From Tubulanus polymorphus (Eukaryota; Animalia; Nemertea): a DNA stretch of 64,000 nt. Below are positions 1 through 64,000 of the stretch, in pieces; the first letter of the stretch is position 1, and every line of letters begins with the position of its first letter. The DNA lies in contig NC_134030.1 of the NCBI RefSeq assembly GCF_964204645.1, forward strand, positions 3,948,778 through 4,012,777, in the 5' to 3' direction. Under the pieces are notes generated by a model. That model was not told the DNA's origin. It worked only from the letters and a program-made list of their open reading frames with translations, and ran no database searches. The translations under genes and the position numbers were made by a program.

Positions 1-225
1 TACAACAGCGTTAGAGGGTGGCAACCATCTCTTGTAACCAGCGACATGACAAATATGGTTGTTTCCGAACGTTCAACTGGCCCTTCGTTCATTCTTCCAC
101 CACATCACCTTCCGTTACCTATCAATGAATATCGCCTGCTGCATTATTTTATAGGTTACTTTTTACAGATATGAAAATTATGCGTAATATTCGTGATCCT
201 TAATGTTTTGTTTTTTTCATTCCAG

Positions 226-974
226 ATTTGGATGTTTTAACAGCAATACAGAAAAACAAGTCTGAAGCAGCCCGCGAAGCTCGTAACATCTTTGGAGCTT
301 TCGTTAACAGGTGCGTTGACTCCCTTCGCGAGCCTGAGGAGCAAGCTCCTCCATTAGTTATTGTGCCACCTTTTGAGCTTGCTCTTCCGCAGGAGGCGGA
401 CCCTGCTCCTGTACATCTGGAGCAGGAGGACGCCCCTGCCGTGGGGACCCCGACAGAGGCCCCACCGCTTCAGACGCCCGCACTGCGTCGGTCGCCCCGT
501 AGAAATAAAAATCCAGATATCAATTATGCAATAGGTTCGGGGCGTCCCAAAACAAAAAAGGGCAAACGTGCGGCTCGTCCTCCTCCACCGAGACAACCAA
601 ATTTTGAGGAGGAGAGCAGTGATGAGGAGGAATTCGCCACTCCTGGAGCGACATCACCACCAGGGCCCGCAACACCACCACCACCACCACCATCAACTGG
701 ACCAGCATCAACGATACCACGAATTAGACGAAACAAAAGAAGAATAGAAGAAGAAAATGAAAATAATGAAACACCTAATATTACACCCGCCCAGGCGTCA
801 ACATCGGGCGCTCCAGTGGGGGCGCCACCCTCCCCCGCTGTTGAGCTTATCGCGCGCGGCCCTGGTTGGTCTAAAAACATTGATTACCACGATCCCATCA
901 AAATGCTCCGCGATGTTGAAGGGGCCTTTAAAGGAAAATTTCAAATGGTTAAACGTCGGCGAACATCAAAGTAA
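226..974 (+). CDS. Terminal coding exon of the unit gene (Pro-rich, basic, putative nuclear protein); upstream exons lie outside the window
   Basis: GC-rich open frame preceded by a pyrimidine tract and acceptor ttttcattccag|at (AG at 224-225); no ATG of its own downstream of the acceptor near the start; near-identical copies at 33349 and 61163. Confidence 0.8.
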
Positions 975-1408
975 ATCAGCCCCTTCACTCGCCATCACCC
1001 GGGCAACAACATCAGCCCACGCACGTCTGCAGATCGGCACTTCTTGAAACTCAGTTTTCCCTTCCTCCTTCGTCGATCTGCAGGTCACGCAGTGTTAAAT
1101 ATCTGTCAACACTCCTTGAACCAGTGGGCGTGCAGTCCTTCCTTACTTTTATTTTGAAAAATATAAAAACAAAAAACCAGACCTTTATTTAATCATTGTT
1201 TTTATGGAGTTTTTACGGTTTCTCCAAAAAAATTTAAAATGACACAAATATAAAAAAATTCATTAACATTTCATCAATTTATTTATTTTTTGGATTAAAA
1301 GAAATTTTTTTCCATCATCTCCCATTCTCATTCATATACATTTTAAATCATTTATTCATTTGTTTTTTGACTGTACGTCCCACTGTGTTCCATACCATTT
1401 TTGCAAAA

Positions 1409-1840
1409 CCTTATTCATTAAGGTCCATTTTGCTTCTCACGATGCTGAAGCATTTACCATTTTTGCATTTCCTCTTGCAACACCTTATTAACTATGGTTC
1501 ATTTTGCTTCTCACAATGCTGAAGCATTTACCATCCTCGCATTACCTCTTACCATGTCTTATTAACGAAGGTTCATTTTGCTTCTCACGATGCTGAAGCA
1601 TTTACCATCCTCGCGTTACCTCTTACAACACCTTATTAACTAAGGTTCATTGTGCTCCTCATGATGCTGAAGCATTTACCATCCTTGCATTACCTCTTAC
1701 AACACCTTATTAACTAAGGTTCATTTTGCTTCTCATGATGCTGAAGCATTTACCATCCTTGCATTACCTCTTACAACACCTTATTAACTAAGGTTCATTG
1801 TGCTTCTCATGATGCTGAAGCATTTACCATTTTTGCATGG
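1409..1840. repeat. 74-bp tandem repeat, about 6 copies (about 5 in units 2 and 3: 34538-34890, 62349-62700)
   Basis: Monomer ttattaactaaggttcattttgcttctcatgatgctgaagcatttaccatccttgcattacctcttacaacacc; period measured 1633 to 1707. Confidence 0.95.
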
Positions 1841-3626
1841 TCTTTCTTATGAGTCATCTATTCTAACGCTATGGTCGGCCATGTAAAATCTCTTTCGGGA
1901 TATGCAGGGAATCAATTCCTATAATAACTCCTATGGAGTTTGAAAAAGGTGGATTTTTCAAATCAAAAGGAACAGCATTCACATGTGATTCCTTATTGAA
2001 CTAGGAACGTGGAGAAGGAATAGCTATGTTTCACACACATAATGCGTTTCCTTATGAAGCTGAAAATAACGTGGAGAAGGAACAGCTATGTTTCACATAA
2101 TGCGATTCCTTAGGAAACTACATTGAAACAGATTGTTCAATGTTCCATGTTGCCCCCTCCCCCAAATACTATGACGTTTATACGTCAAGTGTAAAACCAT
2201 TATATCGTTATAAACATACTTGTTTTTCTAATTACAGAATTAAAGATTAATTTAATATGACATGAAAACTTGAATGATTGAAATGTTAATATCTAATGCT
2301 CAACAACGGAGGAAAATCCTTCACATGTGAGCGGAAGGATCGAAAATGTTTACTCAGGAAGGAAAAGGAATATATATTTATATACGTGAGATTGCTTGGA
2401 TTAAAAATTGCACAAGAAAGGAAACCACAGCAAAGACTACGGTAATCAATTTCATCACATTTCTAAGGTGCGAAAGTTCACTGGATCAGTGATCAATCCA
2501 TGAATTTACGAGTTCTTAATTGAACATGCAAAAATCTGCAAAAATGCAATGATAAAGAATCTTGGATAAAAAAAGAATAAAATAAAGACCTTGGATTAGA
2601 GAATTATACGTAATCACTACAGTGATCAGGTTTTATTGATAGATATTGATCTCTACTTATCCTAAGGATCACCAGGATGAAGATTTTAAGACTCTTGTTA
2701 GATAATCTGCATCTCTTGTTGAAATCAATAAGGCATATGAGAGAGGAGGTCTGAGATATGAGAGAGGAGGTTCAGGGATATGAGAGTTAATGGAGATATG
2801 ATAGAGGAGTTTATGGAGATATGAATGATAGAGGATTTTATGGAGATATGATAGAGGAGTTTATAGAGATATGATAGAGGAGATGGTCTAAAAGGAAAAT
2901 TGTTAAGTCCATAACAATCGAGCAACTCAGTAATAGACGCCACTCTGATATAAGTAACTCCTGGTCCTCGATTGGGGTCTAGATTGCAGGAATTGCATTT
3001 AGCAATTTAAATATGGTTGATAGAGCGTGGAATTGTTTCCGTGTAGTCATGCAATGCACAAAACACACATCAGATTAAGGCTGTTGAGAGGGAATTATCA
3101 ATAGATGAAGTTGGTTTCAAGAGGTTGATCATTCATATGGCAGTTAATCAGATCAGGTTCTCAGGTGCTTCCTTGGTCCCCAAAAACTGCATAAGTTGTA
3201 TCAAAGTATGTGATATAACCTACTAATTGATTGCGTAAAAAGAGGCTACTTGTAGTTTCTCAGCCACTTTGCAATTATTGTTGTAAAGAGGTCACAAAAT
3301 CAGACCAGCACCACCAATAGATTTCTATTGAATAGTTAGTGTTGTAATTTTTGTGGTTCCAGTTTTTTTTTCACTTTCCGAGATAGAACAAAATTCCTAG
3401 ATTTTGGGTCCTTCAGTGCTGAAATTCTATTTTATCACAAATTTTAAGTTTCCTAATCTTAACTTTGCAAAAATTTGAACAAAAATTTTTAAAAAAATTC
3501 TTAAAAAATGAGAAATTAAAAAAAGTATAGGCCCTAATAGACATATTTTATGATAACTTTCTTAATTAAGGAGTCATCAAACGAGATAATATGAGGTATT
3601 TGAGATTGTCATGAGTTTGAACTTAC

Positions 3627-3851
3627 TTAATTCACAAAGCACGCCGAGGGAGGTGCGATCTAAGGTCAGGACCTTGGCGCGCACAGCCTCCATAAAGCTA
3701 CGAAAAAGATCTGCTTTATTAGTTGACATCGTTGACAGTTGGTATTTTCTTTCCGTTTTTTTTTTACTGCTGACTTTTGACTGCTGACTACTGACTGTTG
3801 ACTGATGACTCTGACTGCTGACTGCTGACTGCTGCTGACTGCTGACTGCTG
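3627..3851 (-). pseudogene. Inverted paralog of exon 2 of the unit gene (ATG at 3729; MSTNKADLFRSFMEAVRAKVLTLDRTSLGVLCEL); functional status unknown
   Basis: 18/34 aa identical to MSSKYDIFSGLLKVVRAEVLTLDPVSLGAFCDL; same phase-1 a|gtaagt donor; same ag|cagcag acceptor and CAG-rich 5'UTR; upstream intron similarity (aaccatgactcgaatccatagaaa at about 4452-4476 vs about 26262-26286). Confidence 0.8.
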
Positions 3852-4065
3852 CTGAAATGTAAAAAAGAAATTCTATGAAAATCAAGAATTAAATCGAAAA
3901 TGGTCAGTTTTAAGGAATACTCATCAAACTGAGTTTATATCCTAAACAATTGATACCCAGCAAAAAAAAATTTAAATAAAAATCATTTAATGAATGAACA
4001 TTAAAATTGTCGCTATTATTTAAACGTTATTCCAAGAAGCCACCGGAGTTAATCTCAATTTCAGT

Positions 4066-4420
4066 TGGCTACGAAATAGATCTGCTTTAGTTGACATCTT
4101 GATGTTCTTTAGTTGATATTTTCTCTATGTTTTCCTTCTGCTGACTGTTGACTGCTGACTGTTGACTGTTGACTCTGACTGATGACTGCTGACTGCTGAC
4201 TGCTGCTGAAATGTAAAAAAAGATATTCTATGAAAATCAAGAATTAAATCGAAAATGGTCAGTTTTAAGGAATACTCATCAAACTGAGTTTATATCCTAA
4301 ACAATTGATACCCAGCAAAAAAAAAATTGAAATAAAAATCATTTAATGAATGAACATTAAAATTGTCGCTATTATTTAAACATTATTCCAAGAAGCCACC
4401 GGAGTTAATCTCAATTTCAA
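4066..4420 (-). pseudogene. Second, truncated tandem copy of the inverted exon-2 paralog (MSTKADLFRS, then broken)
   Basis: About 355-bp duplication of 3710-4065; ATG at 4097; similarity to the coding part ends after about 10 codons. Confidence 0.75.
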
Positions 4421-7387
4421 AGCCAGTTGGCTGCGTTTCTCGAATGAATATTTTCTATGGATTCGAGTCATGGTTGAATCCTAATGATCACCGGGATAAA
4501 GATTCTGAGTTTAAGATTCTTGTTAGATTAATCTGCATCTCTTGTTGAAATCAATAAGGCATATGAGAGAGGAGGTCTGAGATATGAGAGAGGCAGTTGG
4601 GGAGGTATGAGAGTGGAGGTTCAGGAGAGTGGAGGTTCAGGAGAGAGGAGGTTCAGGGAATATGAGAGTTTATGGAGATATAATAGAGGAGTTTATGGAA
4701 GTATGATAGACGAATTTATGGAGATATGATAGGGGAGTTTATGGAGATATCATAGAGGAGTTTAAGGAGATATCATAGAGGAGATTGTCTAAAAGGAAAA
4801 TTGTTAAGTTCATAACAATCGAGCAACTCAGTAATAGACACCGCTCTGATAAAGTAACTTCTGGTCCTCAATTGCGGTCTGAATTGCAAGAATTGCGTTT
4901 AGCAATTTAAATATGGTTGATAGAGCGTGGAATTGTTTCCATGTAGGCGTGCAATGCACAAAACACACATCAGATTAAGGCTGTTGAGATGGAATTATCA
5001 GTAGATTTAAGTAATCGACGATGAATTTGGTTTCAAGAGGTTGATCATTCATATGGCAGTTAATCAGATCAGGTTCTCAGATGCTTCCTTGGTCCCCAAA
5101 AACTGCATAAGTTGTATCAAAGTATGTGATATAACCTACTAATTTATTACATGAAAAGAGGCTACTTGTAGTTTCTCAGCCACTTTGCAATTATTGTTGT
5201 AAAGAGGTCCCAAAATCCGACCAGCACCACCAATAGATTTCTACAGAACAGTTAGTGTTGTAATTTTTGTGGTTCCAGTTTTTTTTCACTGTCCGAGATA
5301 ATAAAAAATTCCTAAATTTTGAGTCCTTCAGTGCTGAAATTCCATTTTATCACAAATTTTAAGTTTCCTAATCTTAACTTTGCTAAAATTTGAACTTTTC
5401 CTATTCTATTTCTTGTCAAAGATTTCATTCCAGTTCTCAAAATGATTTGCAGTTTTTTAATGTCTGCGAAATATCGTCAGTTATTTTCCTGGATTCATAT
5501 TTATTATTGCCCAAAATCATATCTCATATGAATTATTATTACTATTATTGGATTTTTTTTTCGCTGATTGATTATAGATCTTTTGGGGTTTGGTTTCATA
5601 TTATGATTGATCAAGGTGATCCATCTAAAACTGTTTCATAAATTTTGAAATATTCATATATTCATATTTGAAAACAATTTCGTTGATACTTCTAAACTAG
5701 TAATTCTACAAAAATTCTAAAAACAATTTTACACGTATCTTACGACTATTCTAGAAATGATTTCAAATTATATCAATTTTAATGTAACTATTTTATCTGA
5801 ATTTTTAATCTATTAAAGTAACTATTTTATATCTGCATTTTAAAATACCTATGATATCTAAAAACTATTTTATCTGAATTTTAATCTATTAAGGTAACTA
5901 TTTAATATCTGAATTTTGAAATACTTTTGATATCGAAAAACTATTTTATCTGAATATTATACTATTTAATGTGTGTGTATTTTATCTCAAAGTATCTTTA
6001 AACTATTTTATTTGTATGTATATAAAAAAAATATCTCATTTGTATATATTTTAAAACTATTTAATTTGTACATATTTTGGAACACTTTTAGAACAATGTT
6101 TTATTTGTATTATAATACTAGCTAAAAGTTCAATTTGATGAAATATTTTATATATGACTATCACTGTGTATATTCGAACCTCAGTGATTTCATGAATGGA
6201 ATAACTGAAGGTCCAGGTTTTATCACTGAATACTCTTTGACACAATTACGTGGTCCACAACACAGATATAAATAGTGGTTATATAAAAGGCCCATGTTGT
6301 ATATAATGCACGCGTAAAGAGCTTTTACTCATAGTTGATATAGGCTCAGTAAACATGAAATGTGTTCAAGAACTTTTTCTCGTACTTTTCTTACCTTTTT
6401 TCTTGAGAATTTTTTTTTCAATTTTCTATTTTACAACGGAAGATCTACTCATTTTTCGTAGATGTTTCACTATCATGGAATGCGATAAATAATAAGAAAC
6501 AGTCCAAGTGTATTTTTGATAGGATATTTTCAGCTTCCCGACGTATGAAATTGACATAGGTTATTCAAGCCTAGGTTCAGAAAATCACTACTAGGTGGCA
6601 TGTCAGATTATTACCGTAGTTCAATTACATCAAATGAATATGATAACATAACCAATTGTAGTACGAACAGTAACAATAAACTTAATTTTCCTGCATAAGA
6701 TACAGAAAGTAGTAAAAGTCCAATACTATTTCTGAATTAGAATTTCCTCTAGCCTAAATGCTAGCGGTCATGTTATCATTTTTATCCAACGTCGTCACGG
6801 CTTTTTCAAAACTCGTCTTTGATCGTAATGATAATCTATAGTATTTTTGGAAATGATACAGATCAGCACAAATTTGATGTCATCAAAACAAAATATGTCG
6901 CTGAAAACATCATATGAAAAATACACTCCGATTGTTTTTTTTAATTTATTTCGTTCCATACAAAACCGTACTCAGCTCCACAGTTTGATTCGGATACAAG
7001 ACTTACAAGAATTTAGATACATAAAATTACATTACTGTTGAACTGGGTTTTGTTAAGTTGTGAGCATGACGTTTATAATTCACTAGTGTGTTTGTTTTAA
7101 GTTAGCCTTATCTTAAATTAGTTAGTTTTGGTTTAGTTATTTGTATCAATTTTTGCTGTTTGAATTTAATTCGTTCCAGTTGATTTAAGTCTAGTTTAGT
7201 TTAAGTTTTAGTTAGTTTAGGTCAAGTTGATTTACTAAATGCAGTTAACTTAAAACCTCTGATAAACTGAGGGTCAATTTATCTTATGATAAGTTACACT
7301 CAGGTACATTATAAATCAATAATCCGGTTTAAGATCTCATTATTTTATGCAGTTTAGAGATTTTCACTGAATAGAATAGTAACAATA

Positions 7388-8358
7388 GAACTGAGGGTTA
7401 ATTCATCATCGTTGAAATTACTCTCAAGATCATCATTAAAACAATGAATGAACTGAGGGTAAATTCATCATCGTTGAAATTACTCTCAGGATCATCATTA
7501 AAACAATGAATGAACTGAGGGTAAATTCATCATTGTTGAAATTACTCTCAGGATCATCATTAAAAAAATGAATGATCTGAGGGTAAATTCATCATTGTTG
7601 GAATTACTCTCAGGATCATCATTAAAACAATGAATGAACTGAGGGTAAATTCATCATTGTTGAAATTACTCTCAGGATCATCATTAAAACAATGAATGAA
7701 CTGAGGGTAAATTCATCATTGTTGAAATTACTCTCAGGATCATCATTAAAACAATGAATGAACTGAGGGTAAATTCATCATTGTTGAAATTACTCTCAGC
7801 ATCATCATTAAAACAATGAATGAACTGAGGGTAAATTCATCATTGTTGAAATTACTCTCAGGATCATCATAAAAACAATGAATGAACTGAGGGTAAATTT
7901 ATCATGGTTGAAATTACTCTCAGGATCATCATTAAAACAATGAATGAACTGAGGGTAAATTCATCATTGTTGAAATTACTCTCAGGATCATCATAAAAAC
8001 AATGAATGAACTGAGGGTAAATTTATCATGGTTGAAATTACTCTCAGGATCATCATTAAAACAATGAATGAACTGAGGGTAAATTTATCATGGTTGAAAT
8101 TACTCTTGGGATCATCATTAAAACAATGAATGAACTGAGGGTAAATTTATCATGGTTGAAATTACTCTCAGGATCATCATTAAAAAATGAATGAACTGAG
8201 GGTAAATTTATCATGGTTGAAATTACTCTCAGGATCATCATTAAAACAATGAATGAACTAAGGGTAAATTTATCATGGTTGAAATTACTCTCAGGATCAT
8301 CATTAAAACAATGAATGAACTGAGGGTAAATTCATCATTGTTGAAATTGCTCTCAGTT
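7388..8358. repeat. 62-bp hairpin-forming tandem repeat, 16 copies (11 copies at 38537-39197)
   Basis: Monomer gaactgagggtaaattcatcattgttgaaattactctcaggatcatcattaaaacaatgaat; internal dyad ctgagggtaa/ttactctcag. Confidence 0.97.
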
Positions 8359-8883
8359 CATTGAAAATATTTTAGCATTAACACCAGTTTTAATTACCCC
8401 TCCCCCTGTTTTCTTGTTAATTGATAGTTACATCACAAGTTATAGAATAGATGATTGGGTTTTTTTGGGACCTAAGTGTGTTCACTTTTTATCTGTAATT
8501 TGTCTGTTTTGGAAGCGCTTCAATGGATTGTCTTGAGATTTTGGTTTATGCACATATCTACCCTAGACACGCATCTGCAGCCCAAAACTGACAGAGAATC
8601 AAGATAGCTGACTGGTAGCCATCATGGAAATAGAATTATATACAATGTTTTCATCAGTTTTGGTACCTACGCATTTTACTGCAATCAATTGCAAATTTCT
8701 AGCATTGTTTTTTGTTGTGTTTACCAAGGGCATTGAATATTGAAATTGTCAGATTCTCAAGCATTGCACAGAGTGGGCATGGTGTCCCTGCACCCTTTGT
8801 TTTTTTATTTTCTCACCGCTTTCAAGGTTCTCGTACACATTTCATGCAGCTTTTTCATTCAATATCGATGTCATCCTCACTTG

Positions 8884-9210
8884 CCAGGTTTTAATTGTCA
8901 TCTGCCGAAGCCCATGCCAACACGATCCTTGGCCGCAAACTCTTCATTGGTCTCTTACATTGCTCAAGATTTCCTGGTTAGACAGGTTACCACTGAGCGG
9001 CCACCAGTCTATGTATTAAGTAAATCGGATGCGTTGTTTTTCGCCGGCAGTCTTGCAGCCGGCATCTGATTGACTGGATATAAAGACTGGTGGCCGCTTA
9101 GCAGCAACCTGTCGACCCGAGAGATCTTGGACAACATAATGGACCAATGAAGGGTTTGCGTGCAGGGTTTGTGTTAGCGTGAGTGCCGGTGGGCGGCAAT
9201 AAAACCCTGG
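8884..9210. repeat. Long imperfect inverted repeat (arms 8884-9032 and 9062-9210, 29-nt loop); candidate hairpin RNA
   Basis: Manual alignment of the left arm with the reverse complement of the right arm: 149 nt, no gaps, about 40 differences. Confidence 0.92.
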
Positions 9211-10369
9211 TGATTGAGGATGTATCGATGTACATATCAACGCATGAATAGCCAAACATTATAGGCGGCATTATTATTGGGAGGTTCACCTGGCCTAATA
9301 TACTGCGCGGTAAAAAAAACACTCTTTCTGTGGTTGTGTAGTACCAGTAATTGATGATCATCGAGTGAGTGATTGGCCTGGCCCAGTTATTCCAATTGGA
9401 AATCACTTTGGTTTTGATTATGATTGGTATAAAATATTTCATCAAATCGATTGACACATTTTATCCGTACTAACACTACTTGTACATATTGTAAAGTTGT
9501 AAATAGCTTTTTATTTATATTTCTTTTATTTTATTATTTTATATTCTTTTATTTTATATTATATTTCTTTTTAGATTTTTAATTGATTTCGATTTTCTAA
9601 TTGTAAATATTTTTTAGATATCCTTTTAACTTTGGATTTTTAATGATTATTTAAACTTTTTAAAAGTAATTTTAAAACTTTTTAATTTTCTTATCATCAT
9701 AATGTCTATACATCGAATAGGACTATTTTAGTGAAAATTTTGATATAGATTTAATTGATGATTAATATTTTTAATTTTATTGAATAATTTTAGTATTCAA
9801 AACAACAGAATGAATGCATTCCATCTTAGTTTGATACTGATATTTCTTTTCACTGGTTTTTCATTGACTCATGTCGAATCTATTGTTTTAGCCACATTTG
9901 TACCTATAAGTTTGGATTAGCCCTGCCTCCTTGACATTGCTGATGATTGATTTCAGATTTTCAGCGTCTGATTACATTTGGTATTAATTCAATGCTACAT
10001 TCTGTTTTGTTGGTTTTATTTCATATGAACATTTTTAAAGATGACCTTTGTCGAATACTTAGTAGTGCAGAGGTTAAAACAATTATAGAATTTTATAGAA
10101 TTGTCTAAAATACTGTACCTAGTAACATATGAGTAGTGTTGCTAGTGTACCTCTATTTACAAGTTGTCCGTGGTACGATGTAAAACTGCCTCTTTTAAAC
10201 AATACGTTTTAGCAATACATTTTATAAGTGATTTTTATCTGTTTGTCCTGTGGTATGACGTTAAACTGCCTCTTTTTAACAGTTTTTATCATTTTTTATC
10301 GTTTTTACCCATATGTTTTATTGTTTTTACCCATATGTTTTATCATTTTTATCACCCCTTCTTTTTCTA

Positions 10370-10636
10370 CCTGTCTCTATTCTATCCCTTTCTGTCTCTA
10401 TTCTATCCCTCTCTGCCTCTATCCTTTCCCTCTCTGTCTCTATCCTTTCCCTCTCTCTATCCTTTCCCTCTTCTATCTAACCCACTAACTCTCTCTTCTT
10501 CTCTCTCTAACCCACTAACTCTCTCCTCTCCTTTCTTCCTCTCACCACTCTCCTTCCTACTCCCTCCTCTCTCTCTTCTCTCTCCCTCCTCACTCTCCTT
10601 TATCTCTCTTTCTTTTCTCTCTCCCTCTCTCTCTCT
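10370..10636. repeat. CT-rich polypyrimidine low-complexity tract (also about 41210-41475)
   Basis: ctctctctatcctttccctct-type degenerate repeats; the ORFs called here are low-complexity artefacts. Confidence 0.9.
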
Positions 10637-10900
10637 TGTAAATATTGTAAATTTGTAAATAGTAGTATTTATTTCTCTTTTTGTATCTTTCTTGTAAATA
10701 TTGTAAATTTGTAAATAGTGGTTTTTATTTCTCCTTTTTTAACTTTCTTGTAAATATTGTACATTTGTAAATAGTAGTTTTTATTTCTCTCTCTCTCTTT
10801 TTTTAACTTTCTTGTAAATGTTGTAAATTTGTAAATATTAGTTTTTATTTCTTTTTTTTAACTTTCTTGTAAATTTGTAAATAGTAGTTTTTATTTCTAT
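10637..10900 (+). repeat. ~55-bp minisatellite rich in TGTAAATA
   Basis: cttgtaaatattgtaaatttgtaaatagtagtttttatttct repeated about 5 times. Confidence 0.85.
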
Positions 10901-11370
10901 TTCTTTTCTAAACTGTCTCTTTTAAACAATACGTTTTATCAATAGATTTTATCAGCGATTTTTATCTGTTTTGTCCTGTGGTATGACGTTAAACTGCCTC
11001 TTTTAAACATACGTTTTATCAATACATTTTATCAGTAATTTGTAAATACATTCGTAGCATTGATACCATTGCAATACATTAGTCCCTCCTCCTTTTGATT
11101 AAGTACACCCAATCATTTACTAACAAGTGATGGTTAAATACACTTGCAAACTAGCAGATCAGAGATCTCAGGACGCAACATCACTTCAATCCTTATTTCT
11201 TGACATATACCTGGTAATATAAAATGCTCTTTTTACCTTGTGACAAAATGTCTTCGATATAAGAAGCTACTATTTGCTTAACTAGAATCTTCTTTCAAAT
11301 ATTATAATATCACTGGTTTGCAATATACTTAACCCTCATTGGTCGCAGCTATTACAATCATCTCAACAAC

Positions 11371-12243
11371 GATTGAGCATACTTTCTCCTCATTAGTTTG
11401 AGGTATAATTCCCCCTCACTGGTTGCAGTTCACTTCATTTGTTGCAGCTATGAACAATCATCTCAATGATTGAGCATACTTTCTCCTCATTAGTTTGAGG
11501 TATAATTCCCCCTCACTGGTTGCAGTTCACCTCATTTGTTGCAGCTATGAACAATCATCTCAATGATTGAGCATACTTTCTCCGCATTAGTTTGAGGTAT
11601 AATTCCCCCTCACTGGTTGCAGTTCACTTTAGTTGTTGCAGCTATGAACAATCATCTCAATGATTGAGCATACTTTCCCCTTATTAGTTTGAAGTATAAT
11701 TCCCCCTCACTGGTTGCAGTTCACTTTAGTTGTTGCAGCTATGAACAATCATCTCAATGATTGAGCATACTTTCCCCTTATTAGTTTGAAGTATAATTCC
11801 CCCTCACTGGTTGCAGTTCACTTCATTTGTTGCAGCTATGAACAATCATGTCAATGATTGAGCATACTTTCTCCTCACTGGTTTGAAGTATAATTCCCCC
11901 TCACTGGTTGCAGTTCACCTAATTTGTTGCAGCTATGAACAATCATCTCAATGATTGAGCATACTTTCTCCTCATTAGTTTGAGGTATAATTCCCCCTCA
12001 CTGGTTGCAGTTCACCTCATTTGTTGCAGCTATGAACAATCATCTCAATGATTGAGCATACTTTCTCCTCATTAGTTTGAGGTATAATTCCCCCTCACTG
12101 GTTGCAGTTCACTTTATTTGTTGCAGCTATGAACAATCATCTCAATGATTGAGCATACTTTCTCCTTATTAGTTCGCAATATAATTCCCCCTCACTGGTT
12201 GCAGTTCACTTTATTGGTTGCAGCTATGAACAATCATCTCGGC
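11371..12243. repeat. 97-bp tandem repeat, 9 copies (10 copies at about 42206-43175)
   Basis: Monomer gattgagcatactttctcctcattagtttgaggtataattccccctcactggttgcagttcac...gcagctatgaacaatcatctcaat; period measured 11468 to 11565. Confidence 0.97.
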
Positions 12244-12811
12244 ATACTTTCCCCTCGCTGGTTCATTGGTTGCAGTTTTCAACTTTGGTTTGATGATGAT
12301 GAATGTTGGTTCTGTAAACAGCTCTACGCGAGCAGTTGTCAAAATGTTGAAGTCTTTGCCAGACATGGGTTTGATCTCTGTAAGAAAAAGCTAAAAGGGT
12401 TTCGATTAGAATACAGCACCTAATATTAAAAGTCTAGAAAAGACTGATTTACATTTGTAAAAACGCTGTGAAAGGTGTATCGCTAGATTTCTCGCATGAC
12501 TCCTCTCTCTCCTCTGACAAATAAGTAAGACACAAATCTTTTGTTGACTGCTGAATAAATTGATAGTAGTGAAAATTTAGTGTTCAGATACAATGAAAGT
12601 GTGAAGTTGTGTTTTAAACGTTATGTTAGGTAGGTGTACATGCCTCCTCTCTCTCTCTCTCGCCTCTCCTCTCTCTCTCGTAAACAATTAAATAAGACAC
12701 TCAATTGTTTGTATACATTTAGTTTTTTGCTGTGGTTTCCTCAATAGAAAAGTTTGAAACTGTTCATTGATTGCAGCTCATTTCAAACTATATAAAAGTG
12801 AAGTAAAAGTG

Positions 12812-13012
12812 GGTGAATTACTGCTAAATCAATTGGTAGTGATGAAAGTTAAGGGTTAAAAACACTGTGAGTGAATTACTGCTTAATCAATTAGTAGTGA
12901 TGAAAGTTTTAAGTGTTAAAAATAAAAACACTCTGGGTGAATTACTGCTAAATCCATTGGTGGTGATGGAAATTAAGTGTTACAAAACACTGTGGCTAAA
13001 TTACTGCTAAAT
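12812..13012. repeat. Degenerate ~58-bp repeat, 3-4 copies
   Basis: gtgaattactgctaaatcaattggtagtgatgaaagttaagtgttaaaaacactgtg repeated. Confidence 0.8.
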
Positions 13013-13089
13013 CAACCTGACCTTCTTGAATTGTCAAGTAGAACTGTGAGGCACAAGGAATTGGCAGTGACTTACAACACTGATAGCTG

Positions 13090-16000
13090 CCTTATTCAAA
13101 TACTGCTCGTTGCTGCTGTGTGTTTTTGATTTAGAGGTGATATTGAGAATTGTATCTCTTTCCCTTACCTTCGTATTACTACATTAAACATTATTACAAT
13201 AGAATTATTACATTAAACATTATAAGATCATGAATCATTACATAATTACATTATCAAATTACACCGATGACCTCCTTTAATACTTCTGCTTGCTGCTGGG
13301 TGTTAATTGATACACTCTGTTTTGGGGTGATATTGAGTTCAGGAGTCTCCTCCTTCCTTCTTCAACTGTCACGTGACAAACGAACTTAATTATCAGTGTG
13401 TTACATCACTGATGACCTCCTTCAATACTGCTGCTTGCTGCTGGATGTTAATTCTTTGATTTAGAGGTGATATTGAGAATTGTTTCTCTTTCCCTTACCT
13501 TCTTGAATTATTACATTAAACATTATTACAATAGAATTATTACATTAAACATTATAACATCATGAATCATTACATAATTACATTATTAAATTACACTGAT
13601 GACATCCTTTAATACTGCTACTTGCTGCTGGGTGTTAATTGATACACTCCGTTATGGGGTGATATTGAGTGCAGGAGTCTCCTCCTTCCTTCTTCAACTG
13701 TCATGTAGAAACTTGACATACGGACTGAATTATCAGTGTGTTACATCACTGATGACCTCCTTTAATACTGCTGTTTGCTGCTGGGTGTTAATTGATACAC
13801 TCTGTTTTGGGGTGATAATGAGTTAAGGAGTCTCCTCCTTCCTTCTTCAACTGTCATGTAGAAACGTGACAAACGAACTGAATTATCAGTGTGTTACATA
13901 ACTGATGACCTCCTTTAATACTGCTGCTTGCTGCTGGGTGTTAATTCTTTGATTTAGAGGTGATATTGAGAATTGTTTCTCTTTCCCTTACCTTCTTGAA
14001 TTATTACATTAAACATTATAACATCATGAATCATCCTCCATAAATACTGCTGCTTGCTGCTGGGTGTTAATTGATACACTCTGTTTTGGGGTGATATTGG
14101 GTGCAGGAGTCTCCTCCTTTTTTCTTCAACTGCCATGTAGAAACGTGACAAACGAACTGAATAATCAGTGTGTTACAACACTGATGACCTCCTTTAATAC
14201 TGCTGCTTGCTGCTGGGTGTTAATTGATACACTCAGTTTTGGGGTGATATTGGGTGCAGGAGTCTCCTCCTTCCTTCTTCAACTGTCATGTAGCAGTTTG
14301 ACAAACGGACTGAATTATCAGTGTGTTACATCACTGATGACCTCCTTTAATACTGCTGTTTGCTGCTGGGTGTTAATTGATACACTCTGTTTTGGGGTGA
14401 TAATGAGTTAAGGAGTCTCCTCCTTCCTTCTTCAACTGTCATGTAGAAACGTGACAAACGAACTGTATCATCAGTGTGTTACATCACTGATGACCTCCTT
14501 CAATACTGCTGCTTGCTGCTGGGTGTTAATTGATACACTTCGTTTTGGGGTGATATTGAGCGCAGGAGTCTCCTCCTTCCTCCTTCAACTGTCATGTAGA
14601 AACGTGACAAACGAACTGAATTATCAGTGTGTTACATCACTGATGACCTCCTTTAATACTGCTGCTTGCTGCTGGGTGTTAATTCTTTGATTTAGAGGTG
14701 ATATTGAGAATTGTTTCTCTTTCCCTTACCTTCTTGAATTATTACATTAAACATTATTGCAATAGAATTATTACATTAAACATTATAACATCATGAATCA
14801 TCCTCCTTAAATACTGCTGCTTGCTGCTGGGTGTTAATTGATACACTCTGTTTTGGGGTGATATTGGGTGCAGGAGTCTCCTCCTTCCTTCTTCAACTGC
14901 CATGTAGAAACGTGACAAACGAACTGAATTATCAGTGTGTTACATCACTGATGACCTCCTTTAATACTGCTGCTTGCTGCTGGATGTTAATTGATACACT
15001 CAGTTTTGGGGTGATATTGGGTGCAGGAGTCTCCTCCTTCCTTCTTCAACTGTCATGTAGCAGTTTGACAAACGGACTGAATTATCAGTGTGTTACATCA
15101 CTGATGACCTCCTTTAATACTGCTGCTTGCTGCTGGGTGTTAATTGATACACTCTGTTTTGGGGTGATATTGAGTTCAGGAGTCTCCTCCTTCCTTCATC
15201 AACTGTCATGTAGAAACGTGACAAACGGACTGAATTATCAGTGTGTTACAACACTGATGACCTCCTTCAATACTGCTGCTTGCTGCTGGGTGTTAATTCT
15301 TTGATTTAGAGGTGATATTGAGAAGTGTTTCTCTTTCCCTTACCTTCTTGAATTATTACATTAAACATTATTACAATAGAATTATTACATTAAACATTAT
15401 AACATCATGAATCATTACATAATTACATTATTAAATTACACTGATGACCTCCTTTAATACTGCTGCTTGCTGCTGGGTGTTAATTGATACACTCCGTTAT
15501 GGGGTGAAATTGAGTGCAGGAGTCTCCTCCTTCCTTCTTCAAATGTCATGTAGAAACTTGACATACGGACTGAATTATCAGTGTGTTACATCACTGATGA
15601 CCTCCTTCAATACTGCTGCTTGCTGCTGGGTGTTAATTGATACACTCAGTTTTTGGGTGATATTGGGTGCAGGAGTCTCCTTCCTTCTTCAACTGTCATG
15701 TAGCGGTTTGACAAACGGACTGAATTATCAGTGTGTTACATCACTGATGACCTCCTTTAATACTGCTGCTTGCTGCTGGGTGTTAATTGATACACTCAGT
15801 TTTGGGGTGATATTGGGTGCAGGAGTCTCCTCCTTCCTTCTTCAACTGTCATGTAGCGGTTTGACAAACGGACTGAATTATCAGTGTGTTACATCACTGA
15901 TGACCTCCTTCAATACTGCTGCTTGCTGCTGTGTGTTAATTGATACATTCCGTTATGGGGTGATATTGAGTGCAGGAGTCTCCTCCTTCCTTCTTCAACT

Positions 16001-16940
16001 GTCATGTAGAAACTTGACTTACGGACTGAATTATCAGTGTGTTACATCACTGATGACCTCCTTTAATACTGCCGCTTGCTGCTGGGTGTTAATTGATACA
16101 CTCTGTTTTTGGGGTGATATTGAGTTCAGGAGTCTCCTCCTTCCTTCATCAACTGTCATGTAGAAACGTGACAAACGAACTGAATTATCAGTGTGTTACA
16201 TCACTGATGACCTCCTTTAATACTGCTGCTTGCTGCTGGGTGTTAATTCTTTGATTTAGAGGTGATATTGAGAATTGTTTCTCTTTCCCTTACCTTCTTG
16301 AATTATTACATTAAACATTATTACAATAGAATTATTACATTAAACATTATAACATCATGAATCATTACATAATTACATTATTAAATTACACTGATGACCT
16401 CCTTCCTTCTTCAACTGTCATGTAGAAACTTGACATACGGACTGAATTATCAGTGTGTTTAATCACTGATGACCTCCTTCAATACTGCTGCTTGCTGCTG
16501 GGTGTTAAATGATACACTTCGTTTTGGGGTGATATTGAGCGCAGGAGTCTCCTCCTTCCTCCTTCAACTGTCATGTAGAAACGTGACAAACGGACTGAAT
16601 TGTCAGTGTGTTACATCACTGATGACCTCCTTTAATACTGCTGCTTGCTGCTGGGTGTTAATTGATACACTCTGTTTTGGGGTGATATTGATTTAAGGAG
16701 TCTCCTCCTTCCCTCTTCAACTGTCATGTAGAAACGTGACAAACGAACTGAATTATCAGTGTGTTACAACACTGACGACCTCCTTATATACTGCTGCTTG
16801 CTGCTTTGTGTTAATTGATACACTCTGTTTTGGGGTGATAATGAGTTAAGGAGTCTCCTCCTTCCTTCTTCAACTGTCATGTAGAAACGTGACAAAAGAA
16901 CTGAATTATCAGTGTGTTACAACACTGATGACCTCCTTTA
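13090..16940. repeat. Composite satellite: 153-bp A monomers interspersed with an AT-rich B monomer (reduced to about 0.83 kb at 44020-44850)
   Basis: A = ctgatgacctcctttaatactgctgcttgctgctgggtg...gtgtgttacatca (51-codon period in the ORF track). B begins tttgatttagaggtgatattgagaatt at about 13125, 13455, 13948, 14686, 15300 and 16250. Confidence 0.96.
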
Positions 16941-16959
16941 ATTTTAAATTTGAATTCTA

Positions 16960-18650
16960 AATTATTCAAAAGAGCTATCCATTGATAGCTTTGTGGTGGT
17001 TGTATCATTAAAATGGCGCTGGTGTTGGGTCTGTGTACATATTGTATCATATGTCGGTGAATTGGGATTGATTATTTTGTTTCCTGATCGTCCTTATTGC
17101 GACTTTACGTTTTAAATGTATGAATATTCAAAAGAGCTATCCATTGATAGCTTTGTGGTGGTTGCATCTTTGAAATGTCGTTGGTGTTGGTTCTGTGTAC
17201 ATATTGTATCATATGTCGCTGAATTATGATTGATTATTTTGTTTCCTGATCGTCCTTATTGCGACTTTACGTTTTAAATGTATAAATATTCAAAGGAGCT
17301 ATCCATCGATAGCTTTGTGGTGGTTGTATCTTTGAAATGTCGCTGGTGTTGGTTCTCTATATATTGAATCATATGTTGCTGAATTATGATTGTTTCTGCT
17401 TCCCGATTGTCCTCATTAGGACTTAATGTTTAGAATTTGAAAATATTGAAAAGAGTTATCCATTGATAGCTTTGTGGTGGTTGTATCTTTCAAATGTCGC
17501 TGGTGTTGGTTCAGTGTATATATTTTAATATATGTCGGTGAATTGGGATTGATTATTTTGTTTCCTGATCGTCCTATAACGACTTAAAGTTTTGAATGTA
17601 TAAATATTCAAAAGAGCTATCCATTGATAGCTTTGTGGTGGTTTGCATCTTTGAAATGTCGCTGGTGTTGGTTCTGTATATATTGAATCATATGTCGCTG
17701 AATTATGATTGATTCTGTTTCCTGATCGTCCTTATAACGATTTAAAGTTTTGAATGTATAAATATTCAAAGCAGCTATCCATCGATAGCTTTGTGGTGGT
17801 TGTATCATTGAAATGTCGCTGGTGTTGGTTCTGTGTACATATTGTATCATATGTAGCTGAATTTTGATTGATTCTTTTTCCTGATCATCCTTATAACGAC
17901 TTAAAGTTTTAAATGTATAAATACTCAAATCAGCTATCCATTGATAGCTTTGTGGTGGTTGTATCATTGAAATGTCGCTGGTGTTGGTTCAATGTATATA
18001 TTGTAATATATGTCGGTGAATTGGGATTGATTATTTTGTTTCCTGATCGTCCTTATTGCGACTTTACGTTTTAAATGTATGAATATTCAAAAGAGCTATC
18101 CATTGATAGCTTTGTGGTGGTTGCATCATTGAAATGTCGCTGGTGTTAGTTCTGTGTACATATAGTATCATATGTCGCTGAATTTTGATTGATTCTTTTT
18201 CCTGATCATCCTTATAACGACTTAAAGTTTTAAATGTATAAATACTCAAATCAGCTATCCATTGATAGCTTTGTGGTGGTTGTATCATTGAAATGTCGGT
18301 GGTGTTGGTTCAGTGTATATATTGTAATATATGTCGATGAATTGGGATTGATTATTTTGTTTCCTGATAGTCCTTATTGCGACTTTACGTTTTAAATGTA
18401 TAGATATTCAAAAGAGCTATCCATTGATAGCTTTGTGGTGGTTGCATCTTTGAAATGTCGCTGGTGTTGGTTCTGTGTACATATAGTATCATATGTCGCT
18501 GAATTACGATTGATTCTGCTTCCCGAATGTCCTCATTACGACTAAACATTTAGATTGTAAAAATATTCAGAAGAGCTATCCATTGATAGCTTTGTGGTGG
18601 TTGAATCTTTGAAATATCGCTGGTGTTGGTTCTGTGTATATATGGTATCA
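16960..18650. repeat. 159-162-bp satellite, 11 copies (about 13 at 44875-46880)
   Basis: Conserved core agctatccattgatagctttgtggtggttg with dyad AGCTATC-catt-GATAGCT; alternating variant monomers. Confidence 0.96.
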
Positions 18651-19467
18651 GCAAATTATCATTACATACGGAGTTGCGTTTTAAGATTGTTATATTCAAA
18701 GATGCTATTGTTTGATAGCTTAACTTTGGTTCTTTGCACCTGAAGGTTGTCAGGTGTTATTAAAAAACACTAATAGTGGGGTTGAATTAAGTTACTGCTT
18801 TCATAAGGCAGTCAAAGAAATTGTCCAAAAAGACCAATGGAGTTAAATTACATTGCTGCGTTATATCATGACTCAACTCATCTTCGTCGCTGACTGAGTG
18901 ACCCTTTTTCTCTTGCGGAGGCCACCTTGTTTTACCGCAAGAATTCTGGTCCACGCTAACAAAGCTGAATATCGTTCAAGTCTTTGGGATGACACCCCCT
19001 TAAACAATTATCAGCTGGAGTCTCCTTTCTGGATACATGTTAACTGATATTCAATTTTTATCATTTTCTTCTTGCAAAAGTTCTTAATCAATATATAGGT
19101 GTAAAAGAATAATAGGTATGACAGAGTATAAAATAATACTAGATATAAAAGAATGATGTAAAATAATTATAATGTCCTTTGAACTTTACATGTCAACTAA
19201 ACAGTATGGGAAATACTGCTGCCTGTTAATTACTACATTCTGTTTTAAGGGTGATGATTAAAATTTGGATGAATCATTACTTTGTTCAGTATATGCGTTA
19301 GATAGCCCTTGAAGCAGCTAAACTGGGTCAGAGTGTTTTATCAATGCTGATAAACTCTAAACCTGAGTTAATAAAGCTTCAAAACATTGGAGCCAATTCT
19401 TTAAAAGTCTTGTCCATTATAGACTTAAAAGTGAAGATCGATCATCATAAACACCGGTGAAAACAAT

Positions 19468-19523
19468 TGACGTCTCACTTAGCACCTGACGTCTCACTTT
19501 GCACCTGACGTCTCACTTTGCAC
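19468..19523 (+). promoter_or_regulatory. Three tandem 19-bp repeats each with CRE-like TGACGTC (four copies in unit 2, about 47688-47762)
   Basis: tgacgtctcactt(a/t)gcacc repeated, just upstream of the repeated-exon region. Confidence 0.45.
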
Positions 19524-19819
19524 TGATGCATCCATGCACTAATGCACTTGCATGAAATGGCACTAAATACATAAAGACACACAGATTGTGTTTATGTATT
19601 TTTCAGGGTATACACATGCACACCCGCGGGTCCATGTAGCGTGCTATCTTTCTTTGTTCGTGTGTGGAAATAATTTGTGATAAGATTAAACACCCATTTT
19701 GTAGAGAAAAATGTGAAAGGTTAATGATTAATTGTAAAAGTGGTAGAAATTAGATGTGAAAAAATCAATGTCTGAAATAATATAGTGAAGATTAAGTCGC
19801 AGTGATTATAGAGAGATTG

Positions 19820-21780
19820 TCGTGTCAGATCAACCAGATCAGTTGTACTGAGTTATCTCCCTCAAAGTCAGGAGCAACGTGACAAAGAGTCACAGTGAAA
19901 GTTAACAGTTCCAGAGGAACATCGAGTCATGAGTCTGAACTGACTTTAAATCAGGTATGATATTGAAATTGTATAAATCAATTTTCAAAGTCTCAAAATT
20001 GAAAATTATTCATATTTTGTGTTTTCTTGTAGCAAATATTGAGAGGTCCAAAGAACTGAGTCACCAGAGATGAGACAATCACCAGCCATCCGTTAGACGA
20101 ATGTCGCCACTGAGATCAGTGGTACTGATTCATCTCCGTCAAAGTCAGCAAAAAAGTTACAGTCGCAAAGGAAAAGTTAACAGTTCCAGAGGAACGTCGA
20201 GTCATTAGTCTGAACTGACTATAAATCAGGTATGATATTGAAATTATAGGGATCAATTTTCAATGTCTCAAAATTAAGAATTATTCATGTTTTGTGTTTT
20301 CTTGTAGCAAATATTGACGAATAAAGTGTCACCAGAGATGAGATAATCACCAGGCATCAGTTAGATGAATGTCACCACTCAGATCAGTAGTAGTGAGTAA
20401 TCTCCGTCAAAGTCTGGAACAAAGTAACTGAGTCACGAGGAAAGTTAACAGTTCCAACGGAACGTCGAGTCATTAGTCTGAACTGACTATAAATCAGGTA
20501 TGTTAAGATACAGATAACATTGATTTCTTGTTTTAGGAAAAGTCCCAAACATTATGATGGTTTGTTACATGTTTTCTTATAGCAAATCGTTAGACACGCA
20601 ATACCAGAGGAATGATCAGTCATTGAACAGACTATAAGTCAGTCATAAAAATGAAAATTACTCATATTTTTTGTTTTCTTGTAGCAAATGTGGAAAGGTT
20701 TACCGCAGAACTGATTGTCACCAGAGATGAGACAATCACCGGGCATCAGTTAGACGAATGTCACCACTGAGATCAGTAGTACTGAGTCAACTGCCTCAGT
20801 CAAGCTGCAAAGTAGAGTCACAAAGTTAACAGTTGCAAAGGAACGTCGAGTCATTAGTCTGAACTGACTATAAATCAGGTATGATATTGAAAATTACATC
20901 AATTTTCAAGTCTTACATTCAAAATTATACATATTTTTTGTTTTCCTGTTGTAATAAGGAAATATCTAGAGATGGTATGTTACTACAAGATGGAAAAATA
21001 TCTTCAGGGATTCACATGAATATTATCCCTTAGTTGAAAGGATGAAAGAATGGATGAGTCATGAATCTGAATTGACTATAAATCAGGTATATATTGTAAT
21101 AGATAGATTAATTTTATTGATTTAGTGATTGTTGAAACTATCCTTTAAAGTTCGTTGTTTGATTGTCTTGTAGGTGAAAATATGTGAAACATCTAATTAA
21201 ACACGATGTTGGCGTTGCTGGAACTTGGAGAACACTAATGTGTTGCTGGAACTTGGAACTGTAATGCGTTGCTGGAACTTGGAGAACTCTAGTGCGTTGC
21301 TGGAACTTGAAGAACTCTAATGCGTTGCTGGAACTTGGAGAACTCGAATGCGTTGCTGGAACTTGGAGAACTCGAATGCGTTGCTGGAACTTGGAGAACA
21401 CTAATGCGTTGCTGGAACTTGGAGAACTCTAATGCGTTGCTGGAACTTGGAACTCTAATGCGTTGCTGGAACTTGGAACTCTAATGCGTTGCTGGAACTT
21501 GGAGAACACTTATGTGTTGCTGGAAATTGGAACTCCAATGCGTTGCTGGAACTTGGAGAACACTTATGCGTTGCTGGAACTTGGAGAACTCTAATGCGTT
21601 GCTGGAACTTGGAGAACACTAATGTGTTGCTCGAACTTGGAGAACTCTAATGTGTTGCTCCAACTTGGAGAACTCTAATGCATGTTAAGACTTGGAGAAT
21701 TATTGTCTGGGTGCAACTGACCCTGTATGTGAACATGTGTGTTCAATTTGAATTTTATTTTAATTTAAATAAAACAAGTT
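19820..21780 (+). pseudogene. Degenerate transcription unit made of tandemly duplicated exon-intron modules (pseudogene or lncRNA); copy at about 48060-49910
   Basis: Repeated donors aatcag|gtat after 19954, 20229, 20497, 20878 and 21086; acceptors ttg/tatag| before 20033, 20308, 20583, 20685 and 21174; introns of about 78-87 nt; exons similar to each other and interrupted by stops; AATAAA near 21768. Confidence 0.6.
21213..21695. repeat. 26/28-bp minisatellite aatgcgttgctggaacttgg(ag)aactct (shorter at about 49485-49830)
   Basis: Directly visible tandem repeat. Confidence 0.95.
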
Positions 21781-22740
21781 AGAATATCTTTGATTGTTTC
21801 CAAAGAGTTTTTGATGTTGTTTTTAGGTGGAACTGAAATGCAGCAGTCAGTTCCGTAGTGTGTTTGAATATTGACATAACATGATGACTGACCTTGATTT
21901 ATTTGTGTTGACTTCTGTCAGTGTTCGTTAATTACGACTGTTTTAATTCATTTGTTATTGCAAATACATATTTATTTCAATAAAATGGTATGAGGATCTG
22001 TAGAGGAGCCGAGTCAACTTGGTGTTGAATAAGTAAAACGAGGTGGTTAGTGCTTTATAGGTGTGACTTGTGTATTTGAAGTACAGGTACGAGCTTTTAG
22101 ATTTATTGATTTCACGGTGTTTAAATGTTTAAATAAATTATATTGATTTAAAATGGTGTTTGATAATTGGTTGAATGAAGTCTTTGTTTACTTATGTTTA
22201 CTTATATGATACATGTACGTATTGAACTATTGATCACAACTACTGATCTATTCGTGGTTTAGTTGTTCGCTACAAATTGTTTTGTGGTTCTTTTTTCTGT
22301 AATCTACAGTAGACTCGGCTCTTAACTCGAATCTCATTAATCAAGTATAGTATCACATTGACTCAAGCTCTCCCTCCCTCTCTCCTCGACTGACTTGTTC
22401 GAATGGATTTTAGTTAGAACTCGGTCTACTCATGGACATGTAAACTAGTTAAAGTCCAGATTGTATTTACACTTTTATAAAGTGTAATGAGAGATAACTT
22501 CAGTAAACTTTCACTTCAATTCGTGCCAATCTTGGTCTCAGTTCGTCCCAGTAAGGGCGAGCCGGTTTACTGTAGTGTTTGTCACCTTACCCCAGACCTG
22601 CTGGATTACAATCTTATTTAAAGATGAATATTATAGACAGCAGATTGATACACTTTTATTTTACAAACAGAAGATGTGTCAGAAATAAACTAATCTAATA
22701 GAGGTTCATAGTATACTGCGAGATGAGTTGATCCCTACAC

Positions 22741-22890
22741 TGTACAGAGGTGTCCCGGGTTCGAATCCAGTAATAACTGACGCTGATTCAGAGTGGTCCT
22801 GATGCTGAATAGAAGATGTACAGGGATGTCCTGGGTTCGAACCCAGTAATCATCGACACTGATTCAGAATGGCCCTGATGCTGAATAGGG
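22741..22890 (+). repeat. Two ~77-bp tandem units each containing a Pol III B-box (GGTTCGAATCC / GGTTCGAACCC); tRNA/SINE-derived
   Basis: tgtacagaggtgtcccgggttcgaatccagtaat...ctgatgctgaatag repeated twice; no full cloverleaf. Confidence 0.6.
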
Positions 22891-24948
22891 GATCTATTTA
22901 ATTGTTTTTGCGACCTCGCACAAATCTTAGCGCGCAAAAACAAAATAATTTGTTTTTGCGCGGGAAAATTTGTTTTTTCTCGTGGAGGATGAAAAAAATA
23001 TCCGTATGTCCCGATCAGCCACCATAGTTGTTCTACAAGAACATGGCTGATTATTCCAAGCGAATAACTTTCCTTTTCGACTATAATTAACAACCAACAA
23101 TCATTACTCACCTAATATTGAATGTAAACATTGCATCAACCTTGGGATTTACGAACTTGTCGTCGAAGCGTTCGTTATCGCGCAGATAACTTAACAGTAC
23201 AACATTATTCTGACGACATAAAACTGTCAAACTCGCGAATTACAGGACAGTGAAGAATTATGACACGGGATTAATTGTATACAACATACGTCACAGGACG
23301 GAATAATACAGCGATATTGTACGTGTCCTTTTTATTCATAATTCATCGTAAACTACTCGCATCCCTTCTCGTATTCAGAAACAAACATTGATTATTATCA
23401 TATTGACCGGCTTATAAATTGCGACTCATTCTCCTCTGAGATACTATTCCTGTCCCAGTAGTGGCTTAATTTCACAAGACTGTACAAATGCCGATTGTCA
23501 TCAATCGCCGTCTCGATCGGCACAGTTGTTTCCGGGTCAGCGAACGCTTACTATTTAATTTGGCAAAATCTGTCTCTGGATTCGATTGAGAACTCGAAAA
23601 GAAAATGAATTAGTGAAAATTGTTACATCGACGCAAAATTTGAATTTATCGGTTCGGAAACCTCGTAACGCGATAAAACGGTCGAAATTAAACTGACGCC
23701 TTTAGATCTCGCTTTTATGACTCGAAACTATCTACTAGTCTTAATAAACATATATCATTTAATGCCCCCCGATGAAAAAAGCCGCTCTCCGGCCGAATAA
23801 AGCAATTTGCTACAGTGCGACGAGCTGCTCAATTTGGCGACAGGATTATCGACAACTCGTCTCAAATCATGGGAAGCAATATTTCCCTGAGGAGTATACG
23901 ATCAACTGACAGCGTTCTCATTTCAGCATAGTGATCCGTTTAAAACGTATAATATCGTTAGCTACTTCTACAATACATACACTAATTATATACTTAATGC
24001 TTTCGATCATATTGAATTCCATCTGTCAAGACGAACAACGAAACAATTAAAACGGCTTTCATATTGTTGACGCGTTAGAAAAATAAAGAACCGAACGATA
24101 TTTTGTGATGATCTGGTTTTCAGAAATCAAGAGAAGATATTTCGCAATTAACACAGTTTTCTAAAAACAGATATCATCCCTATAAACTACAAGTTTATTA
24201 GCGATGAGATTTCATATCAAAATCTGCAATAAAAAATCCAGGCCAAATATATATACCCGATACGGGTGGATAAGAGTAGATACATTTCCCATGATATTGT
24301 ACTTGGGGGGAAATGTAGGCTACGTCGAGAGCGTGTCCATTTTATAGGAACGGTCGTATCTGAATCTGTCCATATGTGGTATTATATTATATTGTGGCCT
24401 ATAAAACTCGCCCTGAATTATAGTAAATGAAATCCGTCTGTCAGAGACACATGTAATCATCAACCCGAGTACAACATTGTCTCTATTTGAATTGTATTTC
24501 CCGCAGAAATCAATTCCTAGATCCGATTATCAGATTGTTAATGAGCTATGAATATTATATTGGAAGGGTTGCGTTGCCATTTCACTCGCGTTTATAGTGT
24601 TATATCATCGTATGTCGGGATTGATTTCCGAACTGGGTTTGATGCGGCCTTCTTGTAAAGCACCTCTCACACGGTCCATAAATTGGGTGGAGGGAAGAAA
24701 ATCACATTTTAAGTACGTCCACATTTTATTTCAACGTCAAATTCCATGGGTTACATATCATTCAATTAAAGAAACAACGCATAAATGATATAGACGACAG
24801 ACTTGGCTCGTATTGTAACTTCATTGTTTCTTTTTGAATTCTATGATCAATCCCGATTGATAGGTTACTTCGAAAATCAGGTTTTTTACATTGAGTTCGG
24901 AGATGTTTAAGCATTCTCCGATAGCAGATGAGAACTCCATCGACTGTT

Positions 24949-25380
24949 CTAGATTACTCGCGTGCCACAGTATGAAAGTCGAACTACCGAGTTAGTTCAC
25001 AAATTCACTTCTTGATTTGCATAGGGGCACCACCCGACAATAGATAAAGACTACTCGCAGGAATCACAGAGGCCTGACACAAAAGGTATACTCGAGTGGG
25101 GGCCACCACTGGGTTTACTCACTCACAATACGGGGCTGTTGTTTTTTGTCCCTTCAAAGTAGAAATTATACCCTCCGAAACTTTATCATCTGGAGGGTTC
25201 TTAAACATTTCTGTCGGACCAAAATTCGTGTTTCAACATGGGTCAGTTCACACCATCTATTTTCCTAAATTTTAGAGATCAACTAAATCATTTCACATAA
25301 CAATTAATATCATGAATTAGGCCTACCCCTCATTACAATCTGAAATATAAAAAAAGAAACACTCGAGGCGAGCTATCTAG
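24949..25380 (+). mobile_element. Possible small non-autonomous Helitron/Helentron-like or MITE element
   Basis: Ends in ctcg-agg-cgag-ctat-CTAG|T; the left end ctagattactcg is a 10/12 inverted match to the right end. Confidence 0.35.
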
Positions 25381-25424
25381 TCCCGTTAAGAAAAAAAATT
25401 GCCTGCCAAATGTATGGTTTATTC

Positions 25425-25506
25425 TAGCGGGATTCGAAACTGCGACCTCCAGCATTAAGCAGGGGAAGCTAACAAGGCAAGCGTGCTAACCACTGGGCCA
25501 TAGATC
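25425..25506 (-). mobile_element. tRNA-derived SINE head / tRNA-like Pol III unit (copy at 53563-53644)
   Basis: Minus strand: A-box TGGCCCAGTGG, B-box-like GTTTCGAATCC, T-run about 25 nt downstream; no canonical anticodon or acceptor stem. Confidence 0.6.
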
Positions 25507-25737
25507 TCAGGTAATCTGTCCGGATTGTAAGTTTGCCTGATATGTGATTTTGTATGTCTCTGCTTAAAATCGACAATTTTCAAAGTAAATCGTAGACAGT
25601 TTTTAAACGGATGAGTTAACCGGGGTAAACTGAAGACACACCACGATGAGCATTAATTGAATTTGCGTGGTTTCGAACCAAATGAAATTTTTATGTGGTA
25701 TTGATGAGGTTCGAATCCCATCAGGAAAGGATTTTCT

Positions 25738-25835
25738 TGACGTGGCGGGAATATTAGTACTTTTCATTGGTCAGGATCAGTGACGTCACACTGTCAGTAT
25801 AAATACTCAGGTCAGCTGATCCCTCCTTCCAGTTC
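25738..25835 (+). promoter_or_regulatory. RNA Pol II promoter of the unit gene (copy at about 53876-53973)
   Basis: TGACGTGG 25738, E2F-like TGGCGGGAA 25743, inverted CCAAT 25766, CRE TGACGTCA 25781, TATAAATA 25798, Inr-like cCAGTT (A at 25831), then donor cag|gtaagc after 25848. Confidence 0.8.
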
Positions 25836-26583
25836 GGCCATTATTCAGGTAAGCAAACGTCGTCCATTTTATTTATTTCTTTCGATCAAATCTATTTATT
25901 AATCATACTTGTACATTTTATACATAGACCTTAGGTTTCGCATACGGTTTTGTTTAAGACAATTTCAAAAGTTCCGAAAGTTCGGATTATATCATATACG
26001 TGTTTAATTATGACATTTCCATTGTGATGTTCTTTTTGCTCAAAATTGTCCAAATCGTGTTTTTAATATTTAGAAGTAAATTACAACATTTGACTTTCAT
26101 TTTCGTTCTCGTAAAAATGAAGACGTTATTGTGATTTTATTGAGGAATTTTATTTAATTTATTTATGAAATTTTCGGAAGCAGTTATTCTGCTGTTCAAA
26201 TCTACGCGCTAATGCGGCTAGTTGACATGCCTAGGTGTAATACACAGACCGCTCAGTCTATTCAACCATGACTCGAATCCATAGAAACCTTTTATTCGAA
26301 GCGTCGTTCAACTTAATTCTGGTGGCTTCTATATTTAATATTTAGAAAATAATGATGCCCAATAATTTAATGTTATTATTATCTAATGCAAACTCGAGTT
26401 AGCTATTTCTTAGAATCAATAATTTTCGATTTTCTTGATTTTTATAACATTATTGTTTTTACATTGCAGCAGCAGCAGCAGTGACAGCAGCAGTACAAGA
26501 CAAACATTGATACCAGCAAATTTATTACAACTTCAACTTAAACTTTAAACGAATTCAACTTCTACTTCAGCAGCAACACGACC

Positions 26584-26683
26584 ATGTCTTCAAAATATGA
26601 CATTTTTTCCGGATTGTTAAAGGTAGTGCGCGCCGAGGTCCTGACACTCGACCCTGTATCCCTCGGCGCGTTTTGTGATTTGA
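26584..26683 (+). CDS. First coding exon of the unit gene (exon 26470-26683), MSSKYDIFSGLLKVVRAEVLTLDPVSLGAFCDL plus 1 nt
   Basis: Acceptor ttgcag| ending 26469, Kozak-like accATG, donor a|gtaagt at 26684; phase 1 matches the acceptor at 33349; GC content drops right after the donor; the paralog conserves exactly this segment. Confidence 0.75.
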
Positions 26684-27287
26684 GTAAGTACAAACTCTAC
26701 TTCATCAAATTCTCGATTATTTTTAGTGACAAGCATCTAAAATTATTTGATTTCCAACATCTGAAATTGTTTGATCTCAAATTCACAATTATTTTATCTC
26801 AAATCTCCGCATTATTGGATACTAAATTTCAAATTGTCTCAATCTTCTATCATCAAATGTCAATTTCTTTCAATCCACTTTTTAATTTCGGAAAACTCAA
26901 TTTATGTCTCACACTGATTTCATTTCAATTTATTTTGAAAATATCATTTTATGTTTCTAGTCTTTTATTCTTTTTCAAATTACTCGACTTAAACTCAATT
27001 TAATTTGCTAATAATTCTAATGGTGAATAATTGAATAATTTTAATTGAATTGAATTGAATAGTGAGTAGAGGTTCTGGTGGATGAGAATGAACTTGAGGA
27101 AGTAACTTCATTTCCTGGTTCCTGGTTTTCAAATATCGTCGAAATTGTGAAATATTCATCAAGTTTCTCATATGCAATGCTGTATCCAGTCAATAGAGAT
27201 AAGTTACAACATAAACAGTTTATACTGGCTAGGCCTCCAGACCAATGCACATCATGGAAAATCCTGATTTATATGTTTAATAAATCA

Positions 27288-27533
27288 AGTAACTGGACTG
27301 CACGGTTCAGTCCATTTTAGTCAGTAAGCAGACTGCAGTTTAGTCCATATTTTAATCAGTAACTGGACTGCGGTGTAGTCCATATTTTAGTCTATAACTG
27401 GACTGCGCTGTAGTCCATCGTTTAGTCAATAACTGGACTGCGGTTTTGTCGATAGTTTAGTCAATAACTAGACTGCAGTTTAGACTGCTGTTCAGGAACC
27501 GGACAGCTGTTTAGTCCGTATCCAGATACCCGT
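27288..27533. repeat. Short palindromic repeats (ggactgcggtttagtcc-like) that continue at 30305-30362 after the transposon insertion
   Basis: gact-n-agtc dyads; 23-bp unit gtttagtcagtatccggaccaca. Confidence 0.75.
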
Positions 27534-30304
27534 CACATTATGGGACCAACTTTTTAGATACCGCTAAAAAGTAGCACTAGTATTTACGGTACTTTCGTTT
27601 TTCTCTGCGACTCCAGGATCCAACAACATGTGATTTTCTTTTTATTAATCATTGATCAAACGTCACGATATTCAGGATCACTTTTTTAATTAATTGGTTA
27701 AACTTCGTTTTTTCGTATCTCTAGGTAGTTGCTCGCGACAGTTTGAGATCCCGAGATTGTGGCGGGAAGGAGGTATATCTCAAGACTGCTATCATGAACT
27801 TATCTGCGAACTAGTCTCAAGCCGCACCCACTCAATGTTTATTCTAGATCTAAACTAGGATATGATGTTTGATACGAATGTCTTTCACTAGCTCGGCTCA
27901 TAGTCCGAATCTTCATTGTCTATTTGTTGGCGAATCCTAAATATTGCGGCCTTGAGGTAAATAGAGTTTAAACACGATTTATTTCTAACAGATTCATTAT
28001 TACGGTCAATGGTTGCCGCCTCGTTCTGAGTCATTTTAGTTGTGACCTTCCGCAGGACGTGGTTCTTACTTTAACTGAGCAGATCATCCCGTCTGTGCCT
28101 ACATTTGTTGCCATAATAACGCCCAGCTGCCATAGAATTCTTCAATGGTGTATCTGTGAGTTTTTACAAACGCCCAAGATTCCTTGTTTCCTTGTGGACT
28201 GCGAGTGACATTAACTACCAGCAGCCATGACACGTATTCATCAATGAATCGTCTGCAACATCACTGGTTCAGTTTCAATCATCCTTACGTGCCGTTCGTT
28301 TCGTGAAGTTTTGGATCGACTATTTCGTCATTTTCGTTGTTCTTGTACGGAAGTAGATTGATTTGTGTCCTCAACAGTTGCAGACTGAAGTACTCAGTAA
28401 TTTCTTGCACAAGTTGAAGTTTTCTGCATCGATCATGCAGCAGATGTCCGTTGGCAGGTGTCTGTTGGTAGGTGTCCATATGCAGATGTTTTTTTTTGCA
28501 GTTTCAGCGTGAAATCATTAGCCATCTCTTCATTTACTTATAGGAGGTTTACATGTTTGTTATCAGTCAGCATCCCACATTATTAACATCTCGGACCAGT
28601 TATCCAGTCCAAATCGATGAATTTCACCAACAGCACTCCCTAGAAAGAATTTATGCAATATTTTCAGCTGTCTCGAGGTAATTCCAATCAGAAACATTTG
28701 TTAACGCTTTTATCTTTTCCACTCTATTGTGTACAAATCATTTCAATCTTTGTCGACCAAATCCGACATTCATGTTTGAGTACATAGATCCATATGTGTC
28801 GGTAATTAGCTCGCTATATTCTACTCCTTAACATTGCTTGTTATTCTTTCCTCACCTTAAAATTTTCGTTTAATTTTTCGAATCTGCAGTTTTACATCCA
28901 GGGTAATATACATGAAGCGGCCGATTACAACTTCAGGACATGCGTCAGTGAAGATTACAATTTCCGCTTCTTGTTATGGGTCGACAACAAATCGTCTATC
29001 CAGTGTTTTCAGTAAGAAATTAACAAGCCAGGTCCCTTTGAAAAACAGGAGGGTCACATCGTATGTGACAGTCCCTGAAAAAACAGTGGGGTCCTTAAAA
29101 AATGACAGACGGGTCTGAGACCCGGACCTGGCTCTTATTGAAAACACTGCTATCATCCATCGCTTTTTCGTTACTACGTTCGAAGGAATTTCTGATCTTT
29201 GTCCATTGGCCCGTTTTGACTCTTCGTCCCTTTCAATGTTCACTGTCCATTGCTTAATCATAAGGGCTTTCATGGTGCAACGATCCTACTAAGTCCCAAA
29301 GGATCAAATATCGATGACCATTTTGACAGAACGTTTCCTTTCGTTTCTTTGTACTCAATCGACGTATCTTTTTTACATGTATGAATCATGATATTACTTT
29401 CCATTTCTTTTTGATTGGTTCAGCATCCTGTTGATCGATAAATCAAGTAGCACTGTTATTGCGGTGGACCGGTGGTCAATAATTTCTGTCGATTCTTTTT
29501 CATAATCCTTATCGCTTGCGGATTCTAGACTAAAGTTTCTTCAATTCTCTCGAATATCGTTAAAATTTTCTTGTATGTTTTTTAAAATTCCTCCAGCAAC
29601 GATTCGAGAACTGTAACTTGTTTTTCGTCGATATCTTCTCTGAGGAGTGCTCCATTTTTCTCAACATTTTTTCAGATGTTGATAATAAACATTGTTGTTG
29701 TTGTTTCTTCAGTTCTGCCCGAATGGCACCTTCAGAGGGCTCACCCATCCATGAAAATAATACTAAAAAATACTACTGTTGGTTATGACCAGGAATGAAG
29801 TTTTGCAGAGAGATGACGAAGTGACGATGTGCAATCCATTGATTCTTTACTAAACTGAATTGCTGCTTTATTTCTATATTAAAAACTACAAAAGTATCAG
29901 CTTATTATCTCATGGACGGTGCGCGATCGGACGGTGCGAGCGGAAGTTGCGATTAGCACAGATGTTGCCGCGGGATCCGGATAAGTGCCAGTAACACGCT
30001 TATCTCTGTACTGAGGAGAATCATTCACAAAATCGCTACTTTTGGTTTACAGTTCCAACTTCTCTTTTTGTCAGAACGTCAAAATTCACTTCTTTTTTTT
30101 TACTCTCTTTAGTATTTGTATGATTGTAATTAGGTCGCACCAACATTGTGTAGGAAACTCAACATGTAATATGCCATAAGTACTATTTATACAGATCAAT
30201 CTATCCAATATTCTTAATTATTCAGTAAAAATGAATATAGCGAAAATCTGACAAAAAAAATTGCTACTTTTCAGCTGCACCAAAGCATACGGTCCCATAC
30301 AGTG
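27534..30304. mobile_element. 2.77-kb non-autonomous CACTA/EnSpm-like (CMC) DNA transposon
   Basis: TIRs CACATTATGGGACC...GCTAAAAAGTAGCA and (reverse complement) CACTGTATGGGACC...GCTGAAAAGTAGCA; 2-bp GT target duplication; removing the element restores the 23-bp repeat phase. Confidence 0.7.
28050..29345 (-). pseudogene. Decayed BEL/Pao LTR-retrotransposon pol fragment (Peptidase_A17/RNase H region and DUF5641-like tail)
   Basis: Minus-strand motifs in the expected order: TKGNVLSKWSSIFDPLGL (SIFDPLGL at 29314-29291), FVHNRVEKIKALT (from 28737), WNYLETAENIA*ILSR, WITGP (from 28606), WQLGVIMATNVGTDGMICSVKVRT (from 28132); many stops and frameshifts. Confidence 0.85.
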
Positions 30305-31279
30305 GTTTAGTCAGTATCCGGACCACAGTTTAGTCAGTATCCGGACCACAGTTTAGTCAGTAACGAAACTGTGTGATTCATTACGTTCTGAGAACAGATT
30401 TTATCAAATTTCCTCTAGCTGTTCTTCAGATAGGCCTACCCTTTGACTAAATGTTTTATTTTCAGAATTCTTTTATAAAAAGTATATCCTCCACCGTTAT
30501 CCAGGCCTGACATTTATCAAGGTCTATCCTGTTTTACACCTTACAAGTTCGACAGCGACATTTGATATTGTTTTTTCTGTAAATGGCTGCAGCTGTATTC
30601 ATAGTGAATTATTCCACTGAATGATTCTATACTTGAATGGTAAGTAGTGACTTATTTGAAATACTTAATGAATTCATTTGAAAAAGGCCTAAATTCTAAA
30701 TATCATTAATTGTTCGCGTTTTAACGATGTTTGATTTTTATAGATAAAAATCTTATTATAATTTGTAGTGAATGGATTTGATTGTATGAAGGTACAGCAG
30801 TGGACAGTGTCATGTGAAATGGTTTTTACACCTGATGGTTGTTTCTGAAGGTACAGTAGCCGGCAGTGTCATGTGAAATGGTTTTTAACCCTGATGGTTG
30901 TTTCTGAGAATAACAGTTGAAGTTTTTCGTTTGATGATGAAAATACAGAAGAAATATGAATGAAATTTTTGGTGTCATTTGTCATGCAATGAAAATGAAT
31001 TAGACTTACTTAGCAAAAACCATAGGGAAATGTACAGTACTCGAAGGAAATATCACAATTTTTGGAACTAAAATTTGGTGAAAATTCATATTAGAAAAAA
31101 ATATTTTCAAATGTATCGCATTTTATTGGATTTTTTGCCCTTAATGATACTGTAGACTTCGCTTAAACTGGTAGACGGTCTATATCTGGTATAATCTGTT
31201 CAATTCGATGAAATAAAGATGAAATGTTGTTCTAAATACATATGTTTTGCCTTTTATGGTATTGCTCTGTTCGATGATG

Positions 31280-31565
31280 ATAATAATAACAATATTATGC
31301 GTCTGATGTAGCCCTAAATCCAGCAGCAGCTCAGAGCGCTTTACATTTTACGGTTTTATTGCCCCAGCCATTTAATGGTCTGCTGGGGTGAAGTAACATC
31401 CGAGCAGCTGCTAGGCGCTCAGGGGTCATCTATCAGGCCAGGTACCCAATTACTCCTGGGTGCAAAGAGGCAATGAGGATAAGTGTCTTGCCGGGGACAC
31501 AACGGTAATATACAGGGTTTGAATCCATGACGATCTGGTTTCCCAGAACGCTTTCCGTATCCCAT
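31280..31565 (-). mobile_element. tRNA-derived SINE with CORE-like centre and L2-type tail (copy at about 59400-59690)
   Basis: Minus strand: B-box-like ggattcaaaccc, then gttgtgtccccggcaagacacttatcctcattgcctc...cacccaggagtaattgggtacc, then tgtaaagcgctctgag and a (tta)n-like tail. Confidence 0.75.
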
Positions 31566-32571
31566 AAATGTTCACTTCATTTCCGTTTATTCCTAAACCG
31601 GTAAATTGTAATGGCTGTTTGCCTATATTATAGAATACATTTATGTACTATCAACCTACTATCTCTGCTAGCAAAAATACATAAAAACATACATACATCT
31701 TTATGTATTTTTGCTGCTAGTGATTAGGTTATGTTCTATTAATGCACACGCATGACTTAAACTGGTCATAGTTTCCATTACTCAAAGAGGACATCACAAG
31801 TGAACTGAATCGGAGGAAAATGTTGCTGGATAAAGAAACATGAAATGTCCAGTCTATTGAAGGACTTGTGTTTGTGTGTAATTAGAGAAAAACCCTCAGA
31901 GTGCCCATCATTGTTACTTAAAAGCAGGAAAATCAGTAGAAACTTTGGAGTGAAAACTGTAAGAGATAAAGCTGGTAATTGAAAAGTTTGTAGGGTATGA
32001 CCCTTGGATAATTTTGGTGATGATTATTCTTACTGAAAGTGAAGTCCTATGCAAATGAGCTAATTCGCATAAATCATAATCAGTGACCTATTTATTTGAA
32101 AACCCCCTAAATTGCAGGTATCAAAATGAACAAATCGGGTATCTAGCCTCAGCTAACAGCTGACAATGGAATATTCTATGTCTACGGTCAGAAATATATA
32201 TTTTATGGGTAATTATAATTAGTAAATGAGCTAATAATTAAATCATGTGACCTCCGGATAAGTACCCGCTATTTTCAAATGCAAAAAAACTCAAATATTT
32301 CGAATAGCAACACCATAAAAACGCAGCATTAAACCTTACTAATGGGTGCTGCCATTTAATCAAGCCATTTAGCGGCAGGTTTCTCCGCTGAATTCTATGC
32401 GACTAAACTGCTATAAGAAATGTCGACGAAAGTCGACAAGGCACTGAAAAAGTTATAGAAGGAATTTGGGGATTCACTACATGGTCAGATTGTATAAAAT
32501 ACAAAGAAATTGATTATTTTGACCGCTATTAGGCTCAATAAAACTTTTGATCAAATTACCTAATGAGATGA

Positions 32572-32973
32572 AAAACGCCGAGATATCGCACGTGCCCCCT
32601 CATCCAAGAAACAACCGTTTGCCGCAGCCACAACAAAATGTACGCGATCCGCAGCACAATTAATTGCGCGACCCGTGAAATCATATACTGCATCGAATGC
32701 ACCAAGTGCAACCTGCTGTACGTCGGCCTTACCGGAATGTCTTTACAAGAACGCGTCACACATCACGTCTCGCGCATCAGAACGAATAATTTGACTCCAG
32801 TCGCGGACCACTTCAACCAGGTCGACCACACCTACCAACACTTTCGGGTATATGGTCTCCAACACCTACCAGGCTCGACGAGACCGATCCGCGAAGCAGC
32901 CAAACGAGACTGGATATCGGTCTTGATTCGTTTCAATATCAAATCGACACTAATTTTAGATACCAGTAACTAG
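32572..32973 (+). pseudogene. Penelope-like element GIY-YIG endonuclease fragment, probably inactive
   Basis: INCATREIIYCIECTKCNLLYVGLT...R..HH...PVADHF...H...WI is the PLE-type GIY-YIG pattern; upstream *KTPRYRTC resembles a decayed CxxxRCxxC linker; the expected catalytic Glu reads Lys; no RT and no C-terminal GLN motif. Confidence 0.85.
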
Positions 32974-33297
32974 CGTAGTACCCGTCCACGGATGGATTGT
33001 CATAAATGTATTGGATATAGTTATAAAATGTACGCTGAAAGATTCCATTATCTGCCTCATTTATGATCTACTATACCGTTGTCTAACAATACGGTTATTA
33101 CAAATAATGAGAGTGATAAAATTGTATTTACAACAGCGTTAGAGGGTGGCAACCATCTCTTGCAACCAGCGACATGACAAATATGGTTGTTTCCGAACGT
33201 TCAACTGGCCCTTCGTTCATTCTTCCATCACATCACCTTCCGTTACCTATCAATGAATATCGCCTGCTGCATTATTTTATAGGTTACTTTTTACAGA
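32970..33297 (-). mobile_element. Possible small non-autonomous Helitron (3' end well defined, 5' end tentative); 3' end repeated at 60775
   Basis: Minus strand ends tccatccgtggacgggtactacgCTAG|T (GC hairpin followed by CTAG then T); candidate 5' A|TCTGTAAAAAG at 33297. Confidence 0.45.
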
Positions 33298-33348
33298 TAT
33301 GAAAATTGTATTCGTGATCCTTAATGTTTTGTTTTTTTTTCATTCCAG

Positions 33349-34100
33349 ATTTGGATGTTTTAACAGCAATACAGAAAAACAAGTCTGAAGCAGCCCGCGA
33401 AGCTCGTAACATCTTTGGAGCTTTCGTTAACAGGTGCGTTGACTCCCTTCGCGAGCCTGAGGAGCAAGCTCCTCCTTTAGTTATTGTGCCACCTTTTGAG
33501 CTTGCTCTTCCGCAGGAGGCGGACCCTGCTCCTGTACATCTGGAGCAGGAGGACGCCCCTGCCGTGGGGACCCCGACAGAGGCCCCACCGCTTCAGACGC
33601 CCGCACTGCGTCGGTCGCCCCGTAGAAATATAAATCCAGATATCAATTATGCAATAGGTTCGGGGCGTCCCAAAACAAAAAAGGGCAAACGTGCGGCTCG
33701 TCCTCCTCCACCGAGACAACCAAATTTTGAGGAGGAGAGCAGTGATGAGGAGGAATTCGCCACTCCTGGAGCGACATCACCACCAGGGCCCGCAACACCA
33801 CCACCACCACCACCACCATCAACTGGACCAGCATCAACGATACCACGAATTAGACGAAACAAAAGAAGAATAGAAGAAGAAAATGAAAATAATGAAACAC
33901 CTAATATTACGCCCGCCCAGGCGTCAACATCGGGCGCTCCAGTGGGGGCACCACCCTCCCCCGCTGTTGAGCTTATCGCGCGCGGCCCTGGTTGGTCTAA
34001 AAACATTGATTACCACGATCCCATCAAAATGCTCCGCGATGTTGAAGGGGCCTTTAAAGGAAAATTTCAAATGGTTAAACGTCGGCGAACATCAAAGTAA
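33349..34100 (+). CDS. Terminal coding exon of the unit gene; spliced to 26584-26683 it gives a 283-aa protein
   Basis: Acceptor ttttcattccag|at, phase compatible (a+at = Asn); AATAAA at 34294; mostly synonymous differences among the three copies. Confidence 0.8.
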
Positions 34101-37100
34101 ATCAGCCCCTTCACTCGCCATCACCCGGGCAACAACATCAGCCCACGCACGTCTGCAGATCGGCACTTCTTGAAACTCAGTTTTCCCTTCCTCCTTCGTC
34201 GATCTGCAGGTCACGCAGTGTTAAATATCTGTCAACACTCCTTGAACCAGTGGGCGTGCAGTCCTTCCTTACTTTTATTTTGAAAAATATAAAAATAAAA
34301 AACCAGACCTTTATTTAATCATTGTTTTTATGGAGTTTTTACGGTTTCTCCAAAAAAATCTAAAATGATACAAATATAAAAAAATTCATGATCATTTCAT
34401 CAATTTTTTTATTTTTTGGATTAAAAGAAATTTTTTTCCATCATCTCCCATTCTCATTCATATACATTTTAAATCATTTATTTATTTATTTTTTTGACTG
34501 TACGTCCCACTGTGTTCCATACCATTTTTGCAACACCTTATTCATTAAGGTCCATTTTGCTTCTCACGATACTGAAGCATTTACCATTTTTGCATTTCCT
34601 CTTGCAAAACCTTATTAACTATGGTTCATTTTGCTTCTCATAATGCTGAAGCATTTACCATCCTCGCATTACCTCTTACAACACCTTATTAACTAAGGTT
34701 CATTGTGCTTCTCATGATGCTGAAGCATTTACCATCCTTGCATTACCTCTTACAACACCTTATTAACTAAGGTTCATTTTGCTTCTCATGATGCTGAAGC
34801 ATTTACCATCCTTGCGTTACCTCTTACAACACCTTATTAACTAAGGTTCATTGTGCTTCTCATGATGCTGAAGTATTTACCATTTTTGCATGGTCTTTCT
34901 TATGAGTCATCTATTCTAACGCTATGGTCAGCCGTTGCAAAATCTCTTTCGGGATAAGCAGGGAATCAATTCCTATAATAACTCCTATGGAGTTTGAAAA
35001 AGGTGGATTTTTCAAATCAAAAGGAACAGCATTCACATGTGATTCCTTATCGAACTAGGAAGGTGGAGAAGGAATAGCTATGTTTCACACATAATGCGTT
35101 TCCTTATGAAGCTGTAAATAATGTGGAGAAGGAACAGCTATGTTTCACATAATGCGATTCCTTAGGAAACTACATTGAAACAGATTGTTCAATGTTCCAT
35201 GTTGCCCCTCCCCACAAATACTATGACGTTTATACGTCAATTGTAAAACCATTATATCGTTATTAACATACTTGTTTTTCTAATTACAGAATTAAAGATT
35301 AATTTAATATGACATGAAAACTTGAATGATTGAAATGTTAATATCTAATGCTCAACAACGCATGAAAATCCTTCACATGTGAGCGGAAGGATTGAAAATG
35401 TTTACTCAGGAAGGAAAAGGAATATATATTTATATACGTGAGATTGCCTGGATTAAAAATTGCACAAGAAAGGAAACCACAGCAAAGACTACGGTAATCA
35501 ATTTCATCACATTTCTAAGGTGCGAAAGTTCACTGGATCAGTGATCAATCCATGAATTTATGAGTTCTTAATTGAACATGGAAAATCTGCAAAAATGCAA
35601 TGATAAAGAATCTTGGATAAAAAAAGAATAAAATAAAGATCTTGGATTAGAGATTTAGTCGTAATCACTTCAGTGATCAGGTTTTATTGATTGATATTGA
35701 TCTCTACTTATTCTAACGATCACCAGGATGATGATTTGAGTTTAAGATTCTTGTTAGATTAATCTGCATCTCTTGTTGAAATCAATAAGGCATATGAGAG
35801 AGGAGGTCTGAGATATGAGAGAGGCAGTTGGGGAGGTATGAGAGTGGAGGTTCAGGAGAGTGGAGGTTCAGGAGAGAGGAGGTTCAGGGAATATGAAAGT
35901 TTATGGAGATATAGTAGAGAGTGTATGGAAGTATGATAGAGGAGTTTAAGGAGATATCATAGAGGAGATTGTCTTAAAGGAAAAATTGTTAAGTTCATAA
36001 CAATCGAGCAACTCGGTAATAGACACCGCTCTGATAAAGTAACGTCTTCTGGTCCTCGATTGCGGTCTGAATTGCAAGAATTGTGTTAAGCAATTTAAAT
36101 ATGGTTGATAAAGCGTGGAATTGTTTCCATGTAGGCATGCAATGCACAAAACACACATCAGATTAAGGCTGTTGAGAGGGAATTATCAATAGATTTAAGA
36201 AATCGACGATGAATTTGGTTTCAAGAGGTTGATCATTCATATGGCAGTTAATCAGATCAGGTTCTCAGGCACTTCCTTGGTCCCCAAAAACTGCATAAGT
36301 TGTATCAAAGTATGTGATATAACCTACTAATTTATTACATGAAAAGAGGCTACTTGTAGTTTCTCAGCCACTTCGCAATTATTGTTGCAAAGAGGTCCCA
36401 AAATCCGACCAGCACCACCAATAGATTTCTACAGAACAGTTAGTGTTGTAATTTTTGTGGTTCCAGTTTTTTTTTCACTGTCCGAGATAATAGAAAATTC
36501 CTAAATTTTGAGTCCTTCAGTGCTGAAATTCCATTTTATCACAAATTTTAAGTTTCCTAATCTTAACTTTGCAAAAATTTGAACTTTTCCTATTCTATTT
36601 CTTGTCAAAGATTTCATTCCAGTTCTCAAAATTATTTGCAGTTTTTTAATGTCTGCGAAATATCGTCAGTTATTTTCCTGGTTTCATATTTATTATTGCC
36701 CAAAATCATATCTCATATGAATTATTATTACTATTATTGGATTTTTTTCGCTGATTGATTATAGATCTTTTGGGGTTTGGTTTGATATTATGATTGATCA
36801 AGGTGATCCATCTAAAACTGTTTTATAAATTTTGAAATATTCATATTTGAAAACAATTTCGTTGATACTTCTAAACTAGTAATTCTACAAAAATTCTAAA
36901 AACAATTTTCCACGTATCTTACGACTATTCTAGAAATGAGAATTATATCAATTTTAATGTAACTATTTTATCTGAATTTTTAATCTATTAAAGTAACTAT
37001 TTTATATCTGAATTTTGAAATACCTATGATATCTAAAAACTATTTATCTGAATTTTAATCTATTAAGGTAACTATTTTATATCTGAATTTTAGAATACCT

Positions 37101-39721
37101 ATGATATCGAAAAACTATTTTATCTGAATATTATACTATTTAATTTGTGTGTATTTTATCTCAAAGTATCTTTAAACTATTTTATTTGTATGTATATAAA
37201 AAAAATATTTCATTTGTATATATTTTAAAACTATTTAATTTGTACATATTCTTTTAGAACTATGTTTTTTTTGTATTATAATACTAGCTAAAAGTTCAAT
37301 TTGATGAAATATTTTATATTTGACTATCACTGTGTATATTCTAACCTCAGTGATTTCATGAATGGAATAACTGAAGGTCCAGGTTTTATCACCGAATACT
37401 CTTTGACACAATTACGTGGTCCACAACACAGATATAAATAGTGGTTATATAAAAGGCCCGTGTTGTATATAATGCACGCATAAAGAGCTTTTACTCATAG
37501 TTGATATAGGCTCAGTAAACATGACATGTGTTCGAGAACTTTTTCTCGTACTTTTTTTACCTTTTTTCTTGAGAATTTTTTTTTTCAATTTTCTATTTTA
37601 CAACGGAAGATCTACTCATTTTTCGTAGATGTTTCACTATCATGGAATGCGATAAATAATAAGAAACAGTCCAAGTGTATTTTTGATAGGATATTTTCAG
37701 CTTCCCGACGTATGAAATTGACATAGGTTATTCAAGCCTAGGTCCAGAAAATCACTACTAGGTGGCATGTCAGATTATTACCGTAGTTCAATTACATCAA
37801 ATGAATATGATAACATAACCAATTGTAGTACGACCAGTAACAACAAACTTAATTTTCCTGCACAAGATACAGAAAGTAGTAAAAGTCAAATACTATTTCT
37901 GAATTAGAATTTCCTCTAGCCTAAATGCTAGTGGTCATGTTATCATTTTTATCCAACGTCATCTCGGCTTTTTCAAAACTCGTCTTTGAACGTAATGATA
38001 ATCTATAGTATTTTTGGAAATGATATAAATCAATGCAAATTTGATGTCATCATAACAAAATATGTCGCTGAAAACATCATATGAAAAATACACTCCGATT
38101 GTTTTTTTAAAAATTTATTTCGTTCCATACTAAACCGTACTCAGCTCCACAGTTTGATTCGGATACAAGACTTACAAGAATTTAGATACATAAAATTACA
38201 TAACTGTTGAACTGGGTTTTGTTAAGTTGTGAGCATGACGTTTATAATTCACTAGTGTGTTTGTTTCAAGTTAGCCTTATTTTAAATTAGTTAGTTTTGG
38301 TTTAGTTATTTGTATCAATTTTTGCTGTTTTGAATTTAATTCGTTCCAGTTGATTAAAGTCTAGTTTAGTTTAAGTTTTAGTTAGTTTAGGTCAAGTTGA
38401 TTTACTCAATGCAGTTAACTTAAAACCTCTGATAAACTGAGGGTCAATTTATCTTATGATAAGTTACACTCAGGTACATTAATCAATAATCCCGTTTAAG
38501 ATCTCATTATTTTATGCAGTTTAGAGACTTTAGAGACTGAGGGTAAATTCATCATTGTTGTAATTACTCTCAGGATCATCATTTAAAAACTGAATGAACT
38601 GAGGGTAAATTCATCATTGTTGAAATTACTCTCAGAATCATCATTAAAACAATGAATGAACTGAGGGTAAATTCATCATTGTTGAAATTACTCTCAGGAT
38701 CATCATTAAAACAATGAATGAACTGAGGGTAAATTCATCATTGTTGAAATTACTCTCAGCATCATCATTAAAACAATGAATGAACTGAGGGTAAATTCAT
38801 CATTGTTGAAATTACTCTCAGGATCATCATAAAAAACAATGAATGAACTGAGGGTAAATTTATCATGGTTGAAATTACTCTCAGGATCATCATTAAAACA
38901 ATGAATCAACTGAGGGTAAATTCATCATTGTTGAAATTACCCTCATGATCATCATAAAAACAATGAATGAACTGAGGGTAAATTCATCATTGTTGAAATT
39001 ACTCTCAGGATCATCATAAAAACAATGAATGAACTGAGGGTAAATTTATCATGGTTGAAATTACTCTCAGGATCATCATTAAAACAATGAATGAACTGAG
39101 GGTAAATTTATCATGGTTGAAATTACTCTCGGGATCATCATTAAAACAATGAATGAACTGAGGGTAAATTCATCATTGTTGAAATTGCTCTCAGTTCATT
39201 GAAAATATTTTAGCGTTAACACCAGTTTTAATTACCCCTCCCCCTGTTTTCTTGTTAATTGATAGTTACATCACAAGTTATAGAATAGATGATTGGGTTT
39301 TTTTGGGACCTAAGTGTGTTCACTTTTTATCTGTAATTTGTCTGTTTTGGAAGCGCTTCAATGGATTGTCTTGAGATTTTGGTTTATGCACATATCTACC
39401 CTAGACACGCATCTGCAGCCCAAAACTCACAGAGAATCAAGATAGCTGACTGGTAGCCATCATGGGAATAGAATTATATACAATGTTTTCATCTTTTTTG
39501 GTACCTACGCATTTTACTGCAATCAATTGCGAATTTCTAGCATTGGTTTTTGTTGTGTTTACCAAGGGCATTGAATATTGAAATTGTCAGATTCTCAAGC
39601 ATTGCACAGAGTGGGCATGGTGTCCCTGCATCCTTTGTTTTTTTATTTTCTCACCGCTTTCAAGGTTCTCGTACACATTTCATGCAGCTTTTTCATTCAA
39701 TATCGATGTCATCCTCACTTG

Positions 39722-40050
39722 CCAGGTTTTAATTGTCATCTGCCGAAGCCCATGCCAACACGATCCTTGGCCGCAAACTCTTCATTGGTCTCTTACATTG
39801 CTCAAGATTTCCTGGTTAGACAGGTTACCACTGAGCGGCCACCAGTCTATGTATTAAGTGAATCGGATGCGTTGTTTTTAGCCGGCAGTCTTGCAGCCGG
39901 CATCTGATTGACTGGATATATAGACTGGTGGCCGCTTAGCAGCAACCTGTCGACCCGAGAGATCTTGGACAAAACATAATGGTCCAATGAAGGGTTTGCG
40001 TGCAGGGTTTGTGTAAGCGTGAGTGCCGGTGGGCGGCAATAAAACCCTGG
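39722..40050. repeat. Long inverted repeat, unit 2 copy
   Basis: Same as 8884-9210 with a few substitutions and a 2-nt insertion in the right arm. Confidence 0.9.
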
Positions 40051-43000
40051 TGATTGAGGATGTATCGATGTACATATCAACGCATAAATAGGCCAACATT
40101 ATAGGCGGCATTATTATTGGGAGGTTCACCTGGCCTAATATACTGCGCGGTAAAAAAAACACTTTCTGTGGTTGTGTAGTACCAGTAATTGATGATCATC
40201 GAGTGAGTGATTGGCCTGGCCCAGTTATTCCAATTGGAAATCACTTTGGTTTTGATTATGATTGGTATAAAATATTTCATCAAATCGATTGACACATTTT
40301 ATCCGTACTAACACTACTTGTACATATTGTAAAGTTGTAAATAGCTTTTTATTTATATTTCTTTTATTTTATTATTTTATATTTTCTTTTATTTTATATT
40401 ATATTTCTTTTTATATTTTTAATTGATTTCAATTTCTAATTGTAAATATTTTTTAGATATCCTTTTAACTTTGGATTTTTAATGATTATTTAAACTTTTT
40501 AAAAGTAATTTTAAAACTTTTTAATTTTCTTAATATCATAATATCTATACATCGAATAGGACTATTTTAGTGAAAATTTTGATATAGATTTAATTGATGA
40601 TTAATATTTTTAATTTCATTGAATAATTTTAGTATTCAAAACAACAGAATGAATGCATTCCATCTTAGTTTGATACTGATATTTCTTTTCACTGGTTTTT
40701 CATTGACTCATGTCGAATCTATTGTTTTAGCCACATTTGTACCTATAAGTTTGGATTAGCCCTGCCTCCTTGACATTGCTGATGGTTGATTTCAGATTTT
40801 CAGCGTCTGATTACATTTGGTATTAATTCAATGCTACGTTCTGTTTTGTTGGTTTTATTTCATATGAACATTTTTAAAGATGACCTTTGTCGAATACTTA
40901 GTAGTGCAGAGGTTAAAATAATTATAGAATTTTATAGAATTGTCTAAAATACTGTACCTAGTAACATATGAGTAGTGTTGCTAGTGTACCTCTATTTACA
41001 AGTTGTCCGTGGTACGATGTAAAACTGCCTCTTTTAAACAATACGTTTTAGCAATACATTTTATCAGTGATTTTTATCTGTTTGTCCTGTGGTATGACGT
41101 TAAACTGCCTCTTTTTAACAGTTTTAGTCATTTTTTATCGTTTTTACCCATATGTTTTATTGTTTTTACCCATATGTTTTATCATTTTTATCACCCCTTC
41201 TTTTTCTACCTGTCTCTATTCTATCCCTTTCTGTCTCTATCCTATCCCTCTCTGTCTCTATCCTTTCCCTCTCTGTCTCTATCCTTTCCCTCTCTCTATC
41301 CTTTCCCTCTTCTATCTAACCCACTAACTCTCTCTTCTTCTCTCTCTAACCCACTAACTCTCTCCTCTCCTTTCTTCCTCTCACCACTCTCCTTCCTACT
41401 CCCCCTCTCTCTCTTCTCTCTCCCTCCTCACTCTCCTTTATCTCTCTTTCTTTTCTCTCTCTCCCTCTCTCTCTTGTAAATATTGTAAATTTGTAAATAG
41501 TAGTATTTATTTCTCTTTTTGTATCTTTCTTGTAAATATTGTACATTTGTAAATAGTGGTTTTTATTTCTCCTTTTTTAACTTTCTTGTAAATATTGTAC
41601 ATTTGTAAATAGTAGTTTTTATTTCTCTCTCTCTTTTTTAACTTTCTTGTATATGTTGTAAATTTGTAAATATTAGTTTTTATTTCTTTTTTTTAACTTT
41701 CTTGTAAATTTGTAAATAGTAGTTTTTATTTCTCTTTCTTTTCTAAACTGTCTCTTTTAAACAATACGTTTTATCAATAGATTTTATCAGCGATTTTTAT
41801 CTGTTTTGTCCTGTGGTATGACGTTAAACTGCCTCTTTTAAACATACGTTTTATCAATACATTTTATCAGTAATTTTTAAATACATTCGTAGCATTGATA
41901 CCATTGCAATACATTAGTCCCTCCTCCTTTTGATTAAGTACACCCAATCATTTACTAACAAGTGATGGTTAAATACACTTGCAAACTAGCAGATCAGAGA
42001 TCTCAGGACGCAACATCACTTCAATCCTTATTTCTTGACATATACCTGGTAATATAAAATGCTCTTTTTAGCTTGTGACAAAATGTCTTTGATATAAGAA
42101 GCTACTATTTGCTTAACTAGAATCTTCTTTCAAATATTATAATATCACTGGTTTGCAATATACTTAACCCTCATTGGTCGCAGCTGTTACAATCATCTCA
42201 ACAACGATTGAGCATACTTTCCCCTTATTAGTTTGAAGTATAATTCCCCCTCACTGGTTGCAGTTCACTTCATTTGTTGCAGCTATGAACAATCATCTCA
42301 ATGATTGAGCATACTTTCTCCTCATTAGTTTGAGGTATAATTCCCCCTCACTGGTTGCAGTTCACCTCATTTGTTGCAGCTATGAACAATCATCTCAATG
42401 ATTGAGCATACTTTCTCCGCATTAGTTTGAGGTATAATTCCCCCTCACTGGTTGCAGTTCACTTAAGTTGTTGCAGCTATGAACAATCATCTCAATGATT
42501 GAGCATACTTTCCCCTTATTAGTTTGAAGTATAATTCCCCCTCACTGGTTGCAATTCACTTTAGTTGTTGCAGCTATGAACAATCATCTCAATGATTGAG
42601 CATACTTTCCCCTTATTAGTTTGAAGTATAATTCCCCCTCACTGGTTGCAGTTCACTTCATTTGTTGCAGCTATGAACAATCATGTCAATGATTGAGCAT
42701 ACTTTCTCCTCACTGGTTTGAAGTATAATTCCCCCTCACTGGTTGCAGTTCACCTCATTTGTTGCAGCTATGAACAATCATCTCAATGATTGAGCATACT
42801 TTCTCCTCATTAGTTTGAGGTATAATTCCCCCTCACTGGTTGCAGTTCACCTCATTTGTTGCAGCTATGAACAATCATCTCAATGATTGAGCATACTTTC
42901 TCCTCATTAGTTTGAGGTATAATTCCCCCTCACTGGTTGCAGTTCACTTTATTTGTTGCAGCTATGAACAATCATCTCAATGATTGAGCATACTTTCTCC

Positions 43001-46000
43001 TCACCGGTTTGCAGTATAATTCCCCCTCACTGGTTGCAGGTCACTTTATTTGTTGCAGCTATGAACAATCATCTCAATGATTGAGCATACTTTCTCCTTA
43101 TTAGTTCGCAATATTATTCCCCCTCACTGGTTGCAGTTCACTTTATTGGTTGCAGCTATGAACAATCATCTCGGCATACTTTCCCCTCGCTGGTTCATTG
43201 GTTGCAGTTTTCAACTTTGGTTTGATGATGATGAATGTTGGTTCTGTAAACAGCTCTACGCGAGCAGTTGTCAAAATTTTGAAGTCTTTGCCAGACATGG
43301 GTTTCATCTCTCTAAGAAAAAGCTAAAAGGGTTTCGATTAGAATACAGCACCTAATATTAAAAGTCTAGAAAAGACTGATTTACATTTGTAAAAACGCTG
43401 TGAAAGGTGTATCGCTAGATTTCTCACATGACTCCTCTCTCTCCTCTGACAAATAAGTAAGACACAAATCTTTTGTTGACTGCCGAATCAATTGATAGTA
43501 GTGAAAGTTTAGTGTTCAGAAACAATGAAAGTGTGAAGTTGAGTTTTAAACGTTATGTTAGGTAGGTGTACATGCCTCCTCTCTCTCTCTCTCTCGCCTC
43601 TCCTCTCTCATAAACAATTAAATAAGACACTCAATTGTTTGTATACATTTAGTTTTTTGCTGTGGTTTTCTCAATAGAAAAGTTTGAACTGCTCATTGAT
43701 TGCAGCTCATTTCAAACTATGATAAAAGTGAGGTAAAAGTGGGTGAATTACTGCTAAATCAATTGGTAGTGATGAAAGTTAAGTGTTAAAAACACTGTGA
43801 GTGAATTAATTACTGCTTAATCAATTAGTAGTGATGAAAGTTAAGTGTTAAAAACACTCTGGGTGAATTACTGCTAAATCCATTGGTGGTGATGGAAATT
43901 AAGTGTTACAAAACACTGTGGCTAAATTACTGCTAAATCAACCTGACCTTCTTGAATTGTCAAGTAGAACTGTGAGGTACAAGGAATTGGCAGTGACTTA
44001 CAACACTGATAGCTGCCTTATTCAAATACTGCTCGTTGCTGCTGTGTGTTTTTGATTTAGAGGTGATATTGAGAATTGTATCTCTTTCCCTTACCTTCGC
44101 GTATTACTACATTAAACATTATTACAATAGAATTATTACATTAAACATTATAACATCATGAATCATTACATAATTACATTATCAAATTACACCGATGACC
44201 TCCTTTAATACGGCTGTTTGCTGGTGGTGTTAATTGATACACTTCGTTTTGGGGTGATATTGAGTGCAGGAGTCTCCTCCTTCCTTCTTCAACTGTCATG
44301 TAGAAACGTGACAAACAAACTGAATTGTCAGTGTGTTACAACACTGACGACCTCCTTTAATACTGCTGCTTGCTGCTGGGTGTTAATTCTTTGATTTAGA
44401 GGTGATATTGAGAATTGTATCTCTTTCCCTTACCTTCTTGAATTATTACATTAAACATTATTACAATAGAATTATTACATTAAACATTATAACATCATGA
44501 ATCATTACATAATTACATTATTAAATTACACCGATGACCTCCTTTAATACTGCTGCTTGCTGCTGGGTGTTAATTGATACACTTCGCTTTGGGGTGATAT
44601 TGAGCGCAGGAGTCTCCTCCTTCCTCCTTCAACTGTCATGTAGAAACGTGACAAACGGACTGAATTGTCAGTGTGTTACATCACTGATGACCTCCTTTAA
44701 TACGGCTGTTTGCTGGTGGTGTTAATTGATACACTCTGTTTTGGGGTGATAATGAGTTAAGGAGTCTCCTCCTTCCTTCTTCAACTGTCATGTAGAAACG
44801 TGACAAAAGAACTGAATTATCAGTGTGTTACAACACTGATGACCTCCTTTAATTTTAAATTTGAATTCTAAATTATTCAAAAGAGCTATCCATTGATAGC
44901 TTTGTGGTGGTTGTATCATTAAAATGGCGCTGGTGTTGGGTCTGTGTACATATTGTATCATATGTCGGTGAATTGGGATTGATTATTTTGTTTCCTGATC
45001 GTCCTTATTGCGACTTTACGTTTTAAATGTATGAATATTCAAAAGAGCTATCCATTGATAGCTTTGTGGTGGTTGCATCTTTGAAATGTCGTTGGTGTTG
45101 GTTCTGTGTACATATTGTATCATATGTCGCTGAATTATGATTGATTATTTTGTTTCCTGATCGTCCTTATTGCGACTTTACGTTTTAAATGTATAAATAT
45201 TCAAAGGAGCTATCCATTGATAGCTTTGTGGTGGTTGTATCTTTGAAATGTCGCTGGTGTTGGTTCTCTATATATTGAATCATATGTCGCTGAATTATGA
45301 TTGTTTCTGCTTCCCGATTGTCCTCATTAGGACTTAATGTTTAGAATTTGAAAATATTGAAAAGAGTTATCCATTGATAGCTTTGTGGTGGTTGTATCTT
45401 TCAAATGTCGCTGGTGTTGGTTCAGTGTATATATTTTAATATATGTCAGTGAACTGGGATTGATTAAAAATTTGTTTCCTGATCGACCTATAACGACTTA
45501 ATGTTTTAAATGTATAAATATTCAAAAGAGCTATCCATTGATAGCTTTGTGGTGGTTTGCATCTTTGAAATGTCGCTGGTGTTGGTTCTGTATATATTGA
45601 ATCATATGTCGCTGAATTATGATTGATTCTGTTTCCTGATCGTCCTTATAACGATTTAAAGTTTTGAATGTATAAATATTCAAAGCAGCTATCCATCGAT
45701 AGCTTTGTGGTGGTTGTATCATTGAAATGTCGCTGGTGTTGGTTCTGTGTACATATTGTATCATATGTAGCTGAATTTTGATTGATTCTTTTTCCTGATC
45801 ATCCTTATAATGACTTAAGGTTTTAAATGTATAAATACTCAAATCAGCTATCCATCGATAGCTTTGTGGTGGTTGTATCATTGAAATGTCGCTGGTGTTG
45901 GTTCTGTATATATTCTAATATATGTCGGTGAATTGGGATTGATTATTTTGTTTCCTGATCGTCCTTATTGCGACTTTACGTTTTAAATGTATGAATATTC

Positions 46001-49000
46001 AAAAGAGCTATCCATTGATAGCTTTGTGGTGGTTGTATCATCGAAATGTCGCTGGTGTTGGTTCTGTGTACATATTGTATCGTATGTCGCTGAATTATGA
46101 TTGATTCTGTTTCCTGATCGTCCTTATAACGACTTAAAGTTTTAAATGTATAAATATTCAAAGCAGCTATCCATCGATAGCTTTGTGGTGGTTGTATCAT
46201 TGAAATGTCGCTGGTGTTGGTTCTGTATATATTCTAATATATGTCGGTGAATTGGGATTGATTATTTTGTTTCCTGATCGTCCTTATTGCGACTTTACGT
46301 TTTAAATGTATGAATATTCAAAAGAGCTATCCATTGATAGCTTTGTGGTGGTTGTATCATTGAAATGTCGCTGGTGTTGGTTCTGTGTACATATTGTATC
46401 GTATGTCGCTGAATTATGATTGATTCTGTTTCCTGAACGTCCTTATAACGACTTAAAGTTTTAAATGTATAAATATTCAAAGCAGCTATCCATCGATAGC
46501 TTTGTGGTGGTTGTATCTTTGAAATGTCGCTGGTGTTGGTTCAATGTATATATTGTAAAATATGTCGGTGAATTGGGATTGATTGTTATGTTTCCTGATC
46601 GTCCTTATTGCGACTTTACGTTTTAAATGAATAGATATTCAAAAGAGCTATCCATTGATAGCTTTGTCGTGGTTGCATCTTTGAAATGTCGTTGGTGTTG
46701 GTTCTGTGTACATATTGTATCATATGTCGCTGAATTACGATTGATTCTGCTTCCCGAATGTCCTCATTACGACTAAACGTTTAGATTGTAAAAATATTCA
46801 GAAGAGCTATCCATTGATAGCTTTGTGGTGGTTGAATCTTTGAAATATCTTTGGTGTTGGTTCTGTGTATATATGGTATCAGCAAATTATCATTACATAC
46901 GGAGTTGCGTTTTAAGATTGTTATATTCAAAGATGCTATTGTTTGATAGCTTAACTTTGGTTCTTTGCACCTGAAGGTTGTCAGGTGTTATTAGAAAACA
47001 CTAATAGTGGGGTTGAATTAAGTTACTGCTTTCATTAGGCAGTCAAAGAAATTGTCCAAAAAGACCAATGGAGTTAAATAACATTGCTGCGTTATATCAT
47101 GACTCAACTCATCTTCGTCGCTGACTGAGTGACCCTTTTTCTCTTGCAGAGGCCACCTTGTTCTACCGCAAGAATTCTGGTCCACGCTAACAAAGCTGAA
47201 TATCGTTCCAGTCTTTGGGATGACAATTATCAGCTGGATTCTCCTTTTCTGGATACATGTTAACTGATATTCAATTTTTATCATTTTCTTCTTGCAAAAG
47301 TTCTTAATCAATATATAGGTGTAAAAGAATAATAGGTATGACAGAGTATAAAATAATACTAGATATAAAAGAATGATGTAAAATAATTATAATGTCCTTT
47401 GAACTTTACATGTCAACTAAACAGTATGGGAAATACTGCTGCCTGTTAATTACTACATTCTGTTTTAAGGGTGATGATTAAAATTTGGATGAATCATTAC
47501 TTTGTTCAGTATATGCGTTAGATAGCCCTTGAAGCAGCTAAACTGGGTCAGAGTGTTTTATCAATGCTGATAAACTCTAAACCTGAGTTAATAAAGCTTC
47601 AAAACATTGCAGCCAATTCTTTAAAAGTCTTGTCCATTATAGACTTAAAAGTGAAGATCGATCATCATAAACACCGGTGAAAACAATTGACGTCTCACTT
47701 AGCACCTGACGTCTCACTTTGCATCTGACGTCTCACTTTGCACCTGATGTCTCACTTTGCACTGATGCATCCATGCGCTAATGCACTTGCATGAAATGGC
47801 ACTAAATACATAAAGACACACAGATTGCGTTTATGTATATTTCAGGGTATACACATGCACACCCGCGGGTCCATGTAGCGTGCTATCTTTCTTTGTTCGT
47901 GTGTGGAAATAATTTGTGATAAGATTAAACACCCATTTTGTAGAGAAAAATGTGAAAGGTTAATGATTAATTGTAAAAGTGGTAGAAATTAAATGTGAAA
48001 ATATCAATGTCTGAAATAATATAGTGAAGATTATGTCACAGTGATTATAGAGAGATTGTAGTGTCAGATCAACCAGATCAGTTGTACTGAGTTATCTCCC
48101 TCAAAGTCAGGAGCAACGTGACAAAGAGTCACAGTGAAAGTTAACAGTTCCAGAGGAACATCGAGTCATGAGTCTGAACTGACTTTAAATCAGGTATGAT
48201 ATTGAAATTGTATAAATCAATTTTCAAAGTCTCAAAATTGAAAATTATTCATATTTTGTGTTTTCTTGTAGCAAATATTGAGAGGTCCAAAGAACTGAGT
48301 CACCAGAGATGAGACAATCACCAGCCATCCGTTAGATGAATGTCGCCACTGAGATCAGTGGTACTGATTCATCTCCGTCAAAGTCAGCAAAAAAGTTACA
48401 GTCGCAAAGGAAAGTTAACAGTTCCAGAGGAACGTCGAGTCATTAGTCTGAACTGACTATAAATCAGGTATGATATTGAAATTATAGGGATCAATTTTCA
48501 ATGTCTCAAAATTAAGAATTATTCATGTTTTGTGTTTTCTTGTAGCAAATATTGACGAATTAAGTGTCACCAGAGATGAGACAATCACCAGGCATCAGTT
48601 AGATGAATGTCACCACTCAGATCAGTAGTAGTGAGTAATCTCCGTCAAAGTAGGGAACAAAGTTACCGAGTCACGAGGAAAGTTAACAGTTCCAACGGAA
48701 CGTCGAGTCATTAGTCTGAACTGACTATAAATCAGGTATGTTAAGATACAGATAACATTGATTTCTTGTTTTAGGAAAAGTCCCAAACATTATGATGGTT
48801 TGTTACATGTTTTCTTATAGCAAATCGTTAGACACGCAATACCAGAGGAATGATCAGTCATTGAACAGACTATAAGTCAGTCATAAAAATGAAAATTACT
48901 CATATTTTTGTTTTCTTGTAGCAAATGTGGAAAGGTTTACCACAGAACTGATTGTCACCAGAGATGAGACAATCACCGGGCATCAGTTAGATAATCGTCA

Positions 49001-52000
49001 CCACTGAGATCATTAGTACTGAGTCAACTGCCTCAGTCAAGCTGCAAAGTAGAGTCACAAAGTTAACAGTTGCAAAGGAACGTCGAGTCATTAGTCTGAA
49101 CTGACTATAAATCAGGTATGATATTGAAAATTACATCAATTTTCAAGTCTTACATTATTCAAAATTATACATATTTTTTGTTTTCCTGTTGTAATAAGGA
49201 AATATCTAGAGATGGTATGTTACTACAAGATGGAAAAATACCTTCAGGGATTCACATGAATATTATCCCTTAGTTGAAAGGATGCAAGAATGGATGAGTC
49301 ATGAATCTGAATTGACTATAAATCAGGTATATATTGTCATAGATAAATCTATTTTATTGATTAAGTGATTGTTGAAAATATCCTTTTAAGTTTGTTGTTT
49401 GATTGTCTTGTAGGTGAAAATATGTGAAACATCTAATCAAACACGATGTTGGCTTTGATATTCAGATGGCATCTGTTGACCATTTGCGTTGCTGGAACTT
49501 GGAACTCTAATGCGTTGCTGGAACTTGGAACACTAATGCGTTGCTGGAACTTGGAACTCTAATGCGTTGCTGGAACTTGGAACTCTAATGCGTGGCTGGA
49601 ACTTGGAGAACTCTAATGCGTTGCTGGAACTTGGAGAACTCTGATGCGTTGCTGGAACTTGGAGAACACTAATGTGTTGCTTGAACTTGGAGAACTCTGA
49701 TGCGTTGCTGGAACTTGGAGAACACTAATGCGTTGCTCGAACTTGGAGAACACTAATGTGTTGCTTGAACTTGGAGAACTCTAATGTGTTGCTCGAACTT
49801 GGAGAACTCTAATGCATGTTAAGACTTGGAGAATTATTGTCTGGGTGCAACTGACCCTGTGTATGAACATGTGTGTTCAATTCGAATTTTATTTTAATTT
49901 AAATAAAACAAGTTAGAATATCTTTGATTGTGTCTAAAGAGTTTTTGATGTTGTTTTTAGGTGGAACTGAAATGCAGCAGTCAGTTCCGTAGTGTGTTTG
50001 AATATTGACATAACATGATGACTGACCTTGATTTATTTGTGTTGACTTCTGTCAGTGTTCGTTAATTACGACTGTTTTAATTCATTTGTTATTGCAAATA
50101 CATATTTATTTCAATAAAATGGTATGAGGATCTGTAGAGGAGCCGAGTCAACTTGGTGTTGAATAAGTAAAACGAGGTGGTTAGTGCTTTATAGGTGTGA
50201 CTTGTGTATTTGAAGTACAGGTACGAGCTTTTAGATTTATTGATTTCATGGTGTTTAAATGTTTAAATAAATTATATTGATTTAAAATGGTGTTTGATAA
50301 TTGGTTGAAGTCTTTGTTTACTTATGTTTACTTATATGATACATGTACGTATTGAACTATTGATCACAACTACTGATCTATTCTTGGTTTAGTTGTTCGC
50401 TACAAATTGTTTTGTGGTTCTTTTTCTGTAATCTACAGTAGACTCGGCTCTTAACTCGAATCTCATTAATCAAGTATAGTATCACATTGACTCGAGCTCT
50501 CCCTCCCTCTCTCCTCGACTGACTTGTTCGAATGGATTTTAGTTAGAACTCGGTCTACTCATGGACATGTAAACTAGTTAAAGTCCAGATTGTATTTACA
50601 CTTTTATAAAGTGTAATGAGAGATAACTTCAGTAAACTTTCACTTCAATTCGTGCCAATCTTGGTCTCAGTTCGTCCCAGTAAGGGCGAGCCGGTTTACT
50701 GTAGTGTTTGTCACCTTACCCCAGACCTGCTGGATTACAATCTTATTTAAAGATGAATATTATAGACAGCAGATTGATACACTTTTATTTTACAAACAGA
50801 AGATGTGTCAGAAAAACTAATCTAATAGAGGTTCATAGTATACTGCGAGATGAGTTGATCCCTACACTGTACAGAGGTGTCCCGGGTTCGAATCCAGTAA
50901 TAACTGACGCTGATTCAGAGTGGTCCTGATGCTGAATAGAAGATGTACAGGGATGTCCTGGGTTCGAACCCAGTAATCATCGACACTGATTCAGAATGGC
51001 CCTGATGCTGAATAGGGGATCTATTTAATTGTTTTTGCGACCTCGCACAAATCTTAGCGCGCAAAAATTTGTTTTTTCTCGTTGAGGATGAAAAAAATAT
51101 CCGTATTTCCCGATCAGCCACCAGAGTTGTTCTAGAAGAACATGGCTGATTATTCCAAGCGAATAACTTTCCTTTTCGACTTGATTAACAACCAACAATC
51201 ATTACTCACTTAATATTGAATGTAAACATTGCATTAACCTTGGGATTTACGAACTTGTCGTCGAAGCGTTCGTTATCGCGCAGATAACTTAACAGTACAA
51301 CATTATTCTGACGACATAAAACTGTCAAACTCGCGAATTACAGGACAGTGAAGAATTATGACACGGGATTAATTGTATACAACATACGTCACAGGACGGA
51401 ATAATACAGCGATATTGTACGTGTCCTTTTATTCATAATTCATCGTAAACTACTCGCATCCCTTCTCGTATTCAGAAACAAACATTGATTATTATCATAT
51501 CGACCGGCTTATAAATTGCGACTCTTTCTCCTCGGAGATACTATTCCTGTCCCAGTGGCTTAATTTCACAAGACTGTACAACTGCCGATTGTCATCAATC
51601 GCCGTCTCGAACGGCACAGTTGTTTCCGGGTCAGCGAACGCTTACTATTTAATTTGGCAAAATCTGTCTCTGGATTCGATTGAGAACTCGAAAAGAAAAT
51701 GAATTAGTGAAAATTGTTGCATCGACGCAAAATTTGAATTTATCGGTTCGAAAACCTCGTAACGCGATAAAACGGTCGAAATTAAACTGACGCCTTTAGA
51801 TCTCGCTTTTATGACTCGAAACTATCTACTAGTCTTAATAAACATATATCATTTAATGCCCCACGATGAAAAAAGCCGCTCTCCGGCCGAATAAAGCAAT
51901 TTGCTACAGTGCGACGAGCTGCTCAATTTGGCGACAGGATTATCGACAACTCGTCTCAAATCATGGGTAGCAATATTTCCCTGAGGAGTATACGATCAAC

Positions 52001-54721
52001 TGACAGCGTTCTCATTTCAGCATAGTGATCCGTTTAAAACGTATAATATCGTTAGCTACTTCTACGATACATACACTAATTATATACTTAATGCTTTCGA
52101 TCATATTGAATTCCATCTGTCAAGACGAACAACGAAACAATTAAAACAGCTCTCATATTGTTGAGGCGTTAGAAAAATAAAGAACCGAACGATATTTTGT
52201 GATGATCTGGTTTTCAGAAATCAAGAGAAGATATTTCGCAATTAACACAGTTTTCTAAAAACAGATATCATCCCTATAAACTACAAGTTTATTAGCGATG
52301 AGATTTCATATCAAAATCTGCAATAAAAAATCCAGGCCAAATATATATACCCGATACGGGTGGATAAGAGTAGATACATTTCCCATGATATTGTACTTGG
52401 TGGGAAATGTAGGCTACGTCGAGAGCGTGTCCATTTTATAGGAACGGTCGTATCTGAATCTGTCCATATGTGGTATTATAGCGAACATGACTGATTGCTG
52501 CTGAATTAAACTTTCGGGTTTAAATGTGACACTGGCCTATAAAACTCGCCCTGAATTATAGTAAATGAAATCCGTCTGTCAGAGACACATGTAATCATCA
52601 ACCCGAGTACAACATTGTCTCTATTTGAATTGTATTTCCCGCAGAAATCAATTCCTAGATCCGATTATCAGATTGTTAATGAGCTATGAATATTATATTG
52701 GAAGGGTTGCGTTGCCATTTCACTCGCGTTTATAGTGTTATATCATCGTATGTCGGGATTGATTTCCGAACTGGGTTTGATGCGGCCTTCTTGTAAAGCA
52801 CCTCTCACACGGTCCATAAATTGGGTGGAGGGAAGAAAATCACATTTTAAGTACATCCACATTTTATTTCAACGTCAAATTCCATGGGTTACATATCATT
52901 CAATTAAAGAAACAACGCATAAATGATATAGACGACAGACTTGGCTCGTATTGTAACTTCATTGTTTCTTTTTGAATTCTATGATCAATCCCGATTGATA
53001 GGTTACCTCGAAAATCAGGTTTTTTACATTGAGTTCGGAGATGTTTAAGCATTCTCCGATAGCAGATGAGAACTCCATCGACTGTTCTAGATTACTCGCG
53101 TGCCACAGTATGAAAGTCGAACTACCGAGTTAGTTCACAAATTCACTTCTTGATTTGCATAGGGGCACCACCCGACAATAGATAAAGACTACTCGCAGGA
53201 ATCACAGAGGCCTGACACAAAAGGTATACTCGAGTGGGGGCCACCACTGGGTTTACTCACTCACAATACGGGGCTGTTGTTTTTTGTCCCTTCAAAGTAG
53301 AAATTATACCCTCCGAAACTTTATCATCTGGAGGGTTCTTAAACATTTCTGTCGGACCAAAATTCGTGTTTCAACATGGGTCAGTTCACACCATCTATTT
53401 TCCTAAATTTTAGAGATCAACTAAATCATTTCACATAACAATAAATATCATGAATTAGGCCTACCCCTCATTACAATCTGAAATATAAAAAAAGAAACAC
53501 TCGAGGCGAGCTATCTAGTCCCGTTAAGAAAAAAAATTGCCAGCCAAATGTATGGTTTATTCTAGCGGGATTCGAAACTGCGACCTCCAGCAATAAGCAG
53601 GGGAAGCTAACAAGGCAAGCGTGCTAACCACTGGGCCATAGATCTCAGGTAATCTGTCCGGATTGTAAGTTTGCCTGCTATGTGATTTTGTATGTCTCTG
53701 CTTAAAATCGACAATTTTCAAAGTAAATCGTAGACAGTTTTTAAACGGATGAGTTAACCGGGCTAAACTTAAGACACACCACGATGAGCATTAATTGAAT
53801 TTGCGTGGTTTCGAACCAAATGAAATTTTTATGTGGTATTGATGAGGTTCGAATCCCATCAGGAAAGGATTTTCTTGACGTGGCGGGAATATTAGTACTT
53901 TTCATTGGTCAGGATCAGTGACGTCACACTGTCAGTATAAATACTCAGGTCAGCTGATCCCTCCTTCCAGTTCGGCCATTATTCAGGTAAGCAAACGTCG
54001 TCCATTTTAATTATTTCTTTCGATCAAATCTATTTATCAATCTTACTTGTAAATTTTATACATAGACCTTAGGTTTCGCATACGGTTTTGTTTAAGACAA
54101 TTTCAAAAGTTCCGAAAGTTCGGATTATATCATATACGTGTTTAATTATGACATTTCCATTGTGATGTTCTTTTTGCTCAAAATTGTCCAAATCGTATTT
54201 TTAATATTTAGAAGTAAATTACAACATTTGACTTTCATTTTCGTTCTCGTAAAAATGAAGACGTTATTGTGATTTTATTGAGGAATTTTATTTAATTTAT
54301 TTATGAAATTTTCGGAAGCAGTTATTCTGCTGTTCAAATCTACGCGCTAATGCGGCTAGTTGACATGCCTAGGTGTAATACACAGACCGCTCAGTCTATT
54401 CAACCATGACTCGAATCCATAGAAACCTTTTATTCGAAGCGTCGTTCAACTTAATTCTGGTGGCTTCTATATTTAATATTTAGAAAATAATGATGCCCAA
54501 TAATTTAATGTTATTATTATCTAATGCAAACTCGAGTTAGCTATTTCTTAGAATCAATAATTTTCGATTTTCTTGATTTTTATAACATTATTGTTTTTAC
54601 ATTGCAGCAGCAGCAGCAGTGACAGCAGCAGTACAAGACAAACATTGATACCAGCAAATTTATTACAACTTCAACTTAAACTTTAAACGAATTCAACTTC
54701 TACTTCAGCAGTAACACGACC

Positions 54722-54821
54722 ATGTCTTCAAAATATGACATTTTTTCCGGATTGTTAAAGGTAGTGCGCGCCGAGGTCCTGACACTCGACCCTGTATCCC
54801 TCGGCGCGTTTTGTGATTTGA
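54722..54821 (+). CDS. First coding exon of the unit gene, second copy
   Basis: Same coding sequence as 26584-26683; donor gtaagt at 54822. Confidence 0.75.
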
Positions 54822-55657
54822 GTAAGTACAAACTCTACTTCATCAAATTCTCGATTATTTTTAGTGACAAGCATCTAAAATTATTTGATTTCCAACATCT
54901 GAAATTGTTTGATCTCAAATTCACAATTATTTTATCTCAAATCTCCGCATTATTGGATACTAAATTTCAAATTGTCTCAATCTTCTATCATCAAATGTCA
55001 ATTTCTTTCAATCCACTTTTTAATTTCGGAAAACTCAATTTATGTCTCACACGGATTTCATTTCAATTTATTTTGAAAATATCATTTTATGTTTCTAGTC
55101 TTTTATTCTTTTTCAAATTACTCAATTCAATTTGCTAATAATTCTAATGGTGAATAATTGAATAATTTTAATTGAATTGAATTGAATAGTGAGTAGAGGT
55201 TCTGGTGGATGAGAATGAACTTGAGGAAGTAACTTCATTTCCTGGTTTTCAAATATCGTCGAAATTGTGAAATATTCATCATGTTTTTCATATGCAATGC
55301 TGTATCCAGTCAATAGAGATAAGTTACAACATAAACAGTTTAAACTGGCTAGGCCTCCAGACCAATGCACTTCATGGAAAATCCTGATTTATATGTTTAA
55401 TAAATCAAGTAACTGGACTGCGCGGTTCAGTCCATTTTAGTCAGTAAGTAAGCAGACTGCAGTTTAGTCCATATTTTAATCAGTAACTGGACTGCGGTGT
55501 AGTCAATATTTTAGTCAATAACGGGACTGCGCTGTAGTCCATCGTTTAGTCAATAACTGGACTGCGGTTTTGTCGATGGTTTAGTCAATAACTGGACTGC
55601 AGTTTAGACTGCTGTTCAGGAACCGGACAGCTGTTTAGTCCGTATCCAGATACCCGT

Positions 55658-58419
55658 CACATTATGGGACCAACTTTTTAGATACCGCTAAAATGTAGCA
55701 CTAGTATTTACGGTACTTTCGTTTTTCTCTGCGACTCCAGGATCCAACAACATGTGATTTTCTTTTTATTAATCATTGATCAAACGTCAGGATATTCAGG
55801 ATAACTTTTTTAATTAATTGGTTAAACTTCGTTTTTTCGTATCTCTAGGTAGTTGCTCGCGACAGTTTGAGATCCCGAGATTGTGGCGGGAAGGAGGTAT
55901 ATCTCAAGACTGCTATCATGAGCTTATCTGCGAACTAGTCTCAAGCCGCACCCACTCAATGTTTATTCTAGATCTAAACTAGGATATGATGTTTGATACG
56001 AATGTCTTTCACTAGCTCGGTTCATAGTCCGAATCTTCATCGTCTATTTGTTGGCGAATCCTAAATATTGCGGCCTTGAGGTAAATAGAGTTTAAACACG
56101 ATTTATTTCTAACGGATTCATTATTACGGTCAATGGTTGCCGCCTCGTTCTGAGTCATTTTAGTTGTGACCTTCCGCAGGACGTGGTTCTTACTTTAACT
56201 GAGCAGATCATCCCGTCTGTGCCTACATTTGTTGCCATAATAACGCCCAGCTGCCATAGAATTCTTCAATGGTGTATCTGTGAGTTTTTACAAACGCCCA
56301 AGATTCCTTGTTTCCTTGTGGACTGCGAGTGACATTAACTACCAGCAGCCATGACACGTATTCATCAATGAATCGTCTGCAACATCACTGGTTCAGTTTC
56401 AATCATCCTCACGTGCCGTTCGTTTCGTGAAGTTTTGGATCGACTATTTTGTCATTTTCGTTGTTCTTGTACGGAAGTAGATTGATTTGTGTCCTCAACA
56501 GTTGCAGACTGAAGTACTCAGTAATTTCTTGCACAAGTTGAAGTTTTCTGCATCGATCATGCAGCAGATGTCCGTTGGCAGGTGTCTGTTGGTAGGTGTC
56601 CATATGCAGATGTTTTTTTTTTGCAGTTTCAGCGTGAAATCATTAGCCATCTCTTCATTTACTTATAGGAGGTTTACATGTTTGTTATCAGTCAGCATCC
56701 CACATTATTAACATCTCGGACCAGTTATCCACTCCCAATCGATGAATTTCACCAACAGCACCCCCTAGAAAGAATTTATGCAATATTTTCAGCTGTTTCG
56801 AGGTAATTCCAATCAGAAACATTTGTTAACGTTTTTATCTTTTCCACTCTATTGTGTACGAATCATTTCAATCTTTGTCGACCAAATCCAACATTCATGT
56901 TTGAGTACATAGATCCATATGTGTCGGTTATTAGCTCGCTATATTCTACTCATTAACATTGCTTGTTATTCTTTCCTCACCTTAAAATTTTCGTTTAATT
57001 TTTCGAATCTGCAGTTTTACATCCAGGGTAATATACATGAAGCGGCCGATTACAACTTCAGGACATGCGTCAGTGAAGATTACAATTTCGGCTTCTTGTT
57101 ATGGGTCGACAACAAATCGTCTATCCAGTGTTTTCAGTAAGAAATTAACAAGCCAGGTCCCTTTGAAAAACAGGAGGGTCACATCGTATGTGACAGTCCC
57201 TGAAAAAACAGTGGGGTCCTTAAAAAATGACAGACGCGTCTGAGACCCGGGACCTGGCTCTTATTGAAAACACTGCTATCATCCATCGCTTTTTCGTTAC
57301 TAAGTTCGAAGGAATTTCTGATCTTTGTCCATTGGCCCGTTTTTACTCTTCGTCCCTTTCAATGTTCACTGTCCATTGCTTAATCATAAGGGCTTTCATG
57401 GTGCAACGATCCTACTAAGTCCCAAAGGATCAAATATCGATGACCATTTTGACAGAACGTTTCCTTTCGTTTCGACGTATCTTTTTTACATGTATGAATC
57501 ATGATATTACTTTCCATTTCTTTTTGATTGGTTCAGCATCCTGTTGATCGATAAATCAAGTAGCACTGTTCTTGCGGTGGACCGGTGGTCAACAATTTCT
57601 GTCGATTCTTTTTCATAATCCTTATCGCTTGCGGATTCTAGACTAAAGTTTCTTCAATTCTCTCGAATATCGTTAAAATTTTCTTGTATGTTTTTTAAAA
57701 TTCCTCCAGCAACGATTCGAGAACTGTAACTTGTTTTTCGTCGATATCTTCTCTGAGGAGTGCTCAATTTTTCTCAACATTTTTTCAGATGTTGATAATA
57801 AACATTGTTGTTGTTTCTTCAGTTCTGCCCGAATGGCTTCACCTTCAGAGGGCTCACCCATCCATGAAAATAATACTAAAAAATACTACTGTTGGTTATG
57901 ACCAGGAATGAAGTTTTGCAGAGAGATGACGAAGTGACGATGTGCAATCCATTGATTCTTTACTAAACTGAATTGCTGCTTTATTTCTATATTAAAAACT
58001 ACAAAAGTATCAGCTTATCATCTCATGGACGGTGCGCGATCGGACGGTGTGAGCGGAAGTTGCGATTAGCACAGATGTTGCCGCGGGATCCGGATAAGTG
58101 CCAGTTACACGCTTATCTCTGTACTGAGGAGAATCATTCACAAAATCGCTACTTTTGGTTTACAGTTCCAACTTCTCTTTTTGTCAGAACGTCAAAATTC
58201 ACTTCTTTTTTTTTTAACTCTCTTTAGTATTCGTATGATTGTAATTAGGTCGCACCAACATTGTGTAGGAAACTCAACATGTAATATGCCATAAGTACTA
58301 TTTATACAGATCAATCTATCCAATATTCTGAATTATTCAGTAAAAATGAATATAGCGAAAATCTGACAAAAAAAATTGCTACTTTTCAGCTGCACCAAAG
58401 CATACGGTCCCATACAGTG
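55658..58419. mobile_element. CACTA/EnSpm-like element with BEL/Pao relic, unit 2 copy
   Basis: Same TIRs, GT duplication and insertion site as 27534-30304. Confidence 0.7.
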
Positions 58420-60376
58420 GTTTAGTCAGTATCCGGACCACAGTTTAGTCAGTATCCGGACCACAGTTTAGTCAGTAACGAAACTGTGTGATTCATTTCG
58501 TTCTGAGAACAGATTTTATCAAATTTCCTCTAGCTGTTCTTCAGATAGGCCTACCCTTTGACTAAATGTTTTATTTTCAGAATTCTTTTATAAAAAGTAT
58601 ATCCTCCACCGTTATCCAGGCCTGACATTTATCAAGGTCTATCCTGTTTTACACCTTACAAGTTCGACAGCGACATTTGATATTGTTTTTTCTGTAAATG
58701 GCTGCAGCTGTATTCATAGTGAATTATTCCACTGAATGATTCTATACTTGAATGGTAAGTAGTGACTTATTTGAAATACTTAATGAATTCATTTGAAAAA
58801 GGCCTAAATTCTAAATATCATTAATTGTTCGCGTTTTAACGATGTTTGATTTTTATAGATAAAAATCTTATTATAATTTGTAGTGAATGGATTTGATTGT
58901 ATGAAGGTACAGCAGTGGACAGTGTCATGTGAAATGGTTTTTACACCTTATGGTTGTTTCTGAAGGTACAGTAGCCGGCAGTGTCATGTGAAATGGTTTT
59001 TAACCCTGATGGTTGTTTCTGAGAATAACAGTTGAAGTTTTTCGTTTGATGATGAAAATACAGAAGAAATATGAATGAAATTTTTGGTGTCATTTTTCTG
59101 TTTGTCATGCAATGAAAATGAATTAGACTTACTTAGCAAAAACCATAGGGAAATGTACAGTACTCGAAGGAAATATCACAATTTTTGGAACTAAAATTCG
59201 GTGAAAATTCATTTTAGAAAAAAATATTTTCAAATGTATCGCATTTTATTGGATTTTTTGCCCTTAATGATACTGTAGACTTCGCTTAAACTGGTAGACG
59301 GTCTATATCTGGTATAATCTGTTCAATTCGATGAAATAAAGATGAAATGTTGTTCTAAATACATATGTTTTGCCTTTTATGGTATTGCTCTGTTCGATGA
59401 TGATAATAATAACAATATTATGCGTCTGATGTAGCCCTAAATCCAGCAGCAGCTCAGAGCGCTTTACATTTTACGGTTTTATTGCCCCAGCCATTTAATG
59501 GTCTGCTGGGGTGAAGTAACATCCGAGCAGCTGCTAGGCGCTCAGGGGTCATCTATCAGGCCAGGTACCCAATTACTCCTGGGTGCAAAGAGGCAATGAG
59601 GATAAGTGTCTTGCCGGGGACACAACGGTAATATACGGGGTTTGAATCCATGACGATCTGGTTTCCCAGAACGCTTTCCGTATCCCATAAATTCAATGCC
59701 CTTCATTGTTACTTAAAAGCAGGAAAATCAGTAGAAACTTTGGAGCTCAATAGAGTGAAAACTGTAAGAGATAAAGCTGGTAATTGAAAAGTTTGTAGGG
59801 TATGACCCTTGGATAATTTTGGTGATGATTATTCTTACTGAAAGTGAAGTCCTATGCAAATGAGCTAATTCGCATAAATCATAATCAGTGACCTATTTAT
59901 TTGAAAACCCCCTAAATTGCAGGTATCGAAATGAACAAATCGGGTATCTAGCCTCAGCTAACAGCTGACAATGGAATATTCTTTGTCTACGGTTAGAAAT
60001 ATATATTTTATGGGTAATTATAATTAGTAAATGAGCTAATAATTAAATCATGTGACCTCCGGATAAGTACCCGCTACTTTCAAATGCAAAAAAACTCAAA
60101 TATTTTCAATAGCAACACCATAAAAACGCAGCATAAAAACTTACTAATGGGTGCTGCCATTTAATCAAGCCATTTAGCGGCAGGTTTCTCCGCTGAATTC
60201 TATGCGACTAAACTGCTATAAGAAATGTCGACGAAAGTCGACAGGGCACTGAAAAAGTTATAGAAGGAATTTGGGTATTCACTACATGGTCAGATTGTAT
60301 AAAATACAAAGAAATTGATTATTTTGACCGCTATTAGGCTCAATAAAACTTTTGATCAAATTACCTAATGAGATGA

Positions 60377-60778
60377 AAAACGCCGAGATATCGCACGTGC
60401 CCCCTCATCCGAGAAACAACCGTTTGCCGCAGCCACAACAAAATGTACGCGATCCGCAGCACAATTAATTGCGCGACCCGTGAAATCATATACTGCATCG
60501 AATGCACCAAGTGCAACCTGCTGTACGTCGGCCTAACCGGAATGTCTTTACAAGAACGCGTCACACATCACGTCTCGCGCATCAGAACGTATAATTCGAC
60601 TCCAGTCACGGACCACTTCAACCAGGTCGACCACACCTACCAACACTTTCGGGTGTATGGTCTCCAACACCTACCAGGCTCGACGAGACCGATCCGCGAA
60701 GCAGCCAAACGAGACTGGATATTGGTCTTGATTCGTTTCAATATCAAATCGACACTAATTTTAGATACCAGTAACTAG
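60377..60778 (+). pseudogene. Penelope-like GIY-YIG fragment, unit 2 copy
   Basis: Same lesions as the unit 1 copy plus several amino-acid changes. Confidence 0.85.
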
Positions 60779-60933
60779 CGTAGTACCCGTCCACGGATGG
60801 ATTGTCATAAATGTATTGGATATAGTTATAAAATGTACGCTGAAAGATTCCATTATCTGCCTCATTTATGATCTACTATACCGTTGTCTAACAATACGGT
60901 TATTACAGATAATGAGAGTGATAAAATTGTATT

Positions 60934-63900
60934 TACAACAGCGTTAGAGGGTGGCAACCATCTCTTGCAACCAGCGACATGACAAATATGGTTGTTTCCG
61001 AACGTTCAACTGGCCCTTCGTTCGTTCTTCCATCACATCACTTTCCGTTACCTATCAATGAATATCGCCTGCTGCATTATTTTATAGGTTACTTTTTACA
61101 GATATGAAAATTGTATGCGTAATATTCGTGATCCTTAATGTTTTGTTTTTTTTTCATTCCAGATTTGGATGTTTTAACAGCAATACAGAAAAACAAGTCT
61201 GAAGCAGCCCGCGAAGCTCGTAACATCTTTGGAGCTTTCGTTAACAGGTGCGTTGACTCCCTTCGCGAGCCTGAGGAGCAAGCTCCTCCTTTAGTTATTG
61301 TGCCACCTTTTGAGCTTGCTCTTCCGCAGGAGGCGGACCCTGCTCCTGTACATCTGGAGCAGGAGGACGCCCCTGCCGTGGGGACCCCGACAGAGGCCCC
61401 ACCGCTTCAGACGCCCGCACTGCGTCGGTCGCCCCGTAGAAATATAAATCCAGATATCAATTATGCAATAGGTTCGGGGCGTCCCAAAACAAAAAAGGGC
61501 AAACGTGCGGCTCGTCCTCCTCCACCGAGACAACCAAATTTTGAGGAGGAGAGCAGTGATGAGGAGGAATTCGCCACTCCTGGAGCGACATCACCACCAG
61601 GGCCCGCAACACCACCACCACCACCACCATCAACTGGACCAGCATCAACGATACCACGAATAAGACGAAACAAAAGAAGAATAGAAGAAGAAAATGAAAA
61701 TAATGAAACACCTAATATTACGCCCGCCCAGGCGTCAACATCGGGCGCTCCAGTGGGGGCACCACCCTCCCCCGCTGTTGAGCTTATCGCGCGCGGCCCT
61801 GGTTGGTCTAAAAACATTGATTACCACGATCCCATCAAAATGCTCCGCGATGTTGAAGGGGCCTTTAAAGGAAAATTTCAAATGGTTAAACGTCGGCGAA
61901 CATCAAAGTAAATCAGCCCCTTCACTCGCCATCACCCGGGCAACAACATCAGCCCACGCACGTCTGCAGATCGGCACTTCTTGAAACTCAGTTTTCCCTT
62001 CCTCCTTCGTCGATCTGCAGGTCACGCAGTGTTAAATATCTGTCAACACTCCTTGAACCAGTGGGCGTGCAGTCCTTCCTTACTTTTATTTTGAAAAATA
62101 TAAAAATAAAAAACCAGACCTTTATTTAATCATTGTTTTTATGGAGTTTTTACGGTTTCTCCAAAAAAATTTAAAATGATACAAATATAAAAAAATTCAT
62201 GATCATTTCATAAATTTATTTATTTTTTGGATTAAAAGAAATTTTTTTCCATCATCTCCCATTCTCATTCATATACATTTTAAATCATTTATTTATTTAT
62301 TTTTTTGACTGTACGTCCCACTGTGTTCCATACCATTTTTGCAACACCTTATTCATTAAGGTCCATTTTGCTTCTCACGATACTGAAGCATTTACCATTT
62401 TTGCATTTCCTCTTGCAAAACCTTATTAACTATGGTTCATTTTGCTTCTCACGATGCTGAAGCATTTACCATCCTCGCATTACCTCTTACAACACCTTAT
62501 TAACTAAGGTTCATTGTGCTTCTCATGATGCTGAAGCATTTACCATCCTTGCATTACCTCTTACAACACCTTATTAACTAAGGTTCATTTTGCTTCTCAT
62601 GATGCTGAAGCATTTACCATCCTTGCATTACCTCTTACAACACCTTATTAACTAAGGTTCATTGTGCTTCTCATGATGCTGAAGCATTTACCATTTTTGC
62701 ATGGTCTTTCTTATGAGTCATCTATTCTAACGCTATGGTCGGCCGTTGCAAAATCTCTTTCGGGATAAGCAGGGAATCAATTCCTATAATAACTCCTATG
62801 GAGTTTGAAAAAGGTGGATTTTTCAAATCAAAAGGAACAGCATTCACATGTGATTCCTTATCGAACTACGAAGGTGGAGAAGGAATAGCTATGTTTCACA
62901 CATAATGCGTTTCCTTATGAAGCTGAAAATAACGTGGAGAAGGAACAGCTATGTTTCACATAATGCGATTCCTTAGGAAACTACATTGAAACAGATTGTT
63001 CAATGTTCCATGTTGCCCCTCCCCACAAATACTATGACGTTTATACGTCAATTGTAAAACCATTATATCGTTATTAACATACTTGTTTTTCTAATTACAG
63101 AATTAAAGATTAATTTAATATGACATGAAAACTTGAATGATTGAAATGTTAATATCTAATGCTCAACAACGCATGAAAATCCTTCACATGTGAGCGGAAG
63201 GATTGAAAATGTTTACTCAGGAAGGAAAAGGAATATATATTTATATACGTGAGATTGCCTGGATTAAAAATTGCACAAGAAAGGAAACCACAGCAAAGAC
63301 TACGGTAATCAATTTCATCACATTTCTAAGGTGCGAAAGTTCACTGGATCAGTGATCAATCCATGAATTTATGAGTTCTTAATTGAACATGGAAAATCTG
63401 CAAAAATGCAATGATAAAGAATCTTGGATAAAAAAAGAATAAAATAAAGATCTTGGATTAGAGATTTAGTCATAATCACTTCAGTGATCAGGTTTTATTG
63501 ATTGATATTGATCTCTACTTATTCTAACGATCACCAGGATGATGATTTGAGTTTAAGATTCTTGTTAGATTAATCTGCATCTCTTGTTGAAATCAATAAG
63601 GCATATGAGAGAGGAGGTCTGAGATATGAGAGAGGCAGTTGGGGAGGTATGAGAGTGGAGGTTCAGGAGAGTGGAGGTTCAGGAGAGAGGAGGTTCAGGG
63701 AATATGAAAGTTTATGGAGATATAGTAGAGAGTGTATGGAAGTATGATAGAGGAGTTTAAGGAGATATCATAGAGGAGATTGTCTTAAAGGAAAATTGTT
63801 AAGTTCATAACAATCGAGCAACTCGGTAATAGACTCCGCTCTGATAAAGTAACGTCTTCTGGTCCTCGATTGCGGTCTGAATTGCAAGAATTGTGTTAAG

Positions 63901-64000
63901 CAATTTAAATATGGTTGATAGAGCGTGGAATTGTTTCCATGTAGGCATGCAATGCACAAAACACACATCAGATTAAGGCTGTTGAGAGGGAATTATCAAT
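60934..64000. repeat. Giant tandem unit, copy 3 (partial)
   Basis: Colinear with 33129-36190, including the same junction that lacks the 1.8 kb segment. Confidence 0.96.
61163..61911 (+). CDS. Terminal coding exon, third copy; spliced to 54722-54821 it gives 282 aa
   Basis: Same acceptor and open frame. Confidence 0.8.

Follow-up and report, generated by a model that had tools for sequence, protein, structure and literature searches.

An intact gene in each of seven tandem units: a probable young amplification from a dispersed family of duplicons in a ribbon worm

How does a block of 28-34 kb with a single spliced gene come to be repeated head to tail, and is the gene more than a passenger of the repetition? 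These questions are raised by the window analysed here, a stretch of 64,000 nucleotides of a ribbon-worm genome (C6:3948778-4012777), which lies inside a 217.8-kb tandem array. The initial annotation had described head-to-tail units of 33.1 and 27.8 kb, and self-BLAST of the window returned the same offsets, with unit 1 at 1-33128, unit 2 at 33129-60933, and a partial unit 3 at 60934-64000 (unit-to-unit identity 92-98.6%). When the window is taken together with 200-kb flanks, the array (C6:3874689-4092518) comprises exactly seven head-to-tail units with lengths, in order, of 31729, 34111, 33135, 28138, 29226, 32395, and 29095 bp. Junction probes revealed the same sequence, ...caggttttt abutting TACATTGAG..., at six of the six internal junctions, and both outer edges of the array are at the same phase. 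With seven units and a single recurring junction the locus is a tandem array (at least three multi-kb units), and the earlier description of a gene-bearing array of large units holds, with a gene in each unit. The self-BLAST units are counted from window position 1, whereas the units named U3, U4, and U5 in the following are set by the junction phase. By this phase the window contains the 3' part of U3 (1..24886), which starts 8.2 kb before the window, the complete U4 of 28,138 bp (24887..53024) with the identical junction on both sides, and the 5' part of U5 (53025..64000), all on the + strand. The boundaries of U3 are at region positions 91752 and 124887, the latter corresponding to window position 24887.

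Large near-identical repeats are prone to assembly error, and haplotypes or reads of a single locus might have been mis-joined head to tail. However, such an artefact would have to account for seven units instead of two, for six identical junctions, and for outer edges that run cleanly into unique flanks bearing genes, in a 264-kb region that does not contain any Ns. Because each unit carries 78-234 private substitutions as well as its own indels, the units are seven distinct copies. They also have their own satellite counts, and private insertions of 0.86-2.9 kb, made after the amplification, are present in single units. A mis-joined locus is therefore extremely unlikely. The neighbours of the array are ordinary genes, a lipase and a TSP1-repeat gene, and the array sits 3.9 Mb into the 23.0-Mb contig C6. 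Thus, it is not strictly subtelomeric.

The one intact-looking gene per unit that had been noted in the window is present in seven of the seven units, with an ATG and with an open frame in which only in-frame indels are found; its splice sites (GTAAGT and CCAG) are conserved. In every unit the gene is predicted to be spliced, to have a TATA/CRE promoter, and to encode a product of about 282 residues. TATA, CRE, and CCAAT elements precede a short exon 0, and the intron length varies between 6.3 and 9.8 kb across the gene copies. All gene features are on the + strand. In gene copy 4, the TATAAATA box and the non-coding exon 0 with its GTAAGC donor (25798..25848) are placed by the 28,138-bp offset from copy 5, and a CRE (TGACGTCA) and an ATTGG box just upstream of exon 0 are likewise predicted from copy 5. 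Exon 1 (26470..26683) consists of the acceptor ...ttgcag, a 5'UTR, the ATG at 26584, and the donor GTAAGT, and its coding part of 100 nt provides 33 codons plus one base. The intron of 6,665 bp (26684..33348) contains a 35-mer array and a Penelope-type relic and leads to exon 2 (33349..34100), which has a phase-1 acceptor (TTTTCATTCCAG) and 249 codons plus stop. Exon 2 is proline-rich and basic with NLS-like runs, and an AATAAA follows about 190 nt downstream. In gene copy 5, direct reading of the sequence locates TATAAATA at 53936-53943, the CRE TGACGTCA at 53919-53926, and ATTGG at 53904-53908; the predicted non-coding exon 0 (53936..53986, including TATAAATA) has its donor GT at 53987, exon 1 (54608..54821) has its ATG at 54722, and exon 2 is at 61163..61911. 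Exon 2 of gene copy 3 (coding, including the stop) is found at 226..974 (region 100226-100974), exon 1 being located upstream of the window.

If the block had been duplicated neutrally, the gene copies would be passengers that are decaying or have never been functional. The region is indeed rich in satellites and transposon relics, and with a divergence of 1-2% the units are too young for intact frames by themselves to prove much. However, exon 2 has only 7 non-synonymous variable sites among the seven units where 27 are expected from the unit-wide density of 0.048 (P = 5e-6), whereas synonymous sites vary at the average (7 observed vs 9 expected). The dN/dS-like ratio of exon 2 within the array is 0.34, and amino-acid-changing variation is about four times rarer than unit-wide variation. 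In addition, variability within the unit is lowest in the kilobases that hold the promoter and the two coding exons (pi 0.005-0.007 vs 0.01-0.05). The six-frame search revealed 95 matches, and about 45 loci still have stop-free open frames of 255-324 residues at 55-73% identity, which neutral decay would have closed. We thus regard neutral passengers as very unlikely. Within the array the gene is subject to purifying selection, and judged from its sequence it appears to be a genuine protein-coding gene of Pol II, whose transcription and splicing are predicted.

The gene had also been called an orphan, and relatives outside this genome are indeed not detectable: Pfam contains no family matching either exon, exon 2 does not match any of 1.84 billion (1.84e9) protein representatives (HMMER), the word search returned no matches, and no PDB sequence matches below E 0.1. 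For these searches and for structure modelling the two exons were treated separately. The low-confidence single-sequence model (pLDDT 56.7) suggests that the N-terminal part is helical, that a long disordered middle follows which is basic, rich in proline, and marked by NLS-like runs, and that the basic C-terminal module is again helical. As a guess from composition and model, the protein might be nuclear and associated with chromatin or nucleic acids.

The units differ in private insertions and satellite copy number, and the groupings of units that share variants shift along the unit, from units 3 and 6 at 34.9-38.9 kb to units 2, 6, and 7 at 38.9-40.9 kb and units 4 and 6 at 48.9-50.9 kb. 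This mosaic implies exchange between the units, and together with a pi of 0.005-0.02 in unique sequence it characterises the array as evolving in concert. At least six unrelated internal arrays had been reported for each unit, and TRF finds them in every unit, with periods of 74, 62, 56, 97, 153, about 160, and 28 bp as well as 35, 62b, and 268. In U4 these satellites, given here without strand, comprise the 74-bp satellite (4.9 copies, 34531..34891; also 1404-1838 and 62342-62702), the 62-bp satellite (10.6 copies, 38536..39194; 15.6 copies at 7388-8356), the 56-bp satellite (4.3 copies, constant among units, 41472..41717; also 10634-10882), the 97-bp satellite (10.3 copies, 42171..43172; also 11336-12240), the 153-bp satellite (44528..44853), the 159-162-bp satellite with a 320-bp higher-order period (12.6 copies, 44869..46881; also 16958-18650), and the 28-bp minisatellite (12.1 copies, 49485..49815; 17.1 copies at 21212-21681). 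As had been proposed, the arrays changed their copy number after the amplification: across the units the 62-mer has 8-18, the 97-mer 8-16, the 153-mer 4-23, and the 28-mer 12-18 copies; the copy numbers of the 74-mer and 56-mer are almost constant. The range for the 153-mer is a seed count, whereas TRF finds about 2 copies in U4, and the same satellite extends over about 3.3 kb in U3 (13594-16942). The difference between the 33.1- and 27.8-kb units is mainly due to this satellite.

The same dead transposon insertions were supposed to be present in the units and to be older than the amplification. This is correct for the relics that are shared, but the private insertions were made later. The only shared relic that can be named, a 5'-truncated Penelope-type GIY-YIG relic common to all units, is located in the introns of gene copies 4 (32572..32970, + strand) and 5 (60377..60775, + strand) and consists of a 133-aa open frame, which in copy 4 has a zinc-finger-like CxxC and a GIY-YIG nuclease motif. 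It matches PF01541 with an E-value of 1.6e-4 and 22.3 bits, just below the Pfam cutoff of 22.6. The units also contain tRNA-like, SINE-looking pieces.

Paralogous multi-kb blocks are found on many chromosomes, which makes the unit part of a duplicon family. About 40 blocks of at least 24 kb are distributed over ten or more chromosomes in both orientations, mostly towards chromosome ends, and on C1, C2, C3, C4, C5, C6, C8, C9, C10, and C11 the blocks are colinear for gene, promoter, flank, and hairpin. The order of the satellites is also the same at the two paralogue loci that were scored. On C1, the only chromosome on which proximity to telomeres was looked at, members are located at 0.4-2.9 Mb, at 28.5-31.56 Mb, and at 7.5 Mb (one member), and some copies are 0.5-1.5 Mb away from a TTAGGG tract (telomere repeat at 32.06 Mb). 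The array unit is not a self-contained invention of the C6 locus but belongs to a duplicon that is dispersed over the genome and at least 24 kb long. The conserved architecture of so many copies in both orientations could also be expected of a giant mobile element able to place copies of itself elsewhere, the array being a by-product of its replication, and homology to the paralogue blocks begins only about 66 bp in from the unit's left edge (many matches start at query position 6192, the junction being at 6126). However, the unit does not contain an intact enzyme gene, the GIY-YIG relic being the only recognisable frame, and apart from the internal hairpin it does not contain terminal inverted or direct repeats of at least 60 nt. 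In addition, the dispersed copies have diverged by 14-25%, and ectopic recombination would fit their placement towards chromosome ends. A mobile element is therefore a most improbable source of the family.

The hairpin is a 410-nt imperfect inverted repeat (39677..40086) 5.6 kb downstream of the gene and on the same strand (+), with its copy in U3, inside unit 1 of the self-BLAST, at 8839-9245. The long inverted repeat claimed for each unit is thus real, and its RNA is predicted to form a stable hairpin with a minimum free energy of -215 kcal/mol (z = -14.8). Of about 185 pairs, 129 are Watson-Crick and 20 are G-U. It had further been suggested that the unit may carry its own small-RNA/heterochromatin control. 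As a rival reading, the blocks could form an ampliconic conflict gene family, in which an arms-race protein (germline, meiotic-drive or similar) is accompanied 5-7 kb downstream of each copy by a source of hairpin RNA that silences or marks the family. The gene is multi-copy and an orphan, and at about 38 loci the hairpin occurs over its entire length and always in one orientation, with 82-89% identity, which exceeds that of the 2 kb of flank around it by 3-9 points. At C8:16.63 Mb and C3:1.06 Mb the hairpin is conserved at 88%, compared to 46-53% amino-acid identity of the protein, and the gene's strand of the hairpin (+) folds 39 kcal/mol better than the - strand. Furthermore, in the old paralogues the first two-thirds of exon 2 are 74-76% identical at the nucleotide level and the non-coding flanks 81-86%, which simple purifying selection does not explain. 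However, segments of the block may simply differ in recombination history, and selection within the array is purifying. Compared to the whole unit (blastn, word size 7), the hairpin matches itself and its opposite arm, and beyond these there are only chance matches of 11-16 nt. Therefore, its arms are not homologous to the gene, and it cannot target the gene by complementarity. G-U pairs do not significantly outnumber A-C (20 vs 10, p = 0.10), only one double compensatory change is found among the seven copies, U2 has six pair-breaking G>A changes, and there is no match in Rfam. Given the lack of shared gene sequence and the non-significant asymmetry, the small-RNA control of the unit is not supported, and a conflict family is an unlikely explanation. 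Stellate/Su(Ste) and Dox/Nmy/Tmy of Drosophila likewise combine a multi-copy, fast-evolving gene family with an inverted-repeat locus, but there the hairpin or antisense repeat originated from the gene that it targets, while the hairpin of the worm shares no sequence with the gene. It is an equally doubtful conjecture that gene and hairpin are conserved jointly as a module of two parts. An orphan nuclear protein that evolves fast would then be encoded about 5-7 kb upstream of a long hairpin-RNA gene on its strand, and the pair would be kept together at about 38 loci because small RNAs from the hairpin or a DNA cruciform control the chromatin or copy number of the family; the C6 array would then be a recent escape or dosage burst in intragenomic conflict. 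To call the gene dosage-sensitive or selfish is speculation, the only hints being the stronger divergence of the coding exon compared to the flanks in the old paralogues and the purifying selection in the array.

The locus very probably represents a young tandem amplification, seven copies and 217.8 kb in all, in which a single member of a large lineage-restricted family of duplicons was multiplied. The D4Z4/DUX4 array with which it had been compared also has an open reading frame per tandem unit and family copies on several chromosomes towards the ends. However, D4Z4 has a 3.3-kb unit with the intronless double-homeobox retrogene DUX4, whereas the worm units are 28-34 kb long and contain a gene spliced over an intron of 6.3-9.8 kb without a homeobox or any Pfam domain, so that the match is poor. 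Subtelomeric duplicons such as the yeast Y' elements and the human subtelomeric blocks are similar in that gene-bearing multi-kb blocks have spread to many chromosome ends, where they occur in either orientation and at times as short tandem series, with exchange between copies, but the worm array is 3.9 Mb away from the contig start, beside ordinary genes, and its block does not contain a helicase or another known gene. The comparison with ampliconic gene arrays is apt for the human large-unit arrays TSPY (20.3-kb units), CT45 (19.9 kb), and RBMY (23.6 kb), and arrays with units full of old transposons and amplified by unequal crossing-over have also been described (Warburton et al. 2008, PMC2588610). 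As in these arrays, the worm units are tens of kb long, arranged head to tail, and contain one complete spliced gene each, old interspersed repeats predate the amplification, the identity between units is at least 95%, and the expansion is attributed to unequal crossing-over. Unlike them, the worm gene has no known relatives or domain, the unit has seven or more internal satellite arrays of variable copy number, and it belongs to a duplicon family dispersed over about 40 loci. The array belongs with the gene-bearing macrosatellites such as TSPY and CT45; it is real, yet a rather ordinary case of recent gene amplification, an unsurprising and well-documented kind of structure.

We infer that a block of about 26-28 kb would have been duplicated once by a non-homologous join, and this founding event would have created the single junction type. 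The block would have included the promoter, the gene with its three exons, satellites and the hairpin as a 3' cassette, and transposon relics that were already old. Unequal crossing-over between units would then have raised their number to seven, and gene conversion or crossing-over would hold the units 98-99% alike and make the shared variants mosaic. Replication slippage or unequal exchange would go on changing the internal satellites, while new transposons would land in single units. The amplification would simply raise the dose of the gene. The locus is a cleanly resolved case of the birth of a gene-bearing macrosatellite outside vertebrates and model organisms, in which one founding junction, expansion to seven, exchange between units, satellite turnover, and fresh transposon insertions are visible together. 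A gene without detectable relatives is under selection, with about four times fewer amino-acid changes and about 45 open paralogues, and its family of blocks keeps kilobases of non-coding architecture including the 410-nt hairpin. If RNA data revealed germline expression or hairpin-derived small RNAs, the evolution of new genes, and possibly genomic conflict, could be studied in this family as a tractable model from a little-studied phylum.

The window, which is AT-rich animal DNA (36% G+C) in an assembly of 267.8 Mb, contains long colinear self-matches with 92-98.6% identity, which are displaced by about 33.1, 27.8-28.2, and 60.9 kb. Both the k-mer offset histogram and the self-BLAST offsets match the units of 33.1 and 27.8 kb that the initial annotation had proposed. 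The extent of the array was determined by comparing the second unit to a 264-kb region comprising the window and 100 kb on either side, in which there are no Ns. The array extends from C6:3874689 to C6:4092518 (C6 is contig NC_134030.1), thus over 217.8 kb, starts and ends at the identical position of the unit, and consists of seven units (U1-U7) with lengths of 31729, 34111, 33135, 28138, 29226, 32395, and 29095 bp, of which the window covers the 3' part of U3, all of U4, and the 5' part of U5. According to boundary probes and the sequences themselves, all six internal junctions have the join '...caggttttt|TACATTGAG...' in common, and at the outer edges the array begins at TACATTGAG on the left and stops at caggttttt on the right. 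Because the six internal joins are identical and the outer edges are in phase, there are exactly seven units that originate from one founding head-to-tail join. The microhomology at this join comprises a few bases at most (TACA), and a repeat common to both unit ends was not seen there. The array structure is real and its initial description was sound.

The groupings of the units by shared variants change segment by segment along the unit, as expected if units exchange sequence. Concerning U2, 114 of its 234 private substitutions are clustered in a single 2-kb patch (window 40887-42887 in the alignment, at about C6:3926-3929 kb), which adjoins an inverted piece of 160 bp (C6:3926830-3926992, minus strand, 99% identity). 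The patch may therefore have come in from elsewhere, such as by conversion from a diverged paralogue, or may be the product of a local rearrangement.

Each unit was supposed to carry one intact-looking gene, and indeed all seven copies are intact. Upstream of the gene there are promoter boxes (ATTGG, TGACGTCA, and TATAAATA) followed by a non-coding exon of about 20 nt that terminates at a GTAAGC donor. The acceptor of the first coding exon is located 114 nt upstream of the ATG. In every unit this exon contains the ATG and 100 nt of coding sequence and ends at a GTAAGT donor in phase 1. After an intron of 6.3-9.8 kb the frame continues in the last exon (exon 2) of 749-755 nt, which is preceded by TTTTCATTCCAG, so that the predicted product has 281-283 residues. 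We infer transcription and splicing of the gene from these sequence signals only. Length changes among the seven copies are all in-frame and affect a poly-proline run of seven to nine residues and one glutamate. The variable codons of exon 2 comprise seven non-synonymous and seven synonymous ones. Taking the unit-wide density of variable sites as baseline (0.048; 1209 of 24990 ungapped columns), 27 non-synonymous sites would be expected instead of the seven observed (Poisson P = 5e-6), whereas the synonymous sites fit the expectation (seven observed, nine expected). In addition, the kilobases with the promoter and exon 1 and those with exon 2 show the lowest variation of the unit (pi 0.005-0.007 compared to 0.01-0.05). 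Since the amplification, purifying selection has thus acted on the copies as protein-coding genes. The array gene is most probably functional.

The remainder of the unit is rich in satellites. Tandem Repeats Finder (TRF) arrays with periods of 74, 62, 56, 97, 153, about 160 (320 in higher order), and 28 bp are common to all units, together with those designated 35, 62b, and 268. According to seed counts the copy number is almost constant among the units for the 74-mer (four to five) and the 56-mer (five), whereas it ranges from 8-18 for the 62-mer, 8-16 for the 97-mer, 4-23 for the 153-mer, 9-13 for the 160-mer, and 12-18 for the 28-mer. These counts agree with the proposal that the internal arrays kept changing after the amplification, and the length gap between the 33.1- and 27.8-kb units in the window is mostly due to the 153-mer. 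The unit of the 62-bp satellite (window 38536-39194 and 7388-8356) is partly palindromic (CTGAGGGTAAATT...AATTACTCTCAG), so that the array aligns with its own reverse strand at 69-72% identity.

The initial annotation had further regarded the dead transposon insertions as shared and therefore older than the amplification. This holds for a 5'-truncated Penelope-type relic, whose open frame contains CxxC and GIY-YIG motifs and which is present in the intron of every gene copy; this relic predates the amplification. Further insertions are restricted to one or two units and were acquired after the amplification. U1 has one of 857 bp and U2 one of 2934 bp, another of 1049 bp is common to U3 and U6, and an element of 1318 bp is found only in U6 (C6:4038807-4040124), with 44-bp terminal inverted repeats that are 91% complementary. 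The latter element splits the GIY-YIG relic and hence represents a non-autonomous DNA transposon whose activity is later than the amplification. When 26 additional open frames of the unit, the private insertions, and the array flanks were scanned against Pfam, the GIY-YIG relic was the only credible match within the unit and the insertions; weak matches in satellite-derived frames are due to chance. One open frame in the array flank was considered as an ASC channel and rejected, being only marginally ASC-like in Pfam and without match in the protein search. There are also tRNA-like pieces upstream of the promoter and within a 76-bp duplicated stretch (window 53540-53650 on the minus strand, 53800-53860, 22741-22888, and 50868-51015), which comprise T-arm boxes of the GGTTCGAA type and a D-arm resembling GGCCCAGTGGTTAGCACGC. 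Since ARAGORN does not call a tRNA, these pieces are probably relics of SINEs.

For the protein searches and the structural model the exons were taken separately. A Pfam family was found neither in exon 1 (33 residues) nor in exon 2 (249 residues). For exon 2, the word-indexed protein search returned zero matches, a HMMER search against 1.84 billion (1.84e9) representatives, in libraries whose coverage of ribbon worms is not established, gave none at E <= 0.001, and a comparison with the PDB sequences gave nothing below E 0.1. Modelled by AlphaFold from the single sequence, exon 2 is mainly disordered with helices at residues 2-37, 171-179, 204-209, and 224-246; the confidence of this model (pLDDT 56.7) is too low for a fold search. 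The sequence is proline-rich and contains KTKKGKR, RRNKRR, and KRRR among other basic runs. With low confidence, the product might be a nuclear protein with a disordered middle and short helical ends.

In the genome, exon 2 used as a protein query has 95 matches. Beyond the seven array copies, about 45 stop-free frames of 255-324 residues with 55-73% identity are found on contigs C1-C5 and C8-C11. DNA searches revealed that the paralogue loci share long colinear non-coding DNA with the unit, comprising 1.0-1.6 kb of the promoter region at 77-86% identity, 5-8 kb of the 3' flank at 78-86%, the satellite region in unchanged order at both loci scored (on C2), and an additional segment 13-28 kb downstream, which is present even in a more distant subfamily. 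Thus, gene and cassette together form a duplicon that is old and measures at least 24 kb, one member of which has undergone a local burst in the C6 array. On C1, most members are located between 0.4 and 2.9 Mb or between 28.5 and 31.56 Mb and a single one at 7.5 Mb, while a telomere repeat is found at 32.06 Mb; the C6 array lies 3.9 Mb into a contig of 23.0 Mb. The DNA identity between paralogues is 74-76% in the first two-thirds of exon 2, compared to 83-87% in the last third and the 3' UTR and 81-86% in the flanks. Change is thus faster in the disordered part of the protein than in the nearby non-coding DNA, which could be caused either by diversifying selection or by differing recombination histories of the block segments.

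Two further loci share parts of the unit. At C8:15157718-15171328 there are six matches, 2.69 kb apart and with 62-63% identity, to the C-terminal 53 residues (195-247) only, located in open frames of 128-144 residues. These matches seem to belong to a small tandem array of its own, composed of a shorter gene with the C-terminal module. At C6:2048060-2135487 (minus strand), a segment of about 2.7 kb that corresponds to window 48285-51024 is found in three places 37-46 kb apart with 92-95% identity. They probably form a further array of large units, which have the segment in common with the present unit but lack the gene.

The long inverted repeat noted before is located downstream of the gene (window 39677-40086) and forms a single long hairpin with imperfect pairing, with -215 kcal/mol (z = -14.8) for the plus-strand RNA and -177 kcal/mol (z = -12) for the minus-strand RNA. 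Its arms pair through 129 Watson-Crick and 20 G-U pairs, with ten A-C and 23 other mismatches and seven gaps; the excess of G-U as a strand asymmetry of the wobble pairs is not significant (p = 0.10). In a comparison of the seven copies, a double compensatory change was seen once, and U2 carries six G>A changes that disrupt pairs; these changes are too few for covariation. Rfam gave no match at gathering scores, only sub-threshold matches to generic miRNA hairpins. About 38 full-length hairpins with 82-89% identity and almost unchanged length exist elsewhere in the genome, each family hairpin a few kilobases downstream of a family gene in matching orientation. A dispersed MITE family can be ruled out since only two copies, both partial, are found away from the family genes. 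Among the paralogues, the hairpin is 3-9 points more identical than the surrounding flank. It had been suggested that the amplified gene is dosage-sensitive or selfish and may carry its own small-RNA/heterochromatin control elements. The small-RNA and selfish-gene reading keeps a low probability, and nothing tested supports it. The hairpin resembles neither the gene nor any other part of the unit, which distinguishes it from a gene-derived hairpin suppressor.

To the right of the array there are an exon of a pancreatic-type lipase (C6:4102411-4103653; PF00151, E 1e-41) and a run of thrombospondin type-1 (TSP1) repeats (C6:4107144-4108581; PF00090, E 1e-11). With such ordinary genes at a distance of 10-16 kb, the array is embedded in gene-bearing DNA. 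The unit differs from a transposable element in having neither termini nor an enzyme. The proposed analogy to D4Z4/DUX4 does not apply because its defining features are absent, the array gene having no homeobox and not being intronless. In contrast, the suggested similarity to ampliconic genes is borne out. Human tandem arrays with units of 20-24 kb and a whole gene in each (TSPY, CT45, RBMY) have been catalogued, together with arrays of ordinary transposon-laden DNA units amplified by unequal crossing-over (PMC2588610), and the C6 array resembles the former in every feature that could be tested here. A single non-homologous duplication of one duplicon member would have been the first step, and unequal crossing-over between the units would then have raised the copy number. 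The array most likely arose by these two steps from one member of a duplicon family that is restricted to its lineage.
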